In this document: positions 1-46,126 of the stretch, in pieces
Layout: each line of letters starts with the position of its first letter
Position numbering within the stretch: the first letter of the stretch is position 1
Assembly (NCBI GenBank): GCA_964510625.1
Contig: CAZEBD010000001.1
Coordinates: 1 to 46,126, forward strand
Direction of reading: 5' to 3'
Length of the DNA: 46,126 nucleotides
Source of the DNA: an uncultured Planctomycetales bacterium
Lineage (GTDB): Bacteria; Omnitrophota; Gorgyraeia; Gygaellales; Profunditerraquicolaceae
Notes under the pieces: model-generated
Database searches by the model: none
Told to the model about the DNA's origin: nothing
What the model saw: the letters and a program-made list of their open reading frames with translations, nothing else
Made by a program: the position numbers and the translations under genes

Positions 1-3000
1 ATATTCAACCATTGAGTAAAATATTGCTCGGCTTCCCAGTCGCCCAAGGTTTTAAGTTTACTAATTGCTTTTCCCATGCTTTTTTCATCATTTTGATTAG
101 CACACTTTAATATCCCCCTTAACTCTTTATATTTTTCTTGAGAAATCATCCTTCCCTGTGGACCAGAGTATAGCCAGTTTATCGCTGCCCGGAAGAATTC
201 TTTACCTTCCCCAGTTCCTAAAATGGTAGGCAGATGCTTACGCGCTTCTCTCATAGTCCTAACCTTGTGGTATCCCATAATACGCGACATATCCTCTTCT
301 ACCACTCTAAAGAGTAGATAAACAACTGCACGGAAAGAAACCCTGAAGTTTAGAAGCATTATTGGGATCGCGATAAATATCACTGCTAAAATGGGTAATG
401 AGGGGACGCAGAATATTAAGGCAACAGTCCAGGTAATAATATTCCATATTAACCATGCACCGATCGCCGCTTTCCAGAAACGTGAAGCTATTTTATTCTG
501 TGCCTTATCTGAATCTGTTAACTCCTTCTTAGCATTTTCATCCAGTTTAAAACGGAACAATGCTGTTAAGAAATACCGAAAAGGATAAATAAAGAACTGG
601 AATACAAAAGTAGATATAGGATAGGTATAATGTATAAGACCATCTTTTTTTCTCATTTCTTTTAGGGTATCTCTAATTTTATCTATTAAAAGCTCACAAA
701 GCATACGTTGTTCCTGAGTAAGAGTAGCATAATTCCAACTTACAGGAGGAACTAGCGCTTTGCTATCTATTAACTTCTGCAAATCCAATTCGACTATGGG
801 ATCTTTACCTGCTTTTGAGAAACGTTTGAATAGATCTTTAAATTCTCCGGTGCTAAAAATATAACCACCTTTAAACTTATAAAACCCTTTTGCTCTTAAT
901 AGGTCTAGAATGGAACCAATTCCGCTATGGTAACCAATAATGGACTTCCAAAACACTATTTGTTTGTCAATAAAATCTACATCAATTATGGCTAAGGTTA
1001 TTTGAAATGTTTTGTTTCCAAACCTATTATAATTAGCACGAATTGTATAAGTATTGCCGTGATTATTCGGATTGATTGTTCTAGAGTTTCTCTTTATCCA
1101 CTGATCCAAAGCCTTGGCCTGCTCGGCATCAAGATTGCCATCAGGTATTGCTACTACTCTTTCTCCCGCTGCAGGATTAATTCTTCCTGCTACCCTATCT
1201 TGCGCGTATTGTATAGTTTTCTCTTCTAAATAATCAATAAAAGGCGTAAGGAAATTGAAATCAGCAATATATTTCTCTAACCAGACTCTGTAGGCATTTT
1301 TCTTCTTAATTGCGCCAAGATTCGGCTGTATTCTATGGTCAACACCCTGAGCCAACCTTACTAACTTTTTATTAGTTATACCGAATAGTCTAGATAACCA
1401 AGACCCTGACCAGACACCCAGTCTTAATAATATAAAGATGAAAACAAGACCTACGGCTGTTGCTAATAGGATGGCGATTGAAGGTAGATAATTATGCCCT
1501 CTAGTTAAATTATGGCCAGTACTATTTTGAGGAATATGTTTCTGGAATTGAACTTTTAAATACTCTACGAAGCTATTCAAGGCACTGCCATTCTTATAAT
1601 CTTTCCAAAGCACAGGATTATATTTATCTGCTTTTTCGAAAATTGTTATACCGTATTTAAAGTAAGTTCCATCTCTTTGGGCCAACTTTTCCGCTTCGGC
1701 TTGCTCCATAGTTTGAATCCGCGGTGAATTTTTATCAATTTGAACGCCGTTAACAAAGTTAACTGCATCATAAGCTTCCCCGCTGTCATTTATATTTCTT
1801 GCAAAAATCCAATATTCGCCGGGTTTATCATTAAGAAATACTATATAATAATTATAAAGCGGACCTTTCGACGACTCGATTACACCATTCGTATCAGTAA
1901 CCTCGGATTTAAGAGGCAGCTCTTGACCATCAAAATACACCTTTACAGCAGGATTCCTGCTCCAAGTACCTTCATTAACTTGATAATACAATCTGCCGTC
2001 CATGCGAAGAGCAATCTGGGTTATTGATTCTCGGGCGGGATCTTCATACTTAGTATCATATACCCTGATCTTTTCACCATTACTATCTGTTTCAATACTA
2101 AAGTTATATACCCTACCGGTTATGCTGTTAGTATTATTATCAAATTCAAATGTATTCTCATATCCTCTCTTTTCATTAGACCAATTAATATTAATCACTG
2201 TATGATAATTATCCTTCATCATTACATAATCCTTAGTCGGGCTGCTGGGTAGATAATAATAGTATTCAATCTTGCCGCTTCTTCCGGTAGAGGCATCAGC
2301 ATAGGTGCGCTTTACTTCTCTGAAGTTCGTATTCAACAAGGTATTCTTATCAGCATCGGTCATACCGTTCTGTTCCAGCTGAGCTAAGATTTGCTGTCTG
2401 GCTTCCTCAGATGCAATCCCTGGGAAGGCTTTCCCACCTATAGTCTGATTCGTATAGGCCAGGAATTCCTCTCCATCAATAACGTTATACATAGAGGTGG
2501 CTACCGCTTCATCTCTGGTTTTAGACCATTGATCAACTTTTAAGCGGGTTTCAGGCACCCAGCGAACATTAATATCCACAGACTCGCCTTTTTCACCCTG
2601 CGGGGCTTTATATGGAGTGGCCAAGGTTTCAAAATGCCCATGCTCCTCATAAACAAAATCACCTAATACACGTACATCCGCATACTGCCAGCGATACCAT
2701 ACCTCCCCAGTATTGGGATCACGGTAACGCACACGGTAGTGCTGAATATCGGTATCAGCAGGCAGGCCATATTCCTTATCACCATTATCGGTATTAAGTA
2801 TTTCCAATACTTTCTGTCCACTGGCTTTATCCACAAAATATCCCGATAATGCCATTGGGCTTAATTCCATAAATCTGGAGGTAATAAATACCGTGCCTCT
2901 ATCAATAGCCAGGATTCTGCCGTAAGAATCGCCGGGGACAGAATATTCAATAAAGGTAGAATCACCTAATTTTGCATCAGTAGCCACCATTTCAAAGTCA

Positions 3001-6000
3001 TCGGGGACCAGCTTGTTAATCTCATCATCGGTCAGCTCATCAACCTCTGTTGGGGTTAAATTACCTATGGTCTGAGCGATTGCCCTCTTTAAATCCATCT
3101 TCTGCTCTGCGTTTAAATTAAGGTCTTGAGCAACAGTTTTAACCTCCACTCCAGCCACCAGGCCGTTCTCATCTAACTGTGCCTTCATCTGCTTAATTGC
3201 AACATAACCTTTATCTTCACCTTGCCATTTAAGAACATAGGCAACCTTCGGCTGATAAACATTCTGAGTATCAAAGCTGTCTACCAGGTAGATATCTTCG
3301 CCACTTAAAGAAACCTCAAGCCACGTTCTGCCAAAGTCATCTCCAGGTTCACGATACAGATAACCGGTCGGAACGCCATCGCGGGATAAGGTCTGGAATT
3401 TAGTTAAATTACTCTTCTCGAATTTCACATATTTATTTTCTGAGGCTGCCCAAGGATTGTAGAACTCAAACTCGGTCTTTAAATGAACCTGGCCGGCAAA
3501 ATCGGTAATTATACCGTAAGCCGGTAACAGATACGGAATATTCGGGACTTTTTTGAAGTAAGAGAAAACCCGCTGGTAATGATCAACCGCTGATTGCTCC
3601 TCGTTAACCGGTTCTGCCTCCTGACGGTACACATTAATATCGCCGCTTGCTGTAGCCGTATCGATCATAGCCTCAACTTTATTCGTAAAATTCTCGCCGT
3701 TAAAAGAACCACCCAGCCATTTCATATTCGGAGAGAACAGTTTATTTAGGGCATCTTCCTTATTCCAAATCGCCTGCATTGTACCAACTACTTCTTTAGG
3801 CTCACCTTTGACATTCCACCAGCCAAACCACTCCTCATTACCGAAATTGTCATAGGGGACTCCGAAATGAGTACCATAATTATCCTGAACCTTCGGGTCA
3901 GCTGTAGATTTCCACCACTCATCAAATGCCTCCATATAGGTTACGCCTAAAATGTCGGCATTCTTAGCAGCTTGCCAAATATTAGCGGCGGCCTTGGCTT
4001 GGCCAGCCTGATCTTCTTTCTGTAAATACTCATTCCAGGAATCAGCACCGCTTTCAGACAGATAGATTCCTTTGCCATTTGCTAGCTTTTTAGCTTCCAG
4101 TAAGATTTCCGTAGGATTATCCCATTGATAGATATTTAAACCCCAGATATCGGCTGAAGGCACATCCGATACCGCTGCGGAGAAATCCCCATCAATACTA
4201 CCGGTGCCGCTATAACCAAAGCTGCAGGAAACAGCATGATTTGGATCAATCTGCTTGATAAAACCGGCTGCTTTTTCCGCTTCTATATACCAATTATCAA
4301 TATTATTATCGAACCATTCCGGATGGTAATTATATTCGTTTCCTAATTCCCAGATAAAGGCGGCGGGATGATCCTTATACATTGCGACATAATTAAGGAA
4401 GGTACGACTCTTGATATCCTGGCCGGGATTATTACGGTCATCAAGATTCGGAATAACCTGAATTACCTTAATATGATGATTAGCCAAAGCATCCCATAAA
4501 TCGCCGGTCATCGTATTATAAACGCGGACTACATTAATACGGTTCTGCTCCATCTGATCAAGAAGCTCATTAGCAGCTTTAATCTTATCAGCCGAAGAAG
4601 CTTCTGTACCAGCTTTTAATTCGCCTAAAGACTCAAGACTTAAGAAAATATCTTGACGATCAGTCCAGGGAACACCGAAAGACAACGTAACACCATGAAA
4701 CTTATCAGAACTATTAGCTGACCAGGCTTGCTGATCAAAAGCCGTTTGCTCTAAAGCAGGGGTGTGAAAATAATACTCCATATCGATAGTCTTGGTTTCA
4801 ACATTTTCTTTCGGGAAAGTAAATTCAGGATATGTAAAATTAACTTTATCTTTAGTAATTGTCATGCGCGGATCGCCATGCACGCCATCATAAAGAAGAT
4901 AAATTACTTCTCCGGTGCCGGCCATAATCTTCTCATAAACGGAAAACTTAACAATCCCTTCATTACCTAAGTTAGCAATAAATTCATTGGTGGTATTATT
5001 AATATTATCGGTCCGCTGGGTCTTAGTATTCGAATTAGTTTCCGAATAGTAAAATTCAACGCCAAACTTAGACATAAAATTACGTAATTGGTATAAGAAT
5101 ACATCATCTACTCCGATATTAAGCGGATCCTTAATATATCTTGCTGAAGAAACCGGATACACATTACCTTCCAAATCCTTAATTTTGGTAGTCTTAAATT
5201 TCACCCTTAATTCTTCTTTGCCATTCACAACTACTACCCGGCTATATTCTTCATCAGTAATAATGGTATAACCGGTATATGCCTGGGCCTTTTCGGTATG
5301 CTTATAGTAGAAACCATAATCCGGAATAACATAGGCTCCATTCTCACCGAAATTCGGATCAAAAACAGCGACTTGGGAATATGTAAATGTTTCAATCCTG
5401 CTGGCAGATTTTTCTCCGCTCCATCTAATTTCAATCGGCCGCCAGAGTACCGGATACTGTTTCATGGTATTCCAAGGCTGCCACTGCCAGCCGTAAATCT
5501 GGGCTTGGGCGTTGATAGATTGATGTTTGGCGGTGATGTTCTGGGCCTTGGCGGTGATGTTCTGGGCCTTGGCGGTGATGTTCTGGGCCTTGGCGGTGAA
5601 TTCTAAGGCAGCAGCGATATACTTAATCTCGTTGGAGATAGCTTCTCTTAATTTTTTCACCTCCTCCTTAAATTGGTCCACGGTAGCTTGCTTGGCATCT
5701 AATGTATCTTGGGCTACAGAAAGATCGTAAGGAGTAACATGAGAATCCGGATTAAAATTGAATCCCCACTGTTTAACAAGCTCGTCATATTTTGCTTTAA
5801 GATCATTATAATTTTTCTCTAAGTTAACGATTAAATCCTTCTGGTCATTTATATCAGCCTGCGCTTTATCCATTACCTCTTTAGCGGCGGCAATCGCCGG
5901 ATCGGCAAGATTTGCGCTGGCTGTTTCGTATGCGGCCTTAGCATTATTATAATCAATCTCCTTCTGGTCGCGAATGATCTTGGCCGCATCTATTTCTACC

Positions 6001-9000
6001 ATCAAGTCTGAAACTACTCTATTAGCGTCATTTACCTGTTTCGACAGGTCAGCGGCATTCTGCTCGGCAATTGTCAATTCAGCTTGCGCATTATCCATGG
6101 CTTCTTTGGCAGCAGCCACAGCCGGATCAGTCAAATCGCCGCTGGTTACATCAAATGCGGCCTTAGAATCATTATAAGCAATCTGCTTCTGATCAAGGAC
6201 GGCCTTGGCTTCAACAAATTGCTGCGATAAATCTGATACCAATTTATTTGCATCTTCTAATTTTTTCTCTAAATCAGTAATATTCTGCTCGGCAGTTGTC
6301 AATTCAGCTTGCGCATTATCCATGGCTTCTTTGGCAGCAGCCACAGCCGGATCAGCGGTTACCAGCGTTTCATATGCGGCTTTGGCATCTTCATAGGCCT
6401 GCTCTAATTCGGATAACTTGCTCTTGGCTGCTTCTAACTCTGTCTGTTTAGTTTCCATATCATATTTAGCAGTAAGAGTATCGAATTCTGCCTTGGCCTG
6501 GGTAAACTCATTCAGCGCGGCAACAAGCTTGGCCTCAGCATCCTCCAGGGCCTTACGGCCTGCGGACTTGCCAGATAAATCAGGATCATTTGAATCCTTC
6601 CAATCCTTATTCAATTGAATCTCAACCTTTAATGCTTTATTACCTAAGCCATTATAGTTAGCCGGAATAATGTGTGTTGTGCCAAGATAATTTTCATTAA
6701 AGAGGTTCTGATTGGCGTTGCTCCAGGCGATAATAGCATTTTCATCAGCATCGGTGGTAGCTTCATAGACGATGAAGACATTTAATTTGCTATTTTGTAA
6801 ACCATTATAGTTGGCCGGAATGGTGAAGACAGTGCCGTTATTGGCATTTTCTTGAGTAAAGAGGTCTTGATTGACTTTACTCCAAGCAGCAATAGCATCT
6901 TCATCGGCTGTAGTGAGGTTCTCCTGAACAATGGTAACCTTTAATACGTTATTACCTAAACCGTTGTAATCGGCTTCGATAGTATAAACAATGCTGTTGT
7001 TGGCATTTTCTTGAGTAAAGAGGTCTTGATTGACTTTACTCCAAGCAGCAATAGCATCTTCATCGGCTGTAGTGAGGTTCTCCTGAACAATCATTACATC
7101 CAGCTTCTTATTGCCTAAGCCGTTATAATTTGCCTCGATGGTATAGACGGCGTTGTTGTTGGCATTTTCTTCGGTGAAGAGATCTTTATGGGCATCGCTC
7201 CAGGCGGCAATGGCGTTTTCATCGGCTGTAGTGAGGTTCTCCTGTACGATGGTTACCTTTAATTCATCATTGTTTAAACCGTTGTATTTCTCCGGAATGG
7301 TGTAAACGATATTAGTATTAGCGTTGGCTTCGGTGAAGAGATCTTGATTATCCTTGCTCCATGCCGCGACAGCAGCTTCATTCTCCGGGCTGAGATCCTC
7401 CTGGACAATCATTATATCCAACTTCTTATTTACTAAACCATTGTAATCGGCGTCGATGGTATAAACAGTACTGCTCTTGGCGTTGGCTTCGGTGAAGAGA
7501 TCTTTATGAACATCACTCCAGGCGGCAATGGCGTTTTCATCGGCTGTAGTGAGGTTCTCCTGGACGATGATTACTTTTAATTCTTTATTACTCAAACCAT
7601 TGTAATTTTCAGGAATGGTATAGACGATATTGGTATTGGCATTCTTTTCGGTGAAAAGATCTTTATTAACCTTGCTCCAGGCTTTGATCGCATCTTCATC
7701 GGCCTGAGTAAGACCCTCTTTCACGATCATAACATTCAGCTTTTCATTACCAAGATTACTGTAGTTAGCAGGAATGGTGTAAACTACATTAAGATTTCCG
7801 CTAGTGAATAAGGCAGGATGATCTTCACCCCAAGCGGTAATGGCAGCTTGAGCGGCAGCCTTATCTTCTGAATTTGTCCACCAGTCATATATACCCCAAA
7901 CCCAATCTCCCTTATTTCCGGATACGCGCTGGCCAACAGTGCCTTGGTATGAAGGCAACGCGCTATAATCCGGATCCTTTTGCTGTTTCTCCACAGGCAA
8001 CGGAACTTCTTTAACCAAATCTTCCCTTGTTACATAAATCGGCACATTTTTATCATAGGTGACAACTCCAGTTTCGATAACCTTACCATTCTCATCATAA
8101 TTAAGGATGGTTCCGGTTAATCCATCTGCGCTATACTTATATTCTTGGCGGATTCTCCCCTGCCCATCTTTTATGAATGAATAACGGCCCTGATTATCAT
8201 AAGAAACCTGCGGATTATCAATATTTAAACCGCCATAGCCGATATCATCGGTGTCGCTCTCTATAATATCCTGAATTTTGGAGAATTCGCCTGTACCCTG
8301 CTGCGTCTCAGTAATAGCAGCTGTTAAAGCTGTAGAATTACCCGCAAAACTATTAAGAGTAGTTGCGAATACGGAACTAGCAATAATGAATGCAAAAACT
8401 AGATTAACAACACCCCTCTTTGTAAGAATATTCTTGAAGGTGCCGCTTAACTCGTCGATTAAGCCATAACCGATGAATTTGATGGTAAATGATAAATTAG
8501 ACAAACGGGATTTAACAGCAGCTTTTAAAGTCGCTGCAGCTGCCCCTGCATTTTTATTTTTAAACGCTTGGGCCTGAGCGACAATAGCTTTTCTTTCAGT
8601 GGCCTGGGCCTCATGCAGCTGAACCTGATTGCGGACAGCCTCATCTTCAATTTCCACGCTGTAGCTGATCTGGCCATCTTTGCGGGAAGCGATAGGATAG
8701 AATAAAGCGCGGATATTTCTGATTACCGGAGGAGCCCTAATACCGTTGGTACGCTCTATATGATTTAAAGCAATTCTATAGGTAGCCAGGCCCATTCTAA
8801 CGAAATCCTTAGCCACTGACGGATAGCGCAGAGCACCCACAAACTGGCCAACCGGGCGCCAATTGTGCCCACGGCTACTGCGGCTTCTTGCATAAGAGAT
8901 ATTGGCGATAACAAAGATGGCTAAAGAACCTAATCCAGCGGCGACAAAATCTAACCAGTCAAAAGTACCATGAATCCAACCTAACCCTTGCGCTAATTCC

Positions 9001-12000
9001 GTTCCGGCAGAAAAAGTAAATAAGCTTACCGCGGCTTTAAATACTAAAGCCCGATACTTATTATGAGAAACGCTCAGCGCAGCTAAAGCTCCCTTTTTGA
9101 AGAATACAGGAGCGCCTGAAATGATTACTGCGCTCCAAACAATCGGACCTAAGAAATCCTGGGAATAACCGTGCGGCGGAAGCGTCCATCCGTTAAAGAA
9201 ATACCCGGAGATATACATCGCCAACATTATAAAATAAGAAATCAGAACAATCGGATTCATAATTACCGGTTTAATTCTCGATTCATTCTTACGGTATCTG
9301 TTTACCGCAACCAATGAAGCGCCAGTCATGAACAGAAACGCCCCAAGCAAGCCATAGTTAAATAAATATTCTATATCTAAACTATTGAAAACATCCCCGG
9401 TTGACATGACGATTGAGCCTAAGATGAAGCCCCAGGTAATCGGAGAAAATACCGAGTTAGTGTTCTTTTTGACAATCTTGAACCCATAACGTGAACGGGG
9501 AGCCGGGGCAACGATACCGCCATACTTAAGCTCAGGATAATTCTTTAAGGCTAACTTAAGCGGAGTAGCTGAGATGTGGGTAACTAAGCCATCAACAACC
9601 GGTAAATTCTTAGTTTCGTGTTTAAAATATGGGAAATCTTTAGCGTAAATTAAGAAATATTTATCGCCAAATTCCAGGCTATTATCATTGGGCCGATGCA
9701 GGAAGCTGGCGGCAAAGCCATTTTTACCAGGAGCGTTACGTAATACATTCTGGCGGGCTTTGCGGCGGTAAGATAAAAATCCTGCCGCGGCTACCGCTAA
9801 AACGGATAAATACCACAGGTAATTTAAGTTGAAACCGGCATTAGCATTAGTACCATTCGAAGCAGCCATCGCCGGGGCTACGGAGGCAAAGAACATGGTT
9901 ATTGTGGCAAGAGCGCCAGAAATTACCCTCTGGAGGAGAGGCTGGACACTCTTGCGCACAATAACAGGCGCAACTCTCTTCCCTGCCACGGTAGGAGAAG
10001 TAAGCGCCTTAATGAAATTAGTTAACCCCGTAGATTGAGTTGACTTTGTAGACTGGGACAAGCGTGCGGGCTTCCTCGATGCGGCTTTTGACGTCGGCGG
10101 CGAGCGGCCCGACCAATTCGTGCCAAGTCCCACCATTACGAACATGAACTGCACCTGAATCTTGGACCAGAAAGATTCTGATCTTATTACTACTTTGCTC
10201 ACGGGCTGTAGCGAAGGTTGAATAATTCTTGGTGTAGTCAACGATGTGGTCCATACGGATGTCTTCGATCTTGATTGGGCACATGTTACACCTCCTTTTA
10301 CAAAAATAGCCGTAACTACTATTCCTAATAAGGAAATAATAGCAGACGGCAAGGTTAAAGTAATTTGACTGAGAATTACTGCGATTTGGAAAGCGATTGT
10401 AGCGAGGCTGGCGGCCACGGCATGGGCGCGCACAAACTGCACGCCCTGTTTGGCCAAGCTGCTAAATGTTTTATAAAGACGGTTTAATTGCTCAGCTTTT
10501 CTACTGAAATACTGCGCAAATTCATCATTTCCAGAATCGCGGCCTGTCTTAATTCCTGAAGTCTGCGTATTCTGTACTGCGTGTCTATCGCTGCTAATTC
10601 TTCTCTCATTTTTAATATGTCTTCCATTTTCATTTCTCCTCTCCTTGATTACGTTGGTTAATTGATTAATTGCATTTGCTACAAAACGCGCAACTAAACC
10701 AACAACCGGAGGAGCTAAGGAAATAATGGCGCTTCCAATGCCTACCAGCTTGGAAATAATTAATGACTGCCCTTCTTCTTTTACTTCGGATTTAGAAACT
10801 TTGTTTGAAATTAACTTTCTTACGGAAGCGATTAAACCGGTAATCACGGTGTGGGAATTGGCTGACTTAACACCATTGGAAGCCGCTAATGAACCGGCAA
10901 CGGGCAGGCCGGCCGGAACATCCACAGTATCGGCAACCGGTAAAACTTCGATTGCGTTAGATAATTCTCTGGAAACGTTAGCTAAGAATGAAACTACTGC
11001 ATTAACCGCATTGGACAAGCTTACCGCTACTGTGTTAACCGCTGCCTGAACGGCTGTAGTTTTATTCTCAGTTCCGGTTGTTTGACCGTTGGTAATTGCC
11101 CTACCTAATTCATACAGCTGAGCCACTAATATAGGTAAGCTGATTAAGAATGAACCGATCCGGCTCAATGCTCCGGTTACGCTGGAGAATAAGGCACCAG
11201 CAATGTTAGCTAACCCTGCGCGGGCTTCTCCGAAGGCTAACTTAATCGCGTTAACCACGATTTCTGCGCCCTGAGCATATCCGCCCACGGAATTATCTAA
11301 GATATTTAAAACGTTATTTAAGATTTCAGAGGCTACGGTGTTCTCATTAGTTAAAGATATGCGCCCAGCGGCTAAATTGATGCGAGTAGAATTAACTTTG
11401 TTCTCTCTGGCCTTTAATGCTTCGGCTCTGACATAAGATTCCTCTTTCAGGGTGTTGATAAACTCATCGGTTTCGTTGAGTAATATAAAGGTATTGGTAA
11501 GCTCAATCATGGAAGCATAAGGAAGGCCATAACGATGAGCGATTAAGCGGGCAGCGCGGAAATAACGGCCATGCAGGTTATTTAACCCACGGTTCTTGAT
11601 TGCTCCGATGAGCTTCTTAAGCAGGGCAGCAGCGATATCATCATCTTCGCGGCGGCGGGCTATCATATCGAAATGTATTACGAATAATGCCGGGTTGTTA
11701 GCAATTCTGTCTAAGGCGATAATAGTGTCGTTCAGGGCCTTAATCGCATTGCGCAGCTGGGCAGCTGTATAGCGGGAAACTATGTTATTACGGAAAGCTG
11801 TTCTTGCTAACTCTCTTTCTAAATTATCCTTTAAATTGCGCAAGGCATTAGAAAGATCATTGAATATTCCGGCCGGAGGAGCGCGGCTATTGCTGGTTAC
11901 CTTGTCAGAAGTATCAGCTCTTGGATGCTCCATGGTTACTTTGCCTGTCTGAGGTAAACCTTCAACTCTATTTGCATTAGGTAAGTTGCCAACATTCTTG

Positions 12001-15000
12001 TTTGCGCCAGTGATAACCGCTGTCAGAGCGACTACAACAGCTACTGCGCCGGCGGCTACACCAGTTGTACCGCCAACCGTAAGAGCCGTAGAAACTGCTA
12101 TCGCTATGGCGGTAATTGCTAAAATCAAACCGATACTAGCCATTCCTGCATTACCGTTGGATGAATCGCCATTAGATGAGCCAAATCCTGAGCTACTATT
12201 ACCATTACTATTGCCAGTGGAACCGGTTGAACCGGTAGTACCAGTTATTCCGGTAGTGCTGGATGTTCCAGTTGTTCCATTTGAGCCAGTAGTACTGTTT
12301 GTGTCAGAGCTATCGCTTTTTCTATCCGCGCTCTGGGCTGCATTGTTATTAGAATCTCCCTTTATCGGAGCAGAATCCGTATCCTTATAACATTCTTCTG
12401 TAACCCGATTTTCTTTTTCACTTGCCTCAACTTTGTCATTAAAGCTCTCTGCTACTAAAGTTATAACCCCTGCTCCGGAAAAATTAAATTTGGCTACGTT
12501 AACGAGTCTCTTGCGATTAGCAATATTGCCGCCAAAAGCTGAAATAAACGTACCTTTCTTCCCTACCTTATACCCAAAAGGCATAACCGCATGAAAATTA
12601 CTATTCTCTAATTTCTCTACTATCTCGAATTTAACCTTCTGATCTATAAATTCATTAATCCTGCCGGGGGCGACTCTGGCTACAAATAAATGCTCCAATT
12701 GATTTTCATGGCTAGCGTTATATTGATCAACTAGGTCATTGTAAGCCTGTACTGCCACTCTTAACGTCCACATTCCTCCTGCAGCTTCAACTTCCCTTCT
12801 CTTTGCTTCCAATCTTTCTCTTATAGGCATAGGCGCAATAGTCGTAAAGCAGTTCTCGCCATTCATCCATTCAAAATTCTTTTTATTAATTCCTACCGAT
12901 TCTTCTGCTGTTTCTATAGCTTCTCCTGATTTTTCTATAGCTTCTCCTGATTTTTCTATAGCTTCTCTTGCTATTGCAATGGCTTTCTGAGCCATTATAA
13001 AAACTTCAGCCTGGTTTTGTGCGTCTAACCAGGTAAAATAAGCATCTACCTCATCCTTATTTAATTTTCTAGTCTGGATCCCAGCTTCCAATATCTTACT
13101 GCCGTCATATTTTTTACCATCAAATATAATTTTTAAAGCAGCATTAACAATATCCATATCTCCGCCCACTCTATAAACTACCCCAACCGCGGCGCGAATC
13201 TTGTTTTGAGCCGCCAACCAATCACTTATCTCTTCTACAGCTTCTTGGGTATAATCTTCAAGGTTACCCTTCTTACCATTCTCTTCCCATAATTCAGTCT
13301 TTTTGGCTTGAATTACGTCTATAAGTTTTATAAATTCAGCCTGAGTAAGCTCAATTTTACGATGTTCATTCCAACGATCAATACTCTCTCTTTTAGCTTG
13401 GGCCACTGTTAATTCTTCTAACGCAGCAGCAACTTCTTTAACTAATTCACTCTCTTCTACTATTGGTTTGACTGCTACAGAATCTTTAACTCTATCGGAA
13501 CCAGCTAATTTCTGTGTAATTTTGCCAAAACGATTTAGACTGCCGTCTTTCTTATGAGAAGCATGATTGAATAGGAGAGTCTTAAGATAGGATGATGCTT
13601 TGCTAAAGTCATTGGAGAAGCCATACGCACGAATAGAACCTCGGTTTTCGGCATTTTCTGCCTCACCTTTGGTTCTAGATAGATATCTTGCAGCTATCAT
13701 TACAGCTGCCTTGATGCTTGCTACAAACCCGTTTGTACTTGTACTTACTACTAATACTTCTGCGCCTGTTTTGCTGTCTGCCTCGGCGCTTGCACTTCTA
13801 GAACCTGTGATTCTGCTGATTATTCTGGCAATCTTATTACCTATACTATTGCCTAGGATAACCCTGGAATCATTGATGCTTACGCCCTCTACGGACGTAT
13901 TACCTACATTACTAGACGCACCTTCTGCATCCTGCCCTTCTACTCCATTTCTGGAGTTTGCACTCTGGGCACCTAACAGTTTTCCAACTAATTCAACTGT
14001 GCTTCTTACTGCATTTGCTACACTGCTTGATACAATTACAACTAATGCACCTACATTGCCTCTCGATTTTGATGCACCAAGCACCTTTGAGAGAAAGGCT
14101 TTGGCGAGGGCTACGGGCGGGGCCAAACCACTTAGAATACGACCATAACCTTCTGTAATTTGCGTAGAAATAGTATGTATAAAGCTACTTCTTGCCATAG
14201 CTTCTTGCTGGCTAGTCTGGCCGCCCAGAACTGCACCCACCTCTAACCCCGTGCTACTGGCGCTCACACTAGGCGCATTAGGCACGGTTTGCCCTGGAAC
14301 TGCCGGAATAGCTGGAGAAGTTCTCTCTGCGGGCGTCTGTTGCTCAGGGGAAGATTGCTTATTATTCCTATATTTATTAAATAGCCACTTTATAACCAAA
14401 CCACCGCCAACCAACCCTACGCCAACGGCCAGGCCAATCAACCCCTTAACACCGCCAGCACCAGAACCATAAATAATAGGTAGCGCTGCTCCAGTGACCC
14501 CTACTGCAAAGACAGTTAATGCTGTCTCAATTCTGGTAAATCCTGTGTTATTTGGCTGTTCTGGCAAGTCTTTAATAACACTACTCGTTGTCTCCGCTGG
14601 CAACTGTCTAGAAGGCTGATTGGTTAGTTGATCTAAGCTATCTATTCCTAACAATTCAGCGATCTTATTCTTTTGATCTGCATCGAAGGAGCTTAACGCT
14701 CCGGATTCTGCCAATCTTTGGACTAATTTTACTTTCGCTCTATCGGTAAGAAAACGAAGCGGAACTTTATTATGCGTGCTTGTTTCTCCGAAGGCTTCAA
14801 GTTTAACTCCATTTTCAGTCAATGCCCATGAATCAAACTCAAGCACAATGCCATCAGAGAATTTATTAGCGAAGACAGGAGTAAACATTCTTGTAAAAAG
14901 CGTTACTGCATCTCCATTACCATCTGGTGAATAAAGGTTGCCATTTGAATCAAATAGCATTTGCAAAACATGTTCTATGCTAGTACCGTGATAAATATAC

Positions 15001-18000
15001 CTATACGTATCAAACGGAGCTGATATACCTTGGTTAGAACCAGTTGCTTGAGAGACTTGACCATAATATTTGGTTGCAAGATTTTCACCCGGTTGGGCTG
15101 CTTGTGGCTGAACAGTGGACTCTACGGCAACGACCGTAGACTCAGTATCAACTGCCGGAGCAGTTGTTGCCGACGGAATTTCATTTGGTTTTGCGCCTAC
15201 CGGTTTATCATCTGTTTCACCGGCTGCTTTTTTAGCATCTAACACCCCTTTTGCAATTGCTGTTATTAACTTATCTTGGAGCACACTTTTTGCCTCAGCA
15301 TCAATATAGCTAATCAACTCTTTTTTCTTAACATCAGGCAAATCTGAATTATTTACATCTTCTGTCAAAGTATTACTAAATTTAGCAATATCATCTGCAT
15401 CCATAGAAGTAGTTATTCTATCAACCCATCCTTTAATCGATGCGGTAAATCTGTCAACATGAGTCTTAAATTTAAGGAACTCATTCTCTGAAGACAAAAG
15501 GCTATTGAAAGGAATGCTATCATTTTCAGCAATTACGCTCGTTTCCCCTAATCTTACTGCCCTGTCTTTAACAACTTCAAACGAAGGAGCGAAAGGATCA
15601 ACAAGTTTAATAACGCTATCAGCAAGCTCTGCATTGTTACCTAAATCCGATAAAGTGATCTTCTGCTTTTTATCTATCTTGGCAACAATTCCCTTTATTA
15701 AAACCGCTAATTCTGAGTCGGACTTAGCAAGCAGCTTGTTTATTATTCTTAGAACTTCATATTTTTTGGCTACAGCTGGGAGCAAATTACTGATATTAAA
15801 TTCTTTTAATTCCTTTGCACTGAAGCCTAAATTATCGATTGTTTGCCATAAAGCCTTAGCTTTTTGGAAATCTAACAGTTTCAAATTAGGCTTGCTCAAT
15901 GCTAATTTGAGCAGGAAATATTCGACTTCTTCTAATAAACTTCCCCCTGATTCTTTGCCGACTCTAACTAAAATATTTCCCGTCACTTTATCTAACTCAT
16001 TAAAATCAAGCTTTGCGATATTTTTAAGGTCACCTTGCGCTAAATTAAGCCTGTTATTCGAAACAAACATTATATAACTACCTAATAATAGAGATTTTCT
16101 ATTATTAAGCGCTGTTTTAACTGCATTTATAGAACTCAAAAACCAATTAGGGCTAATCATATCTTCTGCAAACTGAGTCGGATTCAATAAGAAAGCTTGA
16201 GATAAATAATTATCTTTCTTGAGCTTTTCCCGAGCGTCTTTATCCATAAGGATGTACGCAGTATTTACGGTAAGCATATCGCTATAATTAAGTGCTGGAT
16301 TGAGTGCGCCAACAAAAATATCCGCTAATCTTTGTTTTTCATCATAAGAATAGTCAGCGAAATCAGGGCTGGCGAACACTCGATTATTTATTAATTCTGC
16401 AACAGCTTGGGTTGATTCTGGAGTATTTAAGGTAAGATAACTGACTGAATTTGCTACATTAGCAAGAGCCGGTACGTACTTAGCGACTAAAGAAAGTGCT
16501 TCTGGCGAACCACGTGTACCATTTTCCGATAAAACCATGTCTAATGCTTTATAAACCTCGTCCTTTTGGCTGCGTGTCAACGGTCTTTCCCCTGCGCGGG
16601 TTCTAGCAAAAGAAATACTATTAACAATAGCCACGGCTTTTTGATTTTTAGCTGCACTTTTACCCATTTCATCAGGAAGTATCTTTTCCTGAAAACGGCT
16701 ATGTTTTGCAACGCCAGCTATTTCAACAAGATTAGTTGCTTCTCGAATAGATATATCCCTGCGGGCTCTAATTGCTGCATAATCCGCCTGGTTAACTAAC
16801 CTTCTGGATATATCCCTTATGACTGCAGCCTGACTAGTAACATTATTGCCAAAATCACCTTTTGCTATTCTACCAAAGACTGCTTCGGCTTGGCTAGCAA
16901 CCTTTTGCAGACTTTCCCTTATTAATTCATTTGTATCCCGAGAAACACCTAAACTTAAATCTATATCCCCTTCTTTTATATTTAATACTTCATGCAATAT
17001 ATCCTCTAGCTTAACCTGTCTTTCGCCTTTAGTATTAGAAATCATGAGTTTCAACGGCTCAATTAAACCTTTAGAATATGCCGCTTCTCTAATATGATGC
17101 ACCAGGGCATCGGAAATCTCTTCTGCTTGCAATATATCTGCATTTCTCCTTAGATTTAATTCACTTGCCTTCTTACCATAAACTCCACTTTCGGTTATCT
17201 TATTATATAATTCCGATCTTTCTGGGCTTGCAACATTATCTCTTAACAAATCCTTCTGGTAAAATACGGATTTTTTGCTTGTTTCTCCTTGATTCCTAGC
17301 AGTCCGGCCTAAAGCTTGCAATAATTCTGAAGTGCTTAAGTTATGCGCATCCACCAGAATTAAATCATTATTCCCCTTATAATCTATACCGGTTGCTCCT
17401 TTTATATTAGAAAGCACAACCTTACCTTCCATGGAATTAGCGATTTTCCCCACTTCATGTTCTAAAGTAAAATTATCGATTACTTCCAAATCCTTGCCTA
17501 ATTCTAGTTTTAAATCTTTCAGGACATTATATACCGCTTCGAACTGACCGGCATCTTTAGCAATGATTAATAATCCCTTCGGACCTCTCTTGCTTACAGC
17601 CTGGATAATTGCCTTTTTAATCTCCCCTTCTGTTTTAGCTTCTGTAACATCAGCTTTATACTCTGTTTGTGTTACCTCTGTTATTCCCCGGCCTAAATGC
17701 AAAGCATGCATCAACTCTACTTCCCGTAAAGTACCTGAAGCACCAGCGATAGACGCGCCTTTATTAAATAAACTTAAAACACCGGCTACTGTTCCTTGGG
17801 ACGATGTCTCGCTATAAACTAATTTTTCTCTGGCAATGGTTTTACCTTCTGCTATAAACCTATTATATAAAGCAGCTATAAATTTAACGTCACTAAAAAC
17901 CCGGTTTAGCTCAACGTTACCGTTTTCTACCGGCTTTATTTCACCATTCTGAACAGCAACGGTTGAGCCATCGGCAAAGAAAGCATCAAAATATGCCTTA

Positions 18001-21000
18001 ATAAATAGTTTTGCTTCTGCATCGGTTTTCAGACCTAACGCAGTCTTTATTTTCTCAACAGCCAAATCATGCGCTTTCTGGTTAAGACGATATTCTCCTT
18101 TATCACGATATACATATGCCCCTGGACCTTTTGCTTCTTCAATCTTATTAGTTACCTTTATTTCTATTCCCTCAGAAGATTGCTCACGGGCTACCCCGGA
18201 ATTCTGCATTATAGGATCCAACGCCTCTTGCACCTTAGCGGTATTTGCGATTACTGCTTCATCAACTATCTTCTGAGTATCAGCAGTGATATAAGTAACC
18301 TTGCTTGAGAAAGGCAGGTGGAACTCATCAAATCTTACTGTATTCTGCCTCATTAATGCTTCTCGCAAGGAAGCGTCTTTAGTCAAACTTAAGAATCCCA
18401 AAGTAGTTTGATCAAGTATAGTAATCTTACTGGGATTAATCAAAGTATCTATCAACTTTGCAGTACTTCTATTCCCTTCGTTATAATAAGAAGATCCATT
18501 GATTAATTCATAGCCAAAAAGACTTGCCAATTCTTTAAAATCTATGGCACCCTTCCCACCAATTGTCATCTGCGCTTCGCCTGGCTTAACAACCCAAAGT
18601 TGATTCAATCGCACACCAGCAGTTCTTTCGCTAAGTACGCCTCTTATTATGAGCTCGGCCAGGAAACCCAATGTCTTACCTCCAGATGTCTTCTGAGCGA
18701 CGCTATTTTCTTTAAGTAAACCGGCAATCATTCCTAATTGTTCATTCGATCTACCTAAGTCAATTTTACCTTTGGTATCCTTCTTAACTTGTTCAAAAAT
18801 AACTCTGGCAACCAAACCGAATATTTTATCTATTTTTTCTGTCTTGCCAATACCGCTTTTGGTTATTTCTTCTAATTTTCTCTGGATAGAATCTTTATTA
18901 AGATCCACTCTGGCATTAAAACCTTCGGCAATATATTGATCAGACCTGTCTTTTGCCATAAATACTAAATCTTTTCCGTTCTCAGCAAGGATTATTCTTC
19001 CTCCCTCAAGCCTATCGGATAAATTTTCAAAACTCTTATCGATTGCCCGAAGAACAGGAGCAACTGCCAGCTCAGGGTATAACGCCGTAGCTACTTGGCT
19101 GCCTAATTTCATCTTACTAAATAATCCTGTTTTTAGATTAGTTTGCCCATTCAATTCTCTCAGGCTGCTTGTTTCTAATGTCTTTATTTGTGCGTCAATG
19201 CTTCTTAATTTCTTCTCAATGCTACGGAGCACCCGTTCCCGGAGTATCTTATCTCTTCCAGGATCGTCAGACAATTTCGCTTTGTTCATAAAATAATCCC
19301 TGCTATCTAATAATCTGCTTTTAGTTTGAGCAGCTGCATCTATTTCTTCTCTAGTTTCTTTCAATATATTCGTTAATCTTTCGATATCAGGTGTAGAAAC
19401 TTTATCTAAGCCCCTTCTAAACGCATCAAGCAAATAAAGCTTTACATTGTCTTTGACTATCTTTTCATTAACCAAACCATTCTTAATATCCTTTTCAAGT
19501 AATTTACTCGCGCTTCTTAATACACCATCCTCTAATTTTATATCTGCAGATTTAACTAATGCTTCCAATAAATCGGGCTTAACTAATTCAAGATTTAATC
19601 TCTGCAATGATTCATACATTGCTCTGCCCAACGAAGATACACTTGCTAAAGATGACCCATTCAAATAAGCATTCTCATAAACTAACTGCTTATTCAAGAA
19701 ATCGGCCTCTATTTTAGTCAATCCCTCTCGTTCGACCTGCCCCTTAAGAGCACTAATACGCTCTATCCGATTGGCGTAATCCCTTTTCAACTCTGCTCCA
19801 ATCCTTTTATTCAAACTACTAATCTTTACCAATCCTTCTTCATATTGCCCTTGGGTTCTAAATAATTCTAATCTTTCTTGGGCTGCTCGTAGTCTAAGAG
19901 AATCGTTTAAAGTCACCCTTAACATAGTTTCTTGTCCAGAAGGCAAAACAATTGTGATATTTCTTTCTTTGCTTTCTAAACTTCTGCTGTTTATCATTGT
20001 TTCTGCTTGGGCCTTATCTGCAATATGCACTCCTTGGCCTATCTGATCGGTTAATACTCGAGTAATTTCGGAGGCGACTTGTTTATCACCTTTTGTCAAA
20101 GCATTACTTATACTCCCGAATTCTTTAACTACAGAGGACAATTTTTCATAGTTTTTAAATGCTTCAAAAGAAGTAAATTTGCCTCTATCATTAGTAAATC
20201 CTTTAGTTAATAACTGGAGATCCTTGTCAGGAGTGAAATTTGACATTCTTAAGAAAGGAATCCATTTGGCAACTTCTTTTATACCAGTGGACATATACCC
20301 TTGTCGGCTATATTGCCCCGGGGCGATCTCATCATATATAGGAGTAGCTTTGGTAGCTTTTAATAATTGGTCATCAATTATATCTATAACGGTATCAATA
20401 CCGGTAACTATACCAGGCATAGTTATTAAGTTTGAATCTGCCCACTGCATCCCCTCTATGACTTTATTGAGTACTTTTGCCGTTTTTGGATAGGCGCTTG
20501 CTAATCTTGAGAATTTGGGTGAACCATTTGCACCCTCTAAAACACTCTGTCTAAACTTAGCAGAAGCGTTTGAAACTGCATCTTTAAAGGTAATTTTCGC
20601 ATCTCCTGCTTCGACTTTAGTAGCTAATTTTTCACCTATTCTTAATTCCTTTATAACACTGGCCGGGCGTCTGAATAAAGTATTTATGAATTTTTCCCCT
20701 ACCCCCCCTACTGTACCCAAATTAGCAGTTGACGTCCGAACCTGGGCTACCTCTATCATCGGCTTCATCCATAAACCAGAACGAGGCCCTTCAATCCCAC
20801 TGATAAGAATATCTTTGGGGGTAACAGAGTTAAGCACTAATTTCATCTCTCCGTTTTCCTTTACATAATAACCTTTTGTAAGAAACCAGGAATTTAAACC
20901 CGAGCTATTTACCAGTTTCTGCGATTCTGCTGACAATCCACTGCCATAATAACCGGCCTTAGCCTTAACTCCTTCCCAGAATCCCTGACCAACAGTGAAA

Positions 21001-24000
21001 GCCGGAGAAACCAACATCCAGTCAAGCGCTCCGGCTAAAGCTCGGTTATAAAGAAGCTCGGCACCGCTTAGTGAATTTCCAAATTTATTAAATTTAACTG
21101 TTTTAAAAAGTGCCGTAGCCTGCTCTGATCCACCTACGCTATACTCACTAAGATTTTTAGCAAGATTTGCTTTACCTAAATATAATGCCGTCATACCGCC
21201 TAAAGCAAAACTACCTGCAGAATCTAAACCAAACTTTGTATAGCTAAAGCCATCTGCCTTATTCCAATAAGCTCCGTCTTGGCCGCGCAAATAATTAATG
21301 CCGGTTTTCAGTAAATCTACTCCCGGAAGTGCCGCAAATGTAACCCCACCACCATAACTAAATTTAGCTAACCCCCAACCGACTTTACTAAGATTACTCA
21401 ATCCTCCGGTACTCTTACTTAATATTCCCGAAGCATAACCACCATGCAGCCCTAACCCAATAATTCCTCCTCTGGCATAATTAGTCCAATCGCTATAATT
21501 AGCTCCGAACTTGCTTAGATCACCCTCTAAAATGGTTTTAGCTCCAGGAAAAACTACCGCACCACCCAAAGTAGAAAGACCAAGCTTAGCCCAAGATGAA
21601 GTAAGCCAGGATGAAGTGGCAACGCGGGATAAACTAGAAGCAACTGCCCCAGCACCACCAAAAATACCACCAGCCATTGCACCATAAACTAAACCTTTAT
21701 TATAAACTCCCCAAATCGAACTCGGTGTTAATTGCTGGCCAGATTTGAATCCTTTAACAGCATCGCTTACTAAGCCTGTAGCAAGGTATACTTCACCACC
21801 TAAGGCCGCCTGAGATATAACCGCACGGCTTAAATTTGAAAAACCTGCCGCCTCCCCCCACCTCGCAAAATTAGATGCAGAACCAGAAAGAAATCCGGTA
21901 GCGAATAACGTAATATTAGAATTGACATTTGTCAGCGGCTTACCATTCATCGCAAAACTTGTGGCTTGCCCCAATGCTACGTTGCCCAGGCCAAGAGTAA
22001 CACCTCTTTTTAAAGCTTGTGTAAAAGCCTGTCTCGCTGCCGCTGCTTCAGCTAACGCAGCAGTTGAACCTGAAGCTGCTGCAGTTGCGCCTCCCCGAAT
22101 AGCCTGCCCAATAACTGATCCACCTAATTTTAAGAATGAACCTGCGGCTCCAGCAAAATACATATCAAGGCCGCTGAGCGCGATATCACGAGCTAAATCC
22201 CAACCACCGTAACCGACAGGCAATGAAGAATAAGCTTCCGCAACCAAATGGTAAGGATCTGCTCCCCCTTTCATATCCTTTTCTAGAGTACGAGCATATG
22301 CATACTGCATCACATGCACCATCGGCATATTTTCTAACATAGGCAATGGAGTGGAATTTAAATCTTCCGCATATTCTTCTGCTGTTCTAAAGCTTGATTC
22401 AACCTTTGGAACCAAAACGGTATTATACTTATCCAATCTCGTATTAAAATCGCCCTGGATTACCTGAATCGCTTCTCCGTATTTTGTTATAATATTATTC
22501 TCTGGTTGAGTAAGAAAAGAAAAAATGTCGGTTGCAGTTTTGCCATTACTAAGCCCAAGTCCTTCACCTGCTTTCATCGATCTTGAAAGATCCCAATCAC
22601 TGCCAATGCTATCTATCCATCTGCGTTCTACATCCAACATAAACCCTGTCGCCGCAGCTTCTTTAGCTAAACTGTTATAATCATCCATGGCCCGTTGAGC
22701 CTTGCCCTTAGTCTCATACATTCTATCCATACTAAAAGTCCTGCTGAACCAATCCTTAGTTTTTTCCCACCTGCTTTGTTCATGGGAGCGTATTTCTGAA
22801 ACTCCGTCCCAAGCCGGTAATTGGTTAGCAGCAGATGTATTGGCTTTTAACTTCGCATCTAGTTCTTTCGCCTGAATATTAGCCTGGAGAAGATCGTTAG
22901 CATCGTTTATTTTGTCCTTATATAAAGATTGAAAACCTGCATAATAATTCAAAGAGTCGACTAGCTCTTTCTTTGTATAGCGGTCGTTTATCGCAGCAGA
23001 ACCGATTTGAAATTCTGGATGGATCTGATTTGTCCAAGAATTATTCTTATATGCGTAATCCATAAAATAGAGATGCTGGAAACTGTTCTCTCCAAACCCA
23101 TTACCAGTTCGATAGGTTTCAACGAAATCCCCTTGTTGCGACCCGATTAAAGACACATAAGAGTTACCTACGTAACTACTCCCTTTATCTAACCAAGCCA
23201 ACCCATTACTAACACCTTGGCTATAACCACTCTGATAAGCGTTAAATACATATTTATTTAAGTTCATATTATATTCTAAAAATCTTTGACCTTGAGTATT
23301 AGTCATAGAAAACAATTTAAGCTCGGTCTTACCATTAGCCAAAGGATTGCCCGCAGAATCTAAAACAGGCAACTGTTGATATGAAGCATTACCATATTTA
23401 GGTAACACTTGAGTCATCAAATCCTGGATCCTGATATTTTCTTTTCCTGCCCGAATATTGATTGACTTAATGCCGCTACTCGGATTACCTGCTTTATTAA
23501 AAACAACCTCTCTATATCTGTCATAACCAGTGGTATTGAAATTATCAGCGACTACTTGACGATGCGAGAACAGATAAGTTTTGTTGACGCCACCAATCAT
23601 CCCGCCATAGCCGGCAAGGACTTTATCCTGACTGAATACCCAATCTCTACCGACTACATAATCTTTACCCGGCGCAGCGTTCGAAGGACGATAAAGATTT
23701 TCGTAAAAACGATTATGCGCTTGATTAAAGGCTCCTTGTATAGGAGATAGCAGATCTGCTTCCCATCCGGTAAAAGGCTTCCAACCTGCCGCGGGGGCGT
23801 TACTAGCGCCATTGCCGTACGTAGACGTCGAATCCAAAGCTATAGGATCCCCAAAAAATATACCTGCCTTGGCTTCAGTTATATTGCCGCGTAATTGCAT
23901 AAAACGCGTGTAATTCACCTGCATAGTAAGATTATCAATTTTAGTTTCTAAATGTATCGGGGCCGTACCATCAAAACCAGCTAATGACCAAGTCCGGCCT

Positions 24001-26393
24001 TTTTTATCTTGATAATCCATCCTTGTTACTGTTGTCTGCTTAGGAGCCATTTTAAAATAAACAGCTACTTGGGCTTTAGGGGTATTCAATCCTGTAGCAA
24101 CCAATACATTCCATTGAGGTAAAGGAGTAGTTCCCCCTTGAGGATTAATTAAATTAGGATTAAGTAAATTAGTTCTGACCTGGACTGCAGCATAAGCTAC
24201 GCCACCTTTTGAGATTGTTATCGCATCATCTGTAGTATAAGGAAGAACTGGCTTTGAAACGGTCCAACCTAAAAGAGTTCTAGCTTCTAATTGACCAAAA
24301 TTACTATAATTGGGCCTAAAATCTAATAAAGGATTGCTTGCGTTGGGACCTACTTCTACCCACAGATGGGCCTGAGGAGAAAAATACTTAGTTTTATCTG
24401 CAGAATCTGGTGTTAAACTAAAATCACTACCTGAATTTAATCCATAGATAGAAAGAGTTTGGGGTGTATACCCACCTAATTTATACCCTTCTTTTCTCAG
24501 TTGTTGCTGTAACTCACGATCATGAAGAATAAACCTACCATATTTCTTCATTAAATTAACGCTGTCTACAAATACAGTAATATCTCCGGTTTCAGTTCTC
24601 CCATAATGGACTGTTGATAAATCAAACGCTACCCCATTTATGGACTTCACACCCGAAAGGGGTCGGCCGGTATGAATAGCGTTTAAGAAACTATTCGTAA
24701 CTAAAGTAGCTTTAAGGGTATCAAGATAAAGACGCTCATCTGCAGCGGCTCGCTTAACTTCCGCTGGAGATATAAGAACATTGCCATACATATCGTAACC
24801 CGCTGGTTGCCAAGATTGTCTTGCAGGAGTAGTTGCTGCTGTTTGCTGTCTTACCGGGCCTACTGGTTGTTTAGTTTGAGTTGTTGCCGGCTGCCTCATA
24901 AAGCTGGGAGCAATGGGCGATTGAGACAAAAGATTAAAAGGATTTGCAGGAGTAGCTGCTGGCTGTTGTCTTACCGGGCCAATGGTCCGGGCAGGAGTAG
25001 TTGCTGCTGGCTTGGTTGTAGAACCAGGTACAAAACTCAATAAATTCGGCATCCAAGCAGGAACAGCCGCTGGCTGCTGTCTTACCGGGCCTACTGGTTT
25101 TTTAGTTTGAGTTACTACCGGTTTCTTAGTTGTAGCGGTCGGCTTCCAAGTAGACATAAAGGGTAATTGAGGCAAAAGATTAAAAGGATTTACAGTAGTA
25201 GTTTCCTGCTTCTTTACCGGGCCTACTGGTTTTTTAGTTTGAGCTGCTGCCGGTTTAAAACTAGAGACAAAAAACGACGGCATGAATATTGATATAGGTA
25301 TAGTCTTTTTAACAGTCACAGGCTGCTTAAAGACTACACTAACAACCTTAGGCACAACCTTAGGCACAACCTTAGGCACAAAACTAGGCACAAAACTAGG
25401 AAAAGAACCTTGTGGCTTAAAGGGATTACTAACAACCGGCGGCCGATAAACAACCCTCGTAAACGAATTAGTAGTCCGCCAGTAGTCACCTTTAGGTACA
25501 TATAAATAGGTGGTTGTTTTAGCATACTGTACGCCATTATTCCAATAATAATTGGTAGTAGTGTATGTCTTTGCGCCTAAAATTTGTTTGCTTTCCGCAG
25601 GGTCTAAAACCTTTAGACCTGAAGGAAGAATACTGGTTAAGGCATAACTACTAAATTTAGCTAAGAAGGTATCTTTCGGCAGGAACTCTTCGCGGTGATT
25701 ATCACTATAATAAACTTTATCTTCAGTCACCCTGGTGACTAAAATGTAATGCTCTTCGGTCAGGTGAGCGATAAACGGAGTAAGCGAAGCAAGGTCAGTA
25801 TCAGCCTTAACTTTGACCGGGTAGAGATCTGCTCCGAAAAATTTGGCGGCCTGGGAAAGGGCATAAAGGGATGTTTTAATAACTTCAGGTTGGCCAACCG
25901 GCTTAGTTACGTCATTGAGAATATCCACCGTAAGGGCCATAATCGCGATGTCCCCTTCAGCTGCCTTAATGCCCAAATAATTCAAATAATCATACAGAGC
26001 CTTTGAACCGCAGGGTTTTCCCTTTAACCACTCAGTAATCTCATCGATTCTCTGATTGGACATTTTCAAAGGCTTATCTAGATTTATGGTCAGATTGGAC
26101 GATACCTTTATTGCGTTTATGGGTTTATTGGCTATATCTTTGAGGATATTACGAATGGCTAAAGCAGTATCAATACTATTAAGATCTTTGAGATATCCCG
26201 GGGCAATTGCGCCTATAGCCGGCTTATTCCAGATTACCCGCCAGTCATATTCAACGGCCTGGGCGACCTGCTCAGGCAGGAAGACCGCCACAATAACAAA
26301 AGCAACCATGCGGATCCAAGTCTTAAAACTTGACTTGAATTCCTTCTTTGGTTGCTCAATCCGGACTTCTGTCTGTGGCATTTGTGTATTCAT
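1..26393 (-). CDS. Giant multi-domain membrane-associated protein; 5' end complete, 3' end runs off the window (>=8,797 codons inside the window)
   Basis: ATG at 26393-26391 with an in-frame TAA just upstream (26399-26397). I hand-translated the frame whose codon first bases lie at coordinates = 2 mod 3. It is stop-free and protein-like in every sampled stretch: 26393-25300, 22260-22200, 21720-21600, 18780-18540, 18360-18300, 17340-17280, 15060-14940, 14580-14400, 12240-12120, 10380-9900, 8280-8040, 5603-3700 and 120-3. The ORF track shows no long complete minus-strand ORF across these 26 kb, as expected if a single ORF lacks a stop inside the window. Confidence 0.85.
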   Translation of the reverse strand, partial: MNTQMPQTEVRIEQPKKEFKSSFKTWIRMVAFVIVAVFLPEQVAQAVEYDWRVIWNKPAIGAIAPGYLKDLNSIDTALAIRNILKDIANKPINAIKVSSNLTINLDKPLKMSNQRIDEITEWLKGKPCGSKALYDYLNYLGIKAAEGDIAIMALTVDILNDVTKPVGQPEVIKTSLYALSQAAKFFGADLYPVKVKADTDLASLTPFIAHLTEEHYILVTRVTEDKVYYSDNHREEFLPKDTFLAKFSSYALTSILPSGLKVLDPAESKQILGAKTYTTTNYYWNNGVQYAKTTTYLYVPKGDYWRTTNSFTRVVYRPPVVSNPFKPQGSFPSFVPSFVPKVVPKVVPKVVSVVFKQPVTVKKTIPISIFMPSFFVSSFKPAAAQTKKPVGPVKKQETTTVNPFNLLPQLPFMSTWKPTATTKKPVVTQTKKPVGPVRQQPAAVPAWMPNLLSFVPGSTTKPAATTPARTIGPVRQQPAATPANPFNLLSQSPIAPSFMRQPATTQTKQPVGPVRQQTAATTPARQSWQPAGYDMYGNVLISPAEVKRAAADERLYLDTLKATLVTNSFLNAIHTGRPLSGVKSINGVAFDLSTVHYGRTETGDITVFVDSVNLMKKYGRFILHDRELQQQLRKEGYKLGGYTPQTLSIYGLNSGSDFSLTPDSADKTKYFSPQAHLWVEVGPNASNPLLDFRPNYSNFGQLEARTLLGWTVSKPVLPYTTDDAITISKGGVAYAAVQVRTNLLNPNLINPQGGTTPLPQWNVLVATGLNTPKAQVAVYFKMAPKQTTVTRMDYQDKKGRTWSLAGFDGTAPIHLETKIDNLTMQVNYTRFMQLRGNITEAKAGIFFGDPIALDSTSTYGNGASNAPAAGWKPFTGWEADLLSPIQGAFNQAHNRFYENLYRPSNAAPGKDYVVGRDWVFSQDKVLAGYGGMIGGVNKTYLFSHRQVVADNFNTTGYDRYREVVFNKAGNPSSGIKSINIRAGKENIRIQDLMTQVLPKYGNASYQQLPVLDSAGNPLANGKTELKLFSMTNTQGQRFLEYNMNLNKYVFNAYQSGYSQGVSNGLAWLDKGSSYVGNSYVSLIGSQQGDFVETYRTGNGFGENSFQHLYFMDYAYKNNSWTNQIHPEFQIGSAAINDRYTKKELVDSLNYYAGFQSLYKDKINDANDLLQANIQAKELDAKLKANTSAANQLPAWDGVSEIRSHEQSRWEKTKDWFSRTFSMDRMYETKGKAQRAMDDYNSLAKEAAATGFMLDVERRWIDSIGSDWDLSRSMKAGEGLGLSNGKTATDIFSFLTQPENNIITKYGEAIQVIQGDFNTRLDKYNTVLVPKVESSFRTAEEYAEDLNSTPLPMLENMPMVHVMQYAYARTLEKDMKGGADPYHLVAEAYSSLPVGYGGWDLARDIALSGLDMYFAGAAGSFLKLGGSVIGQAIRGGATAAASGSTAALAEAAAARQAFTQALKRGVTLGLGNVALGQATSFAMNGKPLTNVNSNITLFATGFLSGSASNFARWGEAAGFSNLSRAVISQAALGGEVYLATGLVSDAVKGFKSGQQLTPSSIWGVYNKGLVYGAMAGGIFGGAGAVASSLSRVATSSWLTSSWAKLGLSTLGGAVVFPGAKTILEGDLSKFGANYSDWTNYARGGIIGLGLHGGYASGILSKSTGGLSNLSKVGWGLAKFSYGGGVTFAALPGVDLLKTGINYLRGQDGAYWNKADGFSYTKFGLDSAGSFALGGMTALYLGKANLAKNLSEYSVGGSEQATALFKTVKFNKFGNSLSGAELLYNRALAGALDWMLVSPAFTVGQGFWEGVKAKAGYYGSGLSAESQKLVNSSGLNSWFLTKGYYVKENGEMKLVLNSVTPKDILISGIEGPRSGLWMKPMIEVAQVRTSTANLGTVGGVGEKFINTLFRRPASVIKELRIGEKLATKVEAGDAKITFKDAVSNASAKFRQSVLEGANGSPKFSRLASAYPKTAKVLNKVIEGMQWADSNLITMPGIVTGIDTVIDIIDDQLLKATKATPIYDEIAPGQYSRQGYMSTGIKEVAKWIPFLRMSNFTPDKDLQLLTKGFTNDRGKFTSFEAFKNYEKLSSVVKEFGSISNALTKGDKQVASEITRVLTDQIGQGVHIADKAQAETMINSRSLESKERNITIVLPSGQETMLRVTLNDSLRLRAAQERLELFRTQGQYEEGLVKISSLNKRIGAELKRDYANRIERISALKGQVEREGLTKIEADFLNKQLVYENAYLNGSSLASVSSLGRAMYESLQRLNLELVKPDLLEALVKSADIKLEDGVLRSASKLLEKDIKNGLVNEKIVKDNVKLYLLDAFRRGLDKVSTPDIERLTNILKETREEIDAAAQTKSRLLDSRDYFMNKAKLSDDPGRDKILRERVLRSIEKKLRSIDAQIKTLETSSLRELNGQTNLKTGLFSKMKLGSQVATALYPELAVAPVLRAIDKSFENLSDRLEGGRIILAENGKDLVFMAKDRSDQYIAEGFNARVDLNKDSIQRKLEEITKSGIGKTEKIDKIFGLVARVIFEQVKKDTKGKIDLGRSNEQLGMIAGLLKENSVAQKTSGGKTLGFLAELIIRGVLSERTAGVRLNQLWVVKPGEAQMTIGGKGAIDFKELASLFGYELINGSSYYNEGNRSTAKLIDTLINPSKITILDQTTLGFLSLTKDASLREALMRQNTVRFDEFHLPFSSKVTYITADTQKIVDEAVIANTAKVQEALDPIMQNSGVAREQSSEGIEIKVTNKIEEAKGPGAYVYRDKGEYRLNQKAHDLAVEKIKTALGLKTDAEAKLFIKAYFDAFFADGSTVAVQNGEIKPVENGNVELNRVFSDVKFIAALYNRFIAEGKTIAREKLVYSETSSQGTVAGVLSLFNKGASIAGASGTLREVELMHALHLGRGITEVTQTEYKADVTEAKTEGEIKKAIIQAVSKRGPKGLLIIAKDAGQFEAVYNVLKDLKLELGKDLEVIDNFTLEHEVGKIANSMEGKVVLSNIKGATGIDYKGNNDLILVDAHNLSTSELLQALGRTARNQGETSKKSVFYQKDLLRDNVASPERSELYNKITESGVYGKKASELNLRRNADILQAEEISDALVHHIREAAYSKGLIEPLKLMISNTKGERQVKLEDILHEVLNIKEGDIDLSLGVSRDTNELIRESLQKVASQAEAVFGRIAKGDFGNNVTSQAAVIRDISRRLVNQADYAAIRARRDISIREATNLVEIAGVAKHSRFQEKILPDEMGKSAAKNQKAVAIVNSISFARTRAGERPLTRSQKDEVYKALDMVLSENGTRGSPEALSLVAKYVPALANVANSVSYLTLNTPESTQAVAELINNRVFASPDFADYSYDEKQRLADIFVGALNPALNYSDMLTVNTAYILMDKDAREKLKKDNYLSQAFLLNPTQFAEDMISPNWFLSSINAVKTALNNRKSLLLGSYIMFVSNNRLNLAQGDLKNIAKLDFNELDKVTGNILVRVGKESGGSLLEEVEYFLLKLALSKPNLKLLDFQKAKALWQTIDNLGFSAKELKEFNISNLLPAVAKKYEVLRIINKLLAKSDSELAVLIKGIVAKIDKKQKITLSDLGNNAELADSVIKLVDPFAPSFEVVKDRAVRLGETSVIAENDSIPFNSLLSSENEFLKFKTHVDRFTASIKGWVDRITTSMDADDIAKFSNTLTEDVNNSDLPDVKKKELISYIDAEAKSVLQDKLITAIAKGVLDAKKAAGETDDKPVGAKPNEIPSATTAPAVDTESTVVAVESTVQPQAAQPGENLATKYYGQVSQATGSNQGISAPFDTYRYIYHGTSIEHVLQMLFDSNGNLYSPDGNGDAVTLFTRMFTPVFANKFSDGIVLEFDSWALTENGVKLEAFGETSTHNKVPLRFLTDRAKVKLVQRLAESGALSSFDADQKNKIAELLGIDSLDQLTNQPSRQLPAETTSSVIKDLPEQPNNTGFTRIETALTVFAVGVTGAALPIIYGSGAGGVKGLIGLAVGVGLVGGGLVIKWLFNKYRNNKQSSPEQQTPAERTSPAIPAVPGQTVPNAPSVSASSTGLEVGAVLGGQTSQQEAMARSSFIHTISTQITEGYGRILSGLAPPVALAKAFLSKVLGASKSRGNVGALVVIVSSSVANAVRSTVELVGKLLGAQSANSRNGVEGQDAEGASSNVGNTSVEGVSINDSRVILGNSIGNKIARIISRITGSRSASAEADSKTGAEVLVVSTSTNGFVASIKAAVMIAARYLSRTKGEAENAENRGSIRAYGFSNDFSKASSYLKTLLFNHASHKKDGSLNRFGKITQKLAGSDRVKDSVAVKPIVEESELVKEVAAALEELTVAQAKRESIDRWNEHRKIELTQAEFIKLIDVIQAKKTELWEENGKKGNLEDYTQEAVEEISDWLAAQNKIRAAVGVVYRVGGDMDIVNAALKIIFDGKKYDGSKILEAGIQTRKLNKDEVDAYFTWLDAQNQAEVFIMAQKAIAIAREAIEKSGEAIEKSGEAIETAEESVGINKKNFEWMNGENCFTTIAPMPIRERLEAKRREVEAAGGMWTLRVAVQAYNDLVDQYNASHENQLEHLFVARVAPGRINEFIDQKVKFEIVEKLENSNFHAVMPFGYKVGKKGTFISAFGGNIANRKRLVNVAKFNFSGAGVITLVAESFNDKVEASEKENRVTEECYKDTDSAPIKGDSNNNAAQSADRKSDSSDTNSTTGSNGTTGTSSTTGITGTTGSTGSTGNSNGNSSSGFGSSNGDSSNGNAGMASIGLILAITAIAIAVSTALTVGGTTGVAAGAVAVVVALTAVITGANKNVGNLPNANRVEGLPQTGKVTMEHPRADTSDKVTSNSRAPPAGIFNDLSNALRNLKDNLERELARTAFRNNIVSRYTAAQLRNAIKALNDTIIALDRIANNPALFVIHFDMIARRREDDDIAAALLKKLIGAIKNRGLNNLHGRYFRAARLIAHRYGLPYASMIELTNTFILLNETDEFINTLKEESYVRAEALKARENKVNSTRINLAAGRISLTNENTVASEILNNVLNILDNSVGGYAQGAEIVVNAIKLAFGEARAGLANIAGALFSSVTGALSRIGSFLISLPILVAQLYELGRAITNGQTTGTENKTTAVQAAVNTVAVSLSNAVNAVVSFLANVSRELSNAIEVLPVADTVDVPAGLPVAGSLAASNGVKSANSHTVITGLIASVRKLISNKVSKSEVKEEGQSLIISKLVGIGSAIISLAPPVVGLVARFVANAINQLTNVIKERRNENGRHIKNERRISSDRHAVQNTQTSGIKTGRDSGNDEFAQYFSRKAEQLNRLYKTFSSLAKQGVQFVRAHAVAASLATIAFQIAVILSQITLTLPSAIISLLGIVVTAIFVKGGVTCAQSRSKTSVWTTSLTTPRIIQPSLQPVSKVVIRSESFWSKIQVQFMFVMVGLGTNWSGRSPPTSKAASRKPARLSQSTKSTQSTGLTNFIKALTSPTVAGKRVAPVIVRKSVQPLLQRVISGALATITMFFASVAPAMAASNGTNANAGFNLNYLWYLSVLAVAAAGFLSYRRKARQNVLRNAPGKNGFAASFLHRPNDNSLEFGDKYFLIYAKDFPYFKHETKNLPVVDGLVTHISATPLKLALKNYPELKYGGIVAPAPRSRYGFKIVKKNTNSVFSPITWGFILGSIVMSTGDVFNSLDIEYLFNYGLLGAFLFMTGASLVAVNRYRKNESRIKPVIMNPIVLISYFIMLAMYISGYFFNGWTLPPHGYSQDFLGPIVWSAVIISGAPVFFKKGALAALSVSHNKYRALVFKAAVSLFTFSAGTELAQGLGWIHGTFDWLDFVAAGLGSLAIFVIANISYARSRSSRGHNWRPVGQFVGALRYPSVAKDFVRMGLATYRIALNHIERTNGIRAPPVIRNIRALFYPIASRKDGQISYSVEIEDEAVRNQVQLHEAQATERKAIVAQAQAFKNKNAGAAAATLKAAVKSRLSNLSFTIKFIGYGLIDELSGTFKNILTKRGVVNLVFAFIIASSVFATTLNSFAGNSTALTAAITETQQGTGEFSKIQDIIESDTDDIGYGGLNIDNPQVSYDNQGRYSFIKDGQGRIRQEYKYSADGLTGTILNYDENGKVIETGVVTYDKNVPIYVTREDLVKEVPLPVEKQQKDPDYSALPSYQGTVGQRVSGNKGDWVWGIYDWWTNSEDKAAAQAAITAWGEDHPALFTSGNLNVVYTIPANYSNLGNEKLNVMIVKEGLTQADEDAIKAWSKVNKDLFTEKNANTNIVYTIPENYNGLSNKELKVIIVQENLTTADENAIAAWSDVHKDLFTEANAKSSTVYTIDADYNGLVNKKLDIMIVQEDLSPENEAAVAAWSKDNQDLFTEANANTNIVYTIPEKYNGLNNDELKVTIVQENLTTADENAIAAWSDAHKDLFTEENANNNAVYTIEANYNGLGNKKLDVMIVQENLTTADEDAIAAWSKVNQDLFTQENANNSIVYTIEADYNGLGNNVLKVTIVQENLTTADEDAIAAWSKVNQDLFTQENANNGTVFTIPANYNGLQNSKLNVFIVYEATTDADENAIIAWSNANQNLFNENYLGTTHIIPANYNGLGNKALKVEIQLNKDWKDSNDPDLSGKSAGRKALEDAEAKLVAALNEFTQAKAEFDTLTAKYDMETKQTELEAAKSKLSELEQAYEDAKAAYETLVTADPAVAAAKEAMDNAQAELTTAEQNITDLEKKLEDANKLVSDLSQQFVEAKAVLDQKQIAYNDSKAAFDVTSGDLTDPAVAAAKEAMDNAQAELTIAEQNAADLSKQVNDANRVVSDLMVEIDAAKIIRDQKEIDYNNAKAAYETASANLADPAIAAAKEVMDKAQADINDQKDLIVNLEKNYNDLKAKYDELVKQWGFNFNPDSHVTPYDLSVAQDTLDAKQATVDQFKEEVKKLREAISNEIKYIAAALEFTAKAQNITAKAQNITAKAQNITAKHQSINAQAQIYGWQWQPWNTMKQYPVLWRPIEIRWSGEKSASRIETFTYSQVAVFDPNFGENGAYVIPDYGFYYKHTEKAQAYTGYTIITDEEYSRVVVVNGKEELRVKFKTTKIKDLEGNVYPVSSARYIKDPLNIGVDDVFLYQLRNFMSKFGVEFYYSETNSNTKTQRTDNINNTTNEFIANLGNEGIVKFSVYEKIMAGTGEVIYLLYDGVHGDPRMTITKDKVNFTYPEFTFPKENVETKTIDMEYYFHTPALEQTAFDQQAWSANSSDKFHGVTLSFGVPWTDRQDIFLSLESLGELKAGTEASSADKIKAANELLDQMEQNRINVVRVYNTMTGDLWDALANHHIKVIQVIPNLDDRNNPGQDIKSRTFLNYVAMYKDHPAAFIWELGNEYNYHPEWFDNNIDNWYIEAEKAAGFIKQIDPNHAVSCSFGYSGTGSIDGDFSAAVSDVPSADIWGLNIYQWDNPTEILLEAKKLANGKGIYLSESGADSWNEYLQKEDQAGQAKAAANIWQAAKNADILGVTYMEAFDEWWKSTADPKVQDNYGTHFGVPYDNFGNEEWFGWWNVKGEPKEVVGTMQAIWNKEDALNKLFSPNMKWLGGSFNGENFTNKVEAMIDTATASGDINVYRQEAEPVNEEQSAVDHYQRVFSYFKKVPNIPYLLPAYGIITDFAGQVHLKTEFEFYNPWAASENKYVKFEKSNLTKFQTLSRDGVPTGYLYREPGDDFGRTWLEVSLSGEDIYLVDSFDTQNVYQPKVAYVLKWQGEDKGYVAIKQMKAQLDENGLVAGVEVKTVAQDLNLNAEQKMDLKRAIAQTIGNLTPTEVDELTDDEINKLVPDDFEMVATDAKLGDSTFIEYSVPGDSYGRILAIDRGTVFITSRFMELSPMALSGYFVDKASGQKVLEILNTDNGDKEYGLPADTDIQHYRVRYRDPNTGEVWYRWQYADVRVLGDFVYEEHGHFETLATPYKAPQGEKGESVDINVRWVPETRLKVDQWSKTRDEAVATSMYNVIDGEEFLAYTNQTIGGKAFPGIASEEARQQILAQLEQNGMTDADKNTLLNTNFREVKRTYADASTGRSGKIEYYYYLPSSPTKDYVMMKDNYHTVININWSNEKRGYENTFEFDNNTNSITGRVYNFSIETDSNGEKIRVYDTKYEDPARESITQIALRMDGRLYYQVNEGTWSRNPAVKVYFDGQELPLKSEVTDTNGVIESSKGPLYNYYIVFLNDKPGEYWIFARNINDSGEAYDAVNFVNGVQIDKNSPRIQTMEQAEAEKLAQRDGTYFKYGITIFEKADKYNPVLWKDYKNGSALNSFVEYLKVQFQKHIPQNSTGHNLTRGHNYLPSIAILLATAVGLVFIFILLRLGVWSGSWLSRLFGITNKKLVRLAQGVDHRIQPNLGAIKKKNAYRVWLEKYIADFNFLTPFIDYLEEKTIQYAQDRVAGRINPAAGERVVAIPDGNLDAEQAKALDQWIKRNSRTINPNNHGNTYTIRANYNRFGNKTFQITLAIIDVDFIDKQIVFWKSIIGYHSGIGSILDLLRAKGFYKFKGGYIFSTGEFKDLFKRFSKAGKDPIVELDLQKLIDSKALVPPVSWNYATLTQEQRMLCELLIDKIRDTLKEMRKKDGLIHYTYPISTFVFQFFIYPFRYFLTALFRFKLDENAKKELTDSDKAQNKIASRFWKAAIGAWLIWNIITWTVALIFCVPSLPILAVIFIAIPIMLLNFRVSFRAVVYLLFRVVEEDMSRIMGYHKVRTMREARKHLPTILGTGEGKEFFRAAINWLYSGPQGRMISQEKYKELRGILKCANQNDEKSMGKAISKLKTLGDWEAEQYFTQWLN
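3760..4700 (-). other. Clan GH-A (GH5-like (beta/alpha)8) glycoside hydrolase-type domain of the giant protein
   Basis: Translation gives RINVVRVYNT, then HPAAFIWELGNEYNY with the candidate acid/base Glu at codon 4337-4335, then KGIYLSESGADSW with the candidate nucleophile Glu at codon 4055-4053. The two Glu residues are 94 aa apart, a typical NE...E spacing for clan GH-A. Confidence 0.6.
5529..5600 (-). repeat. 21-bp in-frame tandem repeat x3.4 (AKAQNIT heptads)
   Basis: The plus-strand unit ggcggtgatgttctgggcctt occurs at 5529-5549, 5550-5570 and 5571-5591, with a partial fourth copy. The minus strand reads TAKAQNITAKAQNITAKAQNITAKH. Confidence 0.9.
6057..6355 (-). repeat. 225-bp (75-aa) repeat inside a coiled-coil-like segment (about 5610-6620) of the giant ORF
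   Basis: 60 bp are identical between 6071-6130 and 6296-6355, encoding ADPAVAAAKEAMDNAQAELT. A third, diverged copy lies at ~5860-5900 (ADPAIAAAKEVMDKAQADI). The surrounding sequence is rich in A/E/K/Q/L/D. Confidence 0.8.
6625..7880 (-). repeat. 8 tandem 159-bp (53-aa) repeats in the giant ORF
   Basis: The unit is approximately ADE(N/D)AIAAWS.....DLFTE.NAN...VYTI.A.YNGL.N..L.V.IVQENLTT. The period was measured from 6841 versus 7000, which is 159 bp. A 92-bp stretch is identical between 6841-6932 and 7000-7091. Confidence 0.9.
8340..10430 (-). other. Polytopic membrane block of the giant protein (about 10 hydrophobic helices)
   Basis: Translation gives successive hydrophobic segments: AVAASLATIAFQIAVILSQI, LPSAIISLLGIVVTAIFV, ISGALATITMFFASVAPAMAA, YLWYLSVLAVAAAGFLSY(RRKAR), ITWGFILGSIVMS, LFNYGLLGAFLFMTGASLVAV, IVLISYFIMLAMYISGYFF, LGPIVWSAVIISGAPVFF, FVAAGLGSLAIFVIANI and VVNLVFAFIIASSVFATTL. 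Confidence 0.6.
10018..10284 (-). CDS. Nested 88-aa ORF in an alternative frame inside the giant ORF; hypothetical protein with its own Shine-Dalgarno
   Basis: Listed in the ORF track. On the minus strand the ATG (10284-10282) is preceded by AAAGGAGGTGTAAC. The segment is a GC-rich island with C-ending codons. The translated sequence looks globular (MCPIKIEDIRMDHIVDYTKNY...). The giant frame stays open across it. Confidence 0.5.
   Translation of the reverse strand: MCPIKIEDIRMDHIVDYTKNYSTFATAREQSSNKIRIFLVQDSGAVHVRNGGTWHELVGPLAADVKSRIEEARTLVPVYKVNSIYGVN
12911..12970 (-). repeat. 21-bp in-frame tandem repeat (about 3 copies) in the giant ORF
   Basis: The plus-strand unit tttctatagcttctcctgatt occurs at 12911-12931 and 12932-12952, with a diverged third copy. 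It encodes EAIEKSG EAIEKSG EAIETAE. Confidence 0.85.
17250..18750 (-). other. SecA-like DEAD-motor / SF2 helicase-type ATPase domain embedded in the giant protein (aa ~2550-3050)
   Basis: Four motifs were checked codon by codon. Motif I is SVAQKTSGGKTLGFLAELI (18686-18669). Motif II is RFDEFHLPF (DEFH at 18329-18318). Motif III is IAGASGT (17750-17731). Motif VI is LLQALGRTARNQGETSKKSVFY (~17325-17280). From memory they are collinear with SecA MKTGEGKTL / DE.D / GMTGTA / RGRSGRQGDPGSSRFYLS. Confidence 0.7.
20900..22260 (-). other. Gly/Ala/Ser-rich hydrophobic (glycine-zipper-like) block of the giant protein
   Basis: Checked translation examples are DPYHLVAEAYSSLPVGYGGW and SIWGVYNKGLVYGAMAGGIFGGAGAVASSLSRVATSSWLT. 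The region contains many GxxxG/GG-containing hydrophobic segments. No family is assigned. Confidence 0.45.
24846..25400 (-). repeat. In-frame Pro/Lys/Val/Thr-rich repeats within the giant ORF: a 12-bp microrepeat plus about 4 imperfect ~40-aa units
   Basis: The plus strand shows aaccttaggcac x3 then aaaactaggcac x2 at 25343-25400, which reads FVPSFVPKVVPKVVPKVV. The unit cttaccgggcc(t/a)a(c/t)tgg... recurs near 24850, 24969, 25081 and 25214, giving KKPVGPV(R/K)QQ motifs. Confidence 0.75.
25644..26051 (-). other. C39-like (papain-fold, double-glycine-peptidase type) cysteine peptidase domain of the giant protein
   Basis: Translation gives EWLKGKPCGSKALYDYL (Cys128, codon 26012-26010), LTEEHYILVTRV (His215, codon 25751-25749) and VYYSDNH (Asp231). 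The Cys-His spacing is 87 aa and the His-Asp spacing is 16 aa, as in C39 peptidases. The domain follows an N-terminal hydrophobic anchor, WIRMVAFVIVAVFLPEQVAQA. Confidence 0.6.
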
Positions 26394-26527
26394 CTTTTAC
26401 TTAATGCAATTAAATAAAAAATAAATTTTTCCCCTTACCCCAAGTCTTTTTAGATTTTTAAATCCACTCTTCATAAGGGTCACCAGTTCTATTTTTAAAA
26501 CCTTTTTAAAAACTCTTATTAAGATTT

Positions 26528-26557
26528 GAAACAAAATCGAGTTGTCAATTCCAACTC
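26528..26557 (-). terminator. Terminator-like hairpin plus U tract forming the putative riboswitch expression platform
   Basis: The minus strand reads GAGUUG-GAAUUGA-CAACUC followed by GAUUUUGUUUC, immediately 3' of the aptamer P1 strand. The stem is short (6 bp). Confidence 0.4.
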
Positions 26558-26562
26558 TCGTC

Positions 26563-26652
26563 GGTCTGGCAACCCGGCTATCCTGAGTGTTGCATTGATT
26601 AAGGACCCGTGGCTTTGTGTCCTTAGATTACTCTAAGTTTACCTTTTTGACC
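26563..26652 (-). promoter_or_regulatory. c-di-GMP-I (GEMM-I)-like riboswitch aptamer in the giant-gene leader
   Basis: The minus-strand RNA reads GGUCAAAAAGGUAAACUUAGAGUAAUCUAAGGACACAAAGCCACGGGUCCUUAAUCAAUGCAACACUCAGGAUAGCCGGGUUGCCAGACC. It shows a P1 of GGUC/GACC, a GGUAAAC element, a GNRA-capped hairpin (CUUAGA-GUAA-UCUAAG), ACAAAGCC.CGGG and GAUAGCCGGGUUGCC. These elements are collinear with the Vc2 GEMM-I sequence as I recall it. Confidence 0.6.
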
Positions 26653-26669
26653 TCTTCAACTTACACTCA

Positions 26670-26698
26670 AATATAACACCTGAGATAGACGCTGTCAA
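26670..26698 (-). promoter_or_regulatory. Sigma70-type promoter for the riboswitch and giant gene
   Basis: The minus strand reads TTGACA (26698-26693), a 17-nt spacer, then TATATT (26675-26670). This lies about 10-20 nt upstream of the aptamer. Confidence 0.55.
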
Positions 26699-26794
26699 GT
26701 AAAAAATCGCCAATTTTGGTAACGCTTTCTTTCTCCGGTCCTGCTGCTAAAATCGCAGCCATTCTACCGTAGAAACACACACTGCAAAACATCC

Positions 26795-26836
26795 AAAAAG
26801 GGGACGTTTCCCTCAAAAGGGGACGTTTCCCTTTTT
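26795..26836 (+). repeat. REP doublet (2 direct copies of GGGGACGTTTCCC); left inverted repeat of the RAYT unit
   Basis: The sequence is AAAAAGGGGACGTTTCCCTCAAAAGGGGACGTTTCCCTTTTT. Positions 26795-26832 are the exact reverse complement of 27468-27505. Confidence 0.9.
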
Positions 26837-27029
26837 AGGATGAGATTAATAAGATATTTCTGCTTATAGTTAACAGTTAGATATGCTGTATATATCGCTT
26901 AGTTTTGTTTGGACAAATAAGTGAATAGATTGGACAATCTTAAATTCAAAACAATTAGACTGGACAATATCTAAAGCGGGATTTTTAAGTTAGATTCTTA
27001 CACTAATTTCGTCAATTACTATGGAGATA

Positions 27030-27051
27030 GGGGGACGTTTCCCTCCCCCTT
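27030..27051 (+). repeat. Single REP copy forming a hairpin just upstream of the RAYT remnant
   Basis: The sequence AGGGGGACGTTTCCCTCCCCCT has a 7-bp stem (AGGGGGA/TCCCCCT) and contains the GGGGACGTTTCCC core at 27031-27043. Confidence 0.8.
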
Positions 27052-27085
27052 GTGATTAAGTTTAGTGTATTTTAGGAGGTGTATT

Positions 27086-27455
27086 ATGCCCAGATCCAGC
27101 AGAATAATTGAAGGAAAATCCGCTATTCATGTCATGTGCCGGGGTAATAATAAGCTGCCTATGCGGCCATCTCTGGCAAGGCAGATATAAGAGCGTTGTG
27201 ATTAAATCTAACAGCCAAATCTTACAATGCGGAAAATACATAGAACTTAACCCGGTTCGGGCCGGTATAGTCACAGATCCCGCTCAATATCAATTTAACA
27301 GCTATAGATATTACGCTTTGAGCCATCAAGATTCACTGATTACCCCAAGCCCGGTGTACGAGAATATGGGGATAGGGCCTTTAAAAGCCAGGCAGGCTTA
27401 TATTAGTTTTGTTATAGACAAGGAAATTGGGGGTTTGATACAGAAATCCCGGTAG
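27086..27455 (+). pseudogene. Degenerate REP-associated tyrosine transposase (RAYT / IS200-like Y1 transposase) with an internal deletion and a frameshift
   Basis: A strong SD (TAGGAGGTGTATTATG) is followed by MPRSSRIIEGKSAIHVMCRGNNK..., the RAYT N-terminal HV..RGN motif, which stops at 27188-27190. The +1 frame (track ORF 27108..27455) carries GHLWQGRYKS....YIELNPVRAGIV. The roughly 70-80 aa that normally hold the HUH motif are missing. Confidence 0.7.
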
Positions 27456-27467
27456 AAAAGTTAAGCA

Positions 27468-27505
27468 GGGAAACGTCCCCTTTTGAGGGAAACGTCCCCT
27501 TTTTA
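27468..27505 (-). repeat. REP doublet in inverted orientation; right inverted repeat of the RAYT unit, overlapping the tadC stop codon
   Basis: GGGAAACGTCCCCTTTTGAGGGAAACGTCCCCTTTTT is a perfect 38-bp reverse complement of 26795-26832. Confidence 0.9.
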
Positions 27506-28360
27506 TTTGAAGCCGCCAAGGCCGCCCTGGAGGAAGGTAAGCAGAATTGGGCCGCCTACGATGATGCCGATAACCGGCATAATGCAGAAAATCAGAGGAA
27601 TAAGGATCTTAATCGGTGCCTGTAAAGCAATTCTTTCACCGCGGTGGAATCTTTGGGCGCGGGCATCTTCGGAAAGAATGGTAAAAGCCTCGGTAACCGG
27701 CGTACCCATACGCTCAGCCTGGATAATTGTCTGGGCAAATGAGGTCATTTCAGGTATCTCCAGGCGATGCGCCATATCCTTTAAGGCCTGGATGCGCGGC
27801 TTACCCCATTTTATCTCTTCAGCCACAAAAGCCAACTCCTCAGTCATCGGGGTATGCGGAGTACGCTCAATCACCCATTTTACGGAATTAACAAAATCCA
27901 GGCCGGCCTCGATACAAAGCCCCAGAAGATCAATGGTTTCCGGAAGGCGGCGAGCAATCAGATATTTACGCTTAGCAACCTTACGTTTAATATAGAAATC
28001 CGGCAGCATATAGCCTAAACCAACAGGAATTATTAATGTCAAAGGATCTATTTTCCCGCTGGCCGACACCACCAACACCGCTAAAAGGATGCATAGAATT
28101 ATCTTGAGATTAAAGAATGCTCCGGGTGAGATCTCCATCCGCGCCGCTTCCAGGGTCTTTTTTAAGCTGGCAGCCAGGCCGGTCTTCTGTAAAAGCGGCC
28201 CAGTAGGAAAGATGTTCATAAAATCAAACCCCGGCTTCTGGAATTTGATCTCCGAGCCATCCTGGGCCCTGCGCGGCAGGGTACTGGGCGGAGAATAAAT
28301 CAAACTCCACACCACCAGGCCGATCGCCCCCAGAATCGAAAGTAAGATGACGATAACCAT
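27503..28360 (-). CDS. tadC: Tad pilus inner-membrane platform protein, TadC-like (T2SS-F domain)
   Basis: Track ORF of 285 aa with TM helices flanking a cytoplasmic T2SSF-type domain (LPETIDLLGLCIEAGLDFVNSV...). It lies directly downstream of the TadB-like gene with a 1-nt gap. Confidence 0.75.
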   Translation of the reverse strand: MVIVILLSILGAIGLVVWSLIYSPPSTLPRRAQDGSEIKFQKPGFDFMNIFPTGPLLQKTGLAASLKKTLEAARMEISPGAFFNLKIILCILLAVLVVSASGKIDPLTLIIPVGLGYMLPDFYIKRKVAKRKYLIARRLPETIDLLGLCIEAGLDFVNSVKWVIERTPHTPMTEELAFVAEEIKWGKPRIQALKDMAHRLEIPEMTSFAQTIIQAERMGTPVTEAFTILSEDARAQRFHRGERIALQAPIKILIPLIFCIMPVIGIIVGGPILLTFLQGGLGGFK

Positions 28361-28361
28361 A

Positions 28362-29207
28362 TTAGATTTTGATTGTGCTAAAAATCTTGATCAGGATCAT
28401 CCCCACTACCTGCAGGACTACCGCGGCAATTAAAAGCATCCTGCCCATGTTGGTCTGCAGCATGATATCGAAATGATTTTTATTCACCGAGACCACCCAG
28501 CCCACAAAAGCAATCGGCAAAAAGGACATGATCATACCCTGCATTCTTCCCTGCAGGGTAAGGGTTTTAATATTTTCCCTTAATTTACGGTTATCCCTGA
28601 TGGTTACCGTCAGGCGGCTGAAGACCTTGGGCAGCTCTCCTCCGGTTTCCCTGGCCACCAGCAGGGCATTGACCACCAAACCCAGCTCCTCCAGATTCAT
28701 CCTTTTATTCAGGCGTTTAAGGCACTCCTCTAAAGGAATACCCATACGGTTCTCTCTGACCACCAAGCCTAACTCCTGGCTGATCGGGGCAGGCATCTCC
28801 TCGACGAGAACTTCCAGCCCCTGCAAAAGGCTTAAGCCCCCTTTAATACAGCTGGAAAGCATATTAATCGCATCTAAGAGCTGCTCGTTAAACTTGCGGA
28901 TCCTGATTTTATACCGGGTTTTTAAGATGAAATTCGGGATGGAGACGCCGATAAGCACCCCTAAAATCAAAAAAAGGTTTGATTTTAAGATAACCAACCC
29001 CCAAAAGCCGAAGATTAAAGGCAGGATGAAATAAAGCATGACAATGCCTTTTGGGCTCTTGTCATAAAACATCTTATCCATTTCCTTGCCAAACTCTTCC
29101 TCCTTTTTCTGCTGCCAGAATTGCATCTTCTGCACAATCGGCGGAAGGAGGCTCAAAGAAATTAAAATTACCGCGCACAGGATTAAAAGATTAAGCAAAA
29201 TAAGCAT
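28362..29207 (-). CDS. tadB: Tad pilus inner-membrane platform protein, TadB-like (T2SS-F domain)
   Basis: Track ORF of 281 aa with an N-terminal TM, LLDAINMLSSCIKGGLSLLQGLEVL, and C-terminal TM helices. It is a paralogue of the adjacent gene. Confidence 0.75.
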   Translation of the reverse strand: MLILLNLLILCAVILISLSLLPPIVQKMQFWQQKKEEEFGKEMDKMFYDKSPKGIVMLYFILPLIFGFWGLVILKSNLFLILGVLIGVSIPNFILKTRYKIRIRKFNEQLLDAINMLSSCIKGGLSLLQGLEVLVEEMPAPISQELGLVVRENRMGIPLEECLKRLNKRMNLEELGLVVNALLVARETGGELPKVFSRLTVTIRDNRKLRENIKTLTLQGRMQGMIMSFLPIAFVGWVVSVNKNHFDIMLQTNMGRMLLIAAVVLQVVGMILIKIFSTIKI

Positions 29208-29224
29208 AATATCCCAATTTTTAT

Positions 29225-29389
29225 TTAGCCGGCCTGCTCGCCGCCGCCGATGACATCGATAGACTGCCGGAATTTACCTTGCAGGCTGCGCTTGTAATAT
29301 GCTCCCGCCAGGATTAATACTGCAGTGACCACCGCCAATACCAGCAGATATTCCATCACCGACTGCGCTTTAAAATTTAGTTTTTCCAT
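29225..29389 (-). CDS. flp: Flp-family prepilin (54 aa; below the ORF-track size cutoff)
   Basis: Hand translation gives MEKLNFKAQSVMEYLLVLAVVTAVLILAGAYYKRSLQGKFRQSIDVIGGGEQAG*. It has the A/QSVMEY class-III signal motif and an upstream AAAGAGGA. Confidence 0.8.
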   Translation of the reverse strand: MEKLNFKAQSVMEYLLVLAVVTAVLILAGAYYKRSLQGKFRQSIDVIGGGEQAG

Positions 29390-29525
29390 ATCCGTTATTT
29401 TATCCTCTTTGGGTTAAGATAGTCACTAAAACCAAACATAATCTCACAATAGCAGATTTATGAAAAAAAGCTACTTTTTTTATTGTGTGTTGTTTTGGAA
29501 AGTGTGCGGATTGGAAAATAAGATG

Positions 29526-31355
29526 TTAGCCGGTGCTGGTTATCTCAGGATAATACTCATCTTTAAATTGCCCGATAGCCGCTCCGCCGATACCTACCTG
29601 ATCGAAAGTGGCAGTGCTGTTACTTGTGCTTGACACGGTTCCTGCGGTTTTGGAAGTTACCGTACATTTGACCTCCCAGGCTCCGTCTAAAGTTACAGAA
29701 TCAATATAATGAATCATTAAGCCCGGATAAAGATCGTTTACGCCTTTATAATCCTGTACTTCCTTAGCATTTTTAAAAGATTCCGCACCCCCGGCCGATT
29801 GCCAGACATTATTCCAGATATCATTATTCCATTTTATGAATACCGGTATAGTTGCCTCATTTCCAAGCGAGGCAAAGCTAATTTTGTTTAACCAAACACG
29901 GATTTTTTCTTCATTAGCCTTTAAATCAGCCAACGTGACTGCAAGGGCAGCGTAAGCCTCCGTACAATCATAACCATCTTCGCAAGCCTCGGCATAATAT
30001 TTGGAGTCTTCATAGACAGATTTATTCGATGTGAATAAAGAATCGGCGGTAAGGCCTTCAAAAAACTCCGGCTTAAATGATTCTGTACCCGCTGGAAGTT
30101 TTCCGGTTGCGATAATGGATAAAAGGTCGGCAACATCGCGCAGCGCGTATGATAAACCTACAAAATAATCACCTAACGCGATGCCATCTTTACCCTTCTC
30201 GCCGTTGATCCGTTCATCAACACCGGGTGTAGCCGGATCATCTTTAGCATCGGGATGATAGTAGCGATCACTAGTCATGTCTTGCGGTAAATCATCGTAG
30301 TCGCAAAACAAAGCAGCGGCTTCACGATTGAAAGGATCACCCAGAAAAACAGCAGGCGGAATAGAATATATTATGGGTAGCCCAATATCAAGAGGAACAG
30401 CGTGAAGCATATGTTTTTGCGGAAAGTTCCATTTAGTATGGAACAATTGATAAGTTTGAATCTTAGGTAGCTCACATTTCACCGAAAGTGAACCACCCTC
30501 GTAATCATAAGTAGCCTCTTCCTTAGTCGGGGTTACTCCGGTTACCGGATCCTTTGTCCCTTCAAAAATAGAGCCTGTACCTATCTGGAAATTCAAATCA
30601 TCTCCGCCGCCTCCGGGAATCAGACATGTACCATTATTAAATCCGTAAGTTTGCCCGGTTTCTCTAGCTTGTTTAAAAGCCCCACCCTCACCGCCCTCAT
30701 TCCCTTTCCCGTCTTTATCCCCACTGCCGCCTTGCATAAAACTATCTGCGTTACCGAAATTCTCCATCTGAACGCTTCTGAAATAATCAGTAAATTCGTG
30801 CATAAAATAGAGATAAACAGAAAAAGCCCCCAACTGCTTAGAAGCTTCGTATAAAGCTGCGGCAGCTTGTTTATTAAGATCAGCGGCGGTCAACTCCTTT
30901 GCCCATATTGTACAATCCGGCTCTTTAACCATTTGTTCCATCGCCTGTTTCATTAATTTTTCCGCTTTGTGGCAATAATTAATTGCATTTTCTGCATATT
31001 TGCCTTTAACCGAAGCATTATAAAGAACTTCATACTTTTTACGCATCTCCTCAAAATAATCTTTCAGCTCTTTATAGTAAGTGTCAGTATTCTCCTTATT
31101 CATATACTGCACCGTATTGCCGGGAGTAGGAGGAGGGGTTTTATCCTTGTTCCGAAACACCAATTGATTAAAAGCACCTGCTTCATAAGAAGCAGCAGCC
31201 AGCGCCGCGGCATCGGCGGCATTAGACGCACAACTCTTGGCTACTTTGGCTTTCCCGGTTGCTTTAGTTACCGCTATAAGCGCCAGCAACCCGGCTATGC
31301 AAACCAGCAGAACCGGGAAAATTTGCCCGTTACAGCTGTTTTTATTCTTAAACAC
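29526..31355 (-). CDS. tadG: TadG-like large pseudopilin / putative pilus-tip protein (609 aa)
   Basis: The N-terminus reads NGQIFPVLLVCIAGLLALIAV, followed by the SNAADAAALAAAS motif typical of TadG-like proteins. The C-terminal part is large and unassigned. Confidence 0.55.
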   Translation of the reverse strand: MFKNKNSCNGQIFPVLLVCIAGLLALIAVTKATGKAKVAKSCASNAADAAALAAASYEAGAFNQLVFRNKDKTPPPTPGNTVQYMNKENTDTYYKELKDYFEEMRKKYEVLYNASVKGKYAENAINYCHKAEKLMKQAMEQMVKEPDCTIWAKELTAADLNKQAAAALYEASKQLGAFSVYLYFMHEFTDYFRSVQMENFGNADSFMQGGSGDKDGKGNEGGEGGAFKQARETGQTYGFNNGTCLIPGGGGDDLNFQIGTGSIFEGTKDPVTGVTPTKEEATYDYEGGSLSVKCELPKIQTYQLFHTKWNFPQKHMLHAVPLDIGLPIIYSIPPAVFLGDPFNREAAALFCDYDDLPQDMTSDRYYHPDAKDDPATPGVDERINGEKGKDGIALGDYFVGLSYALRDVADLLSIIATGKLPAGTESFKPEFFEGLTADSLFTSNKSVYEDSKYYAEACEDGYDCTEAYAALAVTLADLKANEEKIRVWLNKISFASLGNEATIPVFIKWNNDIWNNVWQSAGGAESFKNAKEVQDYKGVNDLYPGLMIHYIDSVTLDGAWEVKCTVTSKTAGTVSSTSNSTATFDQVGIGGAAIGQFKDEYYPEITSTG

Positions 31356-31380
31356 AATTCCCTCCTACTATCTTGCCAAA

Positions 31381-31578
31381 TTAACTATTTAAAGGTACCT
31401 CTGGCACACCTGGCGAAGCTTTCTTGCCTGCCTGTGTCCGGGTACCTTCAAAGGCACCTTCCCGCTGCGACAGGTGGGCTAATGACCAACTCCATAAGGA
31501 TACCATCGTTGACATTAAAATTATGGCGATAGCAAAAACCACTGTGTATTCTATTATCGATTGCCCTTTTTTCACCAT
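31381..31578 (-). CDS. Flp/TadE-type prepilin-like protein (65 aa)
   Basis: MVKKGQSIIEYTVVFAIAIILM carries the G/QSIIEY motif plus a hydrophobic helix. Confidence 0.7.
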   Translation of the reverse strand: MVKKGQSIIEYTVVFAIAIILMSTMVSLWSWSLAHLSQREGAFEGTRTQAGKKASPGVPEVPLNS

Positions 31579-31587
31579 TTCCTACCT

Positions 31588-32193
31588 TTAGTTTGGCGTG
31601 TATATACCGTTACCTGCCAATGTGCTGTCCAGGCTAACCGTTGTTTCACCGATATCCATACTGCCGGTTATACTATCGGCATTACTATGCGATTTACCGG
31701 CAACCATGTTTGCCCCGGGAGACTGCCGCTGATGAAGATAACTGCTAGACCTGGCATCGCTGCTAAAACCAAAACTGCTGACAGTAACATCCCCGGCGGC
31801 AATCGAGGTATCCGTAACGGGAATTTCTTGCGTATACTCTTGCTCTCTATTAAGCTGATAATATGCTTTTGATTCGGGGTGTTCTAAGGTGCCGTCTGGT
31901 TTTAGCTTACCATCTGCCCAAAGGACACTATTGCTGTTAGTATATACTCCCAGCTGCCCCATATCTCCGGGGCCGATCACATCAGGTAACCGGCGGAAAT
32001 CCGCGGTTGTCCAAGCTACTGAATTATTAATCTCCTGGGCTTTCTTTAAGTTAGCCCGGAAGGTTTGTTGCATATAAGAATGCGTGCGATTAAAATCTTC
32101 ACTAAGATTGATAATGATAGAAAAGGCCATTAAGATAAACCCGCCGAGAATCGCTAATTCCAAAAGTGCCTGGCCTTTTTGATTTCTTAACAT
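31588..32193 (-). CDS. TadE-like pseudopilin (201 aa)
   Basis: MLRNQKGQALLELAILGGFILMAFSIIINL carries the TadE-type G/QALLEL motif. Confidence 0.65.
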   Translation of the reverse strand: MLRNQKGQALLELAILGGFILMAFSIIINLSEDFNRTHSYMQQTFRANLKKAQEINNSVAWTTADFRRLPDVIGPGDMGQLGVYTNSNSVLWADGKLKPDGTLEHPESKAYYQLNREQEYTQEIPVTDTSIAAGDVTVSSFGFSSDARSSSYLHQRQSPGANMVAGKSHSNADSITGSMDIGETTVSLDSTLAGNGIYTPN

Positions 32194-32229
32194 TTCTCGC
32201 CTCTTGATTTATGACTACCGGCTCAAAAA

Positions 32230-32532
32230 CTAATCGGTAGTTACAACCGGACCGGGATCAGAGGAGGAACTTTCAGTTCCCACATAAGTCCTCACTCCAC
32301 CCTTGGCCTCTGTGGCTGTAATCGATGAATCCGAACCCGATTTAGTCCATTCCGGGCCCGGGTCTCCGGCGGATTGCGTGCTGGATAGTACACTATCCGT
32401 TACATCTTTGATCTTCCCCTGTATGCCTCGCTTAACATAAACCTGCATCCCCATAAATACCAGGCCCACTACGCCGATAATCAGCGCTAACTCCATTAAA
32501 TTCTGCCCTCTCTGAAAAAACTCTTTTCTCAT
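32230..32532 (-). CDS. TadE/Flp-type prepilin-like protein (100 aa)
   Basis: FQRGQNLMELALIIGVVGLVFMGMQVYVKRGIQGK. The 4-nt ATGA overlap with the upstream gene suggests translational coupling. Confidence 0.65.
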   Translation of the reverse strand: MRKEFFQRGQNLMELALIIGVVGLVFMGMQVYVKRGIQGKIKDVTDSVLSSTQSAGDPGPEWTKSGSDSSITATEAKGGVRTYVGTESSSSDPGPVVTTD

Positions 32533-33143
32533 CGCAAAGGCCCCAGTCTTTCATTAATATTCCTGGTAGTAGCGGTATAGGAATCTGAGACACCACGTTG
32601 GCCGCTACTGGATTTATCCGGTGTACGCGACTTCTTAAAGGCCTCCGCTGCGGCTTCAGCAGTCTTACCTAAAGCCTCAAATTTAGCGCCAGTATCACCT
32701 ATATTTTTAAGATCCGTGTATGATGTGCTTTTAGCAAAATCCCATGGGTAGGTTCCGCTTAGAACCTTACCCGCCTCTTCAGAAGCGCTAGAAGTAACCT
32801 GGTTTTCAAAAGTTTGATAAAAACCATACATTGTCTTGTAATTACCCTCTATTGCATCTTGCGCAGCATCTAAAGCTTCTTTCTCTTTATTCTTCTTATC
32901 CTGCATATTTCCGTGAGTAGTGGTAGTGCTGCTTGCCGATTCCTGTTGGATGGTTGAATGTTTCTGCTCTGAGTTGCTCAGCGTGGTATCATACGGGTCA
33001 TATTGCCTGGCTTCTAACTGCTCGGCTTGAGAACGTATATTCCCCTGATTAGAACGGCTGATATAGATGAACAGCGCAATAAAAGCTGCCGTCACCAGCC
33101 CTACCAATATAATATAATCTGTCAGTGCTTGCCCGCGTCTCAT
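32529..33143 (-). CDS. Prepilin-like protein with a 170-aa C-terminal extension (204 aa)
   Basis: MRRGQALTDYIILVGLVTAAFIALFIYI carries G/QALTDY, with Asp in place of Glu5. Confidence 0.6.
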   Translation of the reverse strand: MRRGQALTDYIILVGLVTAAFIALFIYISRSNQGNIRSQAEQLEARQYDPYDTTLSNSEQKHSTIQQESASSTTTTHGNMQDKKNKEKEALDAAQDAIEGNYKTMYGFYQTFENQVTSSASEEAGKVLSGTYPWDFAKSTSYTDLKNIGDTGAKFEALGKTAEAAAEAFKKSRTPDKSSSGQRGVSDSYTATTRNINERLGPLR

Positions 33144-33155
33144 TATATTAAACCT

Positions 33156-33449
33156 TTACCATTTCAGCACACGCTCATTGCCTGTCCTGGTCTGATTACT
33201 GCTTATCGTGGTTGTAGAAGCTCCGCCTTTGGATGAAACTTCAGTCTGAGAGGAATGCGTGACCGTCTTGTAAGTCGACTCGGTATTGCCGGCATCATAC
33301 TGTTCTCCGATCTGATCCGTAGACTCACGCAGCCTGCCCTCAGCCGACCTTTTAATATAAACATTCATCGCAATCAGCGCTGCTACCACCACCCCCAGTA
33401 AAATCACATACTCCAAAGTGCTCTGTGCTTTTGTCCTTAAATAAGACAT
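33156..33449 (-). CDS. Flp-type prepilin, B' paralogue (97 aa)
   Basis: MSYLRTKAQSTLEYVILLGVVVAALIAMNVYIKR...DQIGEQYDAG...NQTRTGNERVLKW. Closely parallels 33850..34155. Confidence 0.75.
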   Translation of the reverse strand: MSYLRTKAQSTLEYVILLGVVVAALIAMNVYIKRSAEGRLRESTDQIGEQYDAGNTESTYKTVTHSSQTEVSSKGGASTTTISSNQTRTGNERVLKW

Positions 33450-33480
33450 ATCCTCCTCCTAATCTTTAATTTCCGCTTTT

Positions 33481-33801
33481 CTACCGCACCCCTGACACAT
33501 TTTGCTGGCCGCTGGTCGTGCTGGTCTCCTGGCCCACGATCGCCCTGACAACCTCCCCACCTTCCCTGGTTTCAGTATTTAATTTAGAATCGCTGCTTCT
33601 GGTAATATCGCTGGAGGCATAATACGGCTCATATTGTTTGGTAACAAACATAGCATCCGGCTGATAGTCGCTGGCGCCTTTGACCTTGGCCATGATCCCG
33701 CGTTTGACATAGACCTGCATAGCCACTGCCGCGGCGATAACTAAACCAATAACAATGGCATACTCAGCTGTGCTCTGACCTTTTCTTTTCCGCCTTAACA
33801 T
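33481..33801 (-). CDS. Flp-type prepilin, A' paralogue (106 aa)
   Basis: MLRRKRKGQSTAEYAIVIGLVIAAAVAMQVYVKRGIMAKVKGASD. Closely parallels 34177..34527. Confidence 0.75.
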   Translation of the reverse strand: MLRRKRKGQSTAEYAIVIGLVIAAAVAMQVYVKRGIMAKVKGASDYQPDAMFVTKQYEPYYASSDITRSSDSKLNTETREGGEVVRAIVGQETSTTSGQQNVSGVR

Positions 33802-33849
33802 TTTCCTACCTCCTTAAAATTGAACTTGACCAGCTTTTTATCTTAGCTG

Positions 33850-34155
33850 CTAATTGCCGCTTTCCCAGGTTTTTACCGTTTCATTCCCGGTCCTGGTCTG
33901 CTCACTGTTAATCTGGGTCTCTGTCCTGCCGCTATTAGACAATACCTCACGCTGGGTTTGCTTGCTGGTAACCAGGTAATTACTCGTGGTTAATCCGGCA
34001 GAATACTGCTCACCGATCTGATCGGCGGCCTGGCGCAATTGCCCCTGGGCCCCTCTTTTCATATAGATACCCATCGCAATCAATGCCGCAACCACTACAC
34101 CGATTAAAATTACATACTCCAAAGTACTCTGCGCCTTTGTTTTTAGACAAGACAT
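33850..34155 (-). CDS. Flp-type prepilin, B paralogue (101 aa)
   Basis: MSCLKTKAQSTLEYVILIGVVVAALIAMGIYMKR...DQIGEQYSAG...EQTRTGNETVKTW. Preceded by AGGAGGTGGGG. Confidence 0.75.
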   Translation of the reverse strand: MSCLKTKAQSTLEYVILIGVVVAALIAMGIYMKRGAQGQLRQAADQIGEQYSAGLTTSNYLVTSKQTQREVLSNSGRTETQINSEQTRTGNETVKTWESGN

Positions 34156-34176
34156 GCCCCACCTCCTAAAAATAAA

Positions 34177-34527
34177 TTATTCAACAGCCTCAATAACCTG
34201 AACCCCGCTTCTAGTAGATTTATCCCCTCCGACGGTGATCCTCTCTACTTTACCGCCAGCCGACATTGTTTCTGTCTTTTCCGCGTCCCTGCTCGAGGTC
34301 AACCCGGGAGAAGTGATATAGTCCGGATCATATTGCCCGCCTTCGACCGAATTTACGCCAAAATCTTCGCCTCCGGTTGCTTCTATTTTTGCGTCGCTGG
34401 CATCTTTCATTTTGGCCTGGATCCCGCGTTTAACATAGACCTGCATGGCCACTGCCGCCGCCAGCACTAAACCAATGACAATGGCATATTCAGCCGTACT
34501 CTGACCTTTCTTAAATTTATTAAACAT
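34177..34527 (-). CDS. Flp-type prepilin, A paralogue (116 aa)
   Basis: MFNKFKKGQSTAEYAIVIGLVLAAAVAMQVYVKRGIQAKMKDASD. Preceded by AAGGAGGCTGCC. Confidence 0.75.
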   Translation of the reverse strand: MFNKFKKGQSTAEYAIVIGLVLAAAVAMQVYVKRGIQAKMKDASDAKIEATGGEDFGVNSVEGGQYDPDYITSPGLTSSRDAEKTETMSAGGKVERITVGGDKSTRSGVQVIEAVE

Positions 34528-34538
34528 TGGCAGCCTCC

Positions 34539-34706
34539 TTAAAAAGCAACCGTTTCGATTTTATCGCTAACCTTGCCCGCTAAGCCCTCGTATGACTCCG
34601 GTAATTTCTTTTTCAGCATCGAGGCTACGGCAATAATCGCCCCCACCACTGCGGCTAAAACAATTACATATTCCAAAGTACTCTGCCCTCTCCTGAATCT
34701 TTTCAT
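34539..34706 (-). CDS. flp: Flp-family prepilin (55 aa; not in the ORF track)
   Basis: Hand translation gives MKRFRRGQSTLEYVIVLAAVVGAIIAVASMLKKKLPESYEGLAGKVSDKIETVAF*. The SD is AGGAGGAGAAGAGATG. Confidence 0.8.
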   Translation of the reverse strand: MKRFRRGQSTLEYVIVLAAVVGAIIAVASMLKKKLPESYEGLAGKVSDKIETVAF

Positions 34707-34723
34707 CTCTTCTCCTCCTAAGA

Positions 34724-34879
34724 TTAGCGTTCAGCTGCGTGCGAATACACCTCTCCTGACATCCCGGCTTTTCGGGCATTTACTGCCCGCCGGATATAAA
34801 CATTCATCGCGATCAGCGCCCCGCTTACCACCAACAACAACATAATATATCCAAGATATCCTTGCCCTTTGCGCCGCAT
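34724..34879 (-). CDS. Atypical Flp-like prepilin lacking Glu5 (51 aa; not in the ORF track)
   Basis: Hand translation gives MRRKGQGYLGYIMLLLVVSGALIAMNVYIRRAVNARKAGMSGEVYSHAAER*. The motif is G/QGYLGY, with Gly where the conserved Glu sits. Confidence 0.55.
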   Translation of the reverse strand: MRRKGQGYLGYIMLLLVVSGALIAMNVYIRRAVNARKAGMSGEVYSHAAER

Positions 34880-34886
34880 TTAATAT

Positions 34887-35093
34887 CTACCCCTCAGAAT
34901 GCTGGCCGGAAGATTCTTCCTTCTCCGGATGATACCCGCGGGAATGGTCGCCGAAGCCTTTTTTACTTACCCCCGGCACGGCATTAAACGCCCGCTGGAT
35001 ATAGATCGTCATCGCCGTCAAAGCCGCAGAAACCACCAGAATCAGCAAAGTATATTCGATAAAATTCTGCCCCTTTTTTCCTTTCAGCATCAT
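34887..35093 (-). CDS. Flp-type prepilin-like protein (68 aa)
   Basis: MMLKGKKGQNFIEYTLLILVVSAALTAMTIYIQRAF carries the G/QNFIEY motif. Confidence 0.7.
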   Translation of the reverse strand: MMLKGKKGQNFIEYTLLILVVSAALTAMTIYIQRAFNAVPGVSKKGFGDHSRGYHPEKEESSGQHSEG

Positions 35094-35140
35094 TTAAACC
35101 CGCCTGTTTAGCAAAGCTTAATCAGCGTGTAACTGCCGTA

Positions 35141-35287
35141 TTATTTATTTTCGGGATAAACCGCATCATAAGCCTTTTTCAAAGGCTCTTTAAAAACTAT
35201 CCCCCCGCCGATGATCGCCGCAGCGACCACCGCCAACAAAATAATATACTCCAACGTACTTTGGGCCCTGCGGATTTTAATGATCAT
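35141..35287 (-). CDS. flp: Flp-family prepilin, first gene of the pilin operon (48 aa; not in the ORF track)
   Basis: Hand translation gives MIIKIRRAQSTLEYIILLAVVAAAIIGGGIVFKEPLKKAYDAVYPENK*, with the A/QSTLEY motif. Confidence 0.8.
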   Translation of the reverse strand: MIIKIRRAQSTLEYIILLAVVAAAIIGGGIVFKEPLKKAYDAVYPENK

Positions 35288-35339
35288 TTTTATCCTGCCT
35301 TAATTTCCCGATAAAAATCGTATTTACAATTTACACCTA

Positions 35340-35368
35340 AATATACCACTTGCAAATTCAAGATTCAA
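35340..35368 (-). promoter_or_regulatory. Sigma70-type promoter of the pilin operon
   Basis: The minus strand reads TTGAAT (35368-35363), a 17-nt spacer, then TATATT (35345-35340), about 50 nt upstream of the first flp ATG. The -35 lies within a direct ATCTTGA ATCTTGA repeat. Confidence 0.45.
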
Positions 35369-35381
35369 GATTAATTACCGG

Positions 35382-37415
35382 TTATTTGAAAGCGCTTTCA
35401 AACCAAAAAAGCCGGTCATTCCCGGCGCTGATCTTACGCTCATTCAGGCGGCAATTAAGGTATTCCAGGTCCTTAAGCGATTCATAATCCTGGCTAACCA
35501 GCGTTTTTACCTTAAGCTTACCAGCAGCAGGAAGCAGCTTGGCCGGGATTTTATAAAAAATGTCACTGGTTGAAGACAGGTCTTTATCCAGGTACTCCGC
35601 CGGCAGAAAACGCCAGCGCAGATAAGCATCTAATATTTTAACATAATTAGCAAAGATTTCCGTCAGCTCCATCGCCGCTCCAGAGGTGTCCATACCGAAA
35701 CTGTCCTTAGGGAAAATTTTCTGCTCCGCACTGGAATAAGTAAAAAGCTCAATCTTGCGGGTAAAATCCTGGAAGGCCTCCTCAAAATTCGGCCAATGGC
35801 TTAAGTAAATTCCGGCCAGCCTATCTATCTCCGGTGCCGTCTGGTCGCTGCTAAGAATAACCAGGCGGATTTTTTCCTTCAGATCGGTTTTTACCGCGCA
35901 GCCCTTTAAGGTTACGCTTTGATTTGTCGCTACCCTAAACAGGTCAATCTCGATTTCCCCTAAATATAAATCCCGGTCCAGTTCTTTAATGTACTTCAAA
36001 GCAAATTCCCCGATTTTTTTGACTTTACGGCTGGAGGTAAACTGCCATGGCCAAAGGCCAAAGATAAGGCCGCACCGGTTTTCCCGGGTTAAAGGAACAT
36101 TCTCGGCTTCTTCCAGTTTATTATTAAATAAAACCAGGTTATCCGGGTAGATCTCTTTAGAGCCGATATTTAAGATAAGGTTAAAAAAATCCTTAGGCAG
36201 AATATCGTAGCCGGGGGGAGAAAATAAAACCAGCGGCTCTTGCTTCAGGAAACATTTATTCAATTTGTCCTGGAGATTAAGGGTCAGGTCAGAAAAATCA
36301 TCGGGAAAGCGCATCCCCGGCCAGCTTGAATGCAGCTGGCCATCCAGATGAATAACTGTCCCGTCGGAAAAATGGACTTTGACCCCTTTGGACTCGGTAA
36401 AAAGATTTGAGATAATTTTGGGTACCTCTATGCCGATATCAGGGATCTGCTTAATCTGAGCAAAATAATCAGCTAAATTTTGCGCAGGATAGCGCACCCC
36501 GATCAGGTCGGCAACCGTAGCAATATTGCCCTTGCCTCCGAATAAAGATTTAAAAATTAATGTTTCAGTAAGGTGTAAAAGTTCTTCGGGGTTACCCCCG
36601 GTAGCCCGGCTAATAGCAGCATTGATCTCTTTGCTGCCTCCGATCAGGCAATCGATTGCTTTAATGATCATTGCCCCTGAACAAACCCGCTCTTCCGGTA
36701 AGATTCCCGGAGCAAGCGATTCCGGCTGTGGCGGCGAGACTACCTCTTTAACCGGCGGAGGTGGAACGGGAGGCGGCGGCGGAGGTGGAGTTGGCAGGGC
36801 GGCTTTCTCTTCTGCCATTCTACGCGCTTCCTCTTCGCGTTTCCTCTTTTCTTCTGCTTCCTGAGCCAGCCTGGATAATTCCTGCAGGCGCGCCTCCTCC
36901 TGGGCTTTCATCCGGGCTAATTCCTGAGTTGCCTTTTCAAGCTCCCGCAATCTATCCTCTTCCTGAGCCTTAATAATAGCTAACTCCTGCGCAGCTTTTT
37001 CCTCGGCAAGCTTACGCGCCTGCTCTTCCTGCTTTATACTTGCTTCTGTTTCTTTAATTAATCTATCTCTCTCGGCCCGGTCTGCTTCTTCCTGTTTTTT
37101 GCGGGCAGCTGCCTCCTCCTGCTCTCTGAGGATCTGTTGGGTCATCTCCACCCTGGAAGTATCTTTAACCCCTTCAATCACCGGCAGGGCCGGCATATTA
37201 AATTTCTTTTTCTTAGGCTTAGCCCTTCTGCCGATAGGCATACTTAGGTTGTTTTCTTTAAAAACAGCATTAATACTGGATTTAGATACTTTGATTTGCA
37301 GCTGTTCAAAAATTAAAGCAGTTAGATTGCGGCAACTTAAGGCAGGATTATTCTGCTTATTTTCCAGGATGAATTTTAAGACTTCAGGTTTAAGCTTATG
37401 AACTACACCCATCAA
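35382..37415 (-). CDS. HTH-domain protein with a charged coiled coil, a polyproline tract and a large unassigned C-terminal domain (677 aa)
   Basis: Track ORF. The N-terminus is transposase/regulator-like HTH (LSCRNLTALIFEQLQIKVSKSSINAVFKENNL). It is followed by about 130 aa of E/K/A/R/Q-rich heptad-like sequence, then PTPPPPPPPVPPPPV, then about 440 aa of unknown fold. The true start may be the ATG at 37412, since the TTG at 37415 is only 3 nt after GGAGGA. Confidence 0.7.
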   Translation of the reverse strand: MMGVVHKLKPEVLKFILENKQNNPALSCRNLTALIFEQLQIKVSKSSINAVFKENNLSMPIGRRAKPKKKKFNMPALPVIEGVKDTSRVEMTQQILREQEEAAARKKQEEADRAERDRLIKETEASIKQEEQARKLAEEKAAQELAIIKAQEEDRLRELEKATQELARMKAQEEARLQELSRLAQEAEEKRKREEEARRMAEEKAALPTPPPPPPPVPPPPVKEVVSPPQPESLAPGILPEERVCSGAMIIKAIDCLIGGSKEINAAISRATGGNPEELLHLTETLIFKSLFGGKGNIATVADLIGVRYPAQNLADYFAQIKQIPDIGIEVPKIISNLFTESKGVKVHFSDGTVIHLDGQLHSSWPGMRFPDDFSDLTLNLQDKLNKCFLKQEPLVLFSPPGYDILPKDFFNLILNIGSKEIYPDNLVLFNNKLEEAENVPLTRENRCGLIFGLWPWQFTSSRKVKKIGEFALKYIKELDRDLYLGEIEIDLFRVATNQSVTLKGCAVKTDLKEKIRLVILSSDQTAPEIDRLAGIYLSHWPNFEEAFQDFTRKIELFTYSSAEQKIFPKDSFGMDTSGAAMELTEIFANYVKILDAYLRWRFLPAEYLDKDLSSTSDIFYKIPAKLLPAAGKLKVKTLVSQDYESLKDLEYLNCRLNERKISAGNDRLFWFESAFK

Positions 37416-37419
37416 TCCT

Positions 37420-37482
37420 CCAGATTGGACATTCCTACTTAAATATAGCCTTATTTTATGGATTTGTCAAGCCAGATTGGAC
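37420..37482 (-). promoter_or_regulatory. Near-consensus promoter bracketed by two 11-bp direct repeats (operator-like)
   Basis: The minus strand reads GTCCAATCTGG-C-TTGACA (37470-37465), 17 nt, TATATT (37447-37442), ...GTCCAATCTGG-AGGA. The repeat ccagattggac lies at 37420-37430 and 37472-37482 on the plus strand. Confidence 0.5.
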
Positions 37483-37502
37483 GTAAACAAAGCAGGGTAG
37501 AG

Positions 37503-37540
37503 AAAGGGGACGTTTCCCTAAGAAGGGAAACGTCCCCTTT
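37503..37540. repeat. REPIN-type perfect hairpin (inverted REP doublet); likely a bidirectional terminator after the DUF192 gene
   Basis: AAAGGGGACGTTTCCCT-AAGA-AGGGAAACGTCCCCTTT forms a 17-bp stem with a 4-nt loop. A T-run follows on the plus strand and TTTCTCT on the minus strand. It starts 4 nt after the stop codon at 37544. Confidence 0.85.
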
Positions 37541-37543
37541 TTA

Positions 37544-37888
37544 TTAGCCTTGAAATTGAATTTGGTCCTGGAGCTGGGTATTAGTGGCTGCTATTTTTCC
37601 GGCAGATAATTCAATAACTTTGCTGGAGCGCCAGGATATGCCTGAAATGCTGTTAGGCTTAAGATTGGCGGTAATTTTAACGACCTTATAATCTTTATCT
37701 ACAAAAAGCACATCTATGGGAAAGCGCATAAAAAAGGTATGCACAGAATTGCATGGATCAAGGATAAGCGCTTGGTTAGATCCCAAGGACTTTTTACCCA
37801 ATAATCCCTTAATCCTGCTAAAGATAGTGCTGGCAACAATGACATCTTCGGCTAAAATAGTATTTTTACTCTGATTGATCAGGCGCAT
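37544..37888 (-). CDS. DUF192-family protein (114 aa)
   Basis: The pattern RIKGLLGKK...ALILDPCNSVHTFFMRFPIDVLFVDKDYKVV...VIELSAGK matches the DUF192 (COG1430) signature as I recall it. Confidence 0.6.
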   Translation of the reverse strand: MRLINQSKNTILAEDVIVASTIFSRIKGLLGKKSLGSNQALILDPCNSVHTFFMRFPIDVLFVDKDYKVVKITANLKPNSISGISWRSSKVIELSAGKIAATNTQLQDQIQFQG

Positions 37889-37897
37889 GAGTACTGC

Positions 37898-40057
37898 TTA
37901 TGGTTTGGCAGGCTTAAATATGTCATCCGAAATAGCTACACCGCGTACGCGGATCTCATCTAAGAAGGATGGCTTATAGCCGGTAGCGGTAAAATAACCC
38001 AAGACCTTGCCCTGGGGGTCAACCCCGGTCTGCTTAAAAACAAATATTTCATCCATATTGATATGCATTTCATCCTTCATTCCGGAGACCTCGGAAATCC
38101 CCAGAACTTTACGGCTACCATCGGAAAGGCGGGCCGTATGCACAATAATATCTACCGCAGATGAGACCATCTCCCGGATCGCCCGGGTCGGAAGCTCGAT
38201 GCCGGACATAAGGATCATCGAATCCAGACGGCTTAAAACATCCGAAGCGGAGTTGGCGTGGATTGTGGTCATCGAGCCATCATGGCCGGTATTCATCGCT
38301 TGCAACATATCTAATGATTCAGTCCCGCGGCATTCTCCGACAATAATCCTGTCCGGGCGCATACGTAAAGTATTGCGGAAAAGATCCCGAATGGCTAAAC
38401 CGCCTTTACCCTCAATATTGGGCGGACGGGATTCTAAACGGATCCAATGCCGCTGATGCAGCCTTAACTCTGCAGCATCCTCCAAAGTGATGATCCTCTC
38501 CACTTCGGGAATATACTCTGAGAGGGCATTAAGCACCGTAGTCTTACCGCTGCCGGTGCCGCCGGAAACAATCAAATTTTTACGGCATAACACACAGGCC
38601 CGGATAAAATCCGCCATCGCCGAAGTAAGCGAATCAAACTTAAGCAAATCTTCGATATGGTACCTTTCCTGGCGGAATTTTCTGATGGTTAAAGTCGGCC
38701 CGGTCAAAGACAAAGGAGAAATTATCGCATTGACCCTTGAGCCATCGGTAAGTCGGGCATCCACCATCGGTACCGACTCGTCAATACGCCGTCCGATAGG
38801 AGCAATAATCCGTTCAATGATCGTCCTGACCTGGTCATTAGAGATAAACTTTTTATTCGTCAGTTCGATCTTACCGAAACGCTCGACATAAACCTCATTT
38901 TTATTATTTACCATAATATCCGTAATATCCGGGTCAGCCAATAAATCTTCTAAGGGGCCTAAGCCCAATGCTTCATCTAAGATCTCCTTGATCAGGCGGT
39001 TTCTGACATCCTGGGAGGGGATAAAACTTCCCACCTCCTCCGCCAAAAGGTTACTGACGATTGCCCCGGCCCGGTCTTTAATATCCCTGGCTTTTTTACG
39101 GTCGCTGAATACTTTTAAATCCAGCCGCTTAATGTTCATACTATCTAAGAGGCGGCTGTGTATTTTGCGCTTCAGGACCAGAATATCATCTTTTTCCTCG
39201 TCGACATCCGGCTCAAGCACAGCTTCTTTTAATCCCTGTTTCTCCCAAAATTGGCCGGTTTTTTCCAAAGCCGCTTCCTTGATCTGCAGTTGCCCGATAT
39301 CCTGACGGTCCATAAATATGCCTTTATCCTGGATCAGTGTTTCGGCCAGGGCAAAAAAAGCCTGGGCAATTTTTGAGCGGGGAGCATGGATGACCACCGG
39401 AGTCTCCAGGTTAACCGCCTGGTTGACTAATTTACCGTCGGAAGGGATCTTTTCAATAATATCTACCGGCAGGTTGACCCGGATCTCCTGCCAGCTGATA
39501 CTGGATAAGGATTCCGACCGGTTCAGCACGATCTTGATCATGCTTAAAGGAAAATGTAAAAATTGCAGGGTATCCAGAGCCCATTTGGTCTGATAGATGG
39601 AGAGCACATCCGGAGTAACGACAAAAAGGATAAGGTTGGCCTGGTTTAAAACTGCCAGGAATACGTCACTAAAGCTTTTTCCGGCATCAACCACGATATG
39701 GTCATAATCTTTATCTATAAATTTAAAGACCTCGGCGATCCCTTCTGCGGAAAGGTGGCCTGATTGCTGCGGCTTAAGCACGCCGGCTAAGAAATCAACA
39801 TTATTAAACCGGGAGGAAACTACAAAATCCTGCTTTTTTGTCGACTGCGGCTGGCGCTTGAGAAACCCCATTAAATCCGCCATACAGTTCTGCGGGCGCA
39901 CCCCCAAAACATGCGCCATATCGCCGACAACCTGGGTGTCTAAATCCACCGCACAGACCCGGCTGCCTTCTTTAGCCAAAGCAGTAGCTAAATTGGCCGC
40001 GATCAACGTCCGGCCGACGCCGCCTTTAGTGCTGAAAATTACGGTTATTTTTGCCAT
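37898..40057 (-). CDS. cpaF: Fusion of a CpaE/TadZ-like ParA/MinD-type domain with the CpaF/TadA secretion ATPase (719 aa)
   Basis: The N-terminal ~250 aa read KITVIFSTKGGVGRTLIAANLATALAKEG...VDLD (deviant Walker A, as in TadZ/CpaE). The C-terminal ~430 aa carry LIVSGGTGSGKTTVLNAL, IITLEDAAEL, RMRPDRIIVGECRG and NTGHDGSMTTIHAN, which are CpaF/VirB11-type motifs. Confidence 0.85.
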   Translation of the reverse strand: MAKITVIFSTKGGVGRTLIAANLATALAKEGSRVCAVDLDTQVVGDMAHVLGVRPQNCMADLMGFLKRQPQSTKKQDFVVSSRFNNVDFLAGVLKPQQSGHLSAEGIAEVFKFIDKDYDHIVVDAGKSFSDVFLAVLNQANLILFVVTPDVLSIYQTKWALDTLQFLHFPLSMIKIVLNRSESLSSISWQEIRVNLPVDIIEKIPSDGKLVNQAVNLETPVVIHAPRSKIAQAFFALAETLIQDKGIFMDRQDIGQLQIKEAALEKTGQFWEKQGLKEAVLEPDVDEEKDDILVLKRKIHSRLLDSMNIKRLDLKVFSDRKKARDIKDRAGAIVSNLLAEEVGSFIPSQDVRNRLIKEILDEALGLGPLEDLLADPDITDIMVNNKNEVYVERFGKIELTNKKFISNDQVRTIIERIIAPIGRRIDESVPMVDARLTDGSRVNAIISPLSLTGPTLTIRKFRQERYHIEDLLKFDSLTSAMADFIRACVLCRKNLIVSGGTGSGKTTVLNALSEYIPEVERIITLEDAAELRLHQRHWIRLESRPPNIEGKGGLAIRDLFRNTLRMRPDRIIVGECRGTESLDMLQAMNTGHDGSMTTIHANSASDVLSRLDSMILMSGIELPTRAIREMVSSAVDIIVHTARLSDGSRKVLGISEVSGMKDEMHINMDEIFVFKQTGVDPQGKVLGYFTATGYKPSFLDEIRVRGVAISDDIFKPAKP

Positions 40058-40058
40058 T

Positions 40059-41669
40059 TTATTCTATCTGATAAATTATCGGAATATCCACCCAGACTTC
40101 ATTTTCTCTGATCTCAGGCGGAAAGGGAGGATATGGGGAAGCTGCCCGGGCACTTTTGAGTGCGGCATCGTTAAGCACTCGGTAGCTGGAGGGTTCCTTG
40201 ATCTTTGCTTCCAGCAAATCTCCCTGCGGAACCAATTTAAGGCTTAATTTTACCGCCCCCTGAAATCCGGCATCCTTGGCTTCAGCAGGATAAAGCAGAT
40301 TATCTAAAATTTTCTTCTGGACCAATTTTGAATACCGCAAAACCGGGTTTTGTATTAAATCATCTCCGACAGACGGGATACTGATATTGGCCCGCGGAGC
40401 CTTTAGTGCAGCCTTAGACTGATCCCCCATGTCGACTAAACGCGGAGTAAGGGTAATAAACAGTTCAGTATCATTCATCTTGCTGGTATCGGATTCCCAG
40501 CCTTTTTGAGTAGTCCGCTGCCTGAAGAATACTCCCAGGACCGGGATATCGGAAAGCCAAGGCGTCCTTCTTAATTCTTCAGCCGTCTTCTTCTTGATCA
40601 ATCCGCCTAAGGCCATCGTTTGGCCGTTATCTAAGAAAAGTTCGGTAGTGGCGGTGCGCTTAGTCATTTTATAAGCAAAAGCATAATCGGTCTGCACCTC
40701 ATCCCCAACATCACTGACCACTACATCTAAGTTCAGGTGGATACGCCCGGATTCTTCCAGGCGCGGCTTGATATTCAGGATAATGCCATATTCTTTATAT
40801 TCTACTGACCCGGAGGTTGTCGCCCCTACCGTACCCGTACCGCTGGTTCCGGGAGTAACCGTACCGCTTAATACCGGCACCTCTCCTCCGACGACCAATT
40901 TTGCCTCCTTACCGCTCTGGCAAGCCAGCCGCGGGCGGGAAAGAATACGCGCCTTGCCTTCCTGGATCAAAGCGTCCAATTTCAAAGTAAATGCCTCACG
41001 CGTAACATCGGCAATGGTAAATAATTTAGCTAAGGAGGAAACACCCGGACTGATTGCCCGGGAACCAACTTCGGTCAGATTGATCTCGCCCGGCCAGGTT
41101 AAACCCAAAGTATCCTGGCTTCCGCGGTTAAGCTCGATTACCTGGACATCGATTTCAATTACCGCTTCCTCTTCTTTTACCGCTACTAAATCCACGGTCT
41201 TATTTTTCAACTGCCCCAAAGCCAAAGCCAGTTTGTCTTTATCTTTAGCAAATTTCACGCTGCCTAAAAGCACGACCCGGTTTTCTTCATCTTCAGCTTT
41301 AGTATAAATATTTGGCAGATTTAACGAAGCAAGTATATTATCAATACGCCGCTTGATTTCATTGGTATCTTCAATAAAGACCCTTAGGCGGTAAGAGGAC
41401 TCGCCGAAATTATCCCAAACCACCAAGGTAGTGCTTCCGGCGGATTTCGGGTTAATCGTCAACTCCGTTTTGCTGATGCTGGCCACATCGGCAACTGTCG
41501 GATTACCAATCGCTATTTTCTTGGGCGAATTTACCGGAATGGCTTTCGACTGCCCGACGTAAAGTTTTATTTCTTCATCTACATCCGCTGCGCCGGCAGA
41601 ATAACCCCGGAAAGGCAAGGCTAGGACCAAAGTAACTATGCATAATAGGCCAAAAAATAACTTTCTCAT
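40059..41669 (-). CDS. cpaC: Tad secretin (CpaC/RcpA-like) with a C-terminal TonB_C-like domain (536 aa)
   Basis: It has a signal peptide and the pilus N-terminal domain (LYVGQSKAIPV..IAIGNPTVADV). The secretin core reads GGLIKKKTAEELRRTPWLSDIPVLGVFFR. The last ~85 aa read LLYPAEAKDAGFQGAVKLSLKLVPQGDLLEAKIKEPSSYRVLNDAALKSARAASPYPPFP. Confidence 0.8.
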   Translation of the reverse strand: MRKLFFGLLCIVTLVLALPFRGYSAGAADVDEEIKLYVGQSKAIPVNSPKKIAIGNPTVADVASISKTELTINPKSAGSTTLVVWDNFGESSYRLRVFIEDTNEIKRRIDNILASLNLPNIYTKAEDEENRVVLLGSVKFAKDKDKLALALGQLKNKTVDLVAVKEEEAVIEIDVQVIELNRGSQDTLGLTWPGEINLTEVGSRAISPGVSSLAKLFTIADVTREAFTLKLDALIQEGKARILSRPRLACQSGKEAKLVVGGEVPVLSGTVTPGTSGTGTVGATTSGSVEYKEYGIILNIKPRLEESGRIHLNLDVVVSDVGDEVQTDYAFAYKMTKRTATTELFLDNGQTMALGGLIKKKTAEELRRTPWLSDIPVLGVFFRQRTTQKGWESDTSKMNDTELFITLTPRLVDMGDQSKAALKAPRANISIPSVGDDLIQNPVLRYSKLVQKKILDNLLYPAEAKDAGFQGAVKLSLKLVPQGDLLEAKIKEPSSYRVLNDAALKSARAASPYPPFPPEIRENEVWVDIPIIYQIE

Positions 41670-41696
41670 TTTTCTCCTTTAAGTTTTGATCCACAA

Positions 41697-41716
41697 AACC
41701 CCCGTTTACGGGGGTT
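41697..41716 (-). terminator. GC-rich hairpin plus U-run between cpaB and cpaC (attenuator/terminator-like)
   Basis: The minus strand reads AACCCCCG-UAAA-CGGGGGUU followed by UUGUGG. It sits in the 61-nt cpaB-cpaC spacer, upstream of the cpaC SD (AAAGGAGAAAAATG). Confidence 0.4.
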
Positions 41717-41730
41717 CTCCTTTTTTCATT

Positions 41731-42618
41731 TTATTTTGATAAAGGCATTTTTTCTTTGGATAACCCGCGCAAAACCTCGATATATTCCGTGGTGTCCACT
41801 ACCGGCGCATCGGCTACCGGAGCCGGTTCATTTTGCGGCATAATATACCGGAATAAAGTCTCCCAGCTGGCCGGAGTAATCGGTTCGGTATTGGCATCCG
41901 CCGGAGAACGCATAATCAGGCGGATCTTACCCTGCTCCTGGACAAAAGCGATCAGGTTTGCTTCCTGAAGCCCTAAAGCCAAAGTAATCAGAGAATTTCC
42001 GCCGGAAGAAGAAGCCGGCTCTGAAGAGTATCTGCTGGCCGAGGCAACTACCCCCATATTCTGCCCGACCGCCAACACTAAAATATTCTGAAATAAAGGC
42101 ACTACCGCCATTTCATTAGACCCCTGCTGGGTAGGCACCGGAATTATCGCCAGCACATCTACATAATCACCGGGTTTGACCATCCCGGCCAAAGAAGACA
42201 TATTATCCACAACTACAGAAATCGCCCGCTTCCCGGCAGGAGTTACCCCCGCTAATCCCCCGGTAGTCCCTCTTTCCCTGGCCAATTTAGAAAGGCTGAT
42301 CTGCTCACCCTTAGATATCGGGGCAACGGTGATCATGCCGGAAATTCTATCTAAAGAAGTTACCGCTTGCGGCTGAACAAATTTATTGGGGACAATAGAA
42401 GTTTCAAACATCTCTGCGGCAATCACCGCCCCTTGCGGGATATCATCTTTAGCAACCAAGACCGAAGTCTGGTTAGACTGCATCTGTGCAATTGCCGCTT
42501 TGGCCTTATCGCGCAGAGACTGCTCCTGCTGGTCTAAATACATCTTGGTCATCACAATCGCCATAACCCCCAGGATTATTCCGCTGATCAAAATAAGCTT
42601 CTGTCTGTCGATAGCCAT
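41731..42618 (-). CDS. cpaB: Flp pilus assembly protein CpaB/RcpC-like (295 aa)
   Basis: It has an N-terminal TM and a SAF-like segment (VLVAKDDIPQGAVIAAEMF), followed by a C-terminal RcpC-like region. The start overlaps the upstream stop (TAATG). Confidence 0.75.
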   Translation of the reverse strand: MAIDRQKLILISGIILGVMAIVMTKMYLDQQEQSLRDKAKAAIAQMQSNQTSVLVAKDDIPQGAVIAAEMFETSIVPNKFVQPQAVTSLDRISGMITVAPISKGEQISLSKLARERGTTGGLAGVTPAGKRAISVVVDNMSSLAGMVKPGDYVDVLAIIPVPTQQGSNEMAVVPLFQNILVLAVGQNMGVVASASRYSSEPASSSGGNSLITLALGLQEANLIAFVQEQGKIRLIMRSPADANTEPITPASWETLFRYIMPQNEPAPVADAPVVDTTEYIEVLRGLSKEKMPLSK

Positions 42619-43535
42619 TATTTTATCTCTCCTTCGAATATGTCAATCTTAGCGTCGCGGGAAAGCTTACCGATCAACTCCTCCAGGGCCTGTTGCTGCT
42701 TAAGAAAAACCAAGGCGCGCTTAATATCCTCCCACATTTCACTTAAAGGTTTTTGTTTGCCTCCGCGTTTGGCCTCTAATTTAACAATACTCCAGCCTTC
42801 GGGGGTTTTAAATGTGCTGCTTACCTTGCCGACCTCCAGGGAATCGGAAAAAGCTGCCGCATCAAATTGTGCGGATTTCTTCTGCCTTTGGATGAAACCT
42901 AAATCCCCGCCGTCTTTGGCGCTTGAAGATTTTGAGTTGCTCCTGGCCAGGGTGGCAAAATCCGCTCCCTGCAAAAGCTGGATCAGGATATCCCGGGCTT
43001 CCTGCTCGCTACCGACGACGATTTCGGAAATCTGCCTCTCCTCCGGTTCCTTGAGCTGTTCCTTGTAAGTGTTATAATAATCCTCTATCTCTTTGGAGGT
43101 CGCATCGATATTTTTGGTAATTTCTTTAATATCCTGCATGACCATCAGGTCGCGCTTATTTTTTTCCAGCGCCTGCCTGACCTCTTCATCGCGGTCTAAG
43201 CCTTTGTCCAGGGCATCCTGATAAATCAAGGCCCGGCGGATTACTTCATTCTTCAGGTAAGCCACCTTTTGCTCTTTGGTCACAATCTTATTTTCAGGAC
43301 GGTCATTCGGGACATTGTCATTATATAAACTGATCTCTTCATTCAGATCATCCAGGCCGATAGCGATATTATTGACCTTGGCGACCACCGAACCTTTAGG
43401 GATAATCGCTGCTGCCGGGCTATTTACCGTTTTTACCTCGACTTTCTTCTTCGGTAAAGGGTTAAATTTATCGCACCCCAGAATGCTGCTGAATAACAGG
43501 CCGCTGATTATGCATAAAGCTAATTTCTTTTTCAC
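42618..43535 (-). CDS. Lipoprotein with a parvulin-type peptidyl-prolyl isomerase domain (PrsA/SurA-like, 305 aa)
   Basis: GTG start 5 nt after AAGGAGG. The lipobox is FSSILGC. The parvulin-like region reads ISEIVVGSEQEARDILIQLLQGADFATLARSNS....GGDLGFI...FDAAAFSL.VGKVS..FKTPEGWSIVKLE. Confidence 0.7.
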   Translation of the reverse strand: MKKKLALCIISGLLFSSILGCDKFNPLPKKKVEVKTVNSPAAAIIPKGSVVAKVNNIAIGLDDLNEEISLYNDNVPNDRPENKIVTKEQKVAYLKNEVIRRALIYQDALDKGLDRDEEVRQALEKNKRDLMVMQDIKEITKNIDATSKEIEDYYNTYKEQLKEPEERQISEIVVGSEQEARDILIQLLQGADFATLARSNSKSSSAKDGGDLGFIQRQKKSAQFDAAAFSDSLEVGKVSSTFKTPEGWSIVKLEAKRGGKQKPLSEMWEDIKRALVFLKQQQALEELIGKLSRDAKIDIFEGEIK

Positions 43536-43565
43536 AAATACCTCCTTAGGCTATATTAAGAAAAG

Positions 43566-43808
43566 TTAGTCTTTATGGCCGGTGCTGATTATTTGCACTA
43601 AGATATCGGCCATTTTAGCAACCAAATAAAAGAAGAAAAATGCGAACGCATAAAATGCTAAAATCACCAGGCCCATCCAGCGCGGGTTACCCGGCATCTT
43701 ACCCATCAATAAAGAAGCCGCACCTAAAAGCCCCAGCAATAAAAAAATCCAGGCAGTGACCTTAACCACTACGCTGGAACATTTTAAGAAAAATATATTT
43801 TTTTGCAT
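43566..43808 (-). CDS. Small membrane protein with two predicted TM helices (80 aa)
   Basis: Track ORF. The SD is AAGGAGGGGTCTATG. The hydrophobic segments are VTAWIFLLLGLLGAASLL and GLVILAFYAFAFFFFYLVA. Confidence 0.55.
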   Translation of the reverse strand: MQKNIFFLKCSSVVVKVTAWIFLLLGLLGAASLLMGKMPGNPRWMGLVILAFYAFAFFFFYLVAKMADILVQIISTGHKD

Positions 43809-43828
43809 AGACCCCTCCTTAATTTTTT

Positions 43829-43857
43829 ATAATATTATAAAGACCGCCGAAATGCAA
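43829..43857 (-). promoter_or_regulatory. Sigma70-type promoter upstream of the small membrane protein and tad assembly operon
   Basis: The minus strand reads TTGCAT (43857-43852), a 17-nt spacer, then TATTAT (43834-43829). Confidence 0.4.
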
Positions 43858-43876
43858 GAGAAATTTTAATCAATCC

Positions 43877-45982
43877 TTATTTTTTTATGCCGGCTTCTTC
43901 GGATTTATTCAGATATTTCGCAGAATACGGAGCTAATCCGCTGGCCTTGCGCAGGTATTTTTTTGCCTCCGGCAAATTCCCCTTATTTTCATAATACCTT
44001 CCCAAAAGATAATACCCTTGCGCATACTCCGGGAACAGCTTAATAATTTTTTTATAGGTCGCTTCCAGGTTTTCATCATCGCCGATTTGTAAATAATAAT
44101 CGCTTAAGGCCTCCAAAACAGATAAACTGTTGGGCGCATAAACCGCAGCCAGGCGCAAATATTGATAGGCCTGCTCCAAGGTGTCCTTATGCAGATAGGT
44201 TCTGCCCAAGACAACATATGCTTCGGCAGCGCTGGGCAAAATCTTTAATGCTTCCTCGGCCTGCGCCCGGGCTTTTTGTTCGGCACCCAGGTCAAGCAGC
44301 ATCCGGCTTAACCGCAGATAAGGAACAGGGTTTACCCGGCGTAAACCCAGCTTATGTAAATCTGCTTTTTGCACCGGCCAACGCTCTAACTCCACCCGTA
44401 AACGCTGGAGGAGCTCCTGGTTTTGTTTTGCCTGCCGGATAAAAATTAAACCATCCGGATTTAAATAAACTAAAGCCCAATCTTTGCTCCGGTAAAGATG
44501 CCCGGCCAATGCTTTAAATTCAAAGAGTTTTCCGCTTAATAATACTGTGTTTATATCATATTCATCCAGCAGCTTATCGGCCGCCGGCAGATCAGCATCC
44601 AGGATCCGGCAATAGTCCTGGAAAAACCCGCTGCCATAAAGCTCTGTCCTGCCGTCGACAAAAACATGGTGGGGCGGGCAGAGCCGGTAAATAAGATAGG
44701 CTCCATGGTTAAAGGTATTAAACAGGTTATCCGGCAGTTTATTTTGGGATATAAAATCCGCTGCCTTCTGCGGATAACGGTCAGAAACCCCCAATAAAGC
44801 GCTTTTGAAACGGTTGTCTTCAAACAAATAATAACGCGCCTCAAGCAGGCGCAGGCCTGAGGAGGCAGAAATATAAATAATTGCGATCAGGCAGGCGTAT
44901 TTAAGCGCAGGCAGCTTGTTTTTCATCCGCGAAAAATTATCCGCGCACACCAGACAGGCCAGGCAGTTAAAAAAGATTATGTTGCGGTTTATATTAAAGG
45001 ACGCTGCCAGCAAAACTATCCAGGCCAGCAAGTACGCAAAATTGATCTTACGGAAATTAAACAAAAAGGATGCAAAAGAAACCACCAGCAGTAAATAGTA
45101 AGCCCAGACCTGCTGATAATCTAATTTCCAGGGAGCAACCAATTCAATAATCTGGCGGTGGATAAAATTAGGATGAAAGATGTTCTGAAAAATCATTACC
45201 AGCGGATAAAGCGCCCCTTTTATCCCGTTAGGATTGATCAATGATACCGCCACAGATAATATAAACACAAAGATTAAGTTACGCTGCACTTTTTTATCCG
45301 TCCGGATAGATTCCCCCCAATCCCAGGGAAGCTGCTTGCGCAGGCTTAACCACCCGGAGATCCCGAACAAAGCAATCAATAACGGACCGAGGATAAAAAA
45401 CCCGTGGCAGTTTACCCAAAGCAATTGAATAAACGGTAAAATAAAAACCGTTTTTTTGTTTTTGTATTTAACAAAGATGAATAAATAGGCGCAAAAAAAG
45501 AGGACGGAAAAATTCTCCGGACGGATATTAAACCTGACCTGAGAAGCAAAAATCGCCAGGGATACACAGATCACGCTTAAGGACAGGCTGGCTTTGTCTT
45601 TATAGGCAGAGAAGAAAAGCAGCAAAAACGCCAGCAGCATTACGGTAGAGGAAAAATAGATCAGGCCGTCTGGCCCGGCCCGGTTAAATAACCAATAATA
45701 GGTAATTTGGGTAAGCGCAGAATGATTGACCCAGCTTTTGCCTAAAGCCGGCCCGGAATAAAAATCGGCCTGCACAACCGCTTTATTCTGAAGAGTATAA
45801 TCGCCGGTTTTTAAATGCAGCCAGATATCCGTATCGGATAACTCTAAGCTCATGCTTAACTGCAGAAAAATGAACGCCCCCAGCAAAGCCAGGATGATCA
45901 GCAGGTATTCGGCCAAACGCTGGATTTTAGAGGGATTTAGCATTTGATAGAATTTGGCAGCCCCCTGCCCCGCAAAAGGCAT
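43877..45982 (-). CDS. Polytopic membrane protein with C-terminal TPR repeats (701 aa; a GT-C/ArnT-like glycosyltransferase is possible but unproven)
   Basis: Track ORF. About 480 aa contain more than 10 hydrophobic helices (DIWLHLKTGDY...). The remaining ~180 aa show TPR-like A/Y/L periodicity (AEEALKILPSAAEAYVVLGRTY..., YAQGYYLLGRYYENKGNLPEAKKYL). Confidence 0.65.
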   Translation of the reverse strand: MPFAGQGAAKFYQMLNPSKIQRLAEYLLIILALLGAFIFLQLSMSLELSDTDIWLHLKTGDYTLQNKAVVQADFYSGPALGKSWVNHSALTQITYYWLFNRAGPDGLIYFSSTVMLLAFLLLFFSAYKDKASLSLSVICVSLAIFASQVRFNIRPENFSVLFFCAYLFIFVKYKNKKTVFILPFIQLLWVNCHGFFILGPLLIALFGISGWLSLRKQLPWDWGESIRTDKKVQRNLIFVFILSVAVSLINPNGIKGALYPLVMIFQNIFHPNFIHRQIIELVAPWKLDYQQVWAYYLLLVVSFASFLFNFRKINFAYLLAWIVLLAASFNINRNIIFFNCLACLVCADNFSRMKNKLPALKYACLIAIIYISASSGLRLLEARYYLFEDNRFKSALLGVSDRYPQKAADFISQNKLPDNLFNTFNHGAYLIYRLCPPHHVFVDGRTELYGSGFFQDYCRILDADLPAADKLLDEYDINTVLLSGKLFEFKALAGHLYRSKDWALVYLNPDGLIFIRQAKQNQELLQRLRVELERWPVQKADLHKLGLRRVNPVPYLRLSRMLLDLGAEQKARAQAEEALKILPSAAEAYVVLGRTYLHKDTLEQAYQYLRLAAVYAPNSLSVLEALSDYYLQIGDDENLEATYKKIIKLFPEYAQGYYLLGRYYENKGNLPEAKKYLRKASGLAPYSAKYLNKSEEAGIKK

Positions 45983-46001
45983 GCGGGACTCGGTGAGACA
46001 T

Positions 46002-46079
46002 TGGTAGCCCCAACCGGATTTGAACCGGTGTTTACAGGCTGAGAACCTGACGTCCTAGGCCAGGCTAGACGATGGGGCC
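46002..46079 (-). tRNA. tRNA-Glu (anticodon CUC), with the CCA encoded
   Basis: The minus strand folds as GGCCCCA-TC-GTCT-AGCCTGGCCTA-GGAC-G-TCAGG-TTCTCAG-CCTGT-AAAC-ACCGG-TTCAAAT-CCGGT-TGGGGCT-A-CCA. This is a cloverleaf with U33, anticodon CTC, A37, a 4-nt variable loop and a TTC T-loop. Confidence 0.85.
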
Positions 46080-46097
46080 AAAAAATTTAGCTAGGTC

Positions 46098-46125
46098 ATT
46101 TTACTATATCAGTAATTTTAGTCAA
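46098..46125 (-). promoter_or_regulatory. Candidate promoter for tRNA-Glu
   Basis: The minus strand reads TTGACT (46125-46120), a 16-nt spacer, then TAAAAT (46103-46098), 18 nt before the tRNA 5' end. Confidence 0.4.
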
Positions 46126-46126
46126 C

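What the first reader, a model, noticed from the sequence alone, without database searches (positions are those of the whole stretch)
1..26393. Single >26.4-kb ORF encoding a motor-peptidase-glycosidase giant membrane protein
One minus-strand frame is open from ATG 26393 to the window edge (>=8,797 codons, C-terminus still missing). Numbering from that ATG, the recognisable modules run in this order:
- TM anchor, aa ~27-45.
- C39-type thiol peptidase triad C128/H215/D231.
- Pro/Lys/Val repeats, aa ~335-515.
- About 800 aa unassigned.
- Gly/Ala/Ser hydrophobic block, aa ~1380-1830.
- SecA-like DEAD motor, aa ~2550-3050.
- About 900 aa that look helical.
- Two GxxxG-rich TM helices, aa ~3950-4000 (ALTVFAVGVTGAALPIIYGSGAGGVKGLIGLAVGVGLVGGGLVI).
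- Ser/Gly/Thr/Asn low-complexity segment followed by TM helices, aa ~4720-4800.
- Polytopic membrane block, aa ~5320-6020.
- YD-type repeats (SYDNQGRYSFIKDGQGR...NYDENGKVIETGVVTYD).
- 8 x 53-aa repeats.
- Repeat-containing coiled coil.
- Clan GH-A glycosidase signature.
- About 700 aa that look beta-rich.
- Further TM helices near the window start.
An ATP-dependent, necessarily cytoplasmic motor, a peptidase, and an adhesin-like stalk carrying a glycosidase in one polypeptide, encoded beside an expanded Tad pilus locus and behind a c-di-GMP-type leader, does not correspond to any characterised system I know. Giant genes next to Tad loci have been reported for Omnitrophota-like nanobacteria, which suggests a cell-cell attachment or predation apparatus. 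That link is inference.
Basis: partly seen in the sequence, partly recalled or inferred. Interest (0 to 1): 0.92.

Follow-up and report, generated by a model that had tools for sequence, protein, structure and literature searches.

The report
Omnitrophota giant envelope-protein gene, truncated
This is the first 8,797 codons of one of the giant membrane-protein genes already described next to Tad pilus loci in the tiny, probably predatory Omnitrophota bacteria, and comparison with relatives points to a c-di-GMP riboswitch and a likely self-cleavage site that neither giant-gene preprint nor the Seymour et al. paper mentions.

Summary
The minus-strand frame is open from ATG 26393 to the window edge (8,797 codons, no stops). 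The window is a whole 46,126-nt contig, so the 3' end is lost, and one homologue runs at least 3,300 aa further.

Most module calls hold:
- The C39 peptidase passes Pfam's cut-off, and C128 and H215 are invariant.
- The motor is SecA-like. Its profile hits SecA best (E 1e-7), and the top 16 fold matches are SecA (TM 0.69).
- The glycosidase is a clan GH-A barrel with both catalytic Glu (GH158, E 5e-14).
- The eight 53-aa repeats, the TM blocks, the Tad operon and the c-di-GMP-I riboswitch are all present.
- The YD repeats lack support. The N-terminal 'TM anchor' looks more like a cleavable signal peptide.

This is a new member of a known kind. Omnitrophota giant genes with a C39 domain, a divergent SecA module, many TM helices and an upstream Tad/T2SS-like locus were described in 2023-2026.

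Two features are not mentioned in those papers:
- A 1.16-kb cassette (promoter, riboswitch, terminator, signal peptide, C39) is 75-81% identical in 11 loci.
- It ends exactly at a conserved double-glycine motif (G273-A274|K275), the C39 cleavage signature. After it the protein bodies are unrelated.

The parts
3..26393 (-). Giant ORF, 8,797 codons, truncated at its 3' end by the contig end
   Evidence: No stops, and an in-frame TAA one codon upstream. The window is the whole contig. Homologues are open to the end of the DNA held.
25573..26732 (-). Conserved 1.16-kb 'head cassette': promoter, riboswitch, terminator, 5' UTR, signal peptide, C39 domain and double-glycine motif
   Evidence: A single blastn block at 75-81% identity in 11 loci. 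In 9 of them the lower boundary is at 25573, and 25568-25588 in all 11. Protein identity is 75-87% up to aa 274, then none is detectable. Ka/Ks is about 0.1.
26670..26698 (-). Sigma-70-like promoter, TTGACA-17-TATATT with an extended TG
   Evidence: 11 of 12 consensus matches, 18 nt upstream of the aptamer. This is a consensus match only.
26564..26652 (-). c-di-GMP-I clan (GEMM-I) riboswitch aptamer; best Rfam model is c-di-GMP-I-GGC
   Evidence: 66.5 bits against a gathering score of 59. Present in 17 related loci at the same position. 7 of 20 pairs carry compensatory changes and essentially none is broken.
26529..26557 (-). Terminator-like hairpin plus U-tract, the putative expression platform
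   Evidence: The hairpin GAGTTGG...CAACTC followed by a T-run is conserved in the aligned loci.
26259..26393 (-). N-terminal signal-peptide-like segment, aa 1-45: basic n-region, 11-residue hydrophobic core, PEQVAQA|V
   Evidence: Hydropathy peak at aa 29-47. The segment is nearly invariant and the small-x-small site is conserved in all 22 sequences. Cleavage is inferred.
25629..26066 (-). Peptidase C39 domain, about aa 110-255, with catalytic C128 (CGSKAL) and H215 (EHYILV)
   Evidence: Pfam PF03412, E 1.9e-7, 31.4 bits against a cut-off of 22. C128 and H215 are invariant. There is a weak profile match to the double-Gly protease 6mpz.
25572..25616 (-). Double-glycine leader-like motif, aa 260-274: LKVLDPAESKQILGA, with predicted cleavage at G273-A274|K275
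   Evidence: Conserved in 23 of 23 sequences, and conservation falls from 0.6-0.7 to 0.08 right after it. It matches the published L(-12)x3E(-8)...V/I(-4)xG[GAS] rule. The full motif occurs once in the protein.
24834..25436 (-). Pro/Lys/Val/Thr-rich repeat linker, aa 320-520
   Evidence: Composition P14 V12 T11 K9 % and the sequence itself.
20904..22256 (-). Gly/Ala/Ser/Leu-rich semi-hydrophobic block, aa 1380-1830, with glycine-zipper-like segments such as aa 1567-1589
   Evidence: Conserved in other giant proteins: P0005, P0007 and P0010 and L013, L023 and L024.
17199..18806 (-). SecA-like ATPase motor, aa 2530-3065: NBD1 (K2573, D2689/E2690), a PPXD-like insertion (about aa 2700-2880) and NBD2 (Q3026, R3030)
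   Evidence: The catalytic columns are invariant. The profile's best PDB hits are SecA at E 1.1e-7. The model has pLDDT 79.6. The top 16 Foldseek hits are SecA or SecA2, with TM 0.69 to the SecA-SecY-substrate complex.
15834..17198 (-). Conserved all-helical post-motor region, aa 3066-3520, starting with a 47-residue helix; possibly equivalent to the SecA scaffold
   Evidence: Conserved in P0002, P0003, P0009 and others. Secondary structure. SecA alignments lengthen to 750-920 columns, but the TM-score is only about 0.2.
14391..14522 (-). TM hairpin, aa 3958-4001 (GxxxG-rich)
   Evidence: Kyte-Doolittle peaks of 1.77 and 1.90.
12003..12278 (-). Gly/Thr/Ser low-complexity stretch (aa 4706-4727) followed by a TM hairpin, aa 4749-4797
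8346..11180 (-). Polytopic membrane block, aa 5072-6016, with about 9-11 hydrophobic segments
   Evidence: The exact number of segments is not resolved.
6615..7886 (-). Eight tandem 53-aa repeats, aa 6170-6593
   Evidence: TRF finds a 159-nt period, and the protein repeats line up in exact register.
5394..6614 (-). Coiled-coil region, about aa 6594-7000, containing a 7-aa x 3.5 perfect repeat
   Evidence: Weak SMC, OEP and surface-exclusion matches. TRF finds a 21-nt repeat at 5527-5599.
3744..4745 (-). Clan GH-A (GH158/GH2-type) TIM-barrel glycosidase, aa 7217-7550, with acid/base E7353 (WELGNE) and nucleophile E7447 (YLSESG)
   Evidence: 505 homologues, best E 5e-54. Both Glu fall in invariant columns. 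PDB profile hits: GH158 at 5e-14, then GH2 barrels.
1425..1481 (-). TM helix, aa 8305-8323, closing the roughly 2,290-aa putative extracytoplasmic region
   Evidence: Kyte-Doolittle 2.87.
3..974 (-). Conserved module aa 8474-8797, including the TM segment 8648-8676
   Evidence: 52-53% identity to L001 and L002.
27503..45982 (-). Upstream Tad/Flp-type pilus operon: TPR protein, PPIase, CpaB/RcpC, secretin-TonB_C fusion, TadZ-TadA fusion, DUF192, orf677, four Flp/class-III pilin-like genes, three small ORFs, TadE/G-like, TadB and TadC
   Evidence: Pfam. Every related locus whose upstream DNA reaches that far has TadB and TadC directly upstream, and loci with about 10 kb upstream also show the pilin cluster and further genes in the same order.

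Best explanation
This is the 5' portion (at least 8,797 codons) of an Omnitrophota giant envelope-protein gene of the kind described by West-Roberts et al. 2023, Seymour et al. 2023 and Nielsen and Lui 2026.

Shown here:
- The gene has its own promoter-like site.
- It has a c-di-GMP-I-clan riboswitch followed by a terminator-like hairpin.
- It lies immediately downstream of a Tad pilus operon.

Inferred mechanism:
1. A cyclic-dinucleotide signal gates transcription of the very costly gene by attenuation.
2. The N-terminal signal peptide starts export of the C39 'head' and the Pro-rich linker.
3. An odd number of glycine-zipper helices in the Gly/Ala/Ser block returns the chain to the cytoplasm, where the SecA-like ATPase must sit.
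4. That cis-encoded motor helps push the protein's own very long extracytoplasmic loops through the Sec channel.
5. The TM hairpins and the polytopic block anchor the protein.
6. A loop of about 2,290 aa (aa 6017-8304) is displayed outside the membrane. It holds the 53-aa repeats, the coiled coil, an intact GH158/GH2-like glycosidase and a further domain. It binds and hydrolyses glycans of a host or prey cell that the Tad pilus has brought close.
7. The C39 domain cuts at the conserved double-glycine site G273-A274|K275, separating the conserved head from a body that differs completely between related strains.
For: Class membership:
- The upstream gene set matches the published description.
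- The synteny is kept in related loci. TadB-TadC lie directly upstream in all that reach that far, and the longer loci keep the full gene order.
- Named relatives are Candidatus Omnitrophota.
- Other proteins of 1-8 kaa share the C39 head, the Gly/Ala/Ser block and the motor in the same order.

Riboswitch:
- It scores above Rfam's gathering score.
- It is present in 17 of 17 assessable loci whose head is at least 55% identical.
- It shows covariation.
- The terminator hairpin is conserved.

Motor:
- The P-loop Lys, the Walker B DE and the motif VI Q/R are invariant.
- SecA is the best sequence-profile hit.
- The top 16 fold hits are SecA or SecA2, with TM 0.69 over about 580 columns, including the PPXD-like insertion.

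Glycosidase:
- There are 505 homologues, many of them secreted or T9SS-sorted enzymes.
- Both catalytic Glu are invariant.
- GH158 and GH2 are the best solved relatives.

Cleavage site:
- The motif is conserved in 23 of 23 sequences, exactly where conservation collapses.
- The DNA homology block ends within a codon of it in most of the 11 loci.
- It fits the published recognition rule.
- The C39 catalytic Cys and His are invariant.
Against: - Nothing here is experimental. Expression, cleavage, ATPase activity, glycosidase activity and the riboswitch ligand are all inferred.
- Topology is unresolved. Only Kyte-Doolittle hydropathy was available. With an exported N-terminus, no clear TM helix lies between aa 47 and 3958. 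The model therefore needs an odd number of weakly hydrophobic glycine-rich helices around aa 1400-1800.
- Pfam's SecA_DEAD model does not hit this sequence even at E 10.
- A scaffold or two-helix finger is only suggested, so docking on SecY is not shown.
- Position -7 of the leader-like motif is Ser or Ala rather than Leu.
- D231 of the proposed triad is not conserved.
- In PCAT transporters the C39 domain works in the cytoplasm, whereas here it is predicted to be exported.
- Whether the riboswitch turns the gene on or off was not determined.
- The best Rfam model is the GGC variant. None of the papers searched or read here gives its ligand.
Confidence: 0.7

Rival explanations
1. The ORF is a polyprotein precursor. 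It is translated once and then cut at many sites into separate soluble and membrane proteins (peptidase, translocase, glycosidase and others) that work independently. The 'giant protein' would then never exist as a functional unit.
For: West-Roberts et al. raise this possibility for C39- and S8-bearing giants. A C39 domain with intact catalytic residues is present. At least one convincing cleavage motif exists.
Against: The full double-glycine leader motif occurs only once in 8,797 aa, and shorter versions occur at chance frequency. No S8 or other protease domain was found. The modules are interleaved with TM hairpins, which suggests a single membrane-threaded chain.
Confidence: 0.15
2. The SecA-like module does not translocate this protein itself. 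It is a repurposed SF2 ATPase that acts on another substrate, for example by exporting or injecting other proteins, remodelling the Tad machine, or acting on nucleic acid.
For: Some family members weakly match the DEAD, ResIII and Helicase_C models. Cas3, UvrB and RIG-I-like helicases appear lower in both hit lists. No SecA wing domain or C-terminal tail was identified.
Against: SecA and SecA2 occupy all top 16 fold hits, with a TM-score (0.69) far above that of helicases (about 0.42). The model includes the SecA-specific insertion between Walker B and motif III. The module is found almost only inside giant multi-TM proteins.
Confidence: 0.1
3. The ORF is an assembly or annotation artefact: a chimeric contig, or a long non-coding open frame.
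For: It comes from a metagenome contig and ends at the contig edge. The central part, about aa 3500-6180, has no detected homologue.
Against: 8,797 codons without a stop at 42% GC. Five regions have independent homologues in the same order in other assemblies. There is purifying selection on the head. 21 of 22 related loci also carry long open ORFs.
Confidence: 0.01

Closest known systems
Omnitrophota giant proteins ('Archaeovorin-type'; West-Roberts et al. 2023 bioRxiv 10.1101/2023.11.21.568195; the V. archaeovorus LiM 39,678-aa protein; Seymour et al. 2023 PMC10066038; Nielsen and Lui 2026 bioRxiv 10.64898/2026.06.07.730766)
   Same: - N-terminal C39 next to a signal peptide.
- A divergent SecA DEAD plus preprotein-binding module.
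- Many TM helices.
- Glycoside hydrolase content.
- An upstream locus with rcpC, gspD/E/F-type genes, a Rotamase_2 PPIase and class III signal peptide genes.
- Poor sequence conservation between genomes.
   Different: - Only 8,797 aa are visible, so the size class is unknown.
- No glycosyltransferase, methyltransferase, NUDIX, dockerin or TSP3 domains occur in the visible part.
- The papers do not mention a riboswitch, a double-glycine junction, or a conserved head cassette in front of variable bodies.
SecA preprotein translocase ATPase (e.g. PDB 6itc, 5eul, 1tf5)
   Same: Two RecA-like domains with the P-loop, Walker B and motif VI. There is an insertion at the PPXD position. The predicted fold superposes best on SecA engaged with SecY and substrate.
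   Different: - It is embedded about 2,500 aa inside a giant membrane protein.
- Sequence identity to SecA is about 15%.
- Pfam SecA_DEAD is not matched.
- The wing domain and C-terminal tail are not found.
- A scaffold helix is only suggested.
Double-glycine (C39) peptidase domains of AMS/PCAT bacteriocin exporters (e.g. LahT150, PDB 6mpz; ComA)
   Same: Pfam C39 membership and the Cys/His catalytic motifs. A substrate-like segment carries hydrophobic -12 and -4, Glu -8 and Gly-Ala at -2/-1.
   Different: - There is no ABC transporter.
- The peptidase and the putative substrate site are in one polypeptide, about 20 residues apart.
- The domain follows a signal peptide, so it is probably periplasmic rather than cytoplasmic.
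- The 'cargo' is more than 8,500 aa long.
LapA / LapG / LapD system of Pseudomonas (own knowledge, not tested here)
   Same: A giant surface protein whose N-terminal retention element is removed by a cysteine protease at a small-residue dipeptide, with the whole process under c-di-GMP control.
   Different: - LapG is a separate C93-type protease.
- Control is post-translational, through LapD.
- LapA is a T1SS substrate with no TM helices and no ATPase.
- This is an analogy of logic, not homology.
GH158 / GH2 catalytic TIM barrels (e.g. PDB 9oro, 6ncw)
   Same: Clan GH-A signature with a conserved acid/base (NE) and a nucleophile Glu. Identity to stand-alone or T9SS-sorted enzymes of about 335 aa is 35-45%.
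   Different: It is a module inside a giant protein. Family assignment (GH158, GH2-like or a new family) and substrate are not determined.

Membership tests
Omnitrophota giant membrane proteins (West-Roberts 2023) | Encoded in an Omnitrophota genome | tested here: met
   Every close relative of TadZ-TadA that carries an organism name (70-87% identity) is Candidatus Omnitrophota/Omnitrophica, apart from one labelled only 'bacterium'. So are the motor-region hit and the L002 record.
Omnitrophota giant membrane proteins (West-Roberts 2023) | Very long single ORF (their set: more than 30,000 aa) | tested here: inconclusive
   At least 8,797 aa, truncated by the contig end. A homologue continues at least 3,333 aa beyond the equivalent point.
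Omnitrophota giant membrane proteins (West-Roberts 2023) | Numerous TM helices | tested here: met
   About 17-20 hydrophobic segments by Kyte-Doolittle. No dedicated topology predictor was available.
Omnitrophota giant membrane proteins (West-Roberts 2023) | N-terminal C39 peptidase near a signal peptide | tested here: met
Omnitrophota giant membrane proteins (West-Roberts 2023) | Divergent SecA DEAD / preprotein-binding module | tested here: met
Omnitrophota giant membrane proteins (West-Roberts 2023) | Upstream T2SS/Tad-like locus with rcpC, gspD/E/F homologues, Rotamase_2 PPIase and class III signal peptide genes | tested here: met
Omnitrophota giant membrane proteins (West-Roberts 2023) | Downstream pilZ genes and carbohydrate import genes | not testable with these tools
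   The contig ends inside the gene.
Omnitrophota giant membrane proteins (West-Roberts 2023) | Archaeovorin domain set (glycosyltransferase, methyltransferase, NUDIX and others) versus Dockerin/TSP3 type | tested here: inconclusive
   Only peptidase and GH are found in the visible part, with no dockerin or TSP3. The L002 continuation has CofD, ROK and HAD modules.
SecA translocase | Two RecA-like NBDs with Walker A Lys, Walker B DE and motif VI Arg | tested here: met
   K2573, D2689/E2690, Q3026 and R3030 are invariant in 17 sequences.
SecA translocase | Preprotein cross-linking domain inserted in NBD1 | tested here: met
   There is an insertion of about 180 aa between Walker B and motif III. 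The model aligns over about 580 columns to SecA with TM 0.69.
SecA translocase | Helical scaffold domain with two-helix finger | tested here: inconclusive
   A 47-residue helix follows NBD2, and SecA alignments lengthen to 750-920 columns. However, the model has pTM 0.32 and the TM-score is about 0.2.
SecA translocase | Matches Pfam SecA_DEAD (PF07517) at its threshold | tested here: not met
   No hit even at E 10 for the sub-segments, so this is a SecA-like module and not a SecA orthologue.
Peptidase C39 (double-glycine peptidases) | Pfam PF03412 above the gathering score | tested here: met
   27.2-31.4 bits against 22.
Peptidase C39 (double-glycine peptidases) | Catalytic Cys and His | tested here: met
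   C128 and H215 are invariant and align with the 6mpz motifs.
Peptidase C39 (double-glycine peptidases) | Third catalytic residue (Asp) | tested here: inconclusive
   The D231 column varies (D, Q, R, N, E) among homologues.
Peptidase C39 (double-glycine peptidases) | Fused to an ABC exporter | tested here: not met
   No ABC transporter domain in the ORF.
Peptidase C39 (double-glycine peptidases) | Substrate with a double-glycine leader, and its cleavage | tested here: inconclusive
   The sequence motif is present in cis and conserved. Cleavage cannot be tested here.
Clan GH-A glycoside hydrolases (GH158/GH2-type) | Acid/base Glu (NE motif) and nucleophile Glu conserved | tested here: met
   E7353 and E7447 fall in invariant columns.
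Clan GH-A glycoside hydrolases (GH158/GH2-type) | Significant similarity to characterised members | tested here: met
   GH158 9oro_A at E 5e-14, and GH2 barrels at 1e-11 and weaker.
Clan GH-A glycoside hydrolases (GH158/GH2-type) | Assignment to one CAZy family, and the substrate | not testable with these tools
   No CAZy/dbCAN library and no assay were available.
c-di-GMP-I (GEMM-I) riboswitch | Rfam gathering score reached | tested here: met
   RF03167 at 66.5 bits against 59. In related loci, RF03167 or RF01051 is above its threshold.
c-di-GMP-I (GEMM-I) riboswitch | Structure supported by covariation | tested here: met
   7 of 20 pairs carry double compensatory changes, and only one pair is broken, in one sequence.
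c-di-GMP-I (GEMM-I) riboswitch | Binds c-di-GMP | not testable with these tools
   The ligand of the GGC variant model was not found in the papers searched.
Tad/Flp pilus system | CpaB/RcpC, secretin, TadZ, TadA, TadB, TadC, Flp-type pilins and TadE/G-like pseudopilin | tested here: met
Tad/Flp pilus system | Prepilin peptidase (TadV/CpaA) | tested here: not met
   No Peptidase_A24 hit among the window's ORFs. It may be encoded elsewhere in the genome.

The most novel reading that the evidence does not exclude
The conserved 1.16-kb cassette defines a polymorphic giant-effector system. A cyclic-dinucleotide riboswitch decides whether the giant gene is transcribed. A cis-encoded, exported C39 peptidase then cuts at G273-A274|K275 and releases or activates a body that has been swapped or has diverged beyond recognition between closely related Omnitrophota. 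The logic resembles polymorphic toxins and LapA/LapG, applied to proteins of 10,000 aa or more. This would give the first concrete, testable cleavage point and regulatory input for bacterial giant proteins.
Probability: 0.35. Interest if true: 0.8.

Novelty: new member of a known kind. Interest (0 to 1): 0.55.

Why it matters
Giant genes take up a notable share of the very small Omnitrophota genomes, and they are thought to mediate attachment to host or prey cells and their digestion. [quoted passage not shown]

This locus adds little as one more example. Its comparison with 22 related loci gives three directly testable handles:
1. A riboswitch of the c-di-GMP-I clan sits in a fixed position before the gene. 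That ties expression to second-messenger signalling, the same signal that the downstream pilZ genes reported by others would read.
2. There is a precise candidate self-cleavage site for the C39 domain.
3. A conserved head is fused to unrelated bodies. This points to cassette-like diversification, as expected for molecules under host-range or arms-race selection.

Tried and rejected
- **Pfam and NCBIfam on 1,100-aa tiles.** Only C39 came out as significant. The Acyl-CoA_dh_N, OEP, SMC, DUF5033 and HTH_22 hits were judged to be repeat, coiled-coil or chance matches.
- **Canonical Walker A regex [AG]xxxxGK[ST] and a DEAD box.** No hits in the motor region. This was misleading, because SecA itself has MxTGEGKT. 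The motif here is QKTSGGKT.
- **Single-sequence Pfam scan for SecA_DEAD.** Negative even at E 10.
- **Word-indexed homology search of the motor.** One hit only. The exhaustive HMMER search was needed.
- **Exact-match look-up of TadC to find the source contig.** Not on record.
- **Self-BLAST for internal repeats.** It returned nothing useful. TRF and manual register were used instead.
- **Extended motor plus post-motor structure model.** Low pTM, so the scaffold question stays open.
- **IS200/RAYT-like transposase remnant in the spacer.** I read it by eye, but Pfam does not confirm it.
- **Ligand of the c-di-GMP-I-GGC variant.** Not found in the papers searched.
- **Further double-glycine sites inside the body.** None above chance.
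- **Riboswitch in the divergent locus L022.** Absent even at E 1.

Full report
**1. Observation**

The minus-strand frame from ATG 26393 to base 3 holds 8,797 sense codons with no stop. An in-frame TAA lies one codon upstream, and no other frame has an open stretch longer than 725 codons. The window is the entire public contig: the neighbouring TadZ-TadA protein is on record at 100% identity on an NCBI contig of exactly 46,126 nt. The missing 3' end therefore cannot be recovered from this record.

Independent assemblies keep such frames open. In 21 of 22 related metagenome loci the homologous ORF runs to the end of the DNA held, up to more than 3,600 aa. The single exception stops 13 nt from its contig end. 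In a Candidatus Omnitrophota MAG contig (L002) the homologue is open over 7,041 aa and continues at least 3,333 aa beyond the point that aligns with our last residue. The real gene is probably far longer than 26 kb. That continuation carries CofD, ROK-kinase and HAD-hydrolase modules.

**2. Surroundings**

Upstream, on the same strand, lies a complete Tad/Flp-type operon. In order it encodes:
- a TPR protein
- a PPIC-type PPIase
- CpaB/RcpC
- a secretin fused to a TonB_C domain
- a TadZ(ParA-like)-TadA fusion
- DUF192
- an unassigned 677-aa protein
- four Flp/class-III-signal pilin-like genes
- three small ORFs
- a TadE/G-like protein
- TadB and TadC

A 1.1-kb spacer follows, and its proximal part is organised:
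- a near-consensus promoter at 26698 to 26670
- a c-di-GMP-I-clan aptamer at 26652-26564 (66.5 bits; gathering score 59)
- a hairpin with a U-tract at 26557-26529
- the ATG about 135 nt further on

**3. Modules of the protein**

*C39 peptidase.* Pfam PF03412 passes its cut-off. C128 is the only Cys in the first 400 residues. C128 and H215 lie in motifs that are invariant in homologues. The proposed third residue, D231, is not conserved.

*SecA-like motor, aa 2530-3065.*
- An exhaustive HMMER scan of 1.84 billion cluster representatives finds only 34 relatives. Nearly all lie inside proteins of 1,000-7,800 aa.
- In an alignment of 17 of them the invariant columns are the P-loop Lys (GGGKT), the Walker B DE and the motif VI Q..R.
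- The profile's best hits among solved structures are SecA (E 1.1e-7). DEAD-box, Cas3 and UvrB proteins follow.
- The AlphaFold model (pLDDT 79.6, pTM 0.71) has SecA or SecA2 as its top 16 Foldseek hits. The best are SecA bound to SecY with a translocating substrate (TM 0.68-0.69 over about 580 columns), while helicases score about 0.42.
- The insertion of about 180 aa between Walker B and motif III sits where SecA carries its preprotein-binding domain.
- Pfam's own SecA_DEAD model does not match. It is a SecA-like module, not a SecA orthologue.
- The conserved helical region that follows begins with a 47-residue helix, and it lengthens the SecA alignments to 750-920 columns. The model is too poor (pTM 0.32) to claim a scaffold or two-helix finger.

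*Glycosidase, aa 7217-7550.* It has 505 homologues (best E 5e-54, 35-45% identity). Most are stand-alone or T9SS-sorted enzymes with the GH2-type TIM barrel. Both clan GH-A catalytic glutamates, E7353 in WELGNE and E7447 in YLSESG, fall in invariant columns. GH158 is the best solved relative (E 5e-14), followed by GH2 barrels.

*Other modules confirmed.*
- the Pro/Lys/Val linker
- the Gly/Ala/Ser block, which is conserved in other giants
- two TM hairpins, a polytopic block and two C-terminal TM segments
- eight 53-aa repeats in exact register
- a coiled coil

*Not supported or not tested.* The 'YD-type repeats' are not supported. The 'beta-rich' 700 aa were not tested.

**4. What it is**

The gene set and the domain kit match the published description of Omnitrophota giant genes point for point:
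- an N-terminal C39 next to a signal peptide
- divergent SecA DEAD and preprotein-binding domains
- numerous TM helices
- an upstream locus with rcpC, gspD/E/F homologues, a Rotamase_2 PPIase and class III signal peptide genes

Named relatives are Candidatus Omnitrophota. The architecture recurs. P0008 (which matches the L022 ORF at the same coordinates) has the same head, with the motor about 2,600 aa in. P0005, P0007 and P0010 are collinear through the Gly/Ala/Ser block and the motor. The finding is therefore a new member of a known, though experimentally almost untouched, kind.

**5. What comparison adds**

I fetched 22 metagenome loci that encode the N-terminal module. Four results follow.

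a. *Synteny.* Every locus whose upstream DNA reaches that far has TadB and TadC directly upstream, and the loci with about 10 kb upstream also show the pilin cluster and further genes in the same order, followed by a spacer and the giant gene.

b. *Riboswitch.* A c-di-GMP-I-clan aptamer lies on the same strand in 17 loci. In 16 of them it sits about 90-270 nt before the start codon. In L018 it lies 1.7 kb upstream, ahead of two extra ORFs.
- That is every assessable locus whose head is at least 55% identical to ours.
- L005 and L017 lack the upstream DNA.
- The three most divergent loci have none, and L022 has none even at E 1.
- The aligned aptamers show compensatory changes in 7 of 20 pairs and essentially no broken pairs. 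The terminator hairpin is conserved.
- No paper read here mentions a riboswitch.

c. *Conserved head, unrelated bodies.* Protein identity is 75-87% (Ka/Ks about 0.1) over aa 1-274 and then disappears. In most loci nothing is detectable at E 1e-3 over the next 3,000 aa or more. The bodies are also largely unrelated to each other.

At the DNA level one block, window 26732 to 25573, is 75-81% identical in 11 loci. It starts just before the promoter and, in 9 of the 11 loci, ends at nt 25573, inside the codon of A274.

d. *Double-glycine junction.* The last 15 residues of the head read LKVLDPAESKQILGA in ours. In all 23 sequences they follow h(-15)xxh(-12)xxxE(-8)xxx[IV](-4)xG[AG]. The published recognition rule for double-glycine C39 proteases is Leu(-12)x3Glu(-8)Leu(-7), Val(-4), then Gly-Gly/Ala/Ser (PMC6363468). 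Only position -7 deviates. Column identity falls from 0.6-0.7 to 0.08 immediately after the motif.

The full motif occurs once in the whole protein. Neither giant-gene preprint mentions such a site, and one states that cleavage points are unknown.

e. *N-terminus.* The N-terminal hydrophobic segment has an 11-residue core, a basic n-region and a conserved small-x-small site (PEQVAQA|V) in all loci. That fits a cleavable signal peptide better than a TM anchor.

**6. Mechanism**

*Shown:* the modules, their catalytic residues, the conserved cassette and the synteny.

*Inferred:*
1. Cyclic-dinucleotide-dependent attenuation gates transcription.
2. The head and the Pro-rich linker are exported.
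3. Weakly hydrophobic glycine-zipper helices around aa 1400-1800 return the chain to the cytoplasm, so that the ATPase has access to ATP.
4. The cis motor assists translocation of the long loops.
5. Residues 6017-8304 (repeats, coiled coil, glycosidase) form an extracytoplasmic loop between the polytopic block and TM 8305-8323. This loop acts on glycans of a cell held by the Tad pilus.
6. The C39 domain cuts at A274|K275.

*Weakest links:* the topology (only hydropathy was available), the absence of any experimental data, and the unknown direction and ligand of the riboswitch.

**7. Verdict**

The system is not unprecedented, so the finding as written rates as a new member of a known kind. The riboswitch cassette and the double-glycine head/body junction are specific and testable, and I found no mention of them in the three papers on these genes that I read. 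They lift the interest above that of a routine re-identification.

Noticed in passing
window 26800-26831, 27031-27043, 27468-27499, 37506-37537: The 13-mer GGGGACGTTTCCC occurs 7 times, against 0.03 expected by chance. All copies are intergenic, often as adjacent pairs in direct or inverted orientation, and none occurs in the 24 related loci. It looks like a genome-specific REP-like element.
   Followed up: partly
window 27086-27455 (+ strand, two frames): The spacer between TadC and the giant gene reads by eye like a frameshifted IS200/RAYT-type transposase remnant (MPRSSRIIEGKSAIHVMCRGNN... / ...HLWQGRYKS...YIELNPVRAGIV). Pfam gives no hit. Part of it (27162-27304) is 77% identical to the spacer of L012.
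   Followed up: partly
window 40059-41669 (-): The Tad secretin carries a C-terminal TonB_C domain (Pfam E 4e-14), which is an unusual fusion. Nielsen and Lui mention TonB-domain genes near some giants.
   Followed up: no
window 37898-40057 (-): TadZ (ParA/MinD-like) and TadA (T2SSE ATPase) are fused into one 719-aa protein. All 120 hits listed are of similar length (684-723 aa), and nearly all those that carry an organism name are Omnitrophota.
   Followed up: partly
L002 14126-21124 (homologue continuation beyond the window's end): The homologous giant ORF continues with CofD, ROK sugar-kinase and HAD-hydrolase modules. These are cytoplasmic-type enzymes embedded in the giant chain. This hints at what the missing C-terminus here may contain.
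   Followed up: partly
L018 3167-5906: In this relative, an overlapping pair of small ORFs (97 and 64 aa) that looks like a toxin-antitoxin pair, plus two further ORFs, lie between TadC and the giant gene. One of the further ORFs (393 aa) is Pro/Lys/Val-rich. The riboswitch sits directly before that 393-aa ORF, 1.7 kb upstream of the giant gene start.
   Followed up: partly
window 5527-5599 and 12900-12967: Two short 21-nt tandem repeats (3.5 and 3.2 copies, 100% and 93% matches) lie inside the ORF. They encode 7-aa repeats and may be sites of length variation.
   Followed up: no
window 35382-37415 (-): A 677-aa protein with no Pfam match is conserved in the same position of the Tad operon in related loci, at 32-70% identity.
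   Followed up: no
whole giant ORF: Cysteine is almost absent: about 8 in 8,797 residues (0.1%). The catalytic C128 is the only one in the first 400 aa.
   Followed up: no
window 46002-46079 (-): A tRNA-Glu (CTC) gene lies at the upstream end of the contig, just before the TPR gene of the Tad operon.
   Followed up: no

Follow-up and report, generated by a model that had tools for sequence, protein, structure and literature searches.

A GH158-related clan GH-A glycosidase module, probably catalytically competent, within an Archaeovorin-type giant protein of Omnitrophota

Omnitrophota encode giant proteins of 10,000 to >80,000 aa that rank among the largest known, and nearly all of what is said about their biochemistry is inferred. 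The window analysed here, a stretch of 46,126 nucleotides, carries a giant gene of this phylum, and three short motifs in its product, RINVVRVYNT, FIWELGNEYNY and GIYLSESGADSW, had led to the original prediction of a clan GH-A glycosidase in a distal, probably extracytoplasmic part of the protein. This raises the question of whether such a protein contains a working enzyme, to which family it would belong and on what it might act. When the minus strand is translated, a single frame stays free of stops for 8,797 aa and continues past the start of both window and contig (Table 1). The protein exceeds the 7,000 aa taken as the lower bound for such giants, and it carries an N-terminal C39 peptidase (Pfam Peptidase_C39, aa 174-253, E=8.5e-6) and multiple transmembrane (TM) segments (19 partly overlapping hydrophobic segments, ~16 of them distinct, in a 19-residue hydropathy scan); these features, together with its origin in Omnitrophota, to which named relatives and the giant frames of phylum-mates point, are those of the Archaeovorin type. 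A search for an internal SecA-like or DEAD motor domain gave a sub-threshold Pfam match to Helicase_C (E=0.075). The 20 kb upstream of the giant ORF hold a Tad pilus operon. The predicted distal position of the module cannot be affirmed, as the ORF is cut by the contig end and a gene of the same genus has a frame of >18,052 aa around the module; synteny offered no way to extend it, since that same-genus genome contains no match to the final 400 aa of the ORF.

All three motifs sit in the translated minus frame exactly where they had been placed, with E7353 and E7447 94 residues apart, and the module that we delimited (~320 residues) nearly coincides with the 3760-4700 originally proposed. An AlphaFold2 (AF2) model built on a 34-sequence alignment (pLDDT 72.5, pTM 0.74, with core blocks at pLDDT 78-96) is a TIM barrel of alternating strands and helices from β2 to β8; the alignment-based run alone is informative, a single-sequence AlphaFold model (pLDDT 39.8) being useless. 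E7353 (E154 of the model) lies three residues after β4 (strand 146-151) and E7447 (E248 of the model) at the end of β7 (strand 243-249), in agreement with the expectation that the two Glu residues would be found at the ends of these strands. The eighth strand was assigned to query residues 285-287 (aa 7484-7486), just upstream of the DEWWK block. The first ~57 modelled residues, which include β1, have pLDDT <50, although β1 is conserved in the alignment of embedded copies, after which the window copy carries a 17-aa insertion. A β-rich region that follows the barrel was modelled with low confidence and matches no PDB or Pfam entry. Comparison of the model to the PDB with Foldseek returned 645 fold matches at E<=1e-3, of which the top 50 are GH-A barrels. 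The best of these are GH158(Pro) (9e-13), BuGH158, LaGH157 (TMq 0.60) and GH2 glucuronidases, all of which belong to clan GH-A.

Table 1 Features of the giant ORF and its glycosidase module (window coordinates)
Feature	Position	Strand	Basis or remark
Giant ORF, >8,797 aa	3..26393	-	3' end cut by contig end; N-terminal C39-like peptidase, numerous TM helices
TM helix, aa 5994-6010 (in to out), last of nine	8364..8414	-	Lys/Arg: 3 upstream, 0 downstream
Predicted extracytoplasmic loop, aa 6011-8305 (2,295 aa), containing the GH module	1479..8363	-	Hydropathy and charge
53-aa tandem repeats (about 5-8 copies), same loop, N-terminal to the GH module	6839..7784	-	Tandem Repeats Finder
Clan GH-A (β/α)8 GH module, aa 7229-7545	3759..4709	-	Alignment with embedded Omnitrophota copies; AF2 model
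RINVVRVYNT, aa 7285-7294, strand β2, with conserved R7290 and Y7292	4512..4541	-	Translation; AF2 model
FIWELGNEYNY, aa 7346-7356	4326-4358	-	Translation
N7352-E7353, predicted acid/base Glu and preceding Asn, WELGNEYNYHPEWF block	4335..4340	-	E7353 codon 4335-4337
F7392-G-Y7394, after β5	4215..4223	-	Replaces His-Gly-(Glu/Asp) of stand-alone relatives
N7420-I-Y7422, conserved Asn-x-Tyr on β6	4128..4136	-	Model strand 217-221; alignment
GIYLSESGADSW, aa 7442-7453	4035-4070	-	Translation
E7447, predicted nucleophile, LSESGAD block	4053..4055	-	End of β7; homolog alignment
DEWWK block, aa 7491-7495, following β8	3909..3923	-	Alignment; AF2 model
TM helix, aa 8306-8322 (out to in), closing the loop	1428..1478	-	Hydropathy 3.03; Lys/Arg enriched downstream

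Sequence searches place the module in a large family. A phmmer search of 1.84 billion representatives gave 953 matches at E<=1e-3, 58 of them at E<=1e-30. A copy in the same genus scores E=4.7e-80, and a reading of the motifs as chance occurrences was rejected, with homolog E-values reaching 1e-80. Pfam, searched with the whole 8,797-aa protein and with the isolated domain, and NCBIfam, searched with the isolated domain, gave no glycosidase match, so that recognition of the module required homolog profiles; neither library contains a GH158 model. A rule that takes the lack of an HMM hit as refutation would therefore mislead here. In a PDB sequence search, the single module sequence matched GH158 at 4e-6, while a profile of 12 Omnitrophota copies reached 6e-18 with GH158(Pro) and 8e-13 with BuGH158, the best GH2 entry scoring 2e-9; by both routes, similarity to characterised GH158 is better than to other families. 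The Glu residues of the profile’s GNE and sEaG blocks align with residues 115 and 198 of the 6pal chain, which a constant offset of +22 converts to E137 and E220. N7352 and E7353 thus align with N136 and E137 of BuGH158 and E7447 with E220, and alanine mutants of E137 and E220 are inactive, which upholds the assignment of E7353 as acid/base and E7447 as nucleophile. The latter also aligns with the Glu of the GH2 ‘ITEIGA’ (TEIG) motif, and profile matches to the GH2 barrel span strands 1-8 with both catalytic Glu residues. Clan GH-A membership is accordingly supported as predicted, by the barrel model, its fold neighbours and the aligned Glu pair, with GH158 as the nearest characterised family, followed by GH157 and the GH2 barrel.

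The families offered as examples in the original prediction, GH5, GH17 and GH72, are not the nearest ones and were rejected as such, since PF00150, PF00332 and PF03198 gave no match to the module even at E<=10. GH5 mannanases appear as weak PDB matches (4e-4 to 4e-3), and matches to GH72 and GH5 were seen only for relatives or for a paralog of the module in the same genome. True membership of GH2 was likewise rejected: neither the domain nor the whole protein matches PF02836, and no N-terminal GH2 domains are present, Glyco_hydro_2_N and Glyco_hydro_2 having no Pfam match anywhere in the 8,797 aa. The paralog, on contig 8, does pass the PF02836 threshold, and the stand-alone relatives of the module pass the Pfam GH2_C threshold, whereas the window domain does not. 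These relatives are ~335-aa lipoproteins or T9SS proteins in Bacteroidota, Kiritimatiellota and Balneolota, named at NCBI ‘glycoside hydrolase family 2 TIM barrel-domain containing protein’, and a literature search found no biochemically characterised example. By its sequence, the module falls into a large, uncharacterised lineage, and among characterised enzymes the GH158 endo-β-1,3-glucanases stand nearest to that lineage. Known carbohydrate-binding modules found no support, with PDB sequence searches of aa 6014-7224 and 7546-8304 returning noise.

Conservation was assessed in a family alignment of 97 copies, 31 embedded and 66 stand-alone. N7352, E7353, N7420, Y7422, E7447 and D7451 are invariant in both sets (31/31 and 66/66) at an overall identity of 31-47%, and among embedded copies R7290 is kept in 30 of 31 and Y7292 in all. 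By analogy with other GH-A enzymes, we infer that the Tyr of the Asn-x-Tyr motif supports the nucleophile. The DEWWK block retains a nearly invariant Asp and Lys, with Trp variable in embedded copies. At the site of F7392-G-Y7394, every stand-alone copy has His (66/66) and Glu or Asp (66/66), while embedded copies have His in 16/31 and Glu in 17/31, and the replacement in the window copy is a candidate specificity change. W225 and Y315, invariant in the stand-alone enzymes, also vary among embedded copies. In the tree, the window copy sits on a long terminal branch (1.62). Given these altered and variable residues and the long branch, specificity, and even efficiency, may differ from those of laminarinases.

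The module lies in a region whose topology could be read from hydropathy and charge. Nine helices (5490-5994) precede it, with Lys/Arg counts upstream/downstream of 3/0, 0/6, 5/0, 0/5, 5/0, 0/3, 3/0, 0/4 and 3/0; this perfectly alternating bias places aa 6011-8305 outside. No 17-residue window within that stretch reaches a Kyte-Doolittle value of 1.0, and the two helices that flank it carry their Lys/Arg on the sides away from the loop. The module is thus predicted to face away from the cytoplasm in a loop of ~2,300 residues, and the extracytoplasmic placement foreseen for it gains support from this consistent positive-inside pattern. Adhesin-like repeats and a coiled coil had been described ahead of the module; Tandem Repeats Finder indeed detects a repeat of period 159 nt in 5.4 copies, the 53-aa tandem repeats of Table 1, and an Ala/Glu/Lys-rich helical region follows them in the translation.

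Recurrence in the phylum was surveyed in a sample of 301 genomes, of which 21 hold strong matches to the module, in frames of 6,795 to 59,091 aa. Every Omnitrophota copy forms part of a giant ORF; as many as three occur in a single ORF of 59,091 aa, and a genome of the phylum assembled in one contig of 2.0 Mb (G149) has one in a frame of 39,687 aa. The named relatives retrieved by a contig search with the alignment query are Omnitrophota MAGs. Glycosyl hydrolase domains have been reported in Omnitrophota giant proteins and a cell-wall-degrading role has been proposed for them (10.1101/2023.11.21.568195).

With fold, homology, conserved catalytic residues and recurrence in giant ORFs in hand, we consider it probable that the module is a complete and competent retaining clan GH-A glycanase related to GH158, built into an Archaeovorin-type giant and held outside the cytoplasm. 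Its catalytic activity is predicted from the sequence and would proceed by Koshland double displacement on a β-linked glycan outside the cytoplasmic membrane, with E7353, preceded by N7352, acting as acid/base after strand 4 and E7447 as nucleophile after strand 7, while the giant protein would hold the enzyme module in place. The target could be a glucan or glycan with β-1,3 linkages that belongs to the envelope or matrix of a host or a prey cell, or that occurs around the cell itself. A β-1,3-glycan substrate is a speculative assignment, to which we give somewhat less than even weight, by analogy with the gene neighbourhoods of relatives with 35-45% identity in other phyla: four of the five stand-alone Bacteroidota/Balneolota homologs examined adjoin GH17, GH30, GH81 and MFS genes, a laminarin-cluster pattern (PMC13188888; 10.64898/2026.01.10.698779). 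The original prediction went further in suggesting an attack on the polysaccharide or wall of another cell. This is a hypothesis, and such a role is speculative and in our estimate doubtful; the loop, if periplasmic, may never reach another cell.

The same enzyme might instead act on the cell’s own glycans, as a periplasmic or surface trimming enzyme or a transglycosylase for its own exopolysaccharide or envelope glucan, working with the giant protein and the Tad pilus in the manner of PslG, BcsZ and the GH17/GH72 transglycosylases. A periplasmic location is the simplest for a loop between inner-membrane helices, the fold matches include PslG (5bx9, E=2.6e-10) and retaining GH-A enzymes can transglycosylate, as is reported for the GH17 enzyme MlGH17B (PMC11005184). 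We nonetheless regard this as unlikely: genes for glycosyltransferases or polysaccharide export are not seen in the 20 kb upstream, which the pilus operon occupies, the characterised enzymes closest to the module are endo-glucanases that degrade their substrates, and the variation of subsite residues from species to species is better suited to a range of external targets than to one conserved self-polymer. Nutrient acquisition, in which the module would cleave environmental or imported β-glucan oligosaccharides as food and take no part in attack on cells, appears more improbable. It draws on the GH17/GH30/GH81/MFS clusters of the stand-alone homologs and on the listing of GH158 with the enzymes that marine bacteria encode in laminarin PULs (10.64898/2026.01.10.698779; PMC10108472), but in the tree a branch with support 99/96 divides the embedded copies from every stand-alone one, no sugar transporter adjoins the giant ORF, and it leaves unexplained why a food enzyme should be embedded in a protein of >8,800 aa. 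The 88%-complete source genome, moreover, yielded neither a GH3 nor a GH17 partner for downstream β-glucan catabolism, a result that favours use on own glycans over feeding and also counts against the main reading, with the GH17 search uninformative because its model matched in no control genome.

Inactive GH-like lectins have typically lost at least one catalytic carboxylate. A degenerate barrel that serves only to bind carbohydrate or as a structural module could be read from the long terminal branch, the loss of the His-Gly-Glu that is invariant in stand-alone enzymes and the insertion after β1, yet it is very improbable, as the residues of the catalytic centre (N-E, N-x-Y, E and D) are kept here and in every embedded copy despite the low overall identity.

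Returning to the competent glycanase, we tentatively envisage, as a long shot, that the module is a unit of a diversifying β-glycanase battery in Omnitrophota giants. The catalytic centre would be frozen and the subsites would vary by lineage, helping to set which host or prey envelopes a species opens, possibly including β-1,3-linked wall glycans such as archaeal pseudomurein. If true, this would be the first substrate-level, testable explanation of giant proteins in predation. The advance is incremental, because glycosidase domains in Omnitrophota giants have already been published. The link to a family found in β-1,3-glucan clusters nevertheless narrows the vague idea that giant proteins degrade cell walls, and a compact, apparently catalytically intact module missed by standard HMM libraries offers a small, testable handle on their function. 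The stand-alone relatives, for their part, make up an uncharacterised family of enzymes with a wide distribution across marine laminarin clusters.

Comparison to known systems shows which features are shared. The stand-alone relatives have 35-45% identity to the module across the barrel and the blocks WELGNEYNYHPEWF, SE.G.D, D.WWK and VPYD..NEE.WG in common with it, but they occur as free enzymes, carry a signal peptide or lipobox, are encoded in GH17/GH30/GH81 clusters and form their own well-supported tree group with invariant subsite residues. GH158 (BuGH158, PDB 6PAL; GH158(Pro), PDB 9ORO/9P25) provides the best profile and fold match to this clan GH-A barrel and, like the relatives of the window domain, occurs in laminarin-type gene clusters (PMC10108472), although identity is ~20% and GH158 is a lipoprotein whereas the window module is built into a membrane protein of >8,800 aa. 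GH158 structures also carry a C-terminal, eight-stranded Ig-like domain that packs on α7/α8 and shapes the cleft (PMC7157763), while the stand-alone relatives lack it and end 0-25 residues after the barrel. LaGH157 (PDB 9G5G/9FZ9) and the GH2 TIM barrel (PF02836; β-galacturonidase 6NCW) share the barrel fold at TMq <=0.60; unlike GH2 enzymes, the window domain has no N-terminal sugar-binding jelly-roll and Ig-like domains, and its Omnitrophota-profile E-values are ~9 orders of magnitude weaker for GH2 than for GH158.

Perhaps the closest parallel at the level of the whole protein is the Archaeovorin type itself, the 39,678-aa protein of Ca. Velamenicoccus archaeovorus (West-Roberts et al. 2023, bioRxiv 10.1101/2023.11.21.568195), with which the window gene shares a giant stop-free ORF, an N-terminal C39 peptidase, many TM helices, glycoside hydrolase content and adjoining pilus/secretion genes. 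The Archaeovorin papers refer to ‘glycosyl hydrolases’ generically and to a GH76-like fold, and name no GH2, glucanase or GH158-like module. They do not describe the GH158-related module, how it is conserved or its position as sister to the enzymes of laminarin clusters.

The glycoside hydrolase (GH) module lies within a giant protein encoded on the minus strand by a single stop-free frame of 8,797 aa, which runs from window position 26393 to 3 and leaves the window at its 3' end, where contig 1 of the 1.38 Mb, 185-contig, 88%-complete assembly begins. The original prediction had proposed a clan GH-A glycosidase on the basis of three motifs, all of which we found at their claimed positions in the translation, and the two putative catalytic Glu, E7353 and E7447, are 94 residues apart as it gave. 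The tandem repeats that it described upstream of the module are also present, as 5.4 copies of a 53-aa unit with a period of 159 nt. The coiled-coil region ends in AKAQNIT heptads, which are encoded by a perfect tandem repeat of 21 nt (window 5527-5599, 3.5 copies). The original description of the module as 'distal', on the other hand, is unjustified, because the frame breaks off where the contig does and because, in the same-genus genome G127, two separate contigs hold the ortholog of the window protein's N terminus (G127:C5:52498-53535, within an open frame of 4,102 aa on contig 5) and the GH module (G127:C6:43124-43951, within a frame of 18,052 aa on contig 6). These two matches may represent one assembly-broken gene. 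G127 has no match to the final 400 aa of the window frame, and the complete protein is probably more than twice its visible length.

A hydropathy scan of aa 6011-8305 found no segment above 1.0 on the Kyte-Doolittle scale. Nine helices precede this loop, starting at aa 5490, 5526, 5648, 5681, 5710, 5748, 5782, 5816 and 5994, with upstream/downstream Lys+Arg counts, in the same order, of 3/0, 0/6, 5/0, 0/5, 5/0, 0/3, 3/0, 0/4 and 3/0; the helix at aa 8306 carries its basic residues on the downstream side. By the positive-inside rule, this charge bias predicts that the 2,295-aa loop containing repeats, coiled coil and GH module is extracytoplasmic, in the periplasm or on the surface, which fits the placement originally suggested.

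Coordinates of the GH module, its motifs and modelled strands, and associated genes
Feature	Location	Strand	Remark
GH module	aa 7229-7545; window 3759-4709	-	aa numbering of the giant frame
RINVVRVYNT	aa 7285-7294	-	located in translation
FIWELGNEYNY	aa 7346-7356	-	located in translation
GIYLSESGADSW	aa 7442-7453	-	located in translation
Phe-Gly-Tyr replacing His-Gly-Glu	window 4215-4223; aa 7392-7394	-	97-copy alignment
Model strands b2, b3, b4, b5	89-92, 110-115, 146-151, 188-194		query numbering
Model strands b6, b7, b8	217-221, 243-249, 285-287		query numbering
Tad-type pilus operon	window 27503-43535	-	directly upstream of giant gene, same strand; read from translations only
Contig-8 paralog (second, more distant GH-A protein)	L002 1225-2178; upstream frame 3-1253		L002 = contig 8 of the window's own genome (G000), ~19148-22702
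~1,150-aa protein	L015 6336-9791		adjacent to stand-alone homolog
~1,150-aa protein	L016 3244-6708; L018 3261-6725		just upstream of GH17 gene preceding homolog

Pfam recognised only Peptidase_C39, at the N terminus, in the giant protein, and neither Pfam nor NCBIfam gave a match to the isolated GH domain. Homologs are nevertheless numerous: a 371-aa query compared by phmmer with 1.84 billion cluster representatives returned 953 matches at E<=1e-3 (58 at E<=1e-30), and a word-indexed search returned 573 proteins of 205-650 aa (E<=1e-5, 35-45% identity), most of which have precomputed Pfam GH2 TIM-barrel (PF02836) matches and which NCBI names 'glycoside hydrolase family 2 TIM barrel-domain containing protein'. 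The WELGNEYNYHPEWF, SE.G.D and D.WWK blocks are invariant or almost so in a 34-sequence alignment, and both proposed Glu fall in invariant columns. A single-sequence AlphaFold run reached a pLDDT of 39.8, and the fold was taken from an alignment-based run (pLDDT 72.5, pTM 0.74, core blocks 78-96), in which the N-terminal ~57 residues are poorly modelled. In this model strands and helices alternate as in a TIM barrel, with E7353 (E154 in query numbering, where 1 is aa 7200) three residues past b4 and E7447 (E248) ending b7, in agreement with the expected placement at strands 4 and 7; the modelled arrangement is that described for BuGH158 (PMC7157763). Strand b1 (KFHGVTLSF) is conserved in alignment with the Omnitrophota copies and is followed in the window copy by a 17-aa insertion.

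Foldseek searches of the PDB with the model gave 645 matches at E<=1e-3, the best including GH158(Pro) (9e-13), BuGH158 and LaGH157 (TMq up to 0.60), with many GH2 beta-glucuronidases, one GH5 mannanase and PslG among the other leading matches. A profile dominated by stand-alone copies (free genes) scores GH158(Pro) at 3e-13, similar to GH2 enzymes at 5e-12 and weaker; by a profile of 12 Omnitrophota copies only, GH158 clearly comes first (GH158(Pro) 6e-18 and BuGH158 8e-13, versus 2e-9 for the best GH2). When the profile is aligned with BuGH158, its GNE and sEaG Glu correspond to chain residues 115 and 198, which a constant offset of +22 converts to E137 and E220. Alanine mutants of BuGH158 N136, E137 and E220 are inactive (PMC7157763), and GH158(Pro), with the equivalent E143/E229, forms a covalent intermediate (PMC13195107). 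Owing to the profile scores and the alignment with these proven residues, we place the module in clan GH-A and take GH158 to be its closest characterised family; the original glycosidase assignment stands, its family being refined to GH158-related by profile and fold matches. The stand-alone relatives lack the Ig-like accessory domain of GH158.

All 97 copies aligned (31 embedded in giant frames, 66 stand-alone) retain N7352, E7353, N7420, Y7422, E7447 and D7451, at an overall identity to the window copy of only 31-47%, and this invariance argues for a working catalytic centre. The His-Gly-Glu after b5, W225, Y315 and the WW of DEWWK are invariant in stand-alone but variable in embedded copies, and the window copy has a long branch (1.62) in the tree. 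Such variation suggests that substrate subsites are diversifying, with lineage-specific changes in specificity, and it could also reflect relaxed constraint. Taken with the predicted topology, the module is probably an active, extracytoplasmic, GH158-related retaining glycanase of clan GH-A.

The module recurs in Omnitrophota giant proteins. Matches at E<=1e-10 occur in 104 of 301 sampled genomes of the phylum. The strong matches lie inside huge open frames, which reach 5,000 aa or more in 21 genomes of this sample. The same-genus frame (47% identity) has 18,052 aa, and others have 15,308, 15,934, 17,411, 24,217 and 35,009 aa or, larger still, 39,687, 42,913 and 45,379 aa. One 21,496-aa frame (genome G079) has two copies, and a 59,091-aa frame of a same-family genome has three within ~16 kb (G207:C2:89201-104881; locus L005 is the first). 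Weak matches (E ~1e-12) are mostly proteins of roughly 640-910 aa from dozens of genomes, apparent orthologs of the contig-8 paralog. Among GTDB species genomes, 'Candidatus Omnitrophota' and some Planctomycetales-labelled MAGs carry the module in frames open across the entire fetched locus, and Bacteroidota, Kiritimatiellota and Balneolota carry stand-alone genes of 335-430 aa. IQ-TREE supports the stand-alone group at 99/96 with the 28 embedded copies on the opposite side; L084, tagged 'embedded', is a Bacteroidota gene truncated by a contig end. This split indicates that the giant-protein module is a separate lineage and not a recent Bacteroidota gene capture.

For substrate clues we inspected the gene neighbourhoods of five stand-alone homologs. 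Three of these sit inside GH17/GH30/MFS-transporter clusters, another is flanked by a Y_Y_Y regulator-type protein on one side and a GH81 protein on the other, and the neighbours of the fifth are not informative. GH158 and GH157 enzymes are beta-1,3-glucanases, the order GH17-GH30-MFS-GH17 is that of the laminarin locus published for marine Flavobacteriia (PMC13188888), and CAZy-based studies count GH158 among laminarin-locus enzymes (10.64898/2026.01.10.698779; PMC10108472). Because the stand-alone homologs sit in laminarin-type clusters, a beta-1,3-glucan-type substrate is supported for the family by analogy, as guilt by association through relatives 35-45% identical, and a beta-1,3-glycan is our best guess for the module. 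Upstream of the homolog, three laminarin-type clusters of Bacteroidota/Balneolota encode an uncharacterised partner, a conserved protein of ~1,150 aa that has no Pfam match.

Laminarin feeding is mildly disfavoured in this organism, since no GH3 was found in its 88%-complete genome and the sole PF02836 match is the contig-8 paralog. This weaker relative of the module (31% identity, E=7e-12) exceeds Pfam thresholds for GH2_C, GH72 and GH5, and has a helical, TPR-like N-terminal half followed by the barrel, with a run of N interrupting the frame. In the 392-aa product of the next gene, a ~170-aa unit (GW.G.YWQNPANNWG) that resembles a carbohydrate-binding module occurs twice. Our best guesses for the role of the GH module are host-envelope attack, self-polysaccharide processing or feeding.

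The pilus operon beside the giant gene encodes, as read from translations only, TadB/C-like proteins, several Flp-like pilins, a CpaF-like ATPase, a secretin and a CpaB-like protein. Between the two lies a short ORF (window 27108-27455, plus strand; HLWQGRYKSVV...YIELNPVRAGIV), which we take to resemble REP-associated/IS200-like tyrosine transposases and which may be a mobile-element remnant.

The main value of the GH module is as an experimentally tractable part of a giant protein. It is not named in the published surveys of Archaeovorin, a giant Omnitrophota protein type (10.1101/2023.11.21.568195), which describe C39 peptidases, SecA-like domains, many TM helices and unspecified glycosyl hydrolases, with pilus/secretion genes and GH2-type genes flanking the giants, and which propose degradation of prey cell walls. 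The Archaeovorin giants thus described have features like those of the window protein and its locus.

Follow-up and report, generated by a model that had tools for sequence, protein, structure and literature searches.

Giant proteins of Omnitrophota of the 'Archaeovorin' type have been described to contain SecA-like domains (SecA_DEAD and SecA preprotein-binding), and it has already been proposed that such proteins mediate their own export (West-Roberts et al. 2023, bioRxiv 10.1101/2023.11.21.568195). The SecA-like domains that Omnitrophota giant proteins contain are also treated in a related source (bioRxiv 10.64898/2026.06.07.730766). The window analyzed here, which is the whole stretch of 46,126 nucleotides from an Omnitrophota contig, encodes a protein that resembles those described by West-Roberts and colleagues in most respects. 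It is polytopic, it begins with an N-terminal signal region and a C39 peptidase, and it contains an embedded SecA-type motor that has a preprotein-binding domain but no recognizable scaffold/wing domain. Carbohydrate-active modules are represented here by a glycosidase-like domain, and a T2SS/Tad-like cluster with a secretin, GspE-/GspF-like proteins, RcpC and class III signal-peptide pilins is located directly upstream of the gene, as in the published cases. The protein is at least 8.8 kaa long (incomplete), whereas the published ones reach 30 kaa or more, and the domains in those proteins were reported through Pfam SecA models, for which the motor clade found here is too divergent. Because this clade is Pfam-negative, it may be a separate, more divergent branch from the published giant-protein SecA_DEAD domains. 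We propose, with a probability of roughly 60%, that the module is a highly diverged SecA-type ATPase with intact catalytic residues, which resides within an Omnitrophota giant membrane protein and feeds polypeptide across the membrane.

The giant ORF (3..26393) and the cluster upstream of it are encoded on the minus strand, as are all features described below. The stop-free frame spans 3-26396 (8,798 codons) and its first ATG is at 26393, so the ORF scan gives a protein of at least 8,797 residues, the C-terminus of which is lost at the window start. The N-terminal part comprises a hydrophobic segment detected in the hydropathy scan, a putative signal anchor (26253..26318, aa ~27-48), and a C39-type cysteine peptidase-like domain (25635..25874; Pfam PF03412, E values from 3e-7 to 6e-6, above the gathering score). 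This N-terminus with the C39 region is 45% identical to that of relative P0011. Between the signal anchor and the motor, a crude hydropathy scan gave only weak Gly-rich transmembrane (TM) candidates at aa ~1400-1620 and no strong TM segment. Downstream of the motor, the protein contains strong TM hairpins and large hydrophilic modules. The first strongly hydrophobic hairpin past the motor is found at 14391..14522 (aa 3959-4002), and the scan indicated more TM segments up to aa ~6017, with others at aa 8306-8324 and 8649-8677. The hydrophilic stretch of ~2,300 residues between the TM segments at aa ~6017 and 8306 contains repeats and the glycosidase-like domain.

The upstream cluster (27503..45982) is co-directional with the giant gene and was assigned by Pfam as a Tad/Flp pilus-type (T2SS-like) system. 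In order, it contains genes for a TPR protein, RcpC/CpaB, a secretin with a TonB_C domain, and a fusion of a ParA-like protein with a T2SSE ATPase. The ATPase fusion is followed by an array of Flp-type pilin genes, whose products have pilin-like N-termini (G/QST[AL]EY), a TadE/G-like protein and two T2SSF proteins. Both the Tad/Flp cluster and the N-terminal C39 peptidase belong to a conserved neighborhood.

The motor module lies ~2,550 residues into the giant protein, as the original prediction had stated, and comprises NBD1 with a PPXD-like insertion, then NBD2 and, at its C-terminal end, a long helix (17037..18755, aa 2548-3120), as delineated with AF2, Foldseek and hhalign. Four helicase motifs that had been read from the DNA are all present in the frame of the single giant stop-free ORF: motif I, AQKTSGGKTL (18669-18698, aa 2567-2576); motif II, RFDEFH (18318-18335, aa 2688-2693); the motif III segment, AGASGTLREVELMHALHL (17694-17747, aa 2884-2901); and the motif VI segment, QALGRTARNQGETSKKSVFYQKDLL (17244-17318, aa 3027-3051). 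The interval of 17250-18750 initially given for the motor thus holds the motifs, with the exception of the last one, which overruns it by 6 bases, and the whole module is more extended (~17037-18755). The first part of NBD1 (18285..18755, aa 2548-2704) contains a conserved Gln (aa 2553), Walker A GGKT (aa 2572-2575), Walker B DEFH (aa 2690-2693) and a strand, VTYITAD, that aligns with ARTPLIISG of SecA. It is followed by the PPXD-like insertion of ~175 residues between motifs II and III (17766..18284, aa ~2705-2877), which is supported by the SecA profile match and the AF2 model and which in the model forms an alpha/beta bulb on a two-strand stem. The chain returns to NBD1 through a strand with motif III, GASGTL (17685..17765), aligned to GMTGTA of SecA, and continues into NBD2 (17190..17684, aa ~2905-3069) with motif V, GATGIDY, and motif VI, QALGRTARNQG. 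NBD2 was recognized by a weak Pfam Helicase_C match and by PDB profile matches (Mss116, 2e-10; SecA, ~7e-4).

Past NBD2 there is a long conserved helix of 44 residues (17037..17168, aa 3077-3120; residues 578-621 of the model), which carries the family pattern NA...S.AL....RE...S...IEPLK.MI and, in the AF2 model, stands where the scaffold helix of SecA would be. A family-specific extension (16017..17036, aa ~3121-3460) follows the motor; it is alignable in 17 relatives and was found by blastp to be common to P0003, P0009 and P0020. Comparison of aa 3060-3640 with the SecA C-domain (HSD, HWD and two-helix finger) by hhalign gave no sequence similarity, and the AF2 model stops before the region beyond aa 3140. 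As the two-helix finger was not detected, no counterpart is evident for the part of canonical SecA that enters SecY.

Conservation was analyzed in an alignment of 22 homologous sequences with 16-46% identity. Five residues do not vary at all: Lys in Walker A, Asp and Glu in Walker B, Gly in motif III and, in motif VI, the first Arg (R3031). Two Gln residues, one upstream and one in motif VI, are conserved in at least 90% of the sequences, whereas the positions of the P-loop vary among members, except for the invariant Lys and the adjacent Gly. Since five residues are invariant across 22 divergent homologs, the motif match does not result from chance. The family is rare, with 72 representatives among 1.84 billion proteins in an exhaustive HMMER search. 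This exhaustive search was needed, as a word-indexed search returned only two relatives, to which the 22-sequence profile added none. The representatives are almost all located within giant proteins and belong to Omnitrophota wherever a reliable taxonomic label exists. When the giant proteins are compared with one another, conservation is highest over the motor and the ~350 residues downstream of it, whereas the rest is divergent. In public records, the relatives are named C39 peptidase, ATP-binding protein or hypothetical protein, and never SecA, so standard annotation overlooks a whole clade of such motors.

Sequence comparisons were divided between SecA and DEAD-box proteins in a domain-dependent manner. 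When the family was compared with a 21-sequence SecA profile using hhalign, the match (98.1% probability, E = 1.2e-13, 359 colinear columns) spanned residues 82-471 of Escherichia coli SecA and covered Walker A, Walker B, the insertion and motif III before extending into NBD2. The insertion alone matched the SecA profile (80.8% probability, E = 1.3e-5), mapping to E. coli SecA 264-378, and did not match a DEAD-box profile (0.4%). In contrast, NBD1 alone scored better against the DEAD-box profile (E = 2e-8) than against SecA (~5e-5), and the DEAD-box helicase Mss116 was the best PDB sequence-profile match (2e-10). For the RecA cores, therefore, the original prediction of a closer resemblance of the motifs to SecA than to DEAD-box proteins does not apply: by sequence profile, DEAD-box helicases appear to be at least as near to these cores as SecA is. 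What makes the module SecA-like is its PPXD, its colinear architecture and its fold. The dedicated SecA models, with which a search had been suggested together with the prediction, were also negative. None of the 22 members matched Pfam SecA_DEAD (PF07517), SecA_PP_bind or SecA_SW at E ≤ 1, the SecA Pfam models gave nothing on the window sequence at E ≤ 10, NCBIfam models, including SecA, gave nothing on the motor module, and our own SecA profile HMM did not detect family members (≤3.8 bits). Helicase_C, which had been suggested as well, did match, though weakly, and the Pfam matches in the family were limited to weak ones to Helicase_C, DEAD and ResIII. Single-sequence searches of the module (Pfam, NCBIfam, PDB phmmer) yielded only a sub-threshold Helicase_C match, a profile of the N-terminal half (NBD1 and insertion) found nothing significant among PDB sequences, and a 3-sequence alignment was uninformative in profile searches and gave an AF2 model with a pLDDT of 48.

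The AF2 model of the motor used for structural comparison had a pLDDT of 81 and a pTM of 0.77. In a Foldseek search against the PDB, ranks 1-23 were all occupied by SecA or SecA2 (E from 1e-15 to 5e-9). The model superposed best on substrate-engaged SecA-SecY complexes (6itc, TM 0.66; 5eul, TM 0.64), and the first non-SecA matches, MDA5, DinG and RecQ, had TM values of at most 0.40. The model thus indicates a true SecA-like clamp with a closed-clamp fold rather than a generic helicase cross-hit. This agrees with the prediction of a SecA-type motor embedded in a giant polytopic protein, for which the fold, the insertion and the profile comparison all speak. The preprotein cross-linking domain that was to be looked for between motifs II and III is present as the SecA-specific PPXD-like insertion, and the best structural match is SecA and not an unrelated SF2 family.

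Given this domain identity and context, self-export of the giant protein is a plausible role for the motor. We infer that the motor is cytoplasmic, that its substrate is a polypeptide, that it acts in cis and that the channel would be SecYEG or the protein's own TM bundles. Read literally, the lack of a strong TM segment between the signal anchor and the motor would leave the ATPase outside the cytoplasm; its most likely location is the cytoplasmic face of the membrane. There, the module of two RecA-like NBDs, the clamp domain (PPXD) inserted in NBD1 and the long helix past NBD2 would be anchored through TM segments of the giant protein itself and not through SecA C-terminal domains. ATP-driven cycles of the clamp would grip unfolded polypeptide and feed it across the membrane. 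This polypeptide would probably come from the very large hydrophilic segments of the giant protein itself, for example the ~2,300 residues between aa ~6017 and 8306.

The structural and profile evidence would fit equally well with a SecA-derived clamp ATPase that has a job other than exporting its own giant protein, a possibility that we regard as somewhat unlikely. Such an ATPase could act in the cytoplasm as a holdase or unfoldase, holding the nascent giant chain in an unfolded state or delivering it to C39 or other peptidases; it could export partner proteins encoded separately; or it could be coupled, as a motor, to the Tad/Flp machinery next to it. The undetected two-helix finger and scaffold, which leave canonical SecY docking not evident, are in line with these alternatives, as are the conserved neighborhood with the Tad/Flp cluster and the N-terminal C39 peptidase and the M50 intramembrane protease that one relative carries downstream of its motor. 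However, no evidence ties the motor to the pilus genes in particular, and it almost always occurs in cis with TM-rich giant proteins, so it most simply acts on the same protein.

A bolder version of cis action, which we consider unlikely, is that the Pfam-invisible clade, the RecA cores of which are equally near to DEAD-box helicases and SecA, constitutes a second deep lineage of PPXD-bearing translocation motors that has its own C-domain of ~350 residues and is SecYEG-independent. The conserved C-domain would replace the scaffold, wing and two-helix finger, and the extracytoplasmic modules of the giant protein would be threaded through its own TM bundles, making it a self-contained cis translocase. 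The exported modules might then pass to the adjacent Tad-type secretin.

It is very improbable that the module is an SF2 helicase of a generic, DEAD-box-like type that acts on RNA or DNA and has an unrelated insertion, the SecA likeness of which would reflect only the common ancestry of DEAD motors. The restriction of Pfam matches to Helicase_C, DEAD and ResIII, the top PDB profile match to Mss116 and the preference of the NBD1 core for the DEAD-box profile are what this reading would predict. However, the insertion occupies the site of the SecA PPXD and on its own matches PPXD and not DEAD-box proteins, helicases fall far below SecA in the structural search, and Pfam found no nucleic-acid-related domains in the membrane giant protein and its neighborhood. 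A generic helicase identity was therefore rejected on the evidence of the insertion and the fold. We give hardly any credence to a degenerate SecA remnant that has lost its catalytic activity and persists only as a spacer with a structural or peptide-binding function, since, despite extreme divergence with long branches and a variable P-loop, the catalytic Lys, Asp-Glu and Arg are invariant, the Gln residues are nearly so, and the motor is the most conserved block of the giant proteins.

The implications concern the insertion and export of bacterial proteins of 10,000 to >80,000 residues, a process for which a built-in SecA-type motor has so far been the chief lead. A true SecA-like clamp and a clade missed by annotation strengthen the published self-export hypothesis, and the analysis defines a compact expressible module of ~570-900 residues (aa 2548-3120, or to ~3460).

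When the module is compared with canonical SecA, the ATPase of the bacterial Sec translocon, and the accessory SecA2, it is apparent that the NBD1 and NBD2 of a DEAD-type motor, with intact ATPase motifs, are common to all of them. As in canonical SecA, the PPXD interrupts NBD1 between Walker B and motif III, and NBD2 is followed by a long helix; the best structural fit is to the closed-clamp, substrate-engaged state. However, canonical SecA is a free-standing, soluble or peripheral protein of ~800-1000 residues that docks on SecYEG, whereas the present motor is a module within a giant membrane protein and is devoid of detectable HSD, HWD, two-helix finger and C-terminal linker. With DEAD-box RNA helicases (Mss116, RhlE) it shares the RecA-core motifs Q, I, II, V and VI and their spacing, and both the NBD1 core and NBD2 score highest against these proteins in sequence-profile comparisons. 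In contrast to them, it contains the 175-residue PPXD-like insertion, its motif III is SGT/TGT-like (GASGTL) rather than the SAT of DEAD-box proteins, and DEAD-box and other helicases rank under every SecA entry in the structural search. In summary, a SecA motor in an Omnitrophota giant protein is an arrangement that has already been described, and what this locus adds is a more divergent member.

The giant gene occupies a single stop-free frame on the minus strand, which runs from window position 26396 to 3, continues past the window edge and comprises 8,798 codons, with the first ATG at position 26393. All four helicase motifs named in the original prediction were found in this frame, which confirms that observation: AQKTSGGKTL (aa 2567-2576, window 18669-18698), RFDEFH (aa 2688-2693, window 18318-18335), AGASGTLREVELMHALHL (aa 2884-2901, window 17694-17747) and QALGRTARNQGETSKKSVFYQKDLL (aa 3027-3051, window 17244-17318). 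The motor module spans ~17037-18755, a little wider than the 17250-18750 proposed originally.

The proposed SecA-type identity of the embedded motor is supported by profile-profile comparison, by a match to the preprotein cross-linking domain (PPXD), the substrate clamp of SecA, and by the predicted structure. In hhalign, the family of motor homologues scored 94% against E. coli SecA alone and 98.1% probability (E 1.2e-13, 359 colinear columns) against a 21-sequence profile of E. coli SecA and SecA genes recovered by the pattern DEARTPLIISG. The alignment pairs module residues 49-462 (the numbering starts at giant aa 2500, so the giant position is the module residue + 2499) with E. coli SecA 82-471 and spans Walker A, Walker B, the following strand (family consensus ..TSYIIGG versus ARTPLIISG in SecA), an insertion, motif III (GxSGT versus GMTGTA) and the beginning of NBD2. 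The insertion, ~175 aa between motifs II and III, where a PPXD had been sought, on its own matched SecA 264-378 (PPXD; 80.8%, E 1.3e-5); it scored 61% (E 8e-5) against a 5-sequence SecA profile and 0.4% against one built from five E. coli DEAD-box proteins.

The AlphaFold2 model of the module, based on the 22-sequence family alignment, is confident (pLDDT 81.1, pTM 0.77), and in a Foldseek comparison with the PDB ranks 1-23 were all SecA or SecA2 (E 1e-15 to 5e-9). The top superpositions were with substrate-engaged SecA-SecY (6itc, TM 0.66, rmsd 6.4 Å; 5eul, TM 0.64), the first non-SecA matches were MDA5, DinG and RecQ (TM <=0.40), and the model most resembles SecA with a closed clamp. In the model, a conserved 44-residue helix after NBD2 (aa 3077-3120) lies at the position of the SecA scaffold helix, and ~350 residues beyond it are conserved within the family. 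No sequence resemblance to the SecA scaffold, wing or two-helix finger was found anywhere in aa 3060-3640, and a family-specific C-domain appears to replace a recognisable SecA C-domain.

The remainder of the giant protein begins with a hydrophobic signal anchor (aa ~27-48, hydropathy scan) and a C39-type peptidase domain (window ~25740-26015, minus strand, aa ~128-220) that scored above the Pfam threshold in a match limited to the C-terminal two thirds of the Pfam model. A candidate catalytic Cys in KPCGSKALYDYL (aa ~129) and a His in EEHYILV (aa ~216) are seemingly kept. Past this domain, Pro/Lys-rich low-complexity repeats (window ~24800-25400, minus strand, aa ~335-530), with three PKVV and five TKKPVGPV[RK]QQ-type units, look like a linker. 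Beyond the motor, the hydropathy scan placed strong TM hairpins between aa 3959 and ~6017 and further TM segments close to the truncated C-terminus. The ~2,300 aa in between are hydrophilic and contain tandem repeats, coiled coils and a glycosidase signature resembling clan GH-A. The repeats are ~8 tandem copies of a ~52-aa module (window ~6597-7859, minus strand, aa ~6180-6600; …ADE[DN]AIAAWS..N.DLFTEENAN..IVYTIPANYNGLGNKKL.V.IVQENLT…), with one more copy towards the C-terminus (aa ~8440-8475); the tandem module matches no known family, and a Pfam Acyl-CoA_dh_N match was judged spurious. The coiled-coil region (window ~5525-6500, minus strand, aa ~6630-6960) contains three DPAVAAAKEAMDNAQAEL-type units and four tandem AKAQNIT heptads and matches Pfam OEP weakly. 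The glycosidase signature, IWELGNEYN, lies in a region (window ~4100-4400, minus strand, aa ~7336-7425) with no Pfam match that resembled GH158 (E 2.6e-6) and GH5 beta-mannanases (~7e-4) among PDB sequences.

Domain identity, conservation and genomic context of the motor are established by these comparisons and those below, and putative self-export of the giant protein is plausible. The motor would be cytoplasmic and anchored through the giant protein's own TM segments, and its ATP-driven clamp cycles would move unfolded polypeptide, most likely the protein's own large extracytoplasmic segments, through SecYEG or its own TM bundles. Topology is the main weakness of this mechanism: a crude hydropathy scan of the stretch from the N-terminal anchor to the motor detected no strong TM segment but only weak Gly-rich candidates, such as an uncharged stretch at aa 1568-1590, so the cytoplasmic location is an assumption. 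A Gly/Ala-rich, weakly hydrophobic region (window ~21000-22200, minus strand, aa ~1400-1800) may hold one or more TM segments that return the motor to the cytoplasm. This region, which includes glycine-zipper-like stretches such as GLVYGAMAGGIFGGAGAVASSLS, is common to the window protein and the relative P0007.

It is rather unlikely, but deserves consideration, that the SecA-derived clamp has another role, as a holdase or unfoldase, in export of a partner or in coupling to a Tad system. A Tad/Flp pilus-type cluster lies directly upstream of the giant gene in the same direction, and encodes a TPR protein, RcpC/CpaB, a secretin with TonB_C, a ParA-like and T2SSE ATPase fusion, ~9 Flp-type pilins, a TadE/G-like protein and two T2SSF proteins. 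The pilin array consists of ~9 small ORFs of 51-116 aa (window 32230-35093, minus strand), whose N-termini are Flp/class III-type in look (e.g. KGQSTAEYAIVIGLV, KAQSTLEYVILLGVV and RGQSTLEYVIVLAAV; pattern G/QST[AL]EY). Two fusions (window 37898-40057 and 40059-41669, minus strand) are unusual: the first, of 719 aa, joins a ParA/MinD-like (TadZ-like) domain to a T2SSE (CpaF-like) ATPase, and the second is the secretin with its C-terminal TonB_C domain. A 677-aa ORF of the same cluster (window 35382-37415, minus strand) combines a Glu/Lys/Ala-rich coiled coil and a polyproline tract and has no Pfam match.

That the motor is a generic SF2 helicase is improbable. The original claim that the motifs resemble SecA more than DEAD-box proteins did not hold for the RecA cores: the NBD1 core (module residues 40-200) favours the DEAD-box profile (95.4%, E 2e-8) over SecA (66-69%, E ~5e-5), NBD2 is weak against both, and the RecA cores, judged by sequence, are not closer to SecA. 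Among the Pfam models proposed for checking, SecA_DEAD, SecA_PP_bind and SecA_SW matched none of the 22 family members at E <= 1, and only Helicase_C was recovered, weakly (6/22), as were DEAD (5/22) and ResIII (3/22). An NCBIfam search of the module gave no match, and a purpose-built SecA profile HMM reached <=3.8 bits on any family protein with all filters off. The family profile placed the DEAD-box helicase Mss116 first among PDB sequences (E 2e-10, RecA2), ahead of SecA entries (E ~7e-4). The SecA-likeness of the module is its PPXD at the right site, its colinear architecture and its overall fold; given these profile and structure matches, its best structural matches are SecA rather than an unrelated SF2 family, and its insertion is SecA-specific.

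A word-indexed search returned only two relatives, one from an Omnitrophica MAG. When 1.84 billion representative proteins were searched exhaustively with HMMER, 72 family matches were obtained at E <= 1e-3, and in nearly all of them the motor lay thousands of residues into a protein of 1,000-7,800 aa, a length that is partial for the many truncated at contig ends. Among genomes scanned at one per GTDB species, seven motor loci were found; each belongs to a Candidatus Omnitrophota MAG and lies wholly within a giant ORF. Source names of ten relatives were Omnitrophota or Gygaella (also Omnitrophota) and one 'Deltaproteobacteria' MAG, the remainder having no taxon; public annotation calls relatives C39 peptidase, ATP-binding or hypothetical protein, never SecA. 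The 22 aligned sequences (16-46% identity to the window protein) share five invariant residues, the Walker A Lys, Walker B Asp-Glu, motif III Gly and first Arg of motif VI, and two Gln residues, one preceding Walker A and one in motif VI, are at least 90% conserved. From this alignment the motor is a real, conserved NTPase and probably an active one; that it is a dead relic is very improbable. The best-conserved block between relatives is the motor with its C-terminal extension, and the N-terminal TM and C39 region is also common to the window protein and the relative P0011. A further relative, P0009, has a site-2 protease domain (Peptidase_M50, residues 3067-3142, E 6e-13) after its motor; the window giant protein contains no HExxH motif.

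Giant genes of Omnitrophota have been described with C39 peptidases close to N-terminal signal peptides, many TM helices, carbohydrate-active domains and an upstream secretion cluster of >10 genes, including gspD, gspE, gspF, rcpC and class III signal-peptide genes, and their SecA-like domains were proposed to mediate self-export of the giant protein (West-Roberts et al. 2023, bioRxiv 10.1101/2023.11.21.568195). A 2026 preprint reported clusters with PF07517 + C39 architecture and a Tad cassette adjoining such genes (bioRxiv 10.64898/2026.06.07.730766). The window giant protein has the same architecture as the genes of West-Roberts et al., so its motor belongs to a class already described, and the novelty is therefore modest. 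The analysis adds a motor clade that escapes detection by SecA Pfam models, with PPXD homology that stands by itself, a predicted fold nearest to closed-clamp SecA, RecA cores that appear equidistant from DEAD-box helicases, and an apparently family-specific C-domain instead of a recognisable SecA C-domain.

Follow-up and report, generated by a model that had tools for sequence, protein, structure and literature searches.

A canonical class I c-di-GMP riboswitch is predicted to head a giant gene of an uncultured Omnitrophota bacterium

The window, by which we mean the whole 46,126-nt stretch of DNA that was analysed, opens on one giant open reading frame (ORF):

1-26393, minus strand: giant ORF, with no stop codon between 26393 and position 1.

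The giant ORF is at least 8,797 codons long and runs off the end of the window. The N-terminus of the encoded protein carries a transmembrane segment and a C39 peptidase domain (Pfam Peptidase_C39 match at residues 174-253). A SecA/helicase-like motif, QALGRTAR, is found near residue 3030; a Pfam search of the SecA-like region (residues ~2500-3300) returned no match. The N-terminal 600 residues show best identities of 85-89% to proteins from Candidatus Omnitrophica/Omnitrophota metagenome-assembled genomes. The genes upstream of the giant ORF on the same strand form a Tad/Flp-type cassette. The cassette consists of two T2SSF (TadB/C) genes, a TadE/G-like gene, a T2SSE ATPase fused to a ParA-like domain, a secretin with a TonB_C domain, RcpC/CpaB, a Rotamase_2 PPIase, a TPR protein, and small proteins with class III signal peptides. 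Several ORFs of the pilus locus gave no Pfam match. This Tad-type arrangement is the one described by West-Roberts et al. upstream of Omnitrophota giant genes (bioRxiv 10.1101/2023.11.21.568195). The original prediction, made from the letters of the window, was of a gene of more than 26 kb beside a pilus locus, headed by a riboswitch leader. The long gene and the adjoining Tad-type cassette were both borne out. The giant ORF does lie downstream of the leader; however, the AUG that comes first after the aptamer (26474) belongs to an upstream ORF (uORF) of only 25 codons.

The features at the start of the leader are as follows:

26670-26698, minus strand: sigma-70-type promoter, made of TTGACA (26698-26693), a 17-nt spacer and TATATT (26675-26670).
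26563-26652, minus strand: c-di-GMP-I (GEMM-I) aptamer, Rfam RF03167, 66.5 bits, E 1.2e-13.
26652-26649 with 26566-26563, minus strand: helix P1, GGUC paired with GACC.
26642-26617, minus strand: helix P2, G26642/U26641 paired with A26618/C26617, and CUUAGA (26637-26632), a GUAA loop and UCUAAG (26627-26622).
26614-26603 with 26583-26571, minus strand: helix P3.
26643, 26616 and 26569, minus strand: ligand-contact bases G20, A47 and C92, respectively, from the alignment to the Rfam consensus.

The promoter matches the consensus at 11 of 12 positions, has a TG extension at 26678-26677, and is the best promoter-like site in a scan of 26000-27400. Transcription would start near 26663. The promoter is also a feature of the relatives described below: 68 of 72 related leaders contain TTGACA-N16-18-(TG)TTATAYT, matched at 10 or more of the 12 positions and located 17-45 nt upstream of G20. 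A UUGACA motif in the expression platform was considered as the -35 box of a second promoter. This was rejected, as there is no -10 box at a suitable distance and the promoter scan found none; the motif is instead accounted for as the complement of a P3 strand.

When the whole window was scanned with Rfam 15 at gathering thresholds, only two matches were obtained. One is a tRNA at 46005-46079. The other belongs to the c-di-GMP-I clan (CL00126) and covers the full model at 26652-26564 on the minus strand. The top-scoring model was RF03167 ('c-di-GMP-I-GGC'), at 66.5 bits (gathering score 59). Another model of the clan reached its own gathering score on the window too, but clan competition kept it from being shown. 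On RF01051, close relatives of the window RNA scored 58-64 bits against a gathering score of 35 (L015, L022 and L072: 59.5-64.4); these RF01051 scores are those of the relatives, and the score displayed for the window is that of RF03167. Besides the three helices, the conserved elements GGUAAAC, GACACAAAGCCACGGGUCC and GGAUAGCCGGGUUGCC are present. The bases of the interhelical C44-G83 pair, namely C26619 in GGAC and G26578 in UAGCC, are there as well, and are invariant or nearly so in 21 relatives. The P2 loop, GUAA in the window, is a GNRA tetraloop in 72 of 73 aptamers.

We fetched 80 loci through an alignment of 48 N-termini; they come from species-representative genomes, approximately 75 in all. 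A match to the same Rfam clan was found approximately 260 nt upstream of the gene in each of the 20 loci scanned. A covariance model was built from 21 aptamers and run on the 80 loci and the window. It identified 73 aptamers, scoring 46.6-113 bits, in 71 of the 80 loci plus the window, and these 71 loci represent approximately 69 species-level genomes. The distance from the end of the aptamer to the matched N-terminus is 135-285 nt in 68 cases, and in three loci (L062, L073 and L078) another ORF lies between the two. One locus (L067) has a second copy of the aptamer, placed before a transglutaminase-like gene. The 19 pairs of P2 and P3 are paired in 99.5% of the cells of the alignment of 21 relatives, and six of them show compensatory changes. 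None of 500 shuffles was as good, and slid registers gave 25-47% pairing. Nine loci had no aptamer match. Three of them lack upstream sequence, and in two (L046 and L064) the gene comes after another ORF. The aptamer and terminator have been precisely lost in L059 and L060, and only a plain hairpin with a U-run remains in L050 and L071.

The original prediction had named the promoter TTGACA-N17-TATATT and an aptamer composed of GGUC/GACC, GGUAAAC, CUUAGA-GUAA-UCUAAG, GACACAAAGCCACGGGUCC and GGAUAGCCGGGUUGCC, and all of these are found where it placed them. It had proposed a covariance-model search as the check, which gave the score above the RF03167 gathering score reported here. Its reading of the RNA as a c-di-GMP-I riboswitch is supported by this score, by the conservation upstream of homologues and by the covariation. 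We regard the aptamer as almost certainly real.

Two structures that end at a U-run can be drawn downstream of the aptamer core:

26529-26576, minus strand: composite intrinsic terminator, -16.8 kcal/mol, z -3.4, with 0 of 200 shuffles as stable.
26539-26557, minus strand: local hairpin GAGUUG-GAAUUGA-CAACUC, -7.9 kcal/mol, z -2.0, followed by GAUUUUGUUU.

The main stem of the composite terminator pairs CGGGUUG (26576-26570), which is the 3' strand of P3, with CAACUCG (26544-26538). Extra pairs are formed between CAG (26568-26566) and UUG (26548-26546), and a hairpin, CCGAC-GAGA-GUUGG (26564-26551), is nested inside. The U-run, A-UUUU-G-UUU (26537-26529), follows directly after the stem. The outermost pair is a C-A mismatch in the window, which reads CUCGA in place of CUCGG. 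Folding the whole leader without constraints also yields the composite terminator. The local hairpin competes for the same terminator 3' arm and is compatible with a folded aptamer. Eight of 200 shuffles fold as well as it does, and it is confined to the clade of the window (approximately 18 leaders). A small hairpin with a U-run that overlapped the 3' side of P1 had been predicted here. The hairpin and U-run are present at 26557-26528, but they do not overlap the P1 3' strand (26566-26563). As the main terminator, the small hairpin was rejected for its weakness and its restriction to one clade.

Placed side by side, the leaders share a module after the aptamer that reads CCGACG, a variable loop, (A)UUUGACA(A/G)YYCGG and then UUUUUAUUU. 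Within the conserved UUGACAAYCCGG before the U-run, CAAYCCGG is complementary to the invariant CCGGGUUG of the P3 3' strand. Each complete leader was folded with the aptamer enforced or with P1 blocked. When the aptamer was not enforced, 52 of 73 whole-leader folds had the five bases ahead of the U-run paired to the P3 3' strand, at a site whose centre lies 6 nt upstream of C92. An independent MAFFT alignment of 71 leaders showed the stem between the P3 3' strand and CAAYCCGG to be 94.2% paired over 70 distinct leaders, compared with 20-44% for the slid-register controls. Compensatory changes are seen at one pair (UA 38, CG 17, UG 6) and at another (GC 65, AU 3). The inner hairpin also covaries (GAAUAC/GUAUUU, GAAUAUC/GGAUAUUU, GAAAUCC/GGGAUUU). 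Over all leaders, the full terminator has a mean of -18.5 kcal/mol and is at or below -12 kcal/mol in 70 of 73; in 62 of 73 the gap between its end and the U-run is at most 2 nt. With the strands of the aptamer kept in place, the residual foldable structure averages -4.1 kcal/mol over all leaders, and some local hairpin is kept in 34 of the 73 bound-state folds. Pairing of the U-proximal CGG with GCCGA of the P1 3' strand (GCCGAAUU:AGUUCGGC) was also tried. It fits one clade only, and we dropped it because the whole-leader folds and the covariation indicate the P3 3' strand. The terminator uses the 3' strand of P3 and the folded aptamer needs P3; thus, the two structures are mutually exclusive.

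The remainder of the leader, up to the start of the giant ORF, contains the following:

26487-26528, minus strand: AU-rich block, CUUAAUAAG and then UUUUUAAAAA-GG-UUUUAAAAA.
26397-26484, minus strand: uORF with its ribosome-binding site, GGUGA at 26484-26480, AUG at 26474, 25 codons (MKSGFKNLKRLGVRGKIYFLFNCIK).
26431-26441, minus strand: G block GGGGUAAGGGG, inside the uORF, near-invariant, present in 69 of 73 leaders.
26388-26426, minus strand: 18-bp AU-rich hairpin, AUUUAUUUUUUAUUUAAU (26426-26409) paired with AUUAAGUAAAAGAUGAAU (26405-26388), -12.5 kcal/mol.

In most leaders the AU-rich block consists of CUUAnUAAG followed by a GUUUUAmAAA-type motif. The UAA stop of the uORF (26399-26397) lies 3 nt before the AUG of the giant ORF (26393-26391), in the same frame. 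Most related leaders contain an ORF of 21-35 codons that starts with ATG, spans the G block and terminates -7 to +14 nt from the main AUG, and in approximately 8-11 loci the equivalent uORF is fused in frame to the giant ORF. The G block accepts 1-nt indels and is read as GVRG or WGKG, depending on the species. It is thus conserved at the nucleotide level, and a coding constraint of the uORF was rejected on the same grounds. A repeated genomic motif was rejected too, as GGGGUAAGGGG occurs once in the window. The block is Shine-Dalgarno-like (UAAGGGG versus the local UAAGGAGG) and resembles the local consensus at neighbouring genes, TAAGGAGGT. Unlike those genes, the giant ORF has no Shine-Dalgarno site. 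One arm of the AU hairpin is the 3' part of the uORF; the other contains the uORF stop and the AUG of the giant ORF. This hairpin over the start codon recurs across the clade of the window. A giant ORF that has no Shine-Dalgarno site and whose AUG is held in a hairpin with a uORF arm fits translational coupling. Other clades mostly differ: there the G block is base-paired to a pyrimidine run further downstream, which is followed by U's (43 of 69 leaders). Most relatives of the window leader have a second hairpin and U-run inside the uORF.

From these features we propose, as the likely reading overall, that the promoter drives a c-di-GMP ON riboswitch with a P3-competing terminator and uORF coupling. 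The promoter at 26698-26670 would start a leader of approximately 270 nt, the first 100 nt of which would fold as a class I c-di-GMP aptamer. Without ligand, CGGGUUG of the P3 3' strand would pair with CAACUCG to give the terminator of approximately -17 kcal/mol, and transcription would stop near 26530. With c-di-GMP bound, P3 and P1 would be locked in the aptamer and the long terminator blocked. Read-through would lead to translation of the 25-codon uORF and then, by translational coupling, of the giant ORF; high c-di-GMP would turn the gene ON. The covarying stem and the folds point with good confidence to termination as the mechanism. As aptamer and terminator are mutually exclusive, ligand should prevent termination, and ON is the probable polarity of a working riboswitch here.

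The opposite polarity, with high c-di-GMP stopping transcription, is improbable. It would work through an extended P1 in the bound state (GGUC:GACC plus the upstream GUUG with CGAC), which would remove an anti-terminator, CCGAC-GAGA-GUUGG; the GUUG thereby freed would form the GAGUUG/CAACUC terminator hairpin. The three elements do overlap in series in the clade of the window, and the local hairpin is seen in the aptamer-enforced fold of 16 of its 18 leaders. Against this, the hairpin is weak (z -2.0), lies 2 nt away from the U-run and is seen in this clade only, and the pairing of the terminator 3' arm that is conserved and covaries is the one with the P3 3' strand. Clades such as those of the L014 and L039 types form nothing beside the U-run once the aptamer is closed. 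We favour ON because the long stem is conserved and covarying, is approximately 9 kcal/mol stronger in minimum-free-energy folds (which ignore co-transcriptional kinetics), and several clades have no alternative hairpin. In the clade of the window, a closed aptamer still leaves room for a local hairpin (-7.6 to -7.9 kcal/mol) that ends 2 nt before the U-run, and the switch there may be leaky or of the other polarity. Polarity varies among class I riboswitches, and that of c-di-GMP riboswitches is not to be extrapolated between species (PMC6366702).

Less probable still is a real aptamer that acts mainly on translation or RNA stability and not on termination. The 3' region of the aptamer (GGGUUGCCAG) could pair with the ribosome-binding region of the uORF (CUGGUGACCC, 26486-26477), and this 10-bp long-range helix is present in the minimum-free-energy fold of 26665-26470. 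Alternatively, the aptamer could protect the 5' end, as reported for Vc2. Both class I riboswitches of V. cholerae work without termination (PMC6366702), and the uORF and the hairpin that sequesters the start codon lie downstream in the window leader. However, a stem that is conserved, covaries and precedes a U-run is what characterises intrinsic termination. By inspection, the long-range helix is not kept outside the clade of the window, and more than 75 nt separate the aptamer from the start of the uORF.

A different ligand, either 3',3'-cGAMP (as in GEMM-Ib) or one implied by the 'c-di-GMP-I-GGC' label, is very improbable for the window RNA. What speaks for it is that RF03167, the GGC variant, is the best Rfam model, and that four relatives (L015, L022, L025 and L045) have A at position 20, which marks c-GAMP-binding or bispecific RNAs (PMC6140456). 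In Vc2, G20, A47 and C92 contact c-di-GMP (PMC4744006, PMC6140456); we placed the Vc2 numbers on the model columns by inference. The window RNA has all three: G26643, which is unpaired and precedes P2, and C26569, which follows P3, are canonical, and at the A47 column it reads GACACAAAGCC. A GEMM-Ib riboswitch needs A20, where the window has G, and wild-type Vc2 (G20) binds c-GAMP with a KD of ~10 uM, compared with picomolar for c-di-GMP (PMC6140456). Among the 73 aptamers the contact triad is G-A-C in 68, A-A-C in the four named and C-A-C in one, with A47 and C92 invariant. The consensus of RF03167 is GACGCGAAgCc and that of RF01051 is GACGCAAAgCc. Judging from these two consensus sequences, the name 'GGC' would refer to positions 20, 47 and 92. 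All 73 sequences have A in place of the distinguishing G at the A47 position, and with its canonical G20, A47 and C92 the window RNA should therefore not be filed as a GGC variant. The higher score on RF03167 probably comes from the short unstructured P3 end and from P1 pairs that only RF03167 models. By its contact bases, the ligand is very probably c-di-GMP. Finally, although the losses in L059, L060, L050 and L071 show the aptamer to be dispensable in some lineages, a non-functional relic or a chance covariance-model match is effectively refuted by the E value of 1e-13, by the same position in 71 loci and by the compensatory changes in both aptamer and terminator.

The giant genes of Omnitrophota rank among the longest bacterial genes known, and they come from organisms that are uncultured. 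A conserved c-di-GMP switch at their head would be the first concrete, testable statement on when these genes are expressed, and would link them to the surface-attachment side of c-di-GMP signalling. The RNA of approximately 140 nt can be tested in vitro without culturing the organism. For annotation, Rfam-based pipelines will call these RNAs 'c-di-GMP-I-GGC' despite their canonical binding site. The class itself is known; judged by its sequence, the window RNA is a canonical class I c-di-GMP riboswitch at the head of a giant gene. The systematic placement of such a switch at the head of C39-type giant genes of Omnitrophota appears to be unreported. A full-text literature search for Omnitroph* and riboswitch returned unrelated papers only, and neither West-Roberts et al. 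nor a 2026 preprint on Omnitrophota long proteins mentions riboswitch or c-di-GMP control. Both papers (bioRxiv 10.1101/2023.11.21.568195 and the 2026 preprint) describe a conserved upstream secretion/pilus cassette, and one of them notes pilZ genes nearby.

A broader and doubtful possibility is that the leader is a phylum-wide licence with several checkpoints for proteins of ~9,000 to >30,000 residues. The c-di-GMP ON switch would first decide whether RNA polymerase enters the gene. The uORF, with its Shine-Dalgarno-like GGGGUAAGGGG, would then end at an AUG that has no Shine-Dalgarno site and is masked by a hairpin, so that only ribosome-loaded transcripts would be translated or extended. 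The sensor may have switched to cGAMP (A20) in a few lineages, or have been deleted. If this were true, c-di-GMP would be the master signal that deploys giant proteins and the neighbouring Tad-like machinery when the bacteria attach to cells of prey or host.

The window RNA has the three-helix architecture, GNRA-capped P2, conserved junction sequences and G20/A47/C92 of Vc2 and RF01051. Its distal P3 differs from the RF01051 consensus in being an unstructured loop of ~19 nt with no extra stem, and Vc2 acts without termination (PMC6366702), unlike the platform predicted here. The short P3 and the modelled P1 are shared with RF03167; the A at the A47 position, in the window and all 73 relatives, is not. 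The 3',3'-cGAMP riboswitches (GEMM-Ib) of Geobacter have the same fold, and four relatives of the window RNA share their A20, whereas the window RNA has G20. The Bc1 c-di-GMP riboswitch is described as having a long expression platform with two terminators (PMC11218506). It shares with the window leader and its relatives a long leader in which a class I aptamer precedes two or more terminator-like elements; in the clade of the window, however, the second element is the AU hairpin over the start codon and not a terminator. A gene context of surface structures, pili and adhesion is typical of the c-di-GMP-I class (PMC6366702) and is found here too. A parallel in the proposed mode of action is the class I switch Bc2 of Bacillus thuringiensis, upstream of the collagen adhesion protein gene cap, which was proven by experiment to be ON (PMC4933901); switching of the window RNA is predicted from sequence and folds. 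In both, a class I aptamer is followed by an intrinsic terminator, and in Bc2 the ligand prevents the terminator from forming and allows read-through (PMC4933901). The window RNA differs in that the 5' arm of its terminator is the 3' strand of P3, with a nested hairpin, and in that a uORF follows. The target in both cases is a large surface or adhesion protein, although the gene in the window belongs to a different phylum and is at least ten times longer.

The leader between the riboswitch and the giant ORF holds three elements, all on the minus strand:

26397-26484, minus: conserved uORF of 25 codons with its own GGUGA ribosome-binding site
26431-26441, minus: near-invariant GGGGUAAGGGG block inside the uORF, also found in 69 related leaders
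26388-26426, minus: AU-rich 18-bp hairpin, predicted to bury the start codon of the giant ORF

In the window, the uORF ends 3 nt before the AUG of the giant ORF and both are in the same frame; in approximately 8–11 species, the two form one fused reading frame. The GGGGUAAGGGG block is read in two frames among the related leaders and tolerates 1-nt indels. Judged by its sequence, the block resembles a Shine-Dalgarno site. No Shine-Dalgarno site precedes the giant ORF itself; the neighboring genes have TAAGGAGGT. The 5' arm of the hairpin is made of the 3' part of the uORF.

Conserved sequence was also observed on the other side of the aptamer. In many loci (for example, the related loci L061, L080, L062, L077, and L068), AAGCCACGG, which duplicates the 5' strand of P3, lies directly 5' of P1, and it is complementary to CCGACGG located 3' of the aptamer. 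This copy may serve as an extension of P1 or as a partner in alternative pairing. Its counterpart in the clade of the window is a conserved GUAAGUUGAA (26661-26652). Directly 3' of the −35 box, the window (26680-26698) and the related promoters share a conserved CTTGACAGCGACGA / GCGTCTA, and this conservation exceeds what a promoter alone would need. Such a motif could be an operator.

The region upstream of the promoter contains a transposon remnant, followed by the pilus locus and a tRNA gene:

26795-27504: decayed IS200/RAYT-type element, with the last pilus gene on one side and the promoter of the riboswitch on the other
26795-26837 and 27462-27504: 43-nt inverted repeats bounding the transposase remnant
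37898-40057, minus: Tad ATPase gene
40059-41669, minus: secretin gene
46005-46079, minus: tRNA gene (51.8 bits), upstream of the pilus locus

On the plus strand, the ORF at 27108-27455 corresponds to a Y1 transposase reduced to its C-terminal half. The related locus L067 has an intact Y1_Tnp gene that is 41% identical to it over 87 aa (E 1e-22). Each inverted repeat is made up of two 18-nt units, AAAAGGGGACGTTTCCCT, and a third unit is present at 27027-27044. In the pilus locus, the Tad ATPase (T2SSE) has a ParA/MinD-like domain fused at its N-terminus, and the secretin has a TonB_C domain at its C-terminus.

Locus L067 also carries a second copy of the riboswitch:

82-237 of L067: another c-di-GMP-I aptamer, which carries the same terminator module and precedes a transglutaminase-like gene

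Beyond this gene come an intact IS200-like transposase gene, an ORF6N gene, and finally the riboswitch that belongs to the giant gene.

Four related leaders naturally lack the aptamer. Two of these (L059 and L060) have lost both the aptamer and the terminator, with the promoter, AU block, and uORF still in place; the other two (L050 and L071) retain a plain CCGAAU...AUUCGG hairpin and U-run. Among the homologous aptamers, position 20 is C in one (L072), and it is A, not G, in four (L015, L022, L025, and L045). An A at this position marks GEMM-Ib RNAs that bind cGAMP or are bispecific.

Follow-up and report, generated by a model that had tools for sequence, protein, structure and literature searches.

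The window, i.e. the whole stretch of DNA analysed here (46,126 nucleotides), stems from an Omnitrophota MAG (1.38-Mb genome, 88% complete). It contains 14 consecutive minus-strand open reading frames of 48–609 aa, here termed p1 to p14, which run from position 35287 to 29225 and are flanked by the ATPase side of a Tad machinery and by tadB/tadC (Table 1). The preliminary description had read this region as one Tad operon with 14 class III-signal prepilin-like genes, and the coordinates and strand were all borne out, as were the size range and the presence of four ORFs below 60 aa (48, 51, 55 and 54 aa). Neighbouring pilin ORFs are spaced by −4 to 48 nt, the start of p10 overlapping the end of p9 by 4 nt; the exception is a 136-nt gap ahead of p14. 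Shine-Dalgarno sites precede most of the 14 ORFs, with AGGAGG found upstream of p4–p8 and p13, a weak site at p9 and p10, and a distant one at p14. The genes are real and under purifying selection: compared with six related loci, pN (0.23–0.58) was smaller than pS (0.39–1.03) for 14/14 ORFs, including the four below 60 aa. A consensus scan placed promoter-like sites ahead of p1 and near p14 (29426–29397). The number of such sites in the region is not above that in shuffles, and the two upstream of p1 and p14 might be taken as a hint only.

Table 1. Features of the pilin locus in the window, listed in the direction of transcription.
Feature	Length (aa)	Coordinates	Strand	N-terminal or other motif	Remarks
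PPIC-type peptidyl-prolyl isomerase		42618..43535	-		Head of locus, conserved
RcpC/CpaB		41731..42618	-		
RcpA/CpaC-type secretin		40059..41669	-		C-terminal TonB_C domain
TadZ/CpaE (ParA-like) fused to TadA/CpaF ATPase		37898..40057	-		Assigned by family-model scores
DUF192 protein		37544..37888	-		Kept in every related locus
Conserved protein of unknown function	677	35382..37415	-		Coiled-coil and Pro-rich middle; always between DUF192 and pilins
Promoter-like site		35340..35368	-	TTGAAT-17-TG-TATATT	94-nt gap ahead of p1; consensus scan
p1, short Flp-sized pilin	48	35141..35287	-	RRA/QSTLEY	PF04021 E 7.6e-4, sub-threshold
p2, short pilin	68	34887..35093	-	KKG/QNFIEY	p3 paralogue, 58% identity over 33 aa
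p3, short pilin	51	34724..34879	-	RKG/QGYLGY	+5 is Gly, not Glu; N-terminus HMM 59 bits
p4, short pilin	55	34539..34706	-	RRG/QSTLEY	Best-conserved short member; AGGAGG
p5, A-type pilin	116	34177..34527	-	GQSTAEYAIVIGLV	50% identical to p7
p6, B-type pilin	101	33850..34155	-	AQSTLEYVILIG...DQIGEQY	63% identical to p8
p7, second A-type pilin	106	33481..33801	-		Direct repeat D4, 726-nt spacing
p8, second B-type pilin	97	33156..33449	-		Direct repeat D3, 706-nt spacing
p9, pilin-like	204	32529..33143	-	RRG/QALTDY	Fast-evolving; 24-42% identity to orthologues
p10, pilin-like	100	32230..32532	-	QRG/QNLMEL	
p11, pilin-like	201	31588..32193	-	QKG/QALLELAILG	Conserved orthogroup, without TadE HMM support
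p12, pilin-like	65	31381..31578	-	KKG/QSIIEY...W.WS	Orthogroup weakly TadE-like
p13, TadG-like	609	29526..31355	-	NG/QIFPV..., NAADAAALAAAS	PF13400 above cut-off
p14, lone short pilin	54	29225..29389	-	FKA/QSVMEY	Directly before tadB
TadB-like platform protein		28362..29207	-		Single T2SSF domain
TadC-like platform protein		27503..28360	-		Single T2SSF domain

A class III-type signal had been claimed for every gene. This applies to 13/14, in which a leader of 4–9 residues with K/R is followed by G/A, then by Q-x-x-x-(E/D/G)-(Y/L) and a hydrophobic stretch; p13 reads ...NG-QIFPVLL and has no acidic residue at +5. The motif is clustered far beyond chance. When all six frames of the 1.38-Mb genome were scanned with a strict pattern (M..[KR]..[GA]Q...[ED][YLF] plus 15 of 16 hydrophobic residues), 12/12 matches fell into the pilin cluster. 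An N-terminus HMM gave 13 matches in the genome, and among the matches listed, all were on the pilin contig. Family-wide statistics were drawn from 349 ORFs, using a scan that left positions −1 and +1 free and required E or D at +5. Position −2 was K/R in 80%, the unconstrained position −1 was G in 60% and A in 34%, and the likewise unconstrained position +1 was Q in 93%; within the imposed E/D choice, +5 was E in 94% and D in the remainder. At the sequence level, this family-wide [KR]-[GA] followed by Q-x-x-x-E-Y resembles the class III signals of archaeal Epd pilins more closely than it does Flp.

Family assignments were less uniform. The preliminary description had proposed Flp and TadE members, naming HMM failure beforehand as refuting, and a genome-wide search gave no match to Flp_Fap (PF04964) or TadE (PF07811) even at a permissive E≤1, which formally counts against both assignments as worded. 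The label "Flp" for the short genes therefore rests on size, motif and context. Nor did the proposed TadE likeness of the "..LEL" genes p10 and p11 gain support (PF07811 in 0/13 orthologues at E<0.1). A weak TadE signal is instead found in the p12 group (10/15 orthologues, best E 9.3e-5), the window's own p12 copy showing no PF07811 match. On the other hand, the reading of p13 as TadG-like was supported by PF13400 "Tad" (26.2 bits vs a cut-off of 22.3), and the stretch quoted in its support (NAADAAALAAAS) is present. The best family signal, and the only recurring Pfam match, is the archaeal Class_IIIsignal (PF04021), which the window genes match at 20.8–22.5 bits, below the 23.7 threshold, and which 49/51 B-type homologues match at E<0.01. 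The orthologues of p4 measure 55–57 aa at 58–75% identity; some carry PF04021 in precomputed annotation, one is named "class III signal peptide-containing protein" by NCBI, and some are named "Flp" by JGI. JGI also labels homologues as "UPF0333 family".

The surrounding machinery comprises a T2SSE protein with a ParA-like N-terminus, two single-domain T2SSF proteins, a secretin, RcpC and a PF13400 domain. Its ATPase scored 329 bits against the TadA family (model cut-off 373), 197 against archaellum FlaI and 130 against bindosome BasE. Synteny is kept in 18 loci, in the order PPIase, RcpC, secretin, TadZ-TadA, DUF192, unknown protein, pilins, TadB, TadC and giant gene, the last of these adjoining the locus in the loci that extend that far. 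The array itself consists of ~10 conserved orthogroups in fixed order: 3–5 short Flp-sized pilins; one or more A-B pairs (~100–120 aa); ~200-aa, ~100-aa and second ~200-aa members; a weakly TadE-like member of ~65–80 aa; a TadG-like protein of ~500–600 aa; and a lone short pilin just before tadB. Across 36 distinct complete loci, an array holds a median of 11 pilins (range 3–16). In most genomes of the same order, the N-terminus HMM found 6–13 matches forming a single cluster; it typically found 5–15 in the same class, and only 1–2 weak ones in other classes of the phylum. The 14 genes thus lie far above textbook Tad loci, as had been claimed, yet do not represent a "marked expansion" in the sense of a local event: since the same ordered array recurs across the class, 14 is the lineage's normal state. 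To judge by these sequence comparisons, the high gene number is old, fixed and lineage-wide, and neither a recent expansion nor a switching cassette.

Within the array, a B-type gene directly follows an A-type gene in 29/32 cases, giving the patterns AB, ABAB (in the window and the related loci L035 and L041) and ABABAB (L058). The duplicated A-B unit of 706–726 nt is visible in the DNA at 75–85% identity. A and B almost always sit side by side and have multiplied only together, so that, as far as gene order and co-amplification can tell, the two probably work as a pair in fixed stoichiometry. Besides, p14 shares 48% identity with the N-terminal part of p6 and p8.

No tadV was found within the locus of this 88% complete genome, whose single A24 peptidase is of the PilD type (A24_N_bact + Peptidase_A24) and lies far from it, in what we take, from ORF translations, to be the interval between aroE-like and malQ-like genes. 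The lack of a TadV-type gene could stem from incompleteness; the near-closed relatives (G025, G169, G008) argue against this, as each likewise has one A24 peptidase, far from the array.

Canonical Tad/Flp (type IVc) loci, such as flp-tadV-rcpCAB-tadZABCDEFG of Aggregatibacter and cpa of Caulobacter (pilA, cpaA-F, cpaJ/K/L), hold about 4–5 pilin-like genes. The Omnitrophota locus shares with them TadA/CpaF and TadZ/CpaE, a split TadB/TadC, the RcpA/CpaC secretin, RcpC/CpaB, a TadG-type PF13400 protein and short pilins with G/xxxxEY-like processing sites. It differs in its 14 pilin-like genes placed between the ATPase side and tadB, the TadZ-TadA fusion, the missing tadV, Q at +1, frequent Ala at −1, the lack of Flp_Fap/TadE matches, and the extra conserved DUF192, 677-aa protein and PPIase. 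Archaeal Epd pilins (PF04021, "UPF0333") resemble the present genes in their short basic leader, G/A at −1, Gln at +1 and an acidic +5, and their systems, too, have several pilin genes per locus. Here, however, the genes belong to a bacterium that has an outer-membrane secretin and whose only peptidase is of the bacterial PilD rather than the EppA type, the ATPase scores as bacterial TadA, and the window genes stay under the PF04021 threshold. The flp/tad system of Bdellovibrio is likewise a Tad-type machine of a predator, with several pilin genes and implicated in prey contact, and the same holds for the Tad-like Kil system of Myxococcus; yet both make do with far fewer pilins, and neither is known to adjoin a giant gene. 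Denise et al. 2019 (PMC6668835) infer that Tad descends from an Epd-like system of archaea, and point out that different systems share prepilin peptidases. The Tad complex is conserved in Velamenicoccia and expressed in V. archaeovorus, and Omnitrophota TadB and TadC group with Bdellovibrionales versions (Seymour et al. 2023, PMC10066038). Pilins do not feature in the supplements of the V. archaeovorus omics paper. The small class III genes have been mentioned in one sentence, within a locus termed "type II secretion-like" and located upstream of giant genes (West-Roberts et al. 2023, bioRxiv 10.1101/2023.11.21.568195), where their number, orthogroups, fixed order, A-B unit, [KR][GA]/Q motif and the absence of tadV were not resolved. 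As the high number is normal for the lineage and already noted in outline, we regard the window as a well-resolved example and not as a new kind of system; what is new in detail is the joint amplification of the A-B pilin pair and the [KR][GA]/Q motif shared across the family.

We consider it likely that the array is the pilin block of a Tad-type (type IVc) locus immediately upstream of an Omnitrophota giant membrane-protein gene, and a heteropolymeric, multi-component pilus would be its most likely product. The same genes might instead build a short periplasmic pseudopilus, acting like a type II secretion piston to export or mount the giant protein or hydrolases, rather than a long adhesive fibre. 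West-Roberts et al. liken the locus to a type II secretion system and find it conserved ahead of giant genes, the many pilin-like genes, several of them larger, recall GspG-K, a secretin is present and giant-gene adjacency is kept in loci that reach that far. We nevertheless hold this to be unlikely, given an ATPase whose best fit is TadA/CpaF and which forms one protein with TadZ, a platform divided between TadB and TadC, the presence of RcpC, and a lack of the N_methyl pseudopilin motif (0/14 genes). Moreover, 13–15 classical N_methyl pilins and three PilC/GspF-type platforms are encoded elsewhere in the genome, and a c-di-GMP riboswitch gives the giant gene a control of its own.

The idea of a switchable fibre, raised in the preliminary description, would have the short and A/B paralogues serve as alternative major subunits, one at a time, to vary prey specificity or surface antigenicity. 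Same-size diverged paralogues (p1–p4; p5/p7 at 50% and p6/p8 at 63% identity) and the 1 to 3 A-B units, differing in copy number among genomes, would suit this idea, but we found it highly improbable: neither promoters nor genes of the locus are flanked by inverted repeats, long identical repeats that could drive cassette recombination are lacking, no recombinase is encoded there, and the repeats present are diverged paralogous N-termini only (60–85% DNA identity), none of them invertible or recombinogenic. In addition, the genes are packed one way with individual Shine-Dalgarno sites, and each paralogue has its own orthologue in relatives, with purifying selection acting along the full length of the gene, a pattern that fits fixed, distinct roles. 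Least probable of all is a bindosome-like display as in Sulfolobus Bas, with class III signals anchoring the 200–600-aa proteins at the surface and the small members forming a stub: the archaeal-type signals, the weak BasE match of the ATPase (130 bits) and the carbohydrate import systems that West-Roberts et al. report near giant genes are outweighed by larger members without recognisable binding or enzymatic domains, by the Tad-specific parts (TadZ, RcpC, secretin, PF13400) and by a BasE score far under the TadA score.

For the preferred heteropolymeric Tad-type pilus, we envisage putative cleavage of all 14 pilins after Gly/Ala by the single unlinked PilD-type A24 peptidase, and assembly by TadZ-TadA, TadB and TadC via the RcpA secretin into what would be one multi-component fibre. 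Ala occupies −1 in about a third of the predicted [GA]/Q substrates. Gene order and co-amplification suggest that the shaft may consist of one or several short and/or A/B pilins, with p4 as a candidate Flp-like subunit, and that p9–p13 are probably the priming and tip complex, as are TadE/F/G or CpaJ/K/L; p9 would be a candidate minor pilin and p13 a candidate tip or anchor subunit. Omnitrophota hosts are tiny and probably predatory bacteria, and the fibre, together with the giant protein encoded next to it, could help them attach to prey or host cells. An AF2 model of p6 of moderate confidence (pLDDT 70) predicts a pilin-like N-terminal helix (residues 6–50) and a beta-hairpin (strands 56–72 and 78–94); a PDB search with it returned no significant match. 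The AF2 model of p13 reached a pLDDT of 72 and a pTM of 0.67.

The pilin-like genes lie in a locus within the window, which is the entire contig C1 of a 1.38-Mb host genome (185 contigs, 88% complete). On the minus strand, tRNA-Glu and a TPR protein are followed by a PPIC-type isomerase, RcpC/CpaB, a secretin, a TadZ-TadA/CpaF fusion, a DUF192 protein and a 677-aa protein, then by 14 pilin ORFs (p1-p14), the TadB-like and TadC-like platform proteins, a riboswitch and, after tadC, a giant ORF of more than 8797 codons that extends past the contig end. The ATPase (PF00437, E 8e-62) and a ParA-like partner (AAA_31, CbiA and ParA at the N-terminus) form one 719-aa protein, whose best NCBIfam match is the TadA family with 329 bits (below the model cut-off of 373), as against 197 bits for archaellum FlaI. 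The platform is split into two proteins, 281 and 285 aa long and encoded side by side, with one PF00482 (T2SSF) domain apiece; the secretin carries PF00263 and PF13629, and RcpC carries PF16976 and SAF. Because of these ATPase scores, the split platform, RcpC and the secretin, the machine is, as judged from its sequence, a bacterial Tad system. Besides, the secretin ends in a TonB_C domain (residues about 457-534, PF03544 E 4e-14, TIGR01352 above cut-off), a fusion that is unusual among RcpA/CpaC-type secretins. Canonical Tad loci include, to our knowledge, neither the DUF192 nor the 677-aa protein, both of which sit between ATPase and pilins in nearly all related loci examined. The 677-aa protein has a weak HTH-like N-terminus, a Glu/Lys/Ala-rich coiled coil and a poly-Pro stretch, and its C-terminal ~340 aa are without a family match; a literature search on DUF192 yielded nothing bearing on pili.

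All 14 ORFs listed by the preliminary description are present between 35287 and 29225, with sizes as it had them. Its claim that each has a basic N-terminus, then (G/A)-Q-x-x-x-(E/D/G)-(Y/L) and a hydrophobic helix holds for 13 of them, with the TadG-like p13 deviating. If cleavage is placed between positions -1 and +1, the latter is Gln in 14/14, and the former Gly in 10 and Ala in 4; the short pilin p3 has no acidic residue at +5, and in p13 both the acidic and the aromatic residue are missing. When the genome was scanned in six frames with a strict motif, all 12 matches fell inside the cluster, and an HMM of the N-terminus gave 13, those listed all being on C1. Shine-Dalgarno sequences stand 5-10 nt upstream of most ORFs; those of p9 and p10 are weak, that of p14 lies at a greater distance, and the strongest, AGGAGG, occur ahead of p4-p8 and p13. 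Compared with six related loci, pN (0.23-0.58) was below pS (0.39-1.03, mostly saturated) for 14/14 ORFs, and dN/dS was 0.12-0.68 for those with computable dS. Since pN stays below pS, even the four ORFs shorter than 60 aa count as genuine genes. We rejected a reading of the array as chance ORFs or pseudogenes, in view of the Shine-Dalgarno sites, the low pN relative to pS and the orthologues known from dozens of genomes.

Features of the pilin locus, with the leader and putative cleavage site (slash) of each pilin-like ORF as read from sequence
Feature	Coordinates (strand)	Leader/site	Remark
Secretin	40059-41669 (-)		RcpA/CpaC-type
DUF192 protein	37544-37888 (-)
Promoter-like site	37470-37442 (-)		strong, near-consensus (11 of 12); ahead of 677-aa gene
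677-aa protein	35382-37415 (-)
Terminator-like hairpin	35426-35411 (-)		consensus scan; within 3' end of 677-aa gene
Promoter-like site	35368-35340 (-)		consensus scan; extended -10; directly upstream of p1
p1		MIIKIRRA/QSTLEY	short pilin
p2		...GKKG/QNFIEY	short pilin
p3		MRRKG/QGYLGY	short pilin
p4		...FRRG/QSTLEY	short pilin
p5		...FKKG/QSTAEY	A-type
p6		...KTKA/QSTLEY	B-type
p7		...KRKG/QSTAEY	A-type
p8		...RTKA/QSTLEY	B-type
p9		MRRG/QALTDY
p10		...FQRG/QNLMEL
p11		...NQKG/QALLEL
p12		MVKKG/QSIIEY
p13	29526-31355 (-)	...SCNG/QIFPVL	TadG-like, 609 aa
Promoter-like site	29426-29397 (-)		consensus scan; ahead of p14
p14		...NFKA/QSVMEY	short pilin
115-aa ORF	27108-27455 (+)		between tadC and riboswitch
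c-di-GMP-I-GGC riboswitch	26564-26652 (-)		RF03167, 66.5 bits; ahead of giant gene
Giant ORF	3-26393 (-)		after tadC
A-B-A-B-A-B tandem	8603-10779 (+)		locus L058, contig JAPLLY010000008.1, related Omnitrophota MAG

Named families capture little of the array. Neither Flp_Fap (PF04964) nor TadE (PF07811), the two families to which the genes had been referred, matches any of the 14 proteins or anything genome-wide at E<=1, and NCBIfam searches with ten of the pilins returned noise only. The short pilins are Flp-like in size and in their G/xxxxEY-type site. The preliminary description had taken p10 and p11 as TadE-like from their ..LEL motif; none of 13 members of the p11 group matches at E<0.1, and the TadE signal resides instead in the p12 orthogroup, 10 of whose 15 members match PF07811 weakly (best E 9.3e-5). 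Its TadG-like member is borne out by p13, residues 10-55 of which pass PF13400 'Tad' (26.2 bits, cut-off 22.3) and which also weakly matches the Rv3654c TadE-like family. A homologue search with p13 returned only p13 itself, its sequence having diverged too far for a word-based index to pick up relatives. Among Pfam models a single one recurs, the archaeal Class_IIIsignal (PF04021). Its best scores in the window, 20.8-22.5 bits, stay below the gathering threshold of 23.7; of 51 B-type homologues, 49 match it at E<0.01, yet below cut-off. Public precomputed data annotate PF04021 in a few p4 orthologues, one of which NCBI calls a 'class III signal peptide-containing protein', and JGI labels homologues 'UPF0333 family' or 'Flp'.

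The leader type common to 13 of the 14 ORFs is that of archaeal class III/Epd pilins. Among 349 ORFs from 32 arrays, selected with -1 and +1 left free and E or D required at +5, the site reads K/R (80%), G (60%) or A (34%), Q (93%), three variable residues, E (94%) and Y (70%), after a leader of 8 residues (median). A [KR][GA] then Q...E-Y motif is likewise described for archaeal EppA-dependent pilins. This family-wide [KR][GA]/Q motif would fit an Epd-like archaeal origin of Tad. Such a descent has been proposed (PMC6668835).

Unlike in archaeal EppA/PibD systems, where the peptidase is archaeal, only a bacterial PilD-type enzyme is encoded here. No tadV/CpaA-type (A24) peptidase occurs within the locus (genome 88% complete), and the sole A24 peptidase of the genome is a 269-aa PilD-type protein (A24_N_bact and Peptidase_A24) on contig C13; its sequence shows a CxxC...CxxC pair in the A24_N_bact domain as well as a GGGD motif. 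Its gene lies between aroE-like and malQ-like genes, as seen in ORF translations read by eye. Three near-closed, array-bearing relatives (G025, G169 and G008) likewise have a single PilD-type A24 gene each. Where positions are listed, it lies far from the array, about 187 kb (G025) and about 755 kb (G169) away. Elsewhere the host genome encodes three PilC/GspF-type platforms, four PilB/GspE-like ATPases and 13-15 N_methyl (PF07963) pilins, none of them on C1; the contigs concerned are C7, C11, C25, C29, C64, C67, C69, C84, C115 and C128, and the genome total is about 28 pilin-like genes per single PilD-type peptidase. Because N_methyl pilins are also encoded, this one peptidase would have to process substrates of two chemically distinct classes. 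That different systems can share a prepilin peptidase is documented (PMC6668835). The PilD-type enzyme is presumed to cleave at [GA]/Q.

These data also bear on whether the array might build a T2SS-like pseudopilus rather than a Tad fibre. The G/FTLxE motif of T2SS/T4aP (pseudo)pilins (N_methyl, PF07963) is absent from the window ORFs, and no PF07963 match was found on C1. A T2SS-like pseudopilus is the less likely reading because Tad-specific parts are present and the classical pseudopilins form a separate set.

The array had been described as a marked local expansion, a notion that did not survive comparison with relatives. Of 31 genomes from the same order, 25 matched the N-terminal HMM, and most carry 6-13 copies grouped in one cluster; among 301 genomes sampled across the phylum, those of the same class typically had 5-15 copies and other classes only 1-2 weak matches. 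The order PPIase, RcpC, secretin, TadZ-TadA, DUF192, 677-aa homologue, pilins, TadB and TadC is common to eighteen retrieved loci, with the giant gene next after TadC in those that extend far enough. Scanning GTDB genomes for the B-type pilin pattern retrieved 44 loci, most of which are labelled Candidatus Omnitrophota/Omnitrophica and about a quarter otherwise, mostly as 'uncultured Planctomycetales/Planctomycetia'. When copies were counted as class-III-like ORFs between DUF192 and TadB, the 36 distinct loci containing both had a median of 11 (range 3-16; 14 in the window, 15 in the related Omnitrophota locus L058 and 16 in L061, another related locus), and in two loci with only 3 copies tadB has moved into the array. 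The array is thus lineage-wide, and its order is conserved: 3-5 short members (44-75 aa) are followed by an A-type (~105-130 aa, GQSTAEYAIVIGLV) and a B-type pilin (~95-109 aa, GQSTLEYVILIGFVVAALIAMGVYMKRG...DQIGEQY), then by a ~200-aa member, one of ~97-100 aa, another of ~200 aa with KAQALLELA, one of 65-90 aa with KAQATLEF...W.WS and a TadG-like protein of 470-610 aa, before a lone 54-70-aa member ahead of tadB.

Within this order, the A-type gene immediately precedes the B-type gene in 29 of 32 B-type cases. Most genomes have a single A-B unit; the window and the related loci L035 and L041 have two, and L058 has three, which stand in tandem among 15 class-III-like genes in total. In the window, the duplication appears as direct DNA repeats with a spacing of 706-726 nt and 75-85% identity over the 5' ends; at the protein level, p5 and p7 (A-type) are 50% and p6 and p8 (B-type) 63% identical, and each A or B copy has a separate orthologue in L035. 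Owing to the low protein identity and these separate orthologues, the duplication is judged to be an old, retained one. Co-amplification of the adjacent pair is most simply explained if A and B are stoichiometric partners, and from these gene arrangements we infer such a partnership. The A-B unit was not found described in the literature searched on the Omnitrophota Tad locus.

A switchable fibre, as the preliminary description had suggested, would call for alternative use of the paralogues. Inverted repeats and long identical repeats were sought and none was found, and every paralogue is conserved individually; with no switching device and individually conserved paralogues, this reading is unlikely. 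The promoter-like and terminator-like sites around the array are to be taken as hints only, because their number does not exceed that in shuffled sequence. Rfam revealed no riboswitch or other RNA in or ahead of the pilin array at the gathering threshold or E<=1, and the c-di-GMP-I-GGC riboswitch ahead of the giant gene is the only one in the window. In the supplements of PMC12583861, the terms pilin, Tad and secretin are all absent. A bindosome-like display system, finally, is at best a distant candidate.

The best-supported reading is that p1-p14 are parts of one multi-component Tad fibre. One or more of the short and/or A/B pilins would form its shaft, and p9-p13 would constitute the priming and tip complex, as these members evolve fastest (identity to orthologues is 24-42% for p9 and 25-39% for p13, vs 50-71% for p4-p8). 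Such a fibre would contact prey or host, beside the giant protein.

The AF2 model of the B-type pilin p6 (51-sequence alignment, mean pLDDT 70) has a helix at 6-50 and a long beta-hairpin at 56-72 and 78-94, a predicted minimal pilin-like shape. Foldseek returned no PDB match to it at E<=0.001; the top matches, with TM below 0.32, were beta-hairpin stems of unrelated pore proteins, a likeness that we dismissed as meaningless given so simple a fold. In the p13 model (16 orthologues, pLDDT 72, pTM 0.67), a helical bundle and beta-sheet subdomains accompany a long N-terminal helix (12-69). Its top Foldseek matches were all ClyA-family alpha-pore-forming toxins (Hbl-B, ClyA, SmhA/B, AhlB, MakB/E and NheA) and non-significant (E>=0.15, TM<=0.28), so that homology is not accepted and the likeness serves as a lead only. 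PDB sequence searches with the B-type profile and with p13 gave nothing meaningful. A bolder model, which we consider very improbable, would have the Omnitrophota fibre built from an obligate A+B repeating unit, each subunit consisting of a helix and a long Ser/Thr-rich beta-hairpin, and tipped by the fast-evolving TadG-like protein (an elongated helical bundle plus beta subdomain in the AF2 model), with the pilus perforating prey envelopes. If this were true, the pilus would go beyond attachment and open a way through the prey envelope for the giant protein encoded next to it.

The Omnitrophota, nano-bacteria that are abundant but uncultured, are thought to be predators or parasites of other microbes, and the Tad locus with the adjacent giant gene is their main candidate attack apparatus. 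West-Roberts et al. (bioRxiv 10.1101/2023.11.21.568195) have already described the locus and mention its small class III genes, and Seymour et al. (PMC10066038) describe the Tad complex of Velamenicoccia, placing the Tad locus of V. archaeovorus at 12382-29832 of CP019384. The window shows the layout of the Omnitrophota giant-gene-associated locus, in which a PPIase gene, rcpC, the secretin and ATPase genes, the small class III genes and the platform genes stand immediately ahead of the giant gene. The array is hence a further, well-resolved example of a known locus and the advance is incremental, the added detail being the A-B unit, the motif statistics, the assignments of p12 and p13 and the single PilD-type peptidase. 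Concrete targets for proteomics and cryo-ET of the sole available enrichment culture are offered by the set of about eleven different pilin orthogroups whose order is fixed throughout the class, by the A-B pair, amplified only as a unit, and by the archaeal-looking [KR][GA]/Q site without a dedicated TadV. Besides, the array represents a living, intermediate-looking state for the proposed transition from archaeal Epd to bacterial Tad. On the opposite strand, the 115-aa ORF aligns (E 9e-9, below cut-off) to no more than the C-terminal third, positions 103-145 of 146, of NF047646, the model for REP-associated tyrosine transposases, and is probably a truncated RAYT remnant.
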